Origin: a virus
DNA length: 14,831 nucleotides
Virus genome (UHGV): UHGV-0154790
Direction: 5' to 3' (one strand)
A program made the translations under genes and the position numbers. The notes under the pieces were generated by a model. It did not search any database. It saw only the letters and a program-made list of their open reading frames with translations, and was not told the origin of the DNA. This document shows, piece after piece, positions 1 to 14,831 of the stretch. How positions within the stretch are numbered: position 1 is the first letter of the stretch; each line of letters opens with the position of its first letter.

Positions 1-80
1 GAATCTGACGTAAAAACCTTCAATTACACGGCTCACCTGTGGGATATCCGGTGGCTTAGAGAACGTGCGAGGAAAACAAG

Positions 81-251
81 GTGATTGACCCAAATCGAAG
101 TTACGAACAACAAAGCGTCGAGCGGGCTTTAACGTGCGCTAACTGCGGTCAGAAGCTGCATGTGCTGGAAGTTCACGTGTGTGAGCACTGCTGTGCAGAA
201 CTGATGAGCGATCCGAATAGCTCAATGTACGAGGAAGAAGACGATGAGTGA
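81..251 (+). CDS. ninF: NinF-like small zinc-finger protein (56 aa; absent from the ORF track)
   Basis: GTG at 81 preceded by GAGG at 69-72; in-frame stop TGA 249-251; upstream in-frame stop at 57-59. Translation VIDPNRSYEQQSVERALTCANCGQKLHVLEVHVCEHCCAELMSDPNSSMYEEEDDE carries a CxxC...CxxCC motif and resembles lambda NinF as I recall it. Stop overlaps the next gene's start (ATGA). Confidence 0.6.
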   Translation: MIDPNRSYEQQSVERALTCANCGQKLHVLEVHVCEHCCAELMSDPNSSMYEEEDDE

Positions 252-513
252 TTTCTCTGAGCTTATTTCCTTCAAAAAAGACAGAGAAGAAATGCGGACT
301 GAATCTGTCTATTACGTTCAACACCGGAATAAACGCTCTGTGCTTGATCAGGAGCTGGTTATTACCGGAAACCTGGCATTCAGAACATATAAGGCCAGCA
401 TGGAAATGAAGGATTTCCCTAAATGTGGTTCTGAAAGAGAAGCCGCGTTAAAGCTGGCTGAGTGGATGCAGAGAATGGCTGCTGCAATTGAGAATTACTG
501 GAGTGAACCATAA
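244..513 (+). CDS. hypothetical nin-region protein (89 aa)
   Basis: ORF with AGGAAG-type RBS upstream of ATG 244; stop overlaps the next start (TAATG at 510-515); no motif I recognise. Confidence 0.6.
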   Translation: MSDFSELISFKKDREEMRTESVYYVQHRNKRSVLDQELVITGNLAFRTYKASMEMKDFPKCGSEREAALKLAEWMQRMAAAIENYWSEP

Positions 514-803
514 TGGCTAACCTACGCAAAGAAGCACGCGGCAGAGAATGCCAGGTACGTATTTACGGCGTATGCAATGGCAACCCTGAAACTACAGTTC
601 TGGCACATTACCGGATGGCTGGAATTTGCGGAACGGGAATGAAGCCTGACGACCTGATCGGCGCATGGGCTTGTAGCGCGTGTCACGATGAAATCGACCG
701 ACGTACCCATAATATCGACAACAAAGACGCCAGACTTTACCACCTCGAAGGCGTAATCAGGACGCAGGCGATACTGCTGAAGGAGGGGAAGATTAAGTCA
801 TGA
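513..803 (+). CDS. YbcO-like DUF1364 protein (putative Cys-rich nuclease)
   Basis: 96 aa with several Cys/His (CQVRIYGVC, CSACHDEID); resembles DLP12 YbcO from memory; sits directly upstream of rusA as in DLP12/phage 82-type nin regions; stop overlaps the rusA start (ATGA). Confidence 0.7.
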   Translation: MANLRKEARGRECQVRIYGVCNGNPETTVLAHYRMAGICGTGMKPDDLIGAWACSACHDEIDRRTHNIDNKDARLYHLEGVIRTQAILLKEGKIKS

Positions 804-1162
804 ACGAATATCAGTTTGTGCTTCCTTACCCGCCGTCGGTGAATACCTACTGGCGAAGACGGGGAAGCCAATACTACATCAGCGATAAAGGCCAGAAATA
901 CCGAAAAGACGTTCAGCAAATCATCCGCCAACTCAAGTTAGACATTTTCACCAAATCACGACTCCGCATCAAAGTAATCGCAGACGTTCCAGACTCCCGC
1001 CGCCGCGACCTCGATAACATCCTGAAAGGTTTACTCGATTCCCTTATCCACGCCGGATTTGCGGAAGACGACGAGCAATTCGATGACATTCGCGTAATTC
1101 GTGGTGTGAAAGTACCAGGCGGACGGCTTGGAATAAAAATCACCGAACTGGAGAACGCATGA
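800..1162 (+). CDS. rusA: RusA-family Holliday junction resolvase
   Basis: 120 aa; N-terminal LPYPPSVNTYW and the acidic RRRDLDN motif typical of RusA; GGAGG RBS upstream; stop overlaps the next start. Confidence 0.9.
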   Translation: MNEYQFVLPYPPSVNTYWRRRGSQYYISDKGQKYRKDVQQIIRQLKLDIFTKSRLRIKVIADVPDSRRRDLDNILKGLLDSLIHAGFAEDDEQFDDIRVIRGVKVPGGRLGIKITELENA

Positions 1163-1347
1163 ACGCCACAATTCAAACGATACCAGAGCTTCTTATCCAG
1201 ACACGAGGCAATCAGACCGAAGTGGCGAGGATGCTTTCCTGCGCAAGAGGAACAGTGCTCAAGTACAACCGAGACAGCAAAGGCGAGCGTCACGTAATAG
1301 TTAACGGCGTCCTGATGGTCAAACAGGGCAAAAGGGGAAGGCCATGA
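1159..1347 (+). CDS. ninH: NinH-like small DNA-binding protein
   Basis: 62 aa; GNQTEVARMLSCARGTVLKY resembles the lambda NinH helix-turn-helix; lies immediately upstream of Q as in lambda. Confidence 0.75.
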   Translation: MNATIQTIPELLIQTRGNQTEVARMLSCARGTVLKYNRDSKGERHVIVNGVLMVKQGKRGRP

Positions 1348-1967
1348 GACTCGAAAGCGTAGCTAAATTTCATTCGCCAAAAAGCCCGATGATGAGCGAC
1401 TCACCACGGGCTACGGCCTCTGACTCTCTTTCCGGTACTGATGTGATGGCTGCTATGGGGATGGCGCAATCACAAGCAGGATTCGGAATGGCTGCATTCT
1501 GCGGTAAGCATGAACTCAGCCAGAACGACAAACAAAAGGCTATCAACTATCTGATGCAATTTGCACACAAGGTATCTGGGAAATACCGTGGCGTGGCAAA
1601 GCTCGAAGGAAATACTAAGGCAAAGGTACTGCAAGTGCTCGCAACATTCGCTTATGCGGATTATTGCCGTAGTGCCGCGACGCCGGGCGCAAGATGCAGA
1701 GATTGCCACGGTACAGGCCGTGCGGTCGATATTGCCAAAACAGAACTGTGGGGGAGAGTTGTTGAGAAAGAATGCGGAAGATGCAAAGGTGTCGGCTATT
1801 CAAGAATGCCAGCAAGCGCCGCATATCGCGCTGTAACGATGCTAATCCCAAACCTTACTCAACCCACCTGGTCACGCACTGTTAAGCCGCTGTATGACGC
1901 TCTGGTGGTGCAATGCCACAAGGAAGAGTCAATCGCAGACAATATCTTGAATGCGGTCACACGTTAG
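1344..1967 (+). CDS. Q: late-gene antiterminator Q (lambda type)
   Basis: 207 aa with the zinc-finger cysteines CRDCHGTG...CGRCKG; sequence matches lambda Q as I recall it; followed by a pR'-like promoter and terminator. Confidence 0.9.
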   Translation: MRLESVAKFHSPKSPMMSDSPRATASDSLSGTDVMAAMGMAQSQAGFGMAAFCGKHELSQNDKQKAINYLMQFAHKVSGKYRGVAKLEGNTKAKVLQVLATFAYADYCRSAATPGARCRDCHGTGRAVDIAKTELWGRVVEKECGRCKGVGYSRMPASAAYRAVTMLIPNLTQPTWSRTVKPLYDALVVQCHKEESIADNILNAVTR

Positions 1968-2009
1968 CAGCATAATTGCCACGGATGGCAACATATTAAC
2001 GGCATAATA

Positions 2010-2051
2010 TTGACTTTTTGAATAAAGTTGGGTAAATTTGACTCAACGATG
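2010..2051 (+). promoter_or_regulatory. late promoter pR' with qut region and promoter-proximal pause element
   Basis: -35 TTGACT (2010-2015), 17-bp spacer, -10 TAAATT (2033-2038); downstream TTGACTCAACGATGG with the -10-like AACGAT in the initial transcribed region, as at lambda pR'. Confidence 0.7.
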
Positions 2052-2073
2052 GATAAATGCACTCGTTAAATAA

Positions 2074-2108
2074 AGCCCTGAGTTAATAGCTCGGGGCTTT
2101 TTGCGTTT
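2074..2108 (+). terminator. intrinsic terminator just downstream of pR' (tR'-like, target of Q antitermination)
   Basis: 9-bp stem AGCCCTGAG / CTCGGGGCT (one G-U pair), 7-nt loop, then TTTTTGCGTTTT. Confidence 0.7.
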
Positions 2109-2245
2109 TAAGCACGGCCTTTCTGAAAGCACATCAAACCAAATACCAGACAGACCAAAATAATCACCTTATCCGCTGTGGCTACGGTGCGGTGTGCTTT
2201 GCATAAAAGAAAACCAGCTCAATGGCTGGCTTCGTGAAAGCGGGT

Positions 2246-2280
2246 GGCAAGAGGTTGCGCTAACAACCTCCTGCCGTTTT
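2246..2280 (+). other. hairpin with T-tract in the S leader
   Basis: GGCAAGAGGTTG-CGCTAA-CAACCTCCTGCC (12-bp stem, one mismatch) followed by GTTTT; the stretch from here to S looks lambda-like from memory. Confidence 0.4.
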
Positions 2281-2400
2281 GCCCGTGCATATCGGTCACG
2301 AACAAATCTGATTACTAAACACAGTAGCCTGGATTTGTTCTATCAGTAATCGACCTTATTCCTAATTAAATAGAGCAAATCCCCTTATTGGGGGTAAGAC

Positions 2401-2724
2401 ATGAAGATGCCAGAAAAACATGACCTGTTAGCCGCCATTCTCGCGGCAAAGGAACAAGGCATCGGGGCAATCCTTGCGTTTGCAATGGCGTACCTTCGCG
2501 GCAGATATAATGGCGGTGCGTTTACAAAAACAGTAATCGACGCAACGATGTGCGCCATTATCGCCTGGTTCATTCGTGACCTTCTCGACTTCGCCGGACT
2601 AAGTAGCAATCTCGCTTATATAACGAGCGTGTTCATCGGCTACATCGGTACTGACTCGATTGGTTCGCTTATCAAACGCTTCGCTGCTAAAAAAGCCGGA
2701 GTAGAAGATGGTGGAAATCAATAA
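2401..2724 (+). CDS. S: class I holin/antiholin S (dual-start, lambda S107/S105 type)
   Basis: 107 aa beginning MKMPEKHD (Met1-Lys2-Met3 dual-start motif); hydrophobic segments; sequence matches lambda S as recalled; overlaps the R start. Confidence 0.9.
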
Positions 2725-3184
2725 TCAACGTAAGGCGTTCCTTGATATGCTGGCGTGGTCAGAGGGAACTGATAACGGACGGCAGAAAACCAGAAATCAT
2801 GGTTATGACGTCATTGTTGGCGGAGAGCTATTCACTGATTACTCCGATCACCCTCGCAAACTTGTCACGCTAAACCCCAAACTCAAATCAACAGCAGCCG
2901 GACGTTACCAGCTTCTTTCCCGTTGGTGGGATGCCTATCGTAAGCAGCTTGGCTTGAAAGATTTCTCTCCGAAAAGCCAGGACGCTGTGGCACTGCAGCA
3001 GATTAAAGAGCGTGGCGCTTTACCGATGATTGATCGCGGTGATATCCGTCAGGCTATCGACCGTTGCAGCAATATCTGGGCTTCATTGCCGGGCGCTGGT
3101 TATGGTCAGTTCGAGCATAAGGCTGACAGCCTGATTGCAAAATTCAAAGAAGCGGGTGGAACGGTCAGAGAGATTGAGGTATGA
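2708..3184 (+). CDS. R: endolysin R (lambda-type lytic transglycosylase)
   Basis: 158 aa; [24 protein letters not shown] with the catalytic Glu in the WSEGT context; matches lambda R as recalled. Confidence 0.9.
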
Positions 3185-3618
3185 GCAGAATAACCGCGAT
3201 TATCTCCGCTCTGGTTATCTGCATCATCGTCTGCCTGTCATGGGCTGTTAATCATTACCGTGATAACGCCATCGCCTACAAAGAGCAGCGCGATAAGGCC
3301 ACATCCACAATCGCTGACATGCAGAAGCGTCAACGTGACGTAGCAGAACTCGATGCCAGATATACAAAGGAGCTTGCTGATGCTAACGCGACTATCGAAA
3401 GTCTCCGTGCTGATGTTTCTGCTGGCCGTAAGCGCCTGCAAGTCGCCGCCACCTGTGCAAAGTCAACGACCGGAGCCAGCGGCATGGGCGATGGAGAAAG
3501 CCCAAGACTTACAGCAGATGCTGAACTCAATTATTACCGTCTCCGAAGTGGAATCGACAGGATAACTGCGCAGGTTAACTACCTGCAGGAGTACATCAGG
3601 ACGCAATGCCTGAAATAA
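3181..3618 (+). CDS. Rz: i-spanin Rz
   Basis: 145 aa; N-terminal signal-anchor TM ([18 protein letters not shown]) then a charged, probably coiled-coil periplasmic domain; ATGA overlap with the R stop; contains Rz1 in another frame. Confidence 0.85.
3380..3565 (+). CDS. Rz1: o-spanin Rz1 (outer-membrane lipoprotein, embedded in Rz)
   Basis: Lies within Rz in a different frame; AAGGAG (3366-3371) 8 nt upstream of ATG 3380; signal peptide [20 protein letters not shown] with lipobox VSAC; Pro-rich mature part ([13 protein letters not shown]). Confidence 0.75.
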
Positions 3619-3651
3619 TTTTTTTTTGCAAATCACAAAGTCCATTTAATG

Positions 3652-3677
3652 AGCCTCGCGATGCGGGGCTTTTTTTA
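3652..3677 (+). terminator. intrinsic terminator after the lysis cassette
   Basis: GCCTCGC-GAT-GCGGGGC stem-loop followed by TTTTTTT. Confidence 0.6.
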
Positions 3678-3825
3678 CATCTGAATTTCACAGCGCATCT
3701 CACGCGCATATTACATCACCCGAGCCTTTCAGAAAGTTGAGCCTGAGAACTGTCGTATATGGTGGCGACCATCTCGGGGCGGCTTTTCTGTGAGACAGGC
3801 TCACTTTCTAAAAGGTAAAGACGCT

Positions 3826-4350
3826 ATGAATAATCATTCAGTTATTCCATCCTTCGACTTCCGAGAAATGGTGCAAGCCAAAAACGGAGAGGTCGTTACC
3901 ACATCCAGAAAAATTGCCAAGTACTTCGGCAAGCGACACGGTGATGTTCTCAGGAAAATCGAGCAGGTTAAGGCTGATTGCTCGCGTGAGTTTAGCCAAC
4001 GCAATTTTGCGTCGGCTGATTATATCGATGAGCAGGGCAAGGTTCGCCCGATGTACAGCCTGACGAAAGATGGCTGGATCATGGTTGTGATGGGGTTCAC
4101 CGGGAAAGCTGCTGCGGCAATCAAGGAGAGCTATATCGCAGCATTCAACTGGATGGCAGAGCAACTGAGCCGCCGCATGGCAATTGGCGAAGAAATGCAG
4201 CACCGCTACGCCATCAAAGAAACACGCTCAAAGCTGAAAGGTACGATCGGCAGTCGGTTAATGAACGAACGGAAGAAAGAGAAGCGTGTCCTGGCTGTCG
4301 AGCATGAATACATCTTGCAGGTGACACAGCCTGAACTGCTGATTAATTGA
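3826..4350 (+). CDS. Rha-family phage regulatory protein
   Basis: N-terminal TTSRKIAKYFGKRHGDVLRKIE...YSLTKDGW is typical of the Rha domain; ATG 3826 has an AAGG RBS, whereas the track's GTG at 3790 has none. Confidence 0.75.
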   Translation: MNNHSVIPSFDFREMVQAKNGEVVTTSRKIAKYFGKRHGDVLRKIEQVKADCSREFSQRNFASADYIDEQGKVRPMYSLTKDGWIMVVMGFTGKAAAAIKESYIAAFNWMAEQLSRRMAIGEEMQHRYAIKETRSKLKGTIGSRLMNERKKEKRVLAVEHEYILQVTQPELLIN

Positions 4351-4708
4351 AGATGTCATTACAAAGCCTATCTACTGGTGGGCTTGATAATGAAACCGGA
4401 ATTTATTCTGGGCAACCAGTTACGGCAGTACCGCGAAACAACCCAAGCCAGTAAGTGGGGAAATAACACTGGCAGCCACTGAAAGATGAACCTCCTGCCT
4501 TATGGCAAAAAAGATTCTTTGTGGTGGCGGACTGATGGAAAGACATCGGTTATTGCAGAGGCCATTCAATGAGTGGTCTCGACAATGGCTTATACCCTAC
4601 ACGGGATAACTTAACTGATATCCCTTTTAACGGATAAACGGAGCCAATAATGGCAGAGAATGTCGGCATTATGGCAGTGAAATTTGGATAAATCGGAGAT
4701 TAGTACAT

Positions 4709-5059
4709 ATGCCGCCACGAACCCCAAAAGCCTGCAGTGTTCGCGGCTGCCGCCATACCACAACTGACCCGTCAGGCTATTGCGAAAGCCACAAAAGTGA
4801 AGGCTGGAAGCAATACAAGCCGGGCCAGTCCAGACACCAGCGCGGTTATGGTTCGAAATGGGATGTTATCCGTGAACGTGTGCTCAAGCGTGACAAAGGA
4901 CTGTGTCAGTTATGTCTGCGTGGTGGTGTGGTACGTGAGGCGAAAACCGTTGACCACATCATTCCTAAAGCGCATGGCGGCACAGATGCCGACAGCAATC
5001 TGCAGAGCCTGTGCTGGCCGTGCCATAAGGCGAAGACGGCCCGTGAACGGCTAAAGTGA
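4709..5059 (+). CDS. HNH endonuclease (terminase-associated, HK97 gp74-like)
   Basis: 116 aa; N-terminal Cys cluster (CSVRGCRH...YCESH) and C-terminal HNH motif DHIIPKAHGG...SNLQSLCWPCHKAKT; lies directly upstream of the terminase genes. Confidence 0.9.
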   Translation: MPPRTPKACSVRGCRHTTTDPSGYCESHKSEGWKQYKPGQSRHQRGYGSKWDVIRERVLKRDKGLCQLCLRGGVVREAKTVDHIIPKAHGGTDADSNLQSLCWPCHKAKTARERLK

Positions 5060-5184
5060 TAATAATTCTCAACTGTCTGAGGGGAGGGGCGGGTCAAATC
5101 CCTGTGACCTGGCGTCTTCCGGACTGCCCGCCCCATCGTTTTTTTATACCCGCGAAAAATGAAATTTAACCAGGAGTGCCGCAT
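5060..5184 (+). other. candidate cos region with GC-rich inverted repeats
   Basis: Intergenic between HNH and terS; GGGGCGGG (5086-5093) pairs with CCCGCCCC (5127-5134), nested GGTCA/TGACC (5092-5096 / 5105-5109), then a T9 run (5139-5147). HK97-type phages place cos between the HNH gene and terS. Confidence 0.4.
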
Positions 5185-5679
5185 ATGGCTGGAACGGCGG
5201 GGCGTTCCGGGCGTCGCCCCAAGCCAACGGCGCGCAAGGCGCTGGCCGGAAACCCCGGCAAGCGAGCCCTGAACAAAGATGAACCTGTTTTTACGCCCAT
5301 CAAAGGTGTTGAGCCACCAGAGTGGTTCGCTGAAGAAGATCTCCCTCTCGCCACGATCATGTGGCAACTGACAACCAAAGAACTCTGCGGTCATGGCCTG
5401 TTGTGCGTGACTGACCTCGCGGTGCTTGAGCGGTGGTGCGTGGCCTATGAGTTCTGGCGACGTGCCGTGAAAAATATTGCCATACAGGGCAACACCATCA
5501 CCGGTGCAATGGGCGGCAGGGTCAAAAATCCGGAGCTGACCGCCAAAAAAGAACAGGAGTCCGAGATGAGCAGCACGGGGGCAATGCTCGGACTCGACCC
5601 CAGCAGCCGCCAGCGTCTGATTGGCCTGGCGGGGCAGAAGAAAGCCACTAACCCGTTTCTGAAAATCATCGAGTCATGA
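5185..5679 (+). CDS. terminase small subunit (P27-like family)
   Basis: AGGAG (5172-5176) 8 nt upstream of ATG 5185 (the track's GTG 5176 lies inside the RBS); basic N-terminus; stop overlaps the terL start (ATGA). Confidence 0.8.
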
Positions 5680-7409
5680 GCCGGAAATCTTACCCCAACG
5701 TAAATGCTGCCAATCAGTATGCCCGTGATGTTGTGCGCGGAAAGATTGTGGCCTGCCAGTTTGTGATTCAGGCCTGCCAGCGCCATCTTGATGACCTGAT
5801 GGCGGAAAAAAGTAAGTCGTTTCGTTACCGCTTCGACAAGGACCTGGCTGAACGGGCCGCCAAATTTATTCAGCTGTTGCCGCACACCAAGGGTGAGTGG
5901 GCATTCAAGAGGATGCCCATCACGCTGGAGCCGTGGCAGCTATTTGTGGTCTGCTGTGCGTTTGGCTGGGTCAATAAAGGGTCCCGGCTGCGCCGCTTCC
6001 GGGAGGTGTATACCGAAATCCCCCGTAAGAACGGCAAATCGGCAATCTCTGCCGGTGTTGCCCTGTATTGTTTTGCCTGTGATAACGAGTTTGGCGCGGA
6101 AGTGTATTCCGGTGCCACGACAGAGAAACAGGCGTGGGAAGTCTTTCGCCCGGCGCGACTGATGTGTAAACGCACACCCATGCTGACGGAAGCGTTCGGG
6201 ATTGAGGTTAACGCCTCAAACATGAATCGTCCGGAGGATGGCGCGCGGTTTGAACCGCTGATCGGTAACCCCGGTGATGGTTCATCACCCCACTGTGCGG
6301 TGGTGGATGAATATCACGAGCACGCCACCGATGCGCTTTACACCACGATGCTTACCGGGATGGGGGCGCGACGTCAGCCACTGATGTGGGCCATTACTAC
6401 TGCCGGGTACAACATTGAGGGGCCGTGCTACGACAAGCGGCGGGAAGTCATCGAGATGCTCAACGGCTCGGTGCCCAACGATGAACTGTTCGGGATCATC
6501 TATACCGTTGATGAAGGTGATGACTGGACCGACCCGCAGGTGCTGGAAAAAGCTAACCCGAATATTGGCGTGTCGGTTTATCGCGAATTTTTGTTAAGTC
6601 AGCAGCAGCGTGCGAAAAATAACGCCCGTCTGGCAAACGTCTTTAAAACAAAACACCTCAATATCTGGGTGTCGGCGCGTTCGGCGTATTTCAACCTGGT
6701 GAGCTGGCAGAGCTGCGAGGATAAATCACTGACCCTTGAGCAGTTCGAGGGGCAACCGTGCATTCTGGCCTTTGACCTGGCGCGTAAGCTGGATATGAAC
6801 AGCATGGCGCGACTTTATACCCGCGAGATTGACGGTAAAACGCATTACTACAGTGTGGCTCCGCGCTTCTGGGTACCGTATGACACGGTGTACAGCGTCG
6901 AGAAAAATGAAGATCGCCGGACAGCCGAACGCTTTCAGAAATGGGTGGAAATGGGCGTTCTGACCGTTACCGATGGTGCGGAGGTGGATTATCGCTACAT
7001 CCTCGAGGAGGCCAAAGCGGCGAACAAAATCAGCCCGGTCAGTGAGTCACCCATCGACCCCTTCGGGGCGACCGGGTTGTCACATGACCTTGCTGATGAA
7101 GACCTGAATCCCGTCACTATCATTCAGAACTACACCAACATGTCCGACCCGATGAAAGAGCTGGAAGCGGCAATTGAATCGGGGCGCTTTCATCATGATG
7201 GCAATCCCATCATGACCTGGTGTATCGGCAATGTGGTCGGCAAAACCATTCCGGGTAACGATGATGTGGTGAAACCCGTCAAAGAGCAGGCGGAAAACAA
7301 AATTGACGGTGCAGTTGCGCTGATTATGGCGGTTGGCAGAGCCATGCTGTACGAGAAAGAAGACACGCTGTCTGACCACATTGAGTCCTATGGGATCCGC
7401 TCGCTTTAA
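5676..7409 (+). CDS. terminase large subunit (HK97 type)
   Basis: 577 aa; P-loop-like PRKNGKS with acidic motifs further on (VVDEYHE); size and position between terS and portal. Confidence 0.9.
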
Positions 7410-7420
7410 CTGAGGTAATT

Positions 7421-7603
7421 ATGATCATGCTGATTCTCGCGCCTCTGGTGGGCGTGCTGGGGGCGCTTTTGCTGGCGTATGGTGCCTGGCTGATTTATCC
7501 CCCGGCGGGGTTTGTTGTTGCCGGGGCGTTGTGCCTGTTCTGGTCGTGGCTGGTAGCGCGATATCTCGACCGTACACAGCTGTCTGTTGGTGGAGGTAAA
7601 TAG
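7421..7603 (+). CDS. small hydrophobic membrane protein (60 aa, two predicted TM segments)
   Basis: GAGG RBS 6 nt upstream of ATG 7421; two hydrophobic stretches ([23 protein letters not shown] and [16 protein letters not shown]); its stop TAG 7601-7603 overlaps the portal GTG start and its 3' end carries the portal RBS. Confidence 0.6.
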
Positions 7604-8844
7604 TGTTCTTTTCGGGATTATTTCAACGAAAAAGTGACGCACCGGTGACCACGCCAGCAGAGCTGGCGGATGCCATCGGGTTGTCCTACGACACCTATAC
7701 CGGAAAGCAGATCAGCAGTCAGCGGGCCATGCGACTGACGGCGGTTTTTTCCTGCGTCAGAGTGCTGGCAGAGTCGGTCGGGATGTTGCCCTGCAATCTG
7801 TATCACCTGAACGGCAGCCTGAAGCAGAGAGCCACCGGCGAACGTCTGCATAAACTGATCTCCACGCATCCCAATGGCTATATGACGCCGCAGGAGTTCT
7901 GGGAGCTGGTGGTCACCTGTCTGTGCCTGCGGGGAAACTTTTACGCCTACAAAGTGAAAGCATTTGGCGAAGTGGCTGAACTGCTGCCCGTCGATCCCGG
8001 CTGTGTGGTACCGAAGCTTAACAGTAGCTGGGAGCCGATCTATCAGGTCACATTCCCGGATGGCTCCACGGATGTACTGAGCCAGGAGGATATCTGGCAT
8101 GTGCGCACGCTGACGCTGGACGGACTGGTGGGGCTGAATCCCATCGCCTATGCCCGCGAGGCAATATCGCTGGCAGCTGCGACCGAAGAGCACGGGGCCA
8201 GACTGTTCAGCAATGGCGCGGTGACGTCGGGTGTGTTGCGTACAGAGCAGACGCTGTCAGATCAGGCTTATGAGCGCCTGAAGAAAGATTTTGAGGAGCG
8301 TCACACCGGGCTTGGCAATGCTCACCGCCCGATGATCCTTGAGATGGGGCTGGACTGGAAGTCGATGGCGCTGAACGCCGAGGACAGCCAGTTCCTGGAA
8401 ACCCGCAAGTTTCAGCTTGAAGAAATCTGTCGTCTGTTCCGGGTGCCGTTGCACATGGTGCAGAACACCGATCGCGCCACCTTCAACAATATCGAAGAGC
8501 TGGGGCTGGGATTTATCAACTATTCACTGGTGCCGTATCTGACCCGCATCGAACAGCGGATCAACACCGGACTGGTACGAAAAAGTAAGCAGGGCGTTTA
8601 TTACGCCAAATTTAACGCCGGGGCGTTACTGCGCGGGGATATGAAGTCCCGTTTTGAAGCCTACGCCACCGGGATTAACTGGGGAATTTACTCTCCCAAT
8701 GACTGCCGCGACCTGGAAGATATGAATCCGCGTCCCGGTGGTGATGTCTATCTCACACCGATGAACATGACCACGAAACCCTCCGATGGCAGTAAAGCCG
8801 GTAAGCAGAAGGATAACGCCAATGCAGACGAAACAACGTCTTGA
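7603..8844 (+). CDS. portal protein (HK97 family)
   Basis: 413 aa; GTG start with GGAGG 6 nt upstream; size and position after terL; C-terminal acidic, low-complexity tail. Confidence 0.85.
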   Translation: MFFSGLFQRKSDAPVTTPAELADAIGLSYDTYTGKQISSQRAMRLTAVFSCVRVLAESVGMLPCNLYHLNGSLKQRATGERLHKLISTHPNGYMTPQEFWELVVTCLCLRGNFYAYKVKAFGEVAELLPVDPGCVVPKLNSSWEPIYQVTFPDGSTDVLSQEDIWHVRTLTLDGLVGLNPIAYAREAISLAAATEEHGARLFSNGAVTSGVLRTEQTLSDQAYERLKKDFEERHTGLGNAHRPMILEMGLDWKSMALNAEDSQFLETRKFQLEEICRLFRVPLHMVQNTDRATFNNIEELGLGFINYSLVPYLTRIEQRINTGLVRKSKQGVYYAKFNAGALLRGDMKSRFEAYATGINWGIYSPNDCRDLEDMNPRPGGDVYLTPMNMTTKPSDGSKAGKQKDNANADETTS

Positions 8845-9472
8845 TGTACCGCTGAGTCTGAAATCTGTCAGTGACTCCGGTGAGTTTGAAGGGTATGGCT
8901 CCGTCTTTGGTGTAAAGGACAGCCACGATGATGTGGTGATGTCCGGGGCATTTGCTGCTTCCCTGCGGGCGTGGAGTGACAGAAAAGCGTTACCTGCGCT
9001 GCTCTGGCAGCACCGCATGGATGAACCCATCGGTGTTTACACCGAAATGAAGGAAGACGATGTCGGGCTTTACGTCAGGGGACGGTTGCTTATTGATGAT
9101 GATCCCCTCGCAAAACGCGCACATGCACACATGAAGGCCGGTTCGTTAACCGGCCTTTCTATTGGGTACGTCCTGAAAGACTGGGAATACGACCGGAGCA
9201 AAGAAGCCTTTCTGCTGAAAGAAATCGACCTCTGGGAAGTCAGCCTGGTGACGTTCCCGTCTAACGACGAGGCGCGGATCAGCGACGTCAAGAACGCACT
9301 GGCCCGCGGGAAAATCCCCGAACAGAAAAAAATCGAAAGAGTCCTGCGTGATGTCGGACTCTCCCGTACCCAGGCCAAAGCATTCATGGCCGGGGGCTAT
9401 GGCGCACTGTCCCTGCGCGACGCTGAGGATGTGGGCTCTGCACTGAATGCACTGAAAAATCTGAACTTCTAA
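8822..9472 (+). CDS. prohead maturation protease (HK97 gp4-like)
   Basis: AAGGA 8 nt upstream of ATG 8822 (ATG 8786 has no RBS); position between portal and capsid; HK97-protease-like length. Confidence 0.8.
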   Translation: MQTKQRLDVPLSLKSVSDSGEFEGYGSVFGVKDSHDDVVMSGAFAASLRAWSDRKALPALLWQHRMDEPIGVYTEMKEDDVGLYVRGRLLIDDDPLAKRAHAHMKAGSLTGLSIGYVLKDWEYDRSKEAFLLKEIDLWEVSLVTFPSNDEARISDVKNALARGKIPEQKKIERVLRDVGLSRTQAKAFMAGGYGALSLRDAEDVGSALNALKNLNF

Positions 9473-9486
9473 TCAGGAGAAATACG

Positions 9487-10692
9487 ATGGCGGTTGATAT
9501 TAAAGATGTCGAACAGGTCGCGCAGGAGCTGCAGCAGAAGTTTGACGACTTCAAAGCAAAGAACGACAAGCGCGTGGATGCGATTGAGCAGGAAAAAGGC
9601 AAGCTTGCCGGGCAGGTGGAAACCCTGAACGGGAAACTAAGCGAGCTGGAAAATCTCAAAAGCGACCTTGAAAAAGAGCTGCTTGAGCTGAAACGTCCGG
9701 CTGGTGGAGCGCAAAATAAACTGGCCACCGAGCATAAAGAGGCGTTTGTGGGCTTCCTGCGTAAAGGCCGTGAAGACGGTCTGCGCGATCTGGAGCGTAA
9801 GGCATTGCAGGTGGGTACCGATGAAGACGGTGGCTACGCCGTGCCGGAAGAACTGGATCGCAACATTCTTAACCTGCTGAAAGATGAAGTGGTGATGCGT
9901 CAGGAAGCCACGGTGATCACCGTTGGCGGTTCCGACTACAAAAAACTGGTGAATCTGGGCGGTACGGCTTCCGGATGGGTGGGGGAAACGGATACGCGAT
10001 CCCAGACTGCCACCTCCAGACTGGAGCTGATTGAACCTCTCATGGGGGAAATCTACGGCAACCCGCAGGCTACCCAGAAAATGCTGGACGATGCCTTCTT
10101 CAACGTGGAGGCCTGGATCAACAGCGAGCTGGCAACCGAATTTGCCGAACAGGAAGAAATTGCCTTTACCTCAGGCGATGGCACCAAGAAGCCGAAAGGG
10201 TTCCTGGCGTATGAATCCATCGATGAAACCGACAAGGTCCGGGCGTTCGGCAAACTTCAGCATATTGTATCCGGCGAAGCGACCGCGGTGACCGCAGACG
10301 CCATTATCAAACTGATTTACACGCTGCGTAAGGCACACCGCACTGGCGCGAAGTTCATGATGAACAACAACAGCCTGTTTGCCATCCGTCTGCTGAAAGA
10401 CACCGAGGGTAACTATCTGTGGCGTCCGGGGCTGGAGCTGGGGCAGCCGTCCTCTCTGGCGGGTTACGGTATCGCTGAAAACGAACAGATGCCGGATATC
10501 GCCGCTGATGCGAAAGCCATTGCATTTGGTAACTTCAAACGGGGTTACACCATCGTTGACCGTATCGGCACCCGCATTCTGCGTGACCCGTACACCAATA
10601 AACCGTTTGTCGGTTTTTATACCACCAAGCGCACCGGCGGGATGCTGGTCGATTCGCAGGCCATCAAACTGCTGAAGATTGCAGCGGCGTAA
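9487..10692 (+). CDS. major capsid protein (HK97 fold) with N-terminal scaffold-like delta domain
   Basis: 401 aa; N-terminal ~100 aa charged and coiled-coil-like (ELQQKFDDFKAKNDKRVDAIEQEKGKLAGQVETLNGKLSELENLKSDLEKELLELK); AGGAG RBS; follows the protease gene. Confidence 0.9.
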   Translation: MAVDIKDVEQVAQELQQKFDDFKAKNDKRVDAIEQEKGKLAGQVETLNGKLSELENLKSDLEKELLELKRPAGGAQNKLATEHKEAFVGFLRKGREDGLRDLERKALQVGTDEDGGYAVPEELDRNILNLLKDEVVMRQEATVITVGGSDYKKLVNLGGTASGWVGETDTRSQTATSRLELIEPLMGEIYGNPQATQKMLDDAFFNVEAWINSELATEFAEQEEIAFTSGDGTKKPKGFLAYESIDETDKVRAFGKLQHIVSGEATAVTADAIIKLIYTLRKAHRTGAKFMMNNNSLFAIRLLKDTEGNYLWRPGLELGQPSSLAGYGIAENEQMPDIAADAKAIAFGNFKRGYTIVDRIGTRILRDPYTNKPFVGFYTTKRTGGMLVDSQAIKLLKIAAA

Positions 10693-10698
10693 TCACTC

Positions 10699-10725
10699 AG
10701 GGGCGCGGAACCGCGCCCCCTGTTC
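10699..10725 (+). terminator. GC-rich hairpin after the capsid gene (possible partial terminator or mRNA stabiliser)
   Basis: Perfect inverted repeat GGGGCGCGG-AA-CCGCGCCCC right after the capsid stop; no good U-tract (TGTTCTG). Confidence 0.45.
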
Positions 10726-10741
10726 TGACGGGTGAAGAATC

Positions 10742-10942
10742 ATGATCCTGAAACAAGATCTGAAATGGTCACCGGACGGTATGCGTGTTGAGGTCATTCG
10801 GGCCGGTGAGTATGACGACGGGGCGCTTCCTGCCCGGGTGCAGGAGATTGCACTTCAGGCCGGGTTAGCAGAGCGCGGAATCAGTGCAAAAAGCAGTAAA
10901 GCGGCAAAAGAGAAAAAAGCCACGACCAGTAAAGAGGGCTGA
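10742..10942 (+). CDS. hypothetical small head-module protein (66 aa)
   Basis: ORF tightly packed between the capsid and connector genes; Lys/Ser-rich C-terminus; weak RBS (GGTGAAG). Confidence 0.5.
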   Translation: MILKQDLKWSPDGMRVEVIRAGEYDDGALPARVQEIALQAGLAERGISAKSSKAAKEKKATTSKEG

Positions 10943-10944
10943 GT

Positions 10945-11268
10945 ATGCTTCTGACAATGGAAGAGATTAAAGCCCAACTCCGGCTGGATGAGGATTTCGA
11001 TGCTGATGACCGCCATCTGCAACTGCTGGCCTGTGCGACACAAAAGCGGACGGAAACGTATCTGAACCGGAAGCTCTATGCACCGGATGAAACCATTCCG
11101 GACAGCGATCCGGACGGGCTGCACCTGCCGGATGATATTCGTCTGGGGATGCTGATGCTTATCAGCCATTTTTACGAAAACCGCTCGTCGGTTACGGAAG
11201 TGGAGAAACTCGACATGCCGCAGAGTTTTGGCTGGCTTGTCGGCCCGTACAGGTACTTTCCGCAATGA
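10945..11268 (+). CDS. head-tail connector protein (gp6-like)
   Basis: 107 aa; the MEEIKAQLRLD...LL.A......YL N-terminus resembles the gp6-like connector family; position after the capsid gene; ATGA overlap with the next gene. Confidence 0.7.
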   Translation: MLLTMEEIKAQLRLDEDFDADDRHLQLLACATQKRTETYLNRKLYAPDETIPDSDPDGLHLPDDIRLGMLMLISHFYENRSSVTEVEKLDMPQSFGWLVGPYRYFPQ

Positions 11269-11675
11269 AAATTCGTCAGGCGCAGACCAGCGCAACCTAC
11301 ATTCTGCCGGACCCCGGTGAACTGAATAAACGCGTCCTGATCCGCCAGCGGGTGGATATGCCCGCGGATAACTTTGGCGTGGAGCCTCAATACCCGGTTA
11401 CGTTCCGGACATGGGCGAAGGTTATCCAGACCAGTGCCACCACCTGGCAGGAAACCGCGCAGACCGGGGACGCCATCACCCATTACATCACCATTCGTTA
11501 CCGCCGGGGGATCACTGCTGATTATGAGGTGGTCCGTGATGACAGTGTGTACCGGGTGAAACGTCAGCGCGATCTGAACGGGGCGCGGCGCTTTCTGCTG
11601 CTGGAGTGTACGGAGCTGGGCGAATGTAGGCAGAGTCACGGAGGCAGCAATGGCGACTCCCTTTTTTCACGTTGA
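11265..11675 (+). CDS. head-tail adaptor / head closure protein
   Basis: 136 aa; position and size in an HK97-like head-tail joining block; start coupled to the upstream stop. Confidence 0.6.
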   Translation: MKIRQAQTSATYILPDPGELNKRVLIRQRVDMPADNFGVEPQYPVTFRTWAKVIQTSATTWQETAQTGDAITHYITIRYRRGITADYEVVRDDSVYRVKRQRDLNGARRFLLLECTELGECRQSHGGSNGDSLFSR

Positions 11676-12156
11676 TGTTCAGCAGCCCGCCGAGATGCGC
11701 TTTAACCGCGCCCGTGTCCGGCGGGCGTTTGTCACGATTGGGCAGCGTCATATGCGTGATGCCCGTCGGCTGGTGATGCGCCGTGCGCGGTCGGCACCGG
11801 GTGAAAACCCCGGTTATCAGACCGGACGCCTGGCTCGTTCGATTGGTTATATGGTGCCGAGAGCCAGTAAAAAGCGAGCCGGTTTTATGACACGCATTGC
11901 CCCTAACCAGCGCAACGGGAAGGGGAACCGGATGATCTCTGGTGACTTCTATCCGGCGTTTCTGTTTTTTGGTGTCCGGGGAGGAGCAAAACGTCGTCGT
12001 AGTCATCATCGTGGTGCATCCGGTGGCAGCGGCTGGCGACTGGCTCCACGTAATAACTTCATGGTGGAAACTCTTGAAAAGAACCGCAGCTGGACACGCT
12101 ATTTTCTGGCGCGGGAATTGCGTAAATCACTGAAGCCGGAGCGACGACACAGATGA
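11650..12156 (+). CDS. HK97 gp10-like virion morphogenesis protein
   Basis: 168 aa, very basic; GGAGG 5 nt upstream of ATG 11650; position in the head-tail joining block; ATGA overlap with the next gene. Confidence 0.6.
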   Translation: MATPFFHVDVQQPAEMRFNRARVRRAFVTIGQRHMRDARRLVMRRARSAPGENPGYQTGRLARSIGYMVPRASKKRAGFMTRIAPNQRNGKGNRMISGDFYPAFLFFGVRGGAKRRRSHHRGASGGSGWRLAPRNNFMVETLEKNRSWTRYFLARELRKSLKPERRHR

Positions 12157-12713
12157 AACTGACACCTGTTATTGCTGCGCTGCGTGCCCGCTGCCCGTAT
12201 TTTGAAAACCGGGTGGCAGGCGCGGCACAGTTCAAAAATCTGCCGGAGGTCGGAAAGCTGAGACTCCCGGCGGCGTATGTGGTACCGGGTGATGACTCTC
12301 CGGGAGAAAACAAAAGCCAGACCGACTACTGGCAGGAGCTGAAAGAGGGCTTCTCCGTGGTTGTCATACTGAGTAACGGGCGTGATGAGCGCGGTCAGTT
12401 TGCCTCGTATGATGTGGTGGACGATGTCCGGCAGATGCTCTTTAAGGCCCTGCTGGGCTGGAACCCGGAAGCGTGCGGTAACCCGATTACCTATGACGGC
12501 GGCACGCTGCTGGATCTGAATCGTCATGAGCTGATTTATCAGTTCGATTTTTCGGTCATCAGCGAGCTGACTGAAGACGATACCCGCCAGCAGGATGATC
12601 TGAACAGTCTGGATGAACTGCAAACGCTGGCGATTGATGTTGATTATCTCGAGCCCGGTAACGGGCCTGACGGCGATATCGAACATCACACCGAAATAAC
12701 CCTTCCTTCCTGA
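12153..12713 (+). CDS. tail-associated protein upstream of sheath (Mu-like gp37/DUF1834-type; possible tail terminator or completion protein)
   Basis: 186 aa with an acidic C-terminus; immediately precedes the small ORF and the sheath gene, as in Mu-like tail modules; GGAG RBS. Confidence 0.55.
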   Translation: MKLTPVIAALRARCPYFENRVAGAAQFKNLPEVGKLRLPAAYVVPGDDSPGENKSQTDYWQELKEGFSVVVILSNGRDERGQFASYDVVDDVRQMLFKALLGWNPEACGNPITYDGGTLLDLNRHELIYQFDFSVISELTEDDTRQQDDLNSLDELQTLAIDVDYLEPGNGPDGDIEHHTEITLPS

Positions 12714-12721
12714 GGATCCTC

Positions 12722-12892
12722 ATGTTTGTCAAACCTGTTAAAGGGCGGTCAGTTCCTGACCCTGCCCGCGGCGACCTTTTGCCCGCCGAAGGGCGAAATG
12801 TTGACGAGAACAACTACTGGCTGCGCCGTGAAGCAGCGGGTGATATCCGGCGCGTGAATAAAAAGGTGAACACCGATGACGATAAGCTTTAA
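12722..12892 (+). CDS. small conserved phage protein (56 aa, DUF2635-like; absent from the ORF track)
   Basis: ATG 12722 with GAGGA 5 nt upstream; translation MFVKPVKGRSVPDPARGDLLPAEGRNVDENNYWLRREAAGDIRRVNKKVNTDDDKL; stop TAA 12890-12892 overlaps the sheath start at 12876 in another frame. Confidence 0.6.
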   Translation: MFVKPVKGRSVPDPARGDLLPAEGRNVDENNYWLRREAAGDIRRVNKKVNTDDDKL

Positions 12893-14372
12893 CACCATTC
12901 CGTCGAATACGCTGGTTCCGCTGTTTTATGCGGAAATGGATAATCAGGCGGCGAATACTGCACAGGACAGCGGAGCATCGCTGCTGATTGGTCATGCCAA
13001 TAACGGTGCAGAGATTGTTGCCAACAGTCTGGTACTGATGCCGTCGGCAGACTATGCACGCCAGATTTGTGGTGCGGGAAGTCAGCTGGCGCGTATGGTC
13101 GAGGCTTATCGCCAGACCGACCCGTTTGGCGAGCTGTATGTGATTGCCGTTCCTGAATCCACAGGCGCGGCGGCAACGGTTACGCTGACGGTGACCGGGG
13201 AGGCAACCGAAACCGGCACGGTGAATGTCTATGTGGGACGTACCCGCGTGCAGGCTCCGGTGACCAACGGCGATAACGTCACGACGATTGCCAGCAGTAT
13301 CCAGGATGCCATCAATGCCGTTCCGGCCCTGCCGTTTACGGCTTCATCTTCGGCAGGCGTGGTCACACTGACCGCGCGTCATAAGGGGCTTTGCGGGAAT
13401 GAAATTCCTGTCAGCCTCAATTACTACGGCTTTGGTGGGGGCGAAGTGCTGCCTGCGGGCGTACAGATTGCCGTGGCGACGGGGACCGCCGGAACGGGCT
13501 CTCCTGTTCTCACCGGCGCGGTGGCTGCAATGGCGGATGAGCCGTTTGATTATATCGGCCTGCCGTTCAACGACACGGCCTCCGTTAACACGCTGGTGAC
13601 CGAGATGAACGATACCAGCGGTCGCTGGAGCTATGCGCGTCAGCTGTATGGTCATGTGTATACGGCAAAGATCGGCACGCTGTCAGAACTGGTGACCGCA
13701 GGTGACCAGTTTAACCAGCAGCACATTACCCTGGCGGGGTACGAAAAAGAGACCCAGACGCCTGCCGACGAACTGGCGGCAAGCCGTACCGCCCGCGCAG
13801 CGGTGTTTATTCGCAACGATCCGGCACGTCCCACGCAGACCGGTGAGCTGGTGGGTATGCTGCCTGCGCCGAAGGGGAAACGGTTCACGATGACCGAACA
13901 ACAGACCCTGCTGTCTCATGGCGTGGCAACGGCGTATGTCGAAAGCGGGGTACTGCGCATTCAGCGTGATGTCACCACGTACAGGAAAAACGCTTACGGG
14001 GTTGCGGATAACAGCTACCTAGACAGTGAGACTCTGCATTCCAGCGCGTATGTACTGCGCAAACTGAAATCCGTCATTACCAGTAAGTACGGGCGTCACA
14101 AGCTTGCCAGTGACGGTACCCGCTTTGGTCCCGGTCAGGCGATTGTCACCCCGGCGGTGATCAAAGGGGAACTGCTGGCAACCTACCGTCAGCTTGAGCG
14201 TGCGGGGATCGTGGAAAACTACGAACTGTTTAAGCAGTACCTGGTTGTGGAGCGTGATGCCAGCGATCCGAACCGCCTGAACACGCTGTTCCCGCCTGAC
14301 TATGTTAACCAGTTGCGTGTCTTTGCCGTGGTTAACCAGTTCCGTCTTCAGTATTCAGAGGAGTCTGCATAA
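12876..14372 (+). CDS. contractile tail sheath protein (Mu gpL-like)
   Basis: 498 aa; first large gene of the tail module, followed by a 118-aa tube-sized gene; AAAGGTG RBS. Confidence 0.75.
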   Translation: MTISFNTIPSNTLVPLFYAEMDNQAANTAQDSGASLLIGHANNGAEIVANSLVLMPSADYARQICGAGSQLARMVEAYRQTDPFGELYVIAVPESTGAAATVTLTVTGEATETGTVNVYVGRTRVQAPVTNGDNVTTIASSIQDAINAVPALPFTASSSAGVVTLTARHKGLCGNEIPVSLNYYGFGGGEVLPAGVQIAVATGTAGTGSPVLTGAVAAMADEPFDYIGLPFNDTASVNTLVTEMNDTSGRWSYARQLYGHVYTAKIGTLSELVTAGDQFNQQHITLAGYEKETQTPADELAASRTARAAVFIRNDPARPTQTGELVGMLPAPKGKRFTMTEQQTLLSHGVATAYVESGVLRIQRDVTTYRKNAYGVADNSYLDSETLHSSAYVLRKLKSVITSKYGRHKLASDGTRFGPGQAIVTPAVIKGELLATYRQLERAGIVENYELFKQYLVVERDASDPNRLNTLFPPDYVNQLRVFAVVNQFRLQYSEESA

Positions 14373-14728
14373 TGGCCCGTATCGGGGGAACCTGTTATTT
14401 CAAAATTGACGGTCAACAGCTATCGCTGACCGGCGGCATTGAGGTGCCCATGAACAGGACGGTCAATGATGACATCATCGGCCTGGACGGTTCAGTGGAC
14501 CGCAAGGAAACTCACCGTGCGCCTTATGTCAAAGGGACTTTCAAGGTGCCGAAGAATTTTCCGGTGAACAAAATCACCTCGTCTGATGAGATGACCATCA
14601 CTGCCGAGCTGGCGAACGGTCAGGTCTATGTACTGTCGTCTGCCTGGCTGCACGGCGAAGCGAACCATAATGCTGAAGAAGGTACGGTTGATCTTGAGTT
14701 CCACGGTGAAGAAGGGGATTACCAGTAA
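14372..14728 (+). CDS. tail tube protein (Mu gpM-like)
   Basis: 118 aa; directly after the sheath with start overlapping the sheath stop (TAATG); GAGGAG RBS. Confidence 0.7.
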   Translation: MARIGGTCYFKIDGQQLSLTGGIEVPMNRTVNDDIIGLDGSVDRKETHRAPYVKGTFKVPKNFPVNKITSSDEMTITAELANGQVYVLSSAWLHGEANHNAEEGTVDLEFHGEEGDYQ

Positions 14729-14831
14729 TGAAAGAGCTTGAGTTAAAGAAACCGATTACTGCTCATGGCGAGACACTCTCCGTACTGGAGTTTGATGAGC
14801 CCACCGGGAAGGATGTCCGCGAGCTGGGATA
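14728..14831 (+). CDS. tail assembly protein, 5' partial (runs off the window end)
   Basis: ATG 14728 overlaps the tube stop (TAATG); GAAGG RBS; open frame MKELELKKPITAHGETLSVLEFDEPTGKDVRELG continues to the window edge. Confidence 0.5.
   Translation, partial: MKELELKKPITAHGETLSVLEFDEPTGKDVRELG

Follow-up and report, generated by a model that had tools for sequence, protein, structure and literature searches.

A very probable SfV-like prophage late-gene region that joins an HK97-type lambdoid nin/Q/lysis block to an SfII-type packaging and virion block

Phages termed 'SfV-like' have been defined as lambdoid Myoviridae (PMC3603311). SfI, SfII, SfIV and SfV were found by electron microscopy to be contractile-tailed Myoviridae, use cos packaging and have HK97-family heads, and the SfIV paper reports that the cos sites of all four are identical (PMC3851460). 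Genes for O-antigen modification (gtr/oac) next to int are typical of the Shigella members, but are not a strict requirement. SfV is said, after the work of Allison et al. in 2002, to be the prototype 'lambdoid myovirus'. Of the other relevant phages, HK97 belongs with HK022 and mEp235 among the lambdoid siphoviruses of the Hendrixvirinae type.

The DNA analyzed here is a stretch of 14,831 nucleotides (the window). Very probably it represents the late genes of a temperate prophage from E. coli or Shigella that is SfV-like (a 'lambdoid myovirus'), and it is made up of two blocks on one strand. With the SfV-like phages it shares a lambdoid late layout (Q to Rz/Rz1, 1344-3618), cos packaging, an HK97-family head and Mu-type tail genes. 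The first block (1-4659) is an HK97-type lambdoid nin/Q/lysis region with ninE/F, ybcO, rusA, ninH, a Q of the lambda allele, pR'/qut and a short tR', then S, R and Rz/Rz1, a Rha cassette and finally a conserved spacer. The second (4708-14831) is a packaging and virion region of the SfII/SfI/SfIV type, with HNH, cos, a P27-type terS, terL, portal, protease and capsid of the HK97 family, connectors, and gp38, sheath, tube and chaperone of the Mu type. All named genes were found on the plus strand in the order of the original prediction (ORF list and family models); the promoter, terminators and spacer described below are also on this strand, while the cos region and the block junction are given without strand.

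The original prediction described a lambda-type Q and lysis region joined to an HK97-type head and a Mu-like contractile tail, and segment identities and family models agree with it. BLASTN comparison with lambda, HK97, SfV and Mu showed that none of the four spans the whole window. The mosaic is real, yet it is already published as the defining trait of 'SfV-like' phages and is not peculiar to the window. It would have arisen by recombination at the module boundaries 254/511, 3711/4349 and 4660-4707, and would have been passed down a whole prophage lineage.

Among 5,426 complete E. coli genomes, 38 have the junction between the two blocks (assessed over 4450-4950), and at least 80% of the window is contained in 27 complete genomes. 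In E. coli 210221272 a complete prophage arranged like the window, with a baseplate collinear with that of Mu, lies at argW/intS, and 95% of the window is found there at 97.7% identity. Baseplate genes are present in the relatives L005 and L003; in the window's own element these would lie beyond the window edge. Apart from its late genes, the prophage is known from relatives alone, since baseplate, fibres, integrase and immunity region all fall outside the window.

Cryptic prophage remnants such as e14 are found in K-12, and the window could be a segment of a similarly defective element that produces no particles, in which case a myovirus virion would be moot. The junction was seen in chromosomes only and in none of the isolated phages of a 50,697-record collection; L005 has IS elements and, adjoining intS, an acyltransferase gene and a truncated gtrA remnant; and the match of the window's Rha gene to a 268-position profile is limited to positions 1-170. 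Against this, none of the structural and lysis ORFs of the window is shortened relative to SfII, SfV, lambda or HK97, pR', qut and cos are intact, and the 97%-identical relatives are viable phages. We consider a defective remnant unlikely.

The left block begins with the 3' end of ninE (1-84), cut by the window edge; positions 1-246 correspond to lambda 42189-42434 at 95% DNA identity, and lambda NinE ends at 42272. It is followed by ninF (81-251; Pfam NinF, E = 1.7e-12), which has 93% amino acid identity to both lambda and HK97 NinF. An 89-aa cassette (244-513; phrog_1258, E = 1.7e-37) takes the position of HK97 roi, and none of lambda, HK97, SfV and Mu has a protein that matches it. The order ninF-orf-ybcO of the window was found in 20 phage records, for example ECP1 and SPN9CC. 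The original prediction placed YbcO and RusA where lambda has ninG, and protein comparison and Pfam confirmed this: ybcO (513-803; DUF1364 putative nuclease, Pfam YbcO, E = 2.3e-44) and the Holliday-junction resolvase gene rusA (800-1162; Pfam RusA) encode proteins 96.8 and 97.5% identical to those of HK97. NinH (1159-1347; Pfam Phage_NinH) is identical to that of HK97 and 56% identical to that of lambda. The late antiterminator Q (1344-1967; Pfam Antiterm, E = 6e-58) is of the lambda type, with 100% amino acid identity to lambda and 99.5% to HK97.

A promoter scan located the late promoter pR' (TTGACT-17-TAAATT, 2010-2038) and the adjoining qut/pause region, which are near-identical to those of both lambda and HK97. 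The stretch that matches lambda runs over about 2010-2067, from pR' through the initially transcribed part with qut; its alignment holds two substitutions, both shared by the window and HK97. It is followed by a region that is non-lambda and HK97-identical in alignment (2068-2229), with an intrinsic terminator equivalent to tR' (2072-2100; 13-bp stem and T run) identical to that of HK97. The leader of the window is shorter than lambda 6S RNA; ahead of the tR' terminator, lambda has about 135 additional bases. The earlier view that the pR'-proximal region is non-lambda thus holds for the tR' region but not for pR' and qut.

The lysis genes start with the S holin (2401-2724; Pfam Phage_holin_3_1), which has an MKM dual-start motif and 99.1% amino acid identity to lambda S. 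The R endolysin (2708-3184) is 98.7% identical to that of lambda, 100% to that of HK97 and 88.6% to that of SfV. The i-spanin Rz (3181-3618; Pfam Phage_lysis) is of the HK97 type, with 96.6% amino acid identity to HK97 and 58.6% to lambda, and lambda DNA similarity stops inside it, at 3429 (BLASTN). Q, S and R were therefore correctly described as near-identical to lambda, while Rz was not. The o-spanin lipoprotein Rz1 is encoded in another frame within Rz (3353-3565; Pfam Rz1, E = 2.4e-20) and has a LAVSAC lipobox-like motif; its true start is probably an internal Met. A terminator-like hairpin with a 9-bp stem and seven Ts (3651-3671) follows Rz, within the HK97-like block that ends at 3711.

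It is quite improbable that the left block derives from lambda itself by a recent recombination between lambda and an SfV-like phage, an origin that the wording of the original prediction would suggest. The identities of Q and S to lambda would fit such an origin, as would the 2251-2500 bin, which is 99% identical to lambda versus 94% to HK97. However, lambda covers just 2,180 of the 14,831 bases, in three pieces (ninE/F; Q and pR'; S and R with the 5' portion of Rz; BLASTN), and 85% of the window is without a lambda DNA match. The nin genes ybcO, rusA and ninH, the tR' region and Rz, all of which differ from lambda, are of the HK97 type, and the HK97 match is unbroken over 511-3711 at 96.2% DNA identity (BLASTN). 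'HK97-type lambdoid' is thus a better description of the left block than 'lambda'. One of the two mosaic breakpoints originally proposed, near 2100-2240, does coincide with a break in lambda similarity (2067/2230), but this break concerns lambda only, since HK97 is continuous there. The window falls outside Lambdavirus also in its head and tail, which differ from those of lambda; no match was found to the lambda head proteins Nu1, A, W, B, C, D and E or to any lambda tail protein.

Beyond the region from ybcO to Rz (511-3711) the left block has a further segment in common with HK97, a spacer near its right end. The Rha-family regulator cassette (3790-4350; Pfam Phage_pRha, E = 2.6e-28; TIGR02681; phrog_518) takes the position of the HK97 KilA-N gene gp73, and a matching protein is lacking in each of the four reference phages; both the roi and the KilA-N cassettes of HK97 are thus replaced by other genes. 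This spacer (4349-4659), a conserved lambdoid one, follows the Rha cassette and ends the late-regulation/lysis block. It has 93.9% identity to HK97 38655-38966 and 99% identity to Sf101, N7, phiv205-1 and others, and contains no plus-strand ORF of at least 50 aa.

The point at which the lambdoid block meets the SfV-type packaging and virion block was placed at 4660-4707, immediately upstream of the HNH gene, from homology limits and a step in GC content. HK97-type and P22-type homology ends at 4659, the homology to SfV, SfI and 720R4 begins at 4696-4708, and the GC content, about 0.46-0.50 to the left, climbs to about 0.57 with a step at about 4750. The second of the breakpoints proposed earlier, near 3620, is therefore not a block boundary. 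E. coli genomes typically carry several lambdoid prophages that share repeats, and the places matching the window number 2 per genome in the median and up to 13, so that an assembly could conceivably have joined a lambdoid and an SfV-like prophage of one genome. Such a chimera is very improbable, as the identical junction is present in 38 independently finished complete genomes, and collinearity over the entire window was seen in 27.

From 4708 onward the window has 97.5% DNA identity to the Shigella phages SfII, SfI and SfIV, while the match to SfV is patchy (BLASTN). Together with vB_EcoM-720R4 and vB_EcoM-689R6, whose record names mark them as myoviruses, these three phages are 97-98% identical to the window from HNH to tube (4708/5060-14831). 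To the left, these phages differ from the window in the types of their Q, holin and Rz, Q being 250 aa long in 720R4 and truncated in SfII; of the lysis genes only R is similar, at about 84% DNA identity. SfV has the overall architecture of the window and 94-97% DNA identity for HNH, terS, terL and 10944-14831, but its Q and lysis genes differ and its HK97-family head is a diverged allele, with portal and capsid only 26-28% identical in amino acids and no match for the protease.

The right block opens with a terminase-associated HNH endonuclease gene (4709-5059; Pfam HNH, E = 2.2e-16), whose product is 94.8% identical to SfV orf53 and 36.6% to HK97 gp74. HNH lies upstream of cos in both HK97 and the window. 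HK97 gp74 has been reported to assist terminase in cos cleavage, and by analogy the HNH protein of the window would help terminase to cleave cos. The cos region (5060-5175) was located from the record starts of SfV, SfIV and SfII and an inverted repeat, GGGGCGGG at 5086-5093 and CCCGCCCC at 5127-5134. The SfV and SfIV records have their coordinate 1 at what is position 5118 here, the SfII record at 5060, and the window runs through these record ends. The small terminase subunit is of the P27 family (5176-5679, with the start at 5185 in RefSeq relatives; Pfam Terminase_4, TIGR01558) and 97% identical to that of SfV. The large subunit (5676-7409; TerL_ATPase and TerL_nuclease) is 97.5% identical to that of SfV and 26.6% to HK97 gp2. 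With 95-97.5% amino acid identity to SfV orf53, orf1 and orf2, HNH, terS and terL make up an SfV-like cos-type packaging module. A ymfR-like small membrane protein of 60 aa follows (7421-7603; phrog_502, E = 1.5e-27; annotated as ymfR in L005).

The head genes encode a portal (7603-8844; Pfam Phage_portal, E = 6e-108; TIGR01537 portal_HK97; 31.6% amino acid identity to HK97 gp3), an S78 prohead protease (8822-9472; TIGR01543 proheadase_HK97, E = 1.5e-46; 36% to HK97 gp4) and a major capsid protein (9487-10692; TIGR01554, E = 6.8e-115; Pfam capsid domain at residues 115-398), all of the HK97 family. The TIGR01537, TIGR01543 and TIGR01554 scores exceed the curated cut-offs of these HK97 equivalog models, and the head proteins share Pfam families with HK97 gp2-gp5 and gp74. 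The predicted HK97-like order HNH-terS-terL-portal-protease-capsid is thereby upheld. The ORF list holds no scaffold gene between protease and capsid; about 105 aa at the N terminus of the capsid form a delta-like domain, by means of which the capsid would assemble before being matured by the S78 protease. In a low-identity alignment capsid K105/A106 is opposite HK97 K103/S104, which we take to be the cleavage site. The chainmail cross-link of the HK97 capsid involves residues K169, N356 and E363. In the weak alignment with HK97 (23% identity) the E-loop region is gapped, and no lysine is opposite K169. Next come a conserved hypothetical protein of 66 aa (10742-10942; phrog_1020, E = 2.3e-44), a gp6-like head-tail connector (10945-11268; Pfam Phage_connect_1), a head closure/completion protein (11265-11675; Pfam Phage_HCP, E = 3.9e-21) and a neck/tail completion protein (11650-12156; phrog_879, E = 3.4e-95). 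Although the head protein families are common to both, the HK97 head proteins have only 26-36% amino acid identity to those of the window, and no HK97 DNA match was found beyond 4659. The window is thus no member of the HK97 genus Byrnievirus, since its structural genes are without DNA similarity and a sheath is present; the tail of HK97 is non-contractile and lambda-like.

The tail genes start with a tail terminator (12153-12713; Pfam Phage_tail_terminator, E = 2e-26) and a gp38-like DUF2635 protein (12722-12892; Pfam DUF2635; 42% amino acid identity to Mu gp38). The contractile tail sheath (12876-14372) has three sheath Pfam domains and aligns with Mu L over 500 aa at 36% identity. Among solved structures it is closest to 9khy (E = 1e-79), and the Mu L sequence matches this chain from end to end (E = 0). 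The tail tube (14372-14728; Pfam Tail_tube PF10618, E = 3.3e-33) is of the same family as Mu M, and the 5' end of a tail assembly chaperone (14728-14831; Pfam Phage_TAC_7, E = 1.5e-6) is cut by the window edge. The order gp38, sheath, tube and gp41-type chaperone is that of Mu, and in relatives the genes that come next are homologous to Mu N, P, gp45, gp46, gp47 and gp48. No Mu DNA match was found anywhere in the window (BLASTN), and Mu head or transposition genes are likewise absent; this and the cos-type terminase, as opposed to the headful packaging of Mu, set the window apart from Muvirus. The probability that 'sheath' and 'tube' are in truth siphovirus tail genes is negligible, as nothing was found in its favour and all three sheath-specific domains, the full-length similarity to Mu L, the best PDB hit 9khy with its own end-to-end match to Mu L, and the placing of the tube in PF10618 together with Mu M are against it. 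Sheath and tube following the head had been taken to indicate a myovirus, and a virion with a contractile tail, as read from the genes, is supported because of the sheath domains, the Mu L match and PF10618, and because the 97%-identical SfII, SfI and SfIV are contractile by electron microscopy (PMC3851460).

By what is established for lambda and HK97, Q would load onto RNA polymerase paused at pR'/qut and make it terminator-resistant, and a single late transcript would then extend past tR' across the lysis genes, cos and every virion gene. A simple consensus scan found two terminator-like hairpins within the late block, the one after Rz and one at 7439-7466; readthrough of both is assumed.

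The HK97-type nin/Q/lysis arm and the SfII-type virion module could together represent a distinct, viable and still unisolated SfV-like sub-lineage, a reading we hold tentatively. Should it prove viable, the lambda Q/qut system would be shown to be able to drive a Mu-type tail operon, and the conserved spacer that ends at 4659 to be a universal recombination linker, connecting lambdoid regulatory arms to mutually unrelated packaging modules of the HK97, P22 and SfV types.

BLASTN alignment of the window to lambda, HK97, SfV and Mu, with identity also tabulated per 250 nt, showed that none of these phages covers it as a whole, in agreement with its prediction as a mosaic. Lambda matched a total of 2,180 nt at 1-246, 1334-2067 and 2230-3429 (95.1, 95.6 and 92.7% identity, respectively). 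HK97 matched at 1-254 (94.9%), in a single unbroken alignment at 511-3711 (96.2%) and at 4349-4659 (93.9%), while SfV matched at 2726-3159 within R (84%), 4708-5117 (90.5%), 5118-7348 (96.6%) and 10944-14831 (94.2%). The Shigella phage SfII matched without interruption at 5060-14831 (97.5%) and Escherichia phage vB_EcoM-720R4 (720R4) at 4708-14756 (97.9%). Mu had no DNA match to the window by BLASTN, and the term Mu-like therefore applies at the protein level only. Altogether, the original prediction was confirmed in part with respect to what it had observed, and its interpretation was supported.

Gene families were assigned with Pfam, PHROGs and NCBIfam. Every substantial ORF in the ORF list of the window was on the + strand. 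The first part contains ninF, an unknown ORF of 89 aa, ybcO, rusA, ninH, Q, holin S, endolysin R, Rz with an embedded Rz1 and a Rha-family regulator. The packaging genes are an HNH endonuclease, a P27-family small terminase, the large terminase and a 60-aa ymfR-like membrane protein, and the head genes are portal_HK97, proheadase_HK97, major_cap_HK97, a 66-aa ORF, a gp6-like connector, a head completion protein and a neck protein. The tail genes are the tail terminator, a DUF2635 gene (Mu gp38-like), sheath, tube and the start of the tail assembly chaperone.

The Q, S and R proteins were found to be near-identical to those of lambda, as predicted (100, 99.1 and 98.7% identity). The same had been claimed for Rz, which is actually 58.6% identical to lambda Rz and 96.6% identical to HK97 Rz. 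NinH has 100% identity to HK97 and 56% to lambda. YbcO and RusA were correctly recognized as non-lambda; in the protein comparison lambda lacks both, and they are 97% HK97-type. The position of HK97 roi is taken by the 89-aa ORF (244-513), an arrangement also present in 20 phage records. Holin S carries the dual-start motif MKM, and the spanin pair a lipobox-like LAVSAC motif. The R endolysin (2708-3184) had no match in Pfam or NCBIfam at E ≤ 0.01 or 0.001 despite its identity to lambda R. In relatives it is labeled glycoside hydrolase family 24 in RefSeq, and the missing match looks like a gap in library sensitivity and no biological finding.

A breakpoint near 3620 was not found. Lambda similarity stops at 3429 within Rz, and HK97 similarity runs to 3711, downstream of a terminator-like hairpin at 3651-3671. 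The Rha gene (3790-4350) stands where HK97 has a KilA-N gene, and in relatives the cassette at this site varies (Rha, Gp49 or KilA-N). The Rha-family protein (186 aa) may be truncated C-terminally, since its match to the phrog_518 profile covers positions 1-170 of 268 only.

The other suggested breakpoint, at 2100-2240, does correspond to a gap in lambda similarity (2068-2229). However, this gap represents a difference between lambda and HK97, and not a junction in the element of the window, because the window and HK97 have a short leader in common, along with a strong terminator of their own (2072-2100). Aligned with lambda, both lack ~135 bases of the 6S RNA body. A promoter scan placed pR' at 2010-2038 (TTGACT-17-TAAATT). 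The pR'-proximal region had been considered non-lambda, but pR' and the first ~30 transcribed bases are conserved in the window, lambda and HK97 when aligned. In lambda, the qut and pause signals are located in these first ~30 bases. A tRNA scan of the window found no tRNA and an Rfam scan at gathering thresholds no family match, so the gap between Q and S is without tRNA or known RNA family. Upstream of S, a 51-aa ORF starting with GTG (2194-2349) matched phrog_22751 (E 1.7e-40) and also lambda 45015-45131 (100% over 39 aa), which carries no gene annotation in that record. The ORF probably reflects conserved leader sequence rather than a gene.

Based on the limits of homology, the lambdoid block actually joins the SfV-type block at 4660-4707. 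The ~310-nt spacer preceding it (4349-4659) is found with 94-99% identity in HK97, Sf101, N7, phiv205-1 and many P22-like (Salmonella) phages, which have unrelated packaging modules. On its + strand the spacer lacks ORFs of ≥50 aa, and it may be either a linker for module exchange or an unrecognized regulatory element. Homology ends at 4659, 9 nt past an ATG at 4651 that is preceded by a Shine-Dalgarno-like GGAG. This ATG opens a 13-codon stub in the window and is the start of a DUF2560 gene in a P22-type prophage. The end of homology 9 nt after the ATG thus places the recombination joint barely inside the gene with which the displaced module began. The SfI/SfV-type HNH gene begins at 4709, and the GC content changes from ~0.46-0.50 to ~0.57 at the junction.

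As the junction falls upstream of HNH, this gene moves together with its terminase, cos and portal. HK97-type terminases are reportedly dependent on an HNH partner, and the joint movement would agree with such a dependence. Over 4751-5000, the HNH gene has just 86-90% identity to SfV, SfII, 720R4 and a closely related E. coli prophage (L005), whereas the adjoining terS has 96-98%. Since, in addition, HNH is 99.2% identical to that of SfI at 4709-4950, the HNH allele has a separate history. GGGGCGGG (5086-5093) and CCCGCCCC (5127-5134) form an inverted repeat of 8 bp that flanks window position 5118, which corresponds to coordinate 1 in the SfV and SfIV records, and the repeat (5086-5134) is probably part of the cos/terminase recognition site. 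The ymfR-like protein (7421-7603), located between terL and portal, belongs to the moron or host-takeover class of PHROGs, and a strong terminator-like hairpin (12 bp) is found within its coding sequence at 7439-7466.

The HK97-type head was confirmed at the family level, with gp2-gp5 and gp74 of HK97 in the same Pfam families as their counterparts in the window. Protein identities to HK97 were 26.6% for terL, 31.6% for portal, 36.2% for protease and 26.2% for capsid, and among solved structures the nearest to the capsid is that of the Rhodobacter gene transfer agent (RcGTA), also of the HK97 family. In the capsid (9487-10692), ~105 residues precede the Pfam capsid domain as an N-terminal extension. 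In a low-identity alignment, K105/A106 lie opposite the HK97 maturation site K103/S104, and the ORF list contains no scaffold gene between protease and capsid. For these reasons the extension would fit a delta domain. The E-loop around K169, the lysine of the HK97 chainmail cross-links, is gapped, with no aligned lysine in a weak alignment to gp5 (23% identity). Two micro-mosaic patches were found in the connector genes. Identities in the first (11001-11250) are 66% (SfV), 93% (SfII) and 99% (720R4), and in the second (11751-12000) 86-88% (SfV, SfII and L005) and 100% (720R4).

The Mu-like sheath and tube tail was also borne out, as Mu gp38, L and M share Pfam families with their counterparts in the window. 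Identity to Mu was 42% for gp38 and 36% over 500 aa for the sheath. Among solved structures, the sheath is closest to 9khy (E 1e-79), the chain of which is matched by the Mu L sequence across residues 1-495 (E = 0); the tube protein had no match in PDB at E ≤ 0.01. A siphovirus tail was rejected on the presence of all three sheath domains, the sheath identity to Mu L and the membership of the tube in the Mu M Pfam family.

Q, pR'/qut, terminators, holin, endolysin, spanin pair, cos region and the full head-to-tube gene set were found intact. Q-modified RNA polymerase would read the entire block as a single late operon, HNH and terminase would cut cos near 5118, the S78 protease would process the delta-domain capsid and the Mu-type contractile tail would then be attached.

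The closest full prophage, L005 in E. coli strain 210221272 (NZ_CP016404.1, 7061-47239), covers 95% of the window with 97.7% identity. It is complete and located at tRNA-Arg (argW)/intS between torI and yfdC, the site of CPS-53 (KplE1) in K-12. Beyond the genes of the window it carries the tape measure, homologues of Mu N, P, gp45, gp46, gp47 and gp48, and tail fibers. Next to intS are an acyltransferase, IS elements and gtrA in truncated form, which points to a module for O-antigen modification that has decayed. Among the complete E. coli genomes searched (5,426), 27 had 80% or more of the window in one place. The 4450-4950 junction was present in 38 of these genomes and in none of 50,697 phage records. 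An assembly chimera was rejected because of these 38 genomes and the whole-window collinearity in 27. Isolated relatives such as 720R4, SKA5, SfII and SfV have different Q and lysis alleles; SKA5 was ruled out as an isolate with the same hybrid by its SfV-type Q and different lysis cassette.

Lambdoid myoviruses with an HK97-family head and a Mu-like tail are known from SfV, ST64B and phiP27 (2002-2003), and they are recognized as a group of prophages in E. coli and Salmonella. Electron microscopy has shown SfI, SfII, SfIV and SfV to be Myoviridae; they have an identical cos site and HK97-family head proteins, and the portal, protease and capsid of SfV diverge from the SfI, SfII and SfIV versions (PMC3851460). 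The same divergence of the SfV head was observed for window 7349-10943. Bobay et al. list "SfV-like" as a recognized group of lambdoid Myoviridae, after Allison 2002 and Mmolawa 2003 (PMC3603311). The window has every defining feature of this group that can be checked in sequence. It falls outside lambda, HK97 (species and genus) and Mu, and resembles each of them in its working, module by module.

The architecture is thus already known and common, and the main value of the finding is correct annotation, with little beyond. It is mildly useful in that this combination of Q and lysis alleles has so far been documented as prophage only. The window illustrates cleanly how lambdoid phages exchange modules: its junctions coincide with the boundaries of genes or modules, and HNH moves with its terminase.

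Follow-up and report, generated by a model that had tools for sequence, protein, structure and literature searches.

The moron concept, as applied to phages, covers cargo: a promoter, a gene and a terminator. In phage lambda, the RNase III sites (sib, the N leader and cIII) belong to the early pL operon, and sib/int illustrates how an RNase III hairpin located 3' of a gene in an antiterminated transcript sets the fate of the upstream message: sib is fully paired, and its cleavage destabilises the int mRNA. Around the P22 pid locus, flanking homology among P22-like phages was already visible in Figure 3B of the paper describing pid (Cenens et al. 2013). Among the RNase III signals of phage T7, R1.1 lies between genes 1.0 and 1.1 (PMC6121014), and internal loops confine RNase III to one strand, leaving protective 3' hairpins (PMC1540722, PMC3867540). 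A literature search that did not reach Juhala 2000, Clark 2001, Casjens 2004, Dunn and Studier 1983 or Chelladurai 1991 returned no RNase III site in lambdoid late operons or in the block described below; nor was a conserved non-coding frame with hairpins described in the moron and pid literature searched.

The DNA analysed here (hereafter the window) is a stretch of 14,831 nucleotides from the virus genome UHGV-0154790, and the region of interest belongs to the late operon of an HK97-like lambdoid prophage of E. coli, where it forms an accessory slot with two parts (Table 1). A first-pass annotation, made from the sequence alone, had recognised a variable moron slot bordered by the lysis cassette on one side and by packaging genes on the other, and this was borne out in relatives by BLAST, which revealed changing cargo between conserved flanks. 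The DNA common to these relatives runs up to 3830, RBS and ATG included, and resumes at 4356. Between these flanks, slot 1 harbours Rha, KilA-N plus hkbL, a GIY-YIG nuclease, Gp49 plus Rha, or no gene, and in phage Huey an anti-CRISPR is annotated there. In more than 21 loci with another slot-1 gene (e.g. KilA-N in L003), the BLAST match over position 3700 stops at 3830-3836, just past the ATG. The terminator noted after the lysis genes is present, as indicated by terminator scan and folding, with a 9-bp stem (3651-3671, six G-C pairs) and then a U run to 3677; the homologous site in the phi80 record is likewise annotated as a terminator. Viewed as a moron-type transcription unit of its own, the cargo has its terminator upstream and not downstream, the downstream element being the hairpin H1, and the promoter scan called no sigma-70-like promoter in 3550-5250. 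In P22, pid is inserted within the conserved block itself, after 4608. The HNH endonuclease gene of the window is followed by a P27-family TerS and then by TerL.

Table 1. Features of the accessory slot and its borders in the window
Feature	Position	Strand	Basis and remarks
Intrinsic terminator after Rz	3651-3677	+	Terminator scan; fold -14.1 kcal/mol; left edge of slot 1
Shared 5' leader of slot 1, including RBS	3678-3825	+	Kept whichever gene comes next
rha, slot 1 cargo	3826-4350	+	174 aa; Pfam, TIGRFAM and PHROG matches
Hairpin H1	4356-4393	+	6 nt past the rha stop; fold, covariation, T7-derived model
Variable linker with recurrent junctions	4394-4439	+	pi 0.12 for 4407-4439
Core B2, nearly invariant, non-coding	4440-4547	+	108 nt; pi 0.015
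Hairpin H6, paralogue of H1	4548-4590	+	Fold, covariation, T7 resemblance
Segment C2, conserved	4591-4639	+	pi 0.018; fold z -2.8
DUF2560/hkbM translation start	4640-4691	+	GGAG 4640-4643, ATG 4650, three codons; alignment with HK620 hkbM, E. coli DUF2560 and HK97
RBS and spacer of the HNH endonuclease gene	4692-4708	+	GGAG 4695-4698, from sequence
HNH endonuclease	4709-5059	+	Pfam PF01844, E 2.2e-16; first gene of the HK97-type packaging module; outside the element

The rha gene itself is ordinary. Its assignment to the Rha family, proposed from the translation, was confirmed over the full length by Pfam PF09669 (E 2.6e-28; 98.9 bits, cut-off 29.9), by TIGR02681 (113.8 bits, cut-off 45.95) and by an end-to-end alignment with phi80 Rha, in which 126 of 173 residues (73%) are identical; the product also matched phrog_518 (E 3.8e-78) and displays 36% identity with P22 ORF201. 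An antirepressor remnant was thus ruled out, the protein being a genuine full-length orthologue of phi80 Rha. The phi80 gene, whose record carries the note 'DNA synthesis inhibition in IHF- hosts', is likewise preceded by Rz and a terminator and shows no notable difference: the window protein falls 10 residues short of the phi80 annotation only when the ATG at 3826 is used in place of an alternative in-frame GTG at 3790, which matches that annotation.

The 358 bp downstream of rha (the gap) are not a mere spacer but a part of the late (+ strand) transcript that is conserved and left untranslated. As previously noted, 4351-4708 contains no ORF of at least 60 aa on either strand, the longest being 47-50 aa on the minus strand, while its description as AT-rich stands only in a mild sense (GC 44.1% vs 53.4% for the whole window). 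Taken alone, 358 bp without a long ORF are within chance, whereas the conservation and covariation are beyond it. The sequence 4356-4659 is 93-99% identical in 207 phage records and was matched in 2,552 of 5,426 complete E. coli genomes; it is no oddity local to this prophage and ranks among the commonest non-coding blocks in lambdoid phages of E. coli and Salmonella. Upstream of it lies the variable slot, and downstream one of two packaging modules, either HK97-type (HNH/cos) or P22-type (DUF2560/pac). HK97, HK022 and the mEp phages have the block annotated as 'none' (no coding), and it is unannotated as coding in all relatives. Nucleotide diversity (pi) is 0.015-0.018 in segments B2, C2 and D vs 0.11-0.13 at third codon positions of endolysin and Rz in the same loci, the value for the core being slightly deflated because loci were gathered by an exact 18- or 21-mer within it. 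The fold of the whole gap has a z of -4.95 for the + strand, compared with -2.4 for the - strand. Conservation as a spacer only does not describe this pattern, because the hairpins show compensatory evolution, and the suggestion of a regulatory region or an RNA points in the right direction. Internal repeats in the gap were not meaningful, and a TAYGGCAG motif that seemed locally enriched was dismissed as common across the window.

Within this block, the 108-nt core B2 is near-invariant across HK97, HK620, L, P22, BTP1 and POCJ13, with a diversity about sevenfold below that of neighbouring third codon positions. Although 47% of complete E. coli genomes carry it, neither Rfam nor genome annotations include it; judged from these alignments, it is under strong constraint. 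The RNase III mechanism put forward below gives no reason for the conservation of this core. The linker on its left contains a 58-59-nt insertion at 4405/4407 and an alternative left boundary at 4422, which is the stop of the rha genes in P22, BTP1 and POCJ13. Several small minimum-free-energy helices (4396-4411, 4419-4439, 4447-4473 and 4496-4507) are contradicted by sequence variation, and a terminator-like hairpin on the minus strand (4512-4491), annotated in phage L too, was discarded, as T>A at 4496 breaks its pairing in about one third of the sequences. In C2, GGGAUA (4603-4608) pairs with UAUCCC (4619-4624) to form a 6-bp stem with a 10-nt loop, followed by UUUU (4625-4628). These pairs are invariant. 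C2 and an H6-type hairpin co-occur even in phages without B (Stx2 phage 1717, Ayreon and mEp460), and C2 may represent a weak terminator or insulator.

The two hairpins H1 and H6 share the same build. In H1, a CA/GA internal loop separates a lower stem of 6 bp from an upper stem of 9 bp, which is closed by a UACU loop that in most relatives reads UACG; H1 folds at -18.8 kcal/mol (z -7.4) on the + strand vs -11.5 on the - strand. In H6, the lower stem measures 7-8 bp and the upper stem (GAGGCCAUUC/GAGUGGUCUC) 10 bp, again with CA/GA as internal loop, and the apical loop is AAU; H6 folds at -22.6 kcal/mol (z -5.7) vs -10.2 on the - strand. Every one-sided change in H1 keeps pairing, and the 17 pairs of H6 are 99.9% paired, three of them being fully compensatory. 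The diverged copy found directly after rha in phi80 adds three compensatory pairs. When H1/H6-type hairpins were pooled, compensatory changes were observed in 8 of 14 pairs, although this covariation comes in part from a few alleles and from paralogues and hence reflects few independent events; 99.1% and 97.2% of the cells were paired, vs 35-49% in slid controls. The signal is strand-specific: G.U accounts for 13.5% of the cells, and pairing drops to 84% when the alignment is taken in the minus-strand sense. The position of these hairpins relative to genes is also recurrent. H1-type hairpins lie 2-15 nt past the stop codons of many different accessory genes, 66 of the 77 being located within 45 nt of an ORF of at least 45 aa, and 18 of the 19 H6b-type hairpins are found just past ORFs, the ORFs associated with H1 and H6b spanning 50-255 aa. 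Hairpins of the H6a type (n=90) never follow an ORF.

Sequence models link these hairpins to T7. Using a model built only from lambdoid hairpins, the best upper-stem matches in T7 were 5861-5884, 3115-3134 and 36830-36853, hairpins in the intergenic spaces that precede genes 1.1, 1 and 18.5. We take these to be the RNase III sites R1.1, R1 and R18.5, whose coordinates are credited to Dunn and Studier 1983; folds and gene positions corroborate this, as does one paper (PMC6121014) for R1.1. Reciprocally, a T7-derived model ranked H1 second and H6 third in the 14.8-kb window, after an unrelated palindrome at 9130-9163; cross-family scores are individually weak in both directions (E 0.45-3.8 in T7, 0.1-0.25 in the window). 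The upper stem of T7 R1.1, AAGGUCAUUC..GAGUGGCCUU, is nearly identical to that of H6, GAGGCCAUUC..GAGUGGUCUC, and that of R1, AGGUCAUC UGCG GGUGGCCU, compares with the H1 consensus AAGCCCAUC UACG GGUGGGCUU. Both H1 and H6 have the T7-type features of an AAG/CUU base and of A-U and U.G pairs near the loop. The lambdoid model had no match in lambda 44000-48502 or in K-12 DLP12, and BLAST-short comparisons of the gap with T7, lambda, DLP12 and phi80 returned chance-level words only.

Taking together conservation, non-coding status, strand-specific covarying structure, T7 likeness and position relative to genes, we infer, with a rough probability of 0.55, that H1 and H6 provide an RNase III-type punctuation of the late transcript. 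Host RNase III would cut each hairpin on its 3' side, at or beside the internal loop. The upstream message, with the lysis genes and the accessory gene, would keep a protective 3' hairpin, and the downstream message for the packaging genes would gain a new 5' end. Such cuts at H1 and H6 would therefore uncouple the accessory cassette from its flanking genes in both stability and translation. Hairpins of this family travel with accessory genes, 2-15 nt past their stop codons. As a weak terminator, C2 might keep cassette transcripts expressed from the prophage out of the packaging genes. The last 60 bp of the gap, built on the remnant of a DUF2560 start, are where ribosomes load for the first packaging gene.

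That remnant is the only part of the gap to which another suggestion of the first-pass annotation, a decayed gene, applies: 4640-4659 retains the RBS, the ATG and three codons of DUF2560/hkbM, and no frame is preserved in 4356-4639. Homology to P22-like phages stops at 4659, and the start is fused at 4659/4660 to HNH-module DNA, generating a 13-codon mini-ORF (4650-4691); the HNH junction is 97-99% identical in E. coli prophages with the same HNH/TerS module. Small or extended ORFs have been annotated within the block, namely orf25 in P22 and orf118 in phage L, the latter starting inside the block and corresponding to a DUF2560 homologue with an N-terminal extension. However, small ORFs overlapping the core are intact in less than about half of the distinct homologues, the rest having lost the start or altered the length. 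Peptides from ORFs 4390-4482, 4486-4572 and 4502-4609 were rejected on these grounds (starts lost, stops gained, lengths shifting among homologues), as were the minus-strand ORFs 4403-4546 and 4420-4569, with the same instability of start, stop and length. A substitution at 4503 abolishes one ATG and makes a stop in another frame, and peptides from the gap had no PHROG match. Decay being incompatible with a diversity below that of neighbouring silent sites, a coding origin of the gap is hardly credible. It is also very improbable that the hairpins are transcription terminators or insulators closing accessory cassettes, as the annotators of Ayreon assumed when labelling an H6-type hairpin 'terminator'. 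Their location directly after stop codons and the UUUU that follows the C2 hairpin would suit this role, but the sequences next to H1 (GAUAAUGAAACC) and H6 (GGCUUAUACCC) contain no U run, neither hairpin was called by the terminator scan, and their lower stem, internal loop and upper stem, together with the T7 likeness, fit processing signals better.

Two further explanations concern the block as a whole. Its location exactly at a module boundary, where it joins two unrelated packaging modules, and its recurrent breakpoints (4356, 4405/7, 4422, 4547/9, 4601/8, 4638 and 4659) would be expected of a recombination linker, a patch of shared homology at which lambdoid phages recombine their lysis and accessory arms with head modules and whose similarity is maintained through frequent exchange. 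In many relatives, identity is 91-98% in the neighbouring genes as well, and an exact 21-mer scan of genome contigs returned only E. coli, Salmonella (S. arizonae) and MAG contigs assigned to other taxa by binning, a confined range which points to a young or narrow family. That the block serves for recombination only is nevertheless distinctly unlikely: compensatory and wobble-preserving changes, strand asymmetry and a diversity far below that of silent sites argue for selection on RNA, and a linker has no need for paralogous hairpins after stop codons. Linker and RNA roles are not mutually exclusive. The segment between the hairpins might also be the relevant product, as cuts at H1 and H6 could release a hairpin-capped non-coding RNA of about 195 nt (ca. 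4388-4582, with H6 at its 3' end), derived either from late transcripts or from transcripts that read through accessory genes expressed in the prophage. This RNA would act in trans or as a decoy and have its own function, such as host-factor titration or pairing via its ACCUCCU or A-rich segments. No part of the block is more constrained than the core, which exposes an ACCUCCU motif and an A-rich stretch, and the 90 H6a-type hairpins always follow the core, as if the core were the 'gene' of the cassette. Against this, the promoter scan found no sigma-70-like promoter, Rfam 15 gave no gathering-level match over the window (best sub-threshold E 2.8-9.8), and the D23580/BTP1 transcriptome tables list eight new prophage sRNAs, none of them between rha and pid; these same results speak against a stand-alone small RNA gene, which had been one of the initial suggestions. 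ARAGORN detected no tRNA or tmRNA. In Sf6-like phages, a protein gene sits between core and hairpin, so that the core there would be a 5' leader, and we regard the excised RNA as doubtful.

If H1 and H6 are indeed RNase III signals, lambdoid late operons would be punctuated like T7 early mRNA, and the exchangeable accessory genes, anti-defence cargo like the Huey anti-CRISPR among them, would bring their own 3' processing and stability element. This would help to explain how foreign genes enter a tight operon without disturbing the expression of packaging genes, and would offer annotators a recognisable marker of cassette boundaries. Were the excised RNA real, it would constitute a very common, unannotated phage non-coding RNA in about half of sequenced E. 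coli. The 108-nt core, widespread yet unannotated, is in any case a well-defined target for experiment.

Several prophage RNAs (AsxR/AgvB, the Pas sRNAs, STnc100 and IsrK) resemble the block in being non-coding at conserved positions of lambdoid prophages. Unlike the block, they sit between Q/pR' and the lysis genes or elsewhere, and they were rejected as its identity since none matches it in sequence. The lambda sites at sib, the N leader and cIII have no sequence similarity to H1 or H6. A close likeness is that to the T7 signals (R0.3, R0.5, R1, R1.1, R1.3, R4.7 and R18.5), which, like H1 and H6, are intercistronic elements of a long polycistronic phage transcript and are built of a lower stem, an internal loop, a 9-10-bp upper stem and a small loop; H1 and H6 themselves lie on the + strand between the accessory gene and the packaging genes. 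The differences are several. The internal loop is a symmetric 2x2 CA/GA in H1/H6 and an asymmetric 4/5 in R1.1, and the lower stem is shorter than in T7: H6 comprises 7-8 + 2 + 10 positions and H1 6 + 2 + 9, where a T7-type substrate spans about two helical turns, H1 with its ca. 17 bp-equivalents being short for a two-turn substrate. Unlike T7, the phage considered here is a temperate lambdoid phage that relies on E. coli RNA polymerase and Q antitermination, and its hairpins, for which RNase III cleavage is predicted, are tied to exchangeable accessory genes. The slot itself corresponds in genome position and variable cargo to the morons of lambdoid phages (Juhala et al. 2000; the P22 pid locus), but where the moron concept refers to the cargo, this locus displays in addition a conserved non-coding frame with hairpins.

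The window corresponds to the late region of a lambdoid, HK97-like prophage; the table compiles its gene order and the elements discussed here. Several features previously proposed for the stretch following Rz stood up to analysis: a terminator made of a 9-bp stem and a U run (-14.1 kcal/mol), which the phi80 record annotates at the equivalent site after Rz; a Rha-family ORF (PF09669, E 2.6e-28; TIGR02681, 113.8 bits with the cut-off at 45.95); and a 358-bp interval, hereafter the gap, devoid of ORFs of at least 60 aa. Its description as AT-rich holds only mildly (GC 44.1% against 53.4% for the window). The Rha ORF is not an antirepressor fragment, since it shares 73% identity over its whole length with Rha of phi80, the founding member, and 36% with P22 ORF201; its start codon is ambiguous, as the phi80 record begins the gene at the counterpart of an in-frame GTG (3790). 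A 44-aa ORF (3606-3740) overlapping the Rz stop and spanning the terminator had no family match and may be spurious; a 50-aa ORF is annotated at this position in relatives (Sf6 gene 65, WP_001139681.1). ARAGORN detected no tRNA gene in the Q-holin interval (1968-2400), where the close relatives L003 and L012 carry tRNA-Thr or tRNA-Asn/Leu. The HNH endonuclease gene adjoins the terminase in an HK97 gp74-like position and has a weak NCBIfam match to the HNH part of IscB (46.9 bits, far under cut-off), and the cos site is expected at 5060-5175. At 3 nt past the stop of the major capsid gene (10692), a GC-rich hairpin ending in a U-rich stretch (10695-10726) looks like a terminator or attenuator following the most abundant structural gene.

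Features of the late region and of the conserved block, with nucleotide diversity (pi) across the collected loci
Feature	Position	Strand	Description	pi
Q antiterminator	1344-1967		first of the ordered late genes	
Holin	2401-2724			
Endolysin	2708-3184			
Rz	3181-3618		followed by the region in question	
Terminator stem	3651-3671			
Rha ORF	3826-4350			
Gap	4351-4708			
Block (part of gap common to relatives)	4356-4659			
Hairpin H1	4356-4393	+	UCAUUA-CA-AAGCCUAUC-UACU-GGUGGGCUU-GA-UAAUGA	
Recurrent breakpoint	4405/4407		58-59-nt insertion	
Recurrent breakpoint	4422		stop codon of rha allele of P22, BTP1, POCJ13	
Core B2	4440-4547			0.015
Recurrent breakpoint	4547/4549		second slot, inserts of 241-656 nt, including Sf6 gene 66	
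Hairpin H6	4548-4590	+	GUUAUUG-CA-GAGGCCAUUC-AAU-GAGUGGUCUC-GA-CAAUGGC	
Recurrent breakpoint	4601/4608		P22 pid moron; phage L junction	
C2	4601-4638			0.018
Recurrent breakpoints	4638 and 4659			
D	4639-4659			0.017
Remaining parts of block				0.07-0.12
HNH endonuclease	4709-5059			
P27-family small terminase	5176-5679			
Large terminase	5676-7409			
Portal, prohead protease, HK97-fold capsid protein	downstream of large terminase		in that order	
Endolysin and Rz, third codon positions				0.11-0.13
Endolysin and Rz, first and second codon positions				0.009-0.045

The accessory slot suggested by the first-pass annotation was confirmed and has a fixed frame, since different phages carry different genes between shared flanks. 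Relatives having another gene, such as KilA-N in E. coli HCP8S3, match the window as far as 3830-3836, RBS and ATG included, and homology restarts at 4356. The cargo comprises Rha, KilA-N with hkbL, a GIY-YIG nuclease, Gp49 with Rha, HNH with a regulator, or nothing. Neither the Rha gene nor the slot is unusual, and both are of known kinds. BLAST searches with the gap revealed 207 phage records (87-99% identity) and 2,552 of 5,426 complete E. coli genomes (no more than five copies in each). The block is present in phages whose packaging genes are of HK97 type (HK97, HK022, mEp234/235, HK106) and in P22-like podoviruses (HK620, Sf6, P22, L, BTP1, SEN22, CUS-3), and partially in ES18, POCJ13, Stx2 phage 1717, mEp460, and Ayreon; curated records leave it without annotation or merely clipped by the next gene. 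A search of 185,579 species genomes for an exact 21-mer of the core had matches in E. coli, Salmonella arizonae, and a few MAG contigs assigned to other taxa, and nowhere else, so this family is narrow in host range. P22 pid, described as a moron that separates orf25 from orf80 and whose flanks are homologous in related phages (Cenens et al. 2013), is inserted in this same block. The insertion between H1 and the core was observed in HK620, Sf6, and 16 IMG/VR loci (L001 1550-1610; L008 1551-1607), and the second-slot inserts (L008 1751-2166 and 17 other loci) contain ORFs of 61-126 aa, each stopping 2 nt ahead of its own H6b-type hairpin. An anti-CRISPR protein is annotated within the block in phage Huey.

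A coding function for the gap was rejected: for each small ORF, at least about half of the distinct homologues have lost the start, gained a stop or altered the length. A single T>A change at 4503 removes the ATG of ORF 4502-4609 and introduces a stop into ORF 4486-4572, and the core of P22 and ES18 contains 1-2-nt indels. The N-terminus of 'orf118' in phage L/ST64T, which starts at the equivalent of 4502, is an annotation extension, because its DUF2560 PHROG match begins only at residue 27. The idea of a gene remnant applies only to 4640-4659, where the DUF2560 gene (hkbM / P22 orf80) of P22-like phages is represented by its RBS, ATG, and first three codons, and not to the small ORFs broken or resized across homologues. 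In the window, this DUF2560 start is joined to HNH-module DNA, generating a 13-codon mini-ORF (4650-4691) whose stop lies 17 nt ahead of the HNH ATG and which may bring ribosomes to that start; in HK97 a longer DUF2560 N-terminal remnant persists at this position. Judging by pi, the block is constrained, with the proviso that loci were retrieved by exact match to an 18- or 21-mer of the core, so that 18-21 of its 108 columns were fixed; near-invariance of the core was also seen in phages retrieved independently. An 11-mer of the core, AACCTCCTGCC, also occurs in a lambda inverted repeat of the orf-64/S interval (L145 1032-1061; lambda 45031-45060), probably by chance (E 0.3).

The gap might have been a mere conserved spacer, a view that is at odds with compensatory changes in 8 of 14 pairs when H1 and its paralogue H6 are pooled. 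RNA of the gap folds with z -4.95 on the + strand and -2.4 on the - strand. In both hairpins an identical 2x2 CA/GA internal loop separates a lower stem from an upper stem of 9-10 bp, and folding is better on the + than on the - strand (-18.8 versus -11.5 kcal/mol for H1; -22.6 versus -10.2 for H6). The 17 pairs of H6 are 99.9% paired across 40 distinct sequences, with GC<->AU double changes in three pairs and wobble-preserving single changes in five, and all one-sided changes in H1 keep the pair. Pooled hairpins had 99.1% and 97.2% of cells paired, against 35-49% with slid partners; G.U accounts for 13.5% of cells, and pairing falls to 84% when the alignment is read as minus strand. A diverged copy directly 3' of phi80 rha (AUUA-CA-GCAGGCAUUC-ACU-GAGUGCCUGU-GA-UAAU) contributes three further compensatory pairs. 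Because this covariation stems from limited alleles and paralogues, independent events are modest in number. The other MFE helices of the gap were discarded, their variation giving no support. What seemed empty DNA is a conserved and structured RNA element of the late strand, in which H1 and H6 are very probably functional + strand structures.

The location of these hairpins is linked to the cargo. For 66 of 77 H1-type hairpins, an ORF of at least 45 aa ends no more than 45 nt upstream (mostly 2-15 nt), these ORFs being of many different sizes (50 to 255 aa). Among H6b-type hairpins, 18 of 19 lie 2 nt past ORFs of 61-126 aa inserted in the second slot, and none of the 90 H6a-type hairpins comes after an ORF, the non-coding core always preceding. 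Each locus has one to three such hairpins, confined to this region; a hairpin-model search of lambda (44000-48502) and K-12 DLP12 found none. The block holds a new family of putative, T7-like RNase III signals tied to accessory cassettes, together with an invariant core. RNase III cuts T7 early mRNA at five signals (PMC3867540); internal loops confine the enzyme to one strand, and the 3' hairpins it leaves shield upstream RNA (PMC1540722, PMC3867540). By analogy, H1 would be cut near 4386-4388 and H6 near 4581-4583 in the Q-antiterminated late transcript, capping the lysis/rha message with a hairpin and freeing the packaging-gene message, and C2, a hairpin followed by UUUU, may weakly terminate cassette transcripts made in the lysogen. 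We assign a probability of roughly 0.55 to H1 and H6 being RNase III signals with this role. The 108-nt core would reside on a fragment of ~195 nt between the two cuts, yet its release as a functional RNA is rather unlikely. Several results speak against a stand-alone sRNA: the promoter scan gave no promoter-like site, Rfam gave no match, the D23580/BTP1 annotation places none of its eight new prophage sRNAs between rha and pid, and known prophage sRNAs occupy other genome positions. A literature search, with older genome papers outside its reach, retrieved no paper describing the hairpins, the core, or processing of this region by RNase III.

The resemblance to T7 was evaluated in both directions. 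A covariance model built from lambdoid hairpins only, run unfiltered over the entire T7 genome, had its best upper-stem matches at 5861-5884, 3115-3134, and 36830-36853, which are intergenic hairpins directly upstream of genes 1.1, 1, and 18.5 and which we take to be the RNase III sites R1.1, R1, and R18.5, reportedly named and positioned by Dunn and Studier in 1983. Folding at these coordinates produced the expected hairpins, and R1.1 is described between genes 1.0 and 1.1 with an internal loop (PMC6121014). Three of the six reported matches fell on ten short sites in ~80 kb searched, which is very unlikely by chance (estimate about 4e-6). Reciprocally, a model derived from seven T7 sites ranked H1 second (E 0.1) and H6 third (E 0.25) in the window, after an unrelated palindrome at 9130-9163. 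The latter is a perfect palindromic hairpin (AAGGCCGGUU..AACCGGCCUU) within the prohead-protease ORF (8786-9472) and the top match on both strands. Individually weak, the forward and reciprocal scores are persuasive together. The upper stem of R1.1 (AAGGUCAUUC GCAA GAGUGGCCUU) is close to that of H6 (GAGGCCAUUC AAU GAGUGGUCUC), that of R1 (AGGUCAUC UGCG GGUGGCCU) to the H1 consensus (AAGCCCAUC UACG GGUGGGCUU), and that of R18.5 (AAGGCCACUA..UAGUGGUCUU) to the lambdoid hairpins, which differ from the T7 sites by their small and symmetric internal loop and their short lower stems.

Follow-up and report, generated by a model that had tools for sequence, protein, structure and literature searches.

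The cos site of phage HK97 is cleaved to leave 10-nt 3′ overhangs; the minimal site for its small terminase spans +15 to +29, with a C:G pair at +21 and the adjacent A-tract being essential, and the HNH protein gp74 stimulates cos cleavage (PMC9410871, PMC11331095). In particular, the site for the HK97 small terminase needs the motif ACCCG together with an A/T tract (PMC11331095). In the Shigella phage SfI, the ends of the virion DNA have been sequenced directly in run-off reactions, which revealed a 10-nt gap, 5′-TGCCCGCCCC-3′, relative to the prophage; the authors concluded that SfI packages its DNA by a cos mechanism and excluded headful packaging, and the polarity of the overhang is not stated in their paper (PMC3636060).

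Here we analyse a 14,831-nt stretch of viral DNA (the window, by which we mean the whole of that stretch) in which the initial annotation had proposed a cos site for HK97-type packaging between the HNH and terS genes. The genes relevant to this proposal are as follows:

3790–4350: Rha-like regulator (Pfam)
4709–5059, + strand: HNH endonuclease gene, the 116-aa product of which has a zinc ribbon at its N terminus and a catalytic HNH domain; packaging-associated, adjoining the proposed cos
5185–5679, + strand: terS, the small terminase gene, 164 aa, P27 family (Pfam Terminase_4, PF05119, E 5.6e-20)
5676–7409, + strand: terL, the large terminase gene, 577 aa (Pfam TerL_ATPase and TerL_nuclease)
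7603–8844: portal (Pfam Phage_portal)
8786–9472: S78 prohead protease (Pfam Peptidase_S78)
9487–10692: HK97-type capsid protein (Pfam Phage_capsid)

The order of the Pfam domains (HNH, Terminase_4, TerL_ATPase with TerL_nuclease, Phage_portal, Peptidase_S78, Phage_capsid) is that of an HK97-style module, and it bears out the suggestion that the HNH gene sits beside cos and just upstream of terS and terL. The 125-bp intergenic region that had been singled out, 5060–5184, is indeed exactly the non-coding gap between the end of the HNH ORF (5059) and the ATG of terS (5185), and it includes the terS Shine-Dalgarno sequence AGGAG at 5172–5176. The HNH protein matches Pfam HNH (PF01844) with an E value of 2.2e-16, shares 38% identity over 65 aa with HK97 gp74 (E 3e-10), and can be matched over its full length, including the N-terminal zinc ribbon, to the HNH nicking endonuclease of Geobacillus virus E2 (5h0m; E 5.9e-12). 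Similarly, TerL can be aligned to HK97 gp2 over 462 aa, with 27% identity (E 2e-29). (Note that a 358-bp conserved stretch lacking a convincing ORF is present upstream of the HNH gene, at 4351–4708.)

The elements that we distinguish in the gap are listed below, together with the points at which the records of four Shigella phages begin; signed positions are relative to the cut at 5134/5135:

5060: position 1 of the SfII record
5081–5104 (−54 to −31 from the cut): upstream element, a G-box (GGGGAGGGGCGGG) and then TCAAATCCCTG; contains the left arm (5086–5093) of an inverted repeat
5118: position 1 of the SfV and SfIV records
5121–5124: GGAC directly 5′ of the cohesive-end 10-mer, with the probable bottom-strand nick at 5124/5125
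5125–5134: cohesive-end sequence TGCCCGCCCC (the cosN equivalent), identical to the SfI end; contains the right arm (5127–5134) of the inverted repeat
5135: position 1 of the SfI record
5139–5147 (+5 to +13): a T7 run and then AT, a conserved A/T tract that is part of the downstream cos block rather than the tail of a terminator
5148–5169 (+14 to +35): ACCCGCGAAAAATGAAATTTAA, the putative small-terminase binding site (cosB equivalent)

The 10-mer at 5125–5134 corresponds letter for letter to the cohesive end of SfI and occurs only once in the window; the SfI record ends with GGACTGCCCGCCCC and starts with GTCGTTTTTTTATACC. A megablast search against phage records identified SfV, SfIV, SfI and SfII as Shigella phages whose records start inside the gap. 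Those of SfV and SfIV are 100% identical to 5118–5184 of the window, and the cos site annotated at bp 59–125 of SfII (PMC3772137) corresponds to this same interval. With a sensitive blastn search we also found phiP27 (AJ298298), in which a misc_feature termed 'cos-site' (21806–21815) consists of CGCCCGCCCC, directly after GGGAC and at the homologous position. Moreover, the record of the Edwardsiella phage EPP-1, the assembly of which was corrected by its authors with PhageTerm (PMC11043334), ends with GTAC followed by TGCCCGCCTC and has as its first base the homologue of window position 5135. The SfI, phiP27 and EPP-1 genomes, which are of this cos type and were each worked up separately, thus put their ends at one junction inside 5060–5184. 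The gene module and the ends of SfI, phiP27, EPP-1 and HK97 all support the proposed location, between HNH and terS, of a cos site for HK97-type packaging, and we consider it highly probable that the gap serves as cos for a temperate phage of SfV/SfI/phiP27 type that makes its ends in the HK97 way. By analogy with the relatives in which the position has been shown by experiment, the cut would run from 5124/5125 to 5134/5135 and would expose the 10-nt cohesive sequence. This type of cos is already known, having been mapped experimentally in near-identical phages, and our finding is in this respect correct but ordinary. (A full-text literature search for the 10-mer TGCCCGCCCC returned unrelated papers only, and the cos treated in a paper on a Serratia phage is a different one, of the 5′-overhang type. 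Note also that the prophage carrying this window could be defective elsewhere.)

We entertained the idea that packaging might instead be headful, from a pac site, or that cos might lie elsewhere, with the gap being a mere translational or regulatory spacer. One such other place could be 4351–4708, the 358 bp of which are conserved without encoding a convincing ORF. However, in the HK97-like phage mEp234 the homologue of 4351–4708 is found ~800 bp inside the right end, upstream of a gp74-like gene, and the HK97-type cos junction is found further right than this homologue; the ends of SfI, phiP27, EPP-1 and HK97, moreover, all fall in the HNH–terS gap. Headful packaging is likewise at odds with the defined 10-nt end of SfI, from which its authors concluded cos (PMC3636060), and with the grouping of TerL with HK97 gp2, and a pac site was ruled out on the grounds that the relatives have defined 10-nt ends. 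Thus, the data from relatives give neither of the outcomes that the initial annotation had named as contrary to its proposal, namely physical ends mapping elsewhere (for example in 4351–4708) and headful packaging, and we regard either as extremely improbable.

The gap DNA is 96–100% identical to that of SfI, SfV, SfII and SfIV, which are lambdoid phages that convert serotype, and these phages share with the window the 10-mer TGCCCGCCCC, its flanks and the order HNH-cos-terS-terL. They differ from it by a few substitutions (for instance, the base at +1 is G in SfI and A in the window and SfV, and these phages have GAC where the window has GGC, at 5111–5113) and in the genes upstream of HNH: in SfV the HNH gene comes directly after Rz/Rz1, whereas the window has the Rha-like gene and the 358-bp spacer upstream of HNH. 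The Stx2e phage phiP27, which is the namesake of the P27 terS family, has an overall DNA identity of 83% and the same architecture and spacing (GGGGAGGGGCGGGTCAAATCCCTG ... GGGAC, then CGCCCGCCCC, then GTCAAATTTTTACACCCGCGAAA), although the first base of its 10-mer is C rather than T and its downstream box diverges after CCGCGAAA (ATTAAAAATTT).

The initial annotation had suggested an alignment to the cos regions of HK97-like phages, and with HK97 itself the ends prove to be in register with 5125–5134. The HK97 record ends with GGGCAGGGGGGGGATCAAATCTTCAAAACCTTTGCCCCAAATGAC CGCCGCCAAA and starts with GTTTGAATTTAACGCTAACCCGATTTTTTTAG. When HK97 and the window were anchored at the cut, 50 of 130 bases were shared; offset 0 was the best of the 25 offsets, and none of 5000 shuffles reached this value. 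In both phages a G-run and TCAAATC are found exactly 34 nt before the cut (HK97 GGGGGGGGATCAAATC), GAC directly precedes the 10-nt end, ACCCG and an A/T tract follow downstream within approximately +14 to +30, and TerL and HNH are homologous; the ATG of terS is at a similar position, +50 in HK97 and +51 in the window. The overhang sequence, in contrast, is different in HK97 (CGCCGCCAAA), and in the window ACCCG is 4 bp closer to the cut, with CG between ACCCG and the A-tract. Furthermore, the HK97 HNH protein has no zinc ribbon at its N terminus (PMC3592412), and the distance from the end of its gene to cos is ~320 bp as compared to 65 bp in the window. The small terminases show no sequence similarity: HK97 gp1 falls in no Pfam family, and comparison of the window terS with gp1 gave an E value of 6.6 by blastp and a probability of 0.06% by hhalign; a Foldseek comparison was not significant either. 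(The window terS also had no sequence match in the PDB.) The register with HK97, taken together with the gap seen in the SfI run-off reactions (recessed 5′ ends leave a gap, whereas with 5′ overhangs the reads from the two sides would overlap by 10 nt), argues that the cohesive end is probably a 10-nt 3′ overhang.

To assess conservation among relatives we used a terS-based scan that retained one genome per bacterial species, and which yielded 43 loci with terS 49–99% identical, in hosts that include Shigella, Edwardsiella, Citrobacter, Serratia, Photorhabdus, Xenorhabdus, Morganella, Gilliamella and even Cupriavidus. An alignment of the 37 distinct sequences homologous to 5078–5170, the window among them, contains a single 1-nt indel over 93 nt. 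Mean pairwise identities in this set were as follows:

G-box and AAATCYCT: 0.79
spacer after the G-box element: 0.43
GAC and 10-mer: 0.71
spacer between the 10-mer and the T-run: 0.41
T-run: 0.89
ACCCGCGAAAAATGAA block (+13 to +29, alignment columns 71–87): 0.935
terS codons: 0.84 at positions 1 and 2; 0.45 at position 3

The difference between the blocks (0.71–0.94) and the spacers (0.41–0.43), the latter evolving approximately as fast as the largely synonymous third codon positions of terS, suggests that the boxes and their spacing are under strong constraint, that is, purifying selection. As judged from this alignment, it is the conservation of sequence blocks and spacing, and not the inverted repeats, that is the standout feature of the gap. 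Within the upstream element (5081–5104), G−47, G−46, AAAT (−39 to −36) and CT (−33/−32) are invariant or nearly so. Around the bottom-strand nick, A5123, C5124, G5126 and C5127 are invariant in all 37 sequences, and (G/T)AC is found directly before the 10-mer in HK97, phiP27, SfI and EPP-1. Further downstream, T is invariant at +7 to +9, and the T-run lies at a constant distance from both the cut and ACCCGCG in all of the sequences; ACCCGCGAAAAATGAA is nearly invariant at 5148–5163 (+14 to +29), and CCGCGAAA is invariant in 37 of 37. The distance of this downstream box to the cut is constant while that to the terS start ranges from 29 to 101 nt, which argues that the box belongs to cos rather than to the translation signals of terS. 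Its near-invariance, its position, which is the same as that of the HK97 site, and the common presence of ACCCG plus an A/T tract speak for +14 to +29 (5148–5163) as a putative terS binding site; against it speak the lack of sequence similarity between the window terS and HK97 gp1 and the non-significant Foldseek result.

These features extend beyond the aligned set. The 16-mer ACCCGCGAAAAATGAA is present in at least 120 viral contigs, AC.GC occurs in register in 53 of 59 further distinct viral-contig flanks, and the HNH-cos-terS module is found in 1190 of 5426 complete E. coli genomes and also across the Enterobacterales. (Note that one locus with a double cos, L071, was entertained as a satellite; it actually consists of two HNH-cos-terS copies separated by an IS3-type element.)

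The initial annotation had emphasized nested inverted repeats and a T9 run as a structure suited to terminase binding and nicking. Both repeats exist: the outer one, GGGGCGGG (5086–5093) with CCCGCCCC (5127–5134), is a perfect 8-bp repeat with its arms 33 nt apart, and the inner one, GGTCA (5092–5096) with TGACC (5105–5109), is a perfect 5-bp repeat. The T9 run, however, is actually a T7 run (5139–5145), and because 2 nt of the outer left arm belong to both repeats, only one repeat at a time can form its full stem. Perfect inverted repeats of 8 nt or longer are not beyond chance in DNA of this kind: they were found in 174 of 2000 dinucleotide-shuffled versions of the 125 bp (8.7%) and in 58 of 589 125-nt segments of the whole sequence (~10%). 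Among the 37 relatives, standard pairing of the outer repeat was seen in 72.6% of cells as compared to 74.6 ± 1.3% in shuffles (471 of 500 were as high) and 59–69% when the arms were slid; four of its eight pairs are broken in 22–24 of the 37 sequences, and a change of both partners is seen at only one of the outer pairs (6 sequences have C-G for G-C), at which 24 of the 37 sequences do not pair. For the inner repeat, pairing was seen in 57.8% of cells and in 57.4% in shuffles, and just 7 of the 37 sequences have the A-T pair that closes it. RNAalifold returned −1.73 kcal/mol for the alignment, with a covariation term of −0.02. On the whole, pairing among the relatives was judged no better than in the shuffled or slid controls, and the role envisaged for the repeats in terminase binding and nicking was not upheld.

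It could still be that the repeats are themselves what is recognized, either as a cruciform or hairpin extruded at cos or through a symmetric dimer bound to both arms. In favour of this, a perfect 8-bp GC repeat flanks the region upstream of the cut, its left arm being within the conserved G-box and its right arm within the cohesive end, but the complementarity is lost when an arm changes, as in the locus L011, where GGGGGAGG faces CCAGCCCC, and there are variants in viral contigs in which TGACC has become CGGCC, CAGCC or TGGCC without a compensating change. Moreover, HK97 does not have the repeat and yet has kept the boxes. When the frequency of 8-bp repeats in shuffles and the shuffle-level pairing of the inner repeat are also taken into account, recognition of the repeats as such seems very unlikely. 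Rather, the GC-rich complementarity arises incidentally, from the presence of a G-rich box opposite a cut site rich in C, and is not a recognized hairpin; comparison of the relatives suggests that each arm lies in a box of its own, conserved separately from the other, and supports neither a selected hairpin nor a selected terminator.

The same evidence bears on whether the gap contains, instead of or besides cos, a Rho-independent terminator of the HNH or late-lysis transcript; the initial annotation had raised this alternative for the HNH transcript. Such a terminator would be formed by the GC-rich stem (5086–5093 with 5127–5134, extendable to 5083–5137) and the U7 that follows. In its favour, the extended stem of a hairpin predicted for the RNA from 5082 to 5150 (−26.8 kcal/mol) stops 1 nt before the U7, and the T-run is conserved. 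This hairpin has a loop of 33 nt and so is not compact, though, and a consensus terminator scan made no call in the region; its stability is ordinary (z = −1.57; equal stability was reached by 15 of 200 shuffles), and folding of the RNA of the whole gap (5055–5190) gave z = 0.00. Furthermore, the terminator alternative has no comparative support: pairing of the stem is not maintained among the 37 relatives, the covariation term of RNAalifold is near zero, and the register of the T-run is fixed to the ACCCGCG box and the cut and not to any stem. In lambdoid phages antiterminated polymerase reads the late genes across cos on circular or concatemeric DNA, and a terminator would thus have no obvious role at this position. 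We therefore think a terminator unlikely; some termination by the long-looped hairpin could occur with the RNA of this particular window, but nothing indicates selection for it. (Note that a search of 3600–5700 against Rfam at E values up to 1 found no RNA family, and that a tRNA-like reading of GGGTCAAATCC was discarded when ARAGORN found no tRNA in the window.)

The cos site proposed here follows the same logic as that of lambda (cosQ-cosN-cosB), in that a nicking site is followed by a downstream small-terminase binding region beside the terS gene; the further conserved element upstream could, by this likeness, act like cosQ. In other respects the two sites are different. Lambda has a 12-nt 5′ overhang, a Nu1-type small terminase with repeated R sites, and an IHF site, whereas 5060–5184 has no match to the IHF consensus WATCAANNNNTTR with up to 1 mismatch and no R-like repeated elements (the direct repeats in the gap do not go beyond chance pairs of 6–9 nt), terS belongs to a different family, and an HNH partner is present. 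A lambda-type cos was ruled out for want of an IHF site and of R-site repeats and because terS is of the Terminase_4 and not the Nu1 family.

These comparisons are consistent with the following mechanism of packaging. The P27-family small terminase would recognize concatemeric DNA at ACCCGCGAAAAATGAA (5148–5163, +14 to +29). TerL and the adjacent HNH protein, as the terminase complex, would then make two nicks 10 nt apart, at 5134/5135 on the top strand and at 5124/5125 on the bottom strand, so that strand separation would leave the 10-nt end TGCCCGCCCC, and packaging would proceed rightwards, terS first, to the next cos. Of the two nicks, that on the bottom strand, at the invariant AC^nGC (^ marks the nick), would most likely be made by HNH, and that on the top strand, the context of which is variable, would most likely be made by TerL, placed by distance. 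The G-box and TCAAATC (−54 to −31), which are common to the window and HK97, may serve as a second recognition element.

The assignment of the two nicks draws on how unevenly their surroundings are conserved. At the bottom-strand nick, A−12, C−11, G−9 and C−8 are invariant in the 37 relatives (2.0 bits each), whereas around the top-strand nick the values fall to 0.5 bits at −1 and 0.4 bits at +1. The HNH endonucleases of GVE2 and phage gamma have CG^GT as their nicking site, corresponding to AC^CG when the opposite strand is read (PMC3592412). AC^CG is also the bottom-strand site of HK97 (GAC^CGCC) and of approximately half of the relatives; the window has GAC^TGCC, which is not canonical. That the invariant AC^nGC at the bottom nick is the motif of the closest characterized HNH relatives, and that the top nick is variable, suggests from the sequences that HNH cuts one strand and TerL the other. 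A published proposal likewise has one nick made by HNH and the other by TerL (PMC11331095, PMC12967558). Against an intrinsic AC^NG specificity of the HNH protein, HK97 gp74 and lactococcal HrdP are on their own non-specific nucleases (PMC3592412, PMC12967558).

A more specific version of this idea, which we put forward tentatively and hold at less than even odds, is that the two nicks are specified differently. The bottom nick might be specified by an intrinsic AC^NG(C) specificity that the zinc-ribbon HNH protein would have inherited from the nicking enzymes of the N.phiGamma/GVE2 family, which would explain why flanking bases are invariant at the bottom nick only, whereas the top nick might be made by sequence-independent TerL exactly 10 nt away, positioned by terS at +14 to +29. 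The G-box/TCAAATC element would in that case perhaps be a docking or termination (cosQ-like) site for TerL or HNH rather than for terS; as the element is found in register in HK97, with which the window shares homologous TerL and HNH proteins but no sequence relationship between the small terminases, this is a reasonable guess and no more.

What the analysis adds to a known type of cos, namely the map of conserved blocks and the observation that the two nick sites are unequally conserved, is modest. The map may nevertheless provide an annotation rule for sites of this kind (G-box/TCAAATC, 20 nt or, in one relative, 21 nt, GGAC and N10, a T-run, and ACCCGCGAAAAATGAA), and it offers a testable hypothesis to explain the need of HK97-type terminases for an HNH partner. 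For the prophage, the exact cos fixes the ends of the virion genome, with the left end at 5135 and the right end at 5134 one genome length upstream. A cos site at this position also predicts that packaging is unit-length and non-permuted, with little generalized transduction, and satellites or cosmids would have to carry this sequence for phages of this type to package them.

The two nick sites that we infer within the cos gap differ in conservation: the context of the bottom-strand nick is fixed, whereas that of the top-strand nick is loose. In particular, the motif AC|nGC at the bottom-strand nick is invariant in all 37 sequences of an alignment of the window with its distinct relatives (alignment columns 45-62; window 5121-5138), whereas the bases flanking the top-strand nick are nearly free to vary (0.5 and 0.4 bits in the same alignment). 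Among prophages of Photorhabdus, Xenorhabdus and Morganella (loci L025-L040 and L044), approximately 30-70 extra bp lie between ACCCGCGAAAAATGAA and the terS ATG, and the distance of the cos boxes is fixed relative to the cut and not to terS. Note that in Xenorhabdus the extra bp contain a conserved CTTTCACTGTTTTTGAGCACGGGAGGTGCTG; the DNA inserted after the cos box in these prophages may have a regulatory role.

Three further features of the window were noted:

4351-4708 (358 bp), ORF-poor stretch between the Rha-like gene and the HNH gene; longest ORF 50 aa
5185-5210, terS N-terminus; N-terminal arm with Arg7-Ser8
5596-5620, terS residues 138-145; invariant C-terminal DPSSRQR

The first ~300 bp of the ORF-poor stretch (to ~4659) are 96-98% identical to DNA of the HK97-like phages mEp234 (38457-38759), N7 and E212, in which the matching DNA is unannotated and lies directly upstream of a gp74-like HNH gene. 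The comparison with mEp234 ruled out this stretch as the cos site, and a search of Rfam returned no match for 4351-4708.

The terS product carries Arg7-Ser8 in positions identical to those in HK97 gp1 (MADKRIRSD), where both residues contact DNA, and its DPSSRQR is reminiscent of the HK97 Glu126-Ser127-Arg128 clamp. Because overall sequence similarity between the two proteins is absent, these terminal likenesses may be coincidental.

In the viral contig IMGVR_UViG_2711768073_000020 (L071:3100-7000) HNH-cos-terS is present, complete, twice, 2.9 kb apart. Between the copies, on the opposite strand, are the HTH_Tnp_1 and rve ORFs of an IS3-type element. This doubling is an IS-associated rearrangement or a junction joining two prophage segments; it does not represent a satellite.

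A search of complete E. coli genomes with window 4709-5700 gave a top identity of only 97.8%, so that the window probably derives from a different strain or from a relative within the enterobacteria. Of the 5426 genomes, 1190 carry the HNH-cos-terS module, at up to four copies per genome and on plasmids in 15 places.

Follow-up and report, generated by a model that had tools for sequence, protein, structure and literature searches.

The 60-codon gene between the large terminase gene (terL) and the portal gene of virus genome UHGV-0154790 is ymfR, already known as a gene from the e14 prophage of E. coli K-12, and it represents a large family of two-helix membrane proteins that has neither a Pfam entry nor a characterised member. 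Across several phyla the family gene nearly always lies directly upstream of the genes for HK97-type portals, and comparison of the flanking genes shows that it travels with the portal and not with terL. On the basis of this genomic linkage, we propose that YmfR may be an accessory of the portal or packaging vertex at the inner membrane, a reading to which we give a probability of roughly 40%.

A genuine gene of the late prophage region

The window, by which we mean the whole stretch of 14,831 nucleotides that was analysed, is a late prophage region, with genes for a head of the HK97 type and for a contractile tail. The features that matter for the small gene are as follows.

First in the gene order of the window: RusA and a Q-like antiterminator, then a holin, an endolysin and Rz (2401-3618)
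Between Rz and terS: a Rha-like regulator and an HNH endonuclease
5176-5679: terS
5676-7409, plus strand: terL, the upstream neighbour (Pfam TerL_ATPase, 1.8e-26; TerL_nuclease, 5.3e-34), ending in the stop codon TAA
7412-7416, plus strand: GAGGT, the Shine-Dalgarno sequence of ymfR; it is separated from the ATG by 4 nt, and its GAGG core by 5 nt
7421-7603, plus strand: ymfR coding sequence, 60 codons plus TAG, with an ATG start
7592-7596, plus strand: GGAGG, the Shine-Dalgarno sequence of the portal gene, within the last ymfR codons and 6 nt before the GTG at 7603
7601-7605, plus strand: TAGTG, the stop/start overlap, in which the final G of TAG doubles as the G that opens the portal GTG
7603-8844, plus strand: portal gene, the downstream partner (Pfam Phage_portal, PF04860, E=6e-108)

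Past the portal follow the genes for the S78 protease, the major capsid protein, connector proteins, the tail sheath and the tail tube. The gap from the terL stop to the ymfR ATG is 11 nt. An initial annotation of this DNA, made from the letters alone, had credited the small gene with its own ribosome-binding site and with a stop codon overlapping the portal start; both are there, as GAGGT and TAGTG, and the TAGTG arrangement is also annotated in SfII, phiP27 and phiKO2. Because the portal GGAGG sits in the last codons of the small gene, a GG[E/D/K] C-terminus has been kept in the enterobacterial homologues.

The gene is a recognised one. Its product is identical in sequence to YmfR of the K-12 e14 prophage (YMFR_ECOLI) and matches PHROG 502 ("membrane protein") with E=1.5e-27 over residues 1-55; it is the same gene, and its position between terL and portal is common to SfII, phiP27 and phiKO2. 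RefSeq names it ymfR, and some 1,600 complete E. coli genomes have it annotated. When 5,426 complete E. coli genomes were compared with a 1.2-kb stretch covering the junction, 1,599 gave a match, which in 1,160 cases extended over 80% or more of the stretch; the gene is thus present in between roughly one fifth and one quarter of the genomes (1,160-1,599 of 5,426). A protein identical to YmfR was found on at least 1,000 contigs. Among the phages, SfI, SfII, ST64B, 118970_sal3 and phiP27 have it annotated as a membrane protein or putative membrane protein, and the homologues go by the names L37 in phiP27, Sb3 in ST64B, SfII_03 in SfII and gp3 in phiKO2. The reference genomes of SfV, SfIV and PY54 carry no annotation of the family gene; in SfIV the sequence is the same as that of ymfR. 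Within the literature that was accessible to us in part, ymfR appears only in gene lists, and we found no functional study of it or of its homologues.

That ymfR is a true protein-coding gene is clear from its pattern of substitution. Compared with the diverged copies of phiP27, Mangrovibacter and Citrobacter, dN/dS lies between 0.06 and 0.25 (Nei-Gojobori method, codons 1-49, dS 0.13-2.2), with synonymous sites changed up to saturation. Disruption of the frame in close relatives had been raised beforehand as a possible objection; the frame is intact in close and distant relatives, including 52 of 52 loci from IMG/VR with a portal sharing 71% identity or more with that of the window, and the one frameshifted copy seen (L013) belongs to a second prophage of a Shigella flexneri genome. 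The ymfR product gave nothing significant against Pfam (E<=0.01), NCBIfam or PADLOC. Six distant members of the family likewise gave nothing against Pfam, so that with YmfR itself seven tested members match no family.

Two competing labels for this piece of DNA were rejected. An antisense open reading frame at 7406-7642 (78 aa) is broken by stop codons in diverged relatives. The name "head-tail joining protein W", which some phage records give to ymfR homologues, is very likely a misannotation, the protein being hydrophobic and showing no match to Pfam gpW. The lambda gene for gpW does lie between A (terL) and B (portal), as ymfR does, and the two products are similar in size; but gpW is a small soluble protein that attaches to the portal once packaging is over, whereas YmfR is a hydrophobic helical hairpin without a match to the gpW family.

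A predicted hairpin in the cytoplasmic membrane

The protein can be divided into four parts, with coordinates given on the window.

7421-7495, plus strand: the first hydrophobic helix (aa 1-25), with many small residues (G11, G14, G21); helix 2-25 in the AlphaFold2 model
7496-7510, plus strand: YPPAG, forming a tight turn (aa 26-30); in the AlphaFold2 model the helix is broken at residue 26
7511-7561, plus strand: the second hydrophobic helix (aa 31-47), with R47, a conserved basic residue, at its end; helix 27-56 in the AlphaFold2 model
7562-7600, plus strand: charged and variable C-terminal tail, aa 48-60, which differs among relatives with GG[EDK] kept

The description of a 60-residue hydrophobic protein with two membrane-spanning helices, from which the initial annotation set out, agrees with both of the predictions that we made. 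The hydropathy profile has two hydrophobic segments, at roughly aa 1-25 and 29-47, with YPPAG between them and a basic tail (ARYLDR...K) after the second; the Kyte-Doolittle maxima are 2.67 for 19 residues (residues 1-19) and 2.0 for 17 residues (residues 29-46), and the GRAVY value is +1.29. The AlphaFold2 model, built on a 66-sequence alignment, is a helical hairpin with helices at 2-25 and 27-56 and a mean pLDDT of 86.2, the confidence being lower in the tail (mean pLDDT 65 for residues 51-60). On the basis of hydropathy and of this model, two transmembrane helices are predicted.

Membrane proteins are oriented according to the positive-inside rule. Every charged residue of YmfR comes after helix 2, and relatives with longer N-termini carry Lys or Arg at this end; by the rule, the protein is therefore predicted to lie in the cytoplasmic membrane with both termini inside (N-in/C-in) and with the conserved turn at the periplasmic face. 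There are also natural tandem versions with two hairpins and four helices (P0152, P0169, P0181 and P0257), which is consistent with both ends of one unit being on the same side of the membrane.

Conservation is concentrated on the turn. The most conserved stretch of the family is the signature [SA][YF]GAW[LM][IV]YPPAG[FY]I, which is centred there (column frequencies of 0.85 for W, 0.83 for P and 0.88 for G among the representatives of the profile search), and YmfR carries the motif [YF]GAWxIYPPAG[FY] at aa 20-31. Across the family G14, G21 and W23 are near-invariant and G35 is invariant, and an R or K closes helix 2 in a fraction of 0.67 of the representatives. The strong conservation around YPPAG may answer to the structural demands of a very tight turn in a membrane hairpin and not to a binding site. 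Among solved structures, a profile search of the PDB gave nothing below E=1 and Foldseek found no match in the PDB; against BFVD, Foldseek returned only uncharacterised phage proteins, with E>0.04.

The architecture is compatible with that of class II holins and pinholins such as S21 of phage 21: about 60-70 residues, two predicted transmembrane helices, a predicted N-in/C-in topology and a short basic C-terminus, together with Gly-rich helices that favour oligomerisation. One could imagine that YmfR, like a class II holin, a pinholin or an antiholin, makes the membrane permeable, depolarises it, or sets the timing of lysis relative to that of packaging. We consider such a role highly unlikely. 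It is weakened by the presence elsewhere in the window, 4.7 kb upstream, of a complete lysis cassette (2401-3618) with a holin/antiholin of PHROG 126, an endolysin and an Rz-like spanin, and by the lack of a match between YmfR and any holin family in Pfam or PHROGs. Unlike a holin gene, the family gene stands outside the lysis cassette; in the loci examined it is never beside an endolysin gene and always between terL and portal.

A widespread resident of the terL-portal junction

A profile search among 1.84 billion representative proteins, for which no word index was used, yielded 382 representatives of the family at E<=1e-3, nearly all of them 45-80 aa long and sharing the core [SA][YF]GAW[LM][IV]Y.PAG[FY]I..G. 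In IMG/VR, 551 relatives match the eight-residue pattern GAW[LM][IVM]YPP; 80 of these were fetched, and in 77 of the 78 evaluable loci the portal gene is directly downstream, its start falling within -18 to +27 nt of the stop of the small gene. A motif scan of one genome per species placed the small gene directly upstream of a portal homologue in 36 of 38 loci, among them contigs labelled Reyranella, Shinella, Rhodoferax, Geobacter and Ruminococcaceae, whose portals are 29-39% and whose terL products are 21-38% identical to those of the window. When five distant profile matches were traced to their contigs, all five lay between TerL and portal. Four of the five portals belong to PF04860 by precomputed hits, and the fifth was recognised from its sequence. 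Overall, the family gene adjoins PF04860 portals that are 29-40% identical to that of the window on contigs labelled as Alpha-, Beta- and Gammaproteobacteria, Geobacter and Ruminococcaceae. The one-genome-per-species scan and the IMG/VR scan both used the motif as bait, whereas the profile search and a further sampling of loci by portal homology did not. We found no earlier description of this family-wide linkage to the portal in the literature, to which our access was partial.

The family gene is found beside prohead proteases of three types (S78, ClpP and S49) and with different tails, namely the sheathed tail of the window and those of phiKO2 and PY54, which we take to be siphoviruses.

How regularly the small gene occurs can be gauged from the loci chosen by portal homology, a criterion that takes no account of the small gene. 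Where the portal is at least 71% identical to that of the window, the hairpin gene is always present. In the band of 40-69% portal identity, the hairpin gene was found in 7 of 24 loci, and the junction takes one of two configurations: either terL and portal are tightly joined, with an overlap of 1-4 nt or a gap of less than 15 nt, as in HK97, or they are separated by a gap of about 150-480 nt that holds a two-helix hydrophobic frame. Some of these gap-filling frames have diverged too far to be recognised by the family profile. HK97 and at least nine sampled relatives lack the hairpin gene; in the tight-junction relatives, the portal gene is coupled straight to terL. The initial annotation had regarded the gene as an unusual insertion into a junction that is normally tight. 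As to tightness, this holds for HK97 and some of its relatives. The idea of an unusual insertion has to be given up, since the hairpin gene is an old and widespread resident of the junction, directly upstream of PF04860 portals in several phyla.

Out of 94 loci, 88 have a start codon in the portal frame that shares 1 or 4 nt with the stop of the small gene; the count is somewhat favourable to overlap because the start codon nearest to the stop was chosen. As this stop/start overlap is the most constant feature of the junction, and as the GG[EDK] codons are accounted for by the portal Shine-Dalgarno sequence, it might be argued that the short frame serves mainly to bring ribosomes to the start of the portal gene, and that the peptide it encodes is near-functionless or a hitch-hiking remnant. 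Such a translational device is scarcely credible in view of the strong purifying selection on the amino acids at saturated synonymous sites and of the conservation of a specific motif across phyla. Moreover, the portal gene has a strong GGAGG of its own, and the tight-junction relatives couple portal directly to terL with no small frame in between.

Inheritance with the portal

Since the hairpin gene has two neighbours, its divergence can be compared with that of each. Over 325 pairs of non-redundant loci, the divergence of the small protein is correlated with that of the portal (Spearman 0.63) more than with that of terL (0.37). Pairs with a similar portal and an unrelated terL have a median small-protein identity of 60%, against 33% for pairs with a similar terL and an unrelated portal. 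Phage SfV offers an individual example: its terL is 97.5% identical to that of the window and its portal only 28%, and at its junction ymfR is replaced by an unannotated hairpin frame of 53 aa (L003, 2289-2450), for which the family profile gives a score of 27.8 bits. Serratia provides a second example of portal-linked inheritance. Of its two neighbours, then, it is the portal gene with which the hairpin gene is inherited.

This co-inheritance can be explained by adjacency alone. Among about 1,085 large frames of the collected loci, there was no fusion of the hairpin to portal, terL or any other large frame. The portal N-termini are alike whether or not a lineage has the hairpin gene, an amphipathic motif being found in both cases.

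Is ymfR a moron?

HK97 gp15, like other membrane-protein morons, gives superinfection exclusion; it is a small inner-membrane protein encoded inside a late structural operon (PMC3594210), a description that would also suit YmfR. An exclusion-type role had been suggested initially for the present gene, as a speculation, and in its fullest form it would have YmfR block superinfection or the entry of DNA at the inner membrane, expressed from the prophage or late, in the manner of HK97 gp15 or T4 Imm. In addition to the parallel with gp15, PHROGs places family 502 in the category "moron, auxiliary metabolic gene and host takeover", and the gene is missing from some related phages, hence not essential for virion formation.

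We looked for the marks of a moron. Morons are independent transcription units, often of different composition, and neither property was found in ymfR. A consensus scan of the plus strand from 6900 to 8100, a weak test, gave no sigma-70-like promoter, and neither a promoter nor a terminator was seen to flank the gene, which has 11 nt on one side and a 1-nt overlap on the other. There is no shift in composition, GC3 being 0.656 in ymfR, 0.647 in terL and 0.679 in the portal gene. PADLOC defence models matched YmfR with 0 families at E<=1. The scan did pick out one element inside the gene:

7439-7466, plus strand: terminator-like hairpin inside ymfR, which the SfII record gives as a putative terminator

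Its fold energy is ordinary (z=-0.64 relative to shuffled sequences), and of its 12 pairs 10-11 are kept in the two closest copies and 3-9 in the more diverged ones. As pairing is lost with no compensatory changes, we rejected it as a conserved rho-independent terminator and judge it incidental.

In short, with no promoter of its own, a composition like that of its neighbours and no match to a defence family, ymfR does not look like a moron. K-12 ymfR is co-induced with the other e14 genes under SOS-inducing treatment (PMC10012262), which is how an induced and not a constitutive gene would behave. As a rule, genes for exclusion occur sporadically and depend on one particular route of entry, whereas the position of ymfR and its coupling to the portal are constant across phyla, whatever the type of tail or protease. 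A weak further point against exclusion is that, in the proteome of a lysogen of a phiKO2-like telomere phage, none of the nine phage proteins is described as YmfR (PMC12042878). A hydrophobic protein of 60 aa is hard to detect in such a proteome, and that phage may or may not carry the hairpin gene. The lack of room for a promoter, the shared composition, the absence of a PADLOC match, the fixed position of a gene locked to its portal and the co-induction with e14 together weaken the moron reading, and we regard superinfection exclusion as an unlikely role for YmfR.

A possible accessory of the portal vertex

In the reading that we prefer, YmfR would be a late-expressed inner-membrane accessory of the portal or packaging vertex, active in lytic growth, which could for instance anchor the portal ring, the nascent procapsid or the packaging motor to the membrane or help it to nucleate there. 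The function of YmfR would be an accessory and not a core one, because HK97 and the other tight-junction relatives do without the hairpin gene. Several observations speak against this reading. To our knowledge, HK97-type head assembly needs no membrane; HK97 and at least nine sampled relatives lack the gene, and in the 40-69% band of portal identity 7 of 24 loci have it; neither fusions of the hairpin nor a distinguishing feature of the portal came to light; and YmfR resembles no characterised protein in sequence or fold.

Two better known systems show what such a protein could be like. In T4, gp40 is a viral chaperone for the membrane-bound portal initiator gp20 (PMC9958956), and YmfR might be its functional parallel, that is, a phage factor for the assembly of the portal at the inner membrane. 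The parallel would be one of function: we saw no sequence relationship between gp40 and YmfR, the head module of T4 is different, and the only PHROG families that YmfR matches at E<=1 are PHROG 502 and four others that carry no annotation, none of them gp40-like. In PRD1, the small membrane proteins P20 and P22 at the unique vertex anchor the packaging ATPase and a portal-like protein (PMC5850374); the internal viral membrane of PRD1 has no counterpart in the tailed phages, and homology with YmfR is not to be expected.

The membrane proteins of the PRD1 vertex serve delivery as well as packaging (PMC5850374), and one might speculate by extension that YmfR is itself associated with the virion, at or in the portal vertex, and is released on infection to help the DNA across the cytoplasmic membrane of the recipient. 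The tight genetic coupling to the portal gene could then fix the stoichiometry of the two proteins. This seems most improbable: tailed phages have no internal membrane to house a hairpin with two transmembrane helices, the gene occurs independently of tail type and is missing in HK97, and in the literature searched we found no virion proteomics reporting YmfR.

The vertex accessory can also be put in a bolder form, which we find rather doubtful. YmfR-like hairpins would be an unrecognised membrane cofactor of HK97-type portals in several phyla, forming a ring or patch on which the dodecameric portal docks, and through it the nucleating procapsid or the packaging motor. If this were true, the membrane would be the site of head assembly or filling in many HK97-like phages, as it is in T4, and the component would have escaped notice through its small size and its frequent lack of annotation.

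The gene lends itself easily to experiment, in K-12 itself and in the plaque-forming phages SfI, SfII, phiP27 and phiKO2. HK97-type heads are among the best-studied assembly systems, and their accepted pathway has no membrane protein. The small membrane protein that is here locked to the portal gene across several phyla, under purifying selection, is either an overlooked accessory of assembly or packaging, or a very old passenger with a role directed at the host.

Unannotated and differently labelled copies in phage records

We found that in phage SfV (U82619.2), whose portal is dissimilar to that of the window, an unannotated ORF (2289-2450) lies between the terL and portal genes and encodes a 53-aa, two-helix protein (MKSLIADVIGLAGFGLLTCGVYLQFGMAPALILSGALLLVGALAMARRGTRAA) that scores 27.8 bits against the profile of the YmfR family of small hydrophobic hairpin proteins. 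The ATG of this ORF overlaps the terL stop codon, and the annotated portal start, GTG 2392, reads through the ORF; this start is probably placed about 48 nt too far upstream. An ORF of the ymfR family is also present, with no annotated feature, in SfIV (KC814930/NC_022749) and PY54 (AJ564013/NC_005069). In vB_EcoM-720R4, vB_EcoM-689R6, vB_EcoM-606R7 and Salmonella phage As1, the family ORF is labelled "head-tail joining protein W", a name that the sequence does not support.

Records with a doubtful host assignment

The terL-ymfR region of this enterobacterial prophage was matched at 92% nucleotide identity by a 1,764-bp record (OR844959.1, "Enterococcus phage Efm 3-10") assigned to an Enterococcus faecium phage, which is probably a contamination or a mislabelled record. 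The block terS-terL-ymfR-portal-protease-capsid is present both in a metagenome-assembled genome labelled "Bacillota bacterium" (JAEWTL010000102.1) and in a contig of Edwardsiella hoshinae NBRC 105699, with protein identities of 97-100% to the E. coli/Shigella prophage. The former contig looks mis-binned, and the Edwardsiella block would be the result of a recent transfer or of contamination.

Other genes of the window

Besides ymfR, the following genes were recorded in the window:

513-803, first HNH endonuclease gene
4709-5059, second HNH endonuclease gene, just upstream of terS
10742-10942, small conserved ORF in the structural operon, flanked by the capsid and adaptor genes (66 aa; PHROG 1020)
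12722-12892, small conserved ORF in the structural operon, directly ahead of the tail sheath gene (56 aa; PHROG 208)

HK97-like phages with HNH-assisted cos cleavage typically carry an HNH gene in such a position, just upstream of terS. The 3' end of the portal gene overlaps the longest protease ORF by 59 nt (8786-8844), whereas in the SfII record a later protease start leaves an overlap of 23 nt.

Displaced, duplicated and disrupted copies

Exceptions to the synteny of ymfR and the portal gene were seen in an IMG/VR contig (L162), where the portal gene follows the small ORF (2531-2689) at a distance of 753 nt, and in two genome contigs, in which the small ORF (i) precedes further head-module genes but no portal gene (L034) or (ii) is surrounded by non-phage genes (L038). 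Natural tandem duplications of the hairpin (P0257, P0152, P0169 and P0181) give proteins of about 100-120 aa carrying the GAW..YPP.G unit twice; the one version traced to contigs, P0257 (2434-2760 in L045/L046), still adjoins the portal gene.

The sole disrupted ymfR copy seen, in a second prophage copy of Shigella flexneri SFBU0723 (3501-3679), carries a 1-nt frameshift in a part of the gene rich in G/C homopolymers. Residues are locally scrambled at this same site in several database protein clusters (e.g. P0021, P0023, P0082 and P0091-P0093), which looks like the effect of sequencing errors in GGGGG/CCCCC runs. In E. coli chromosomes carrying an e14-like element (L005, L007), ymfR is intact between truncated neighbours: this type of remnant retains only residues 200-577 of terL and residues 1-139 of the portal.
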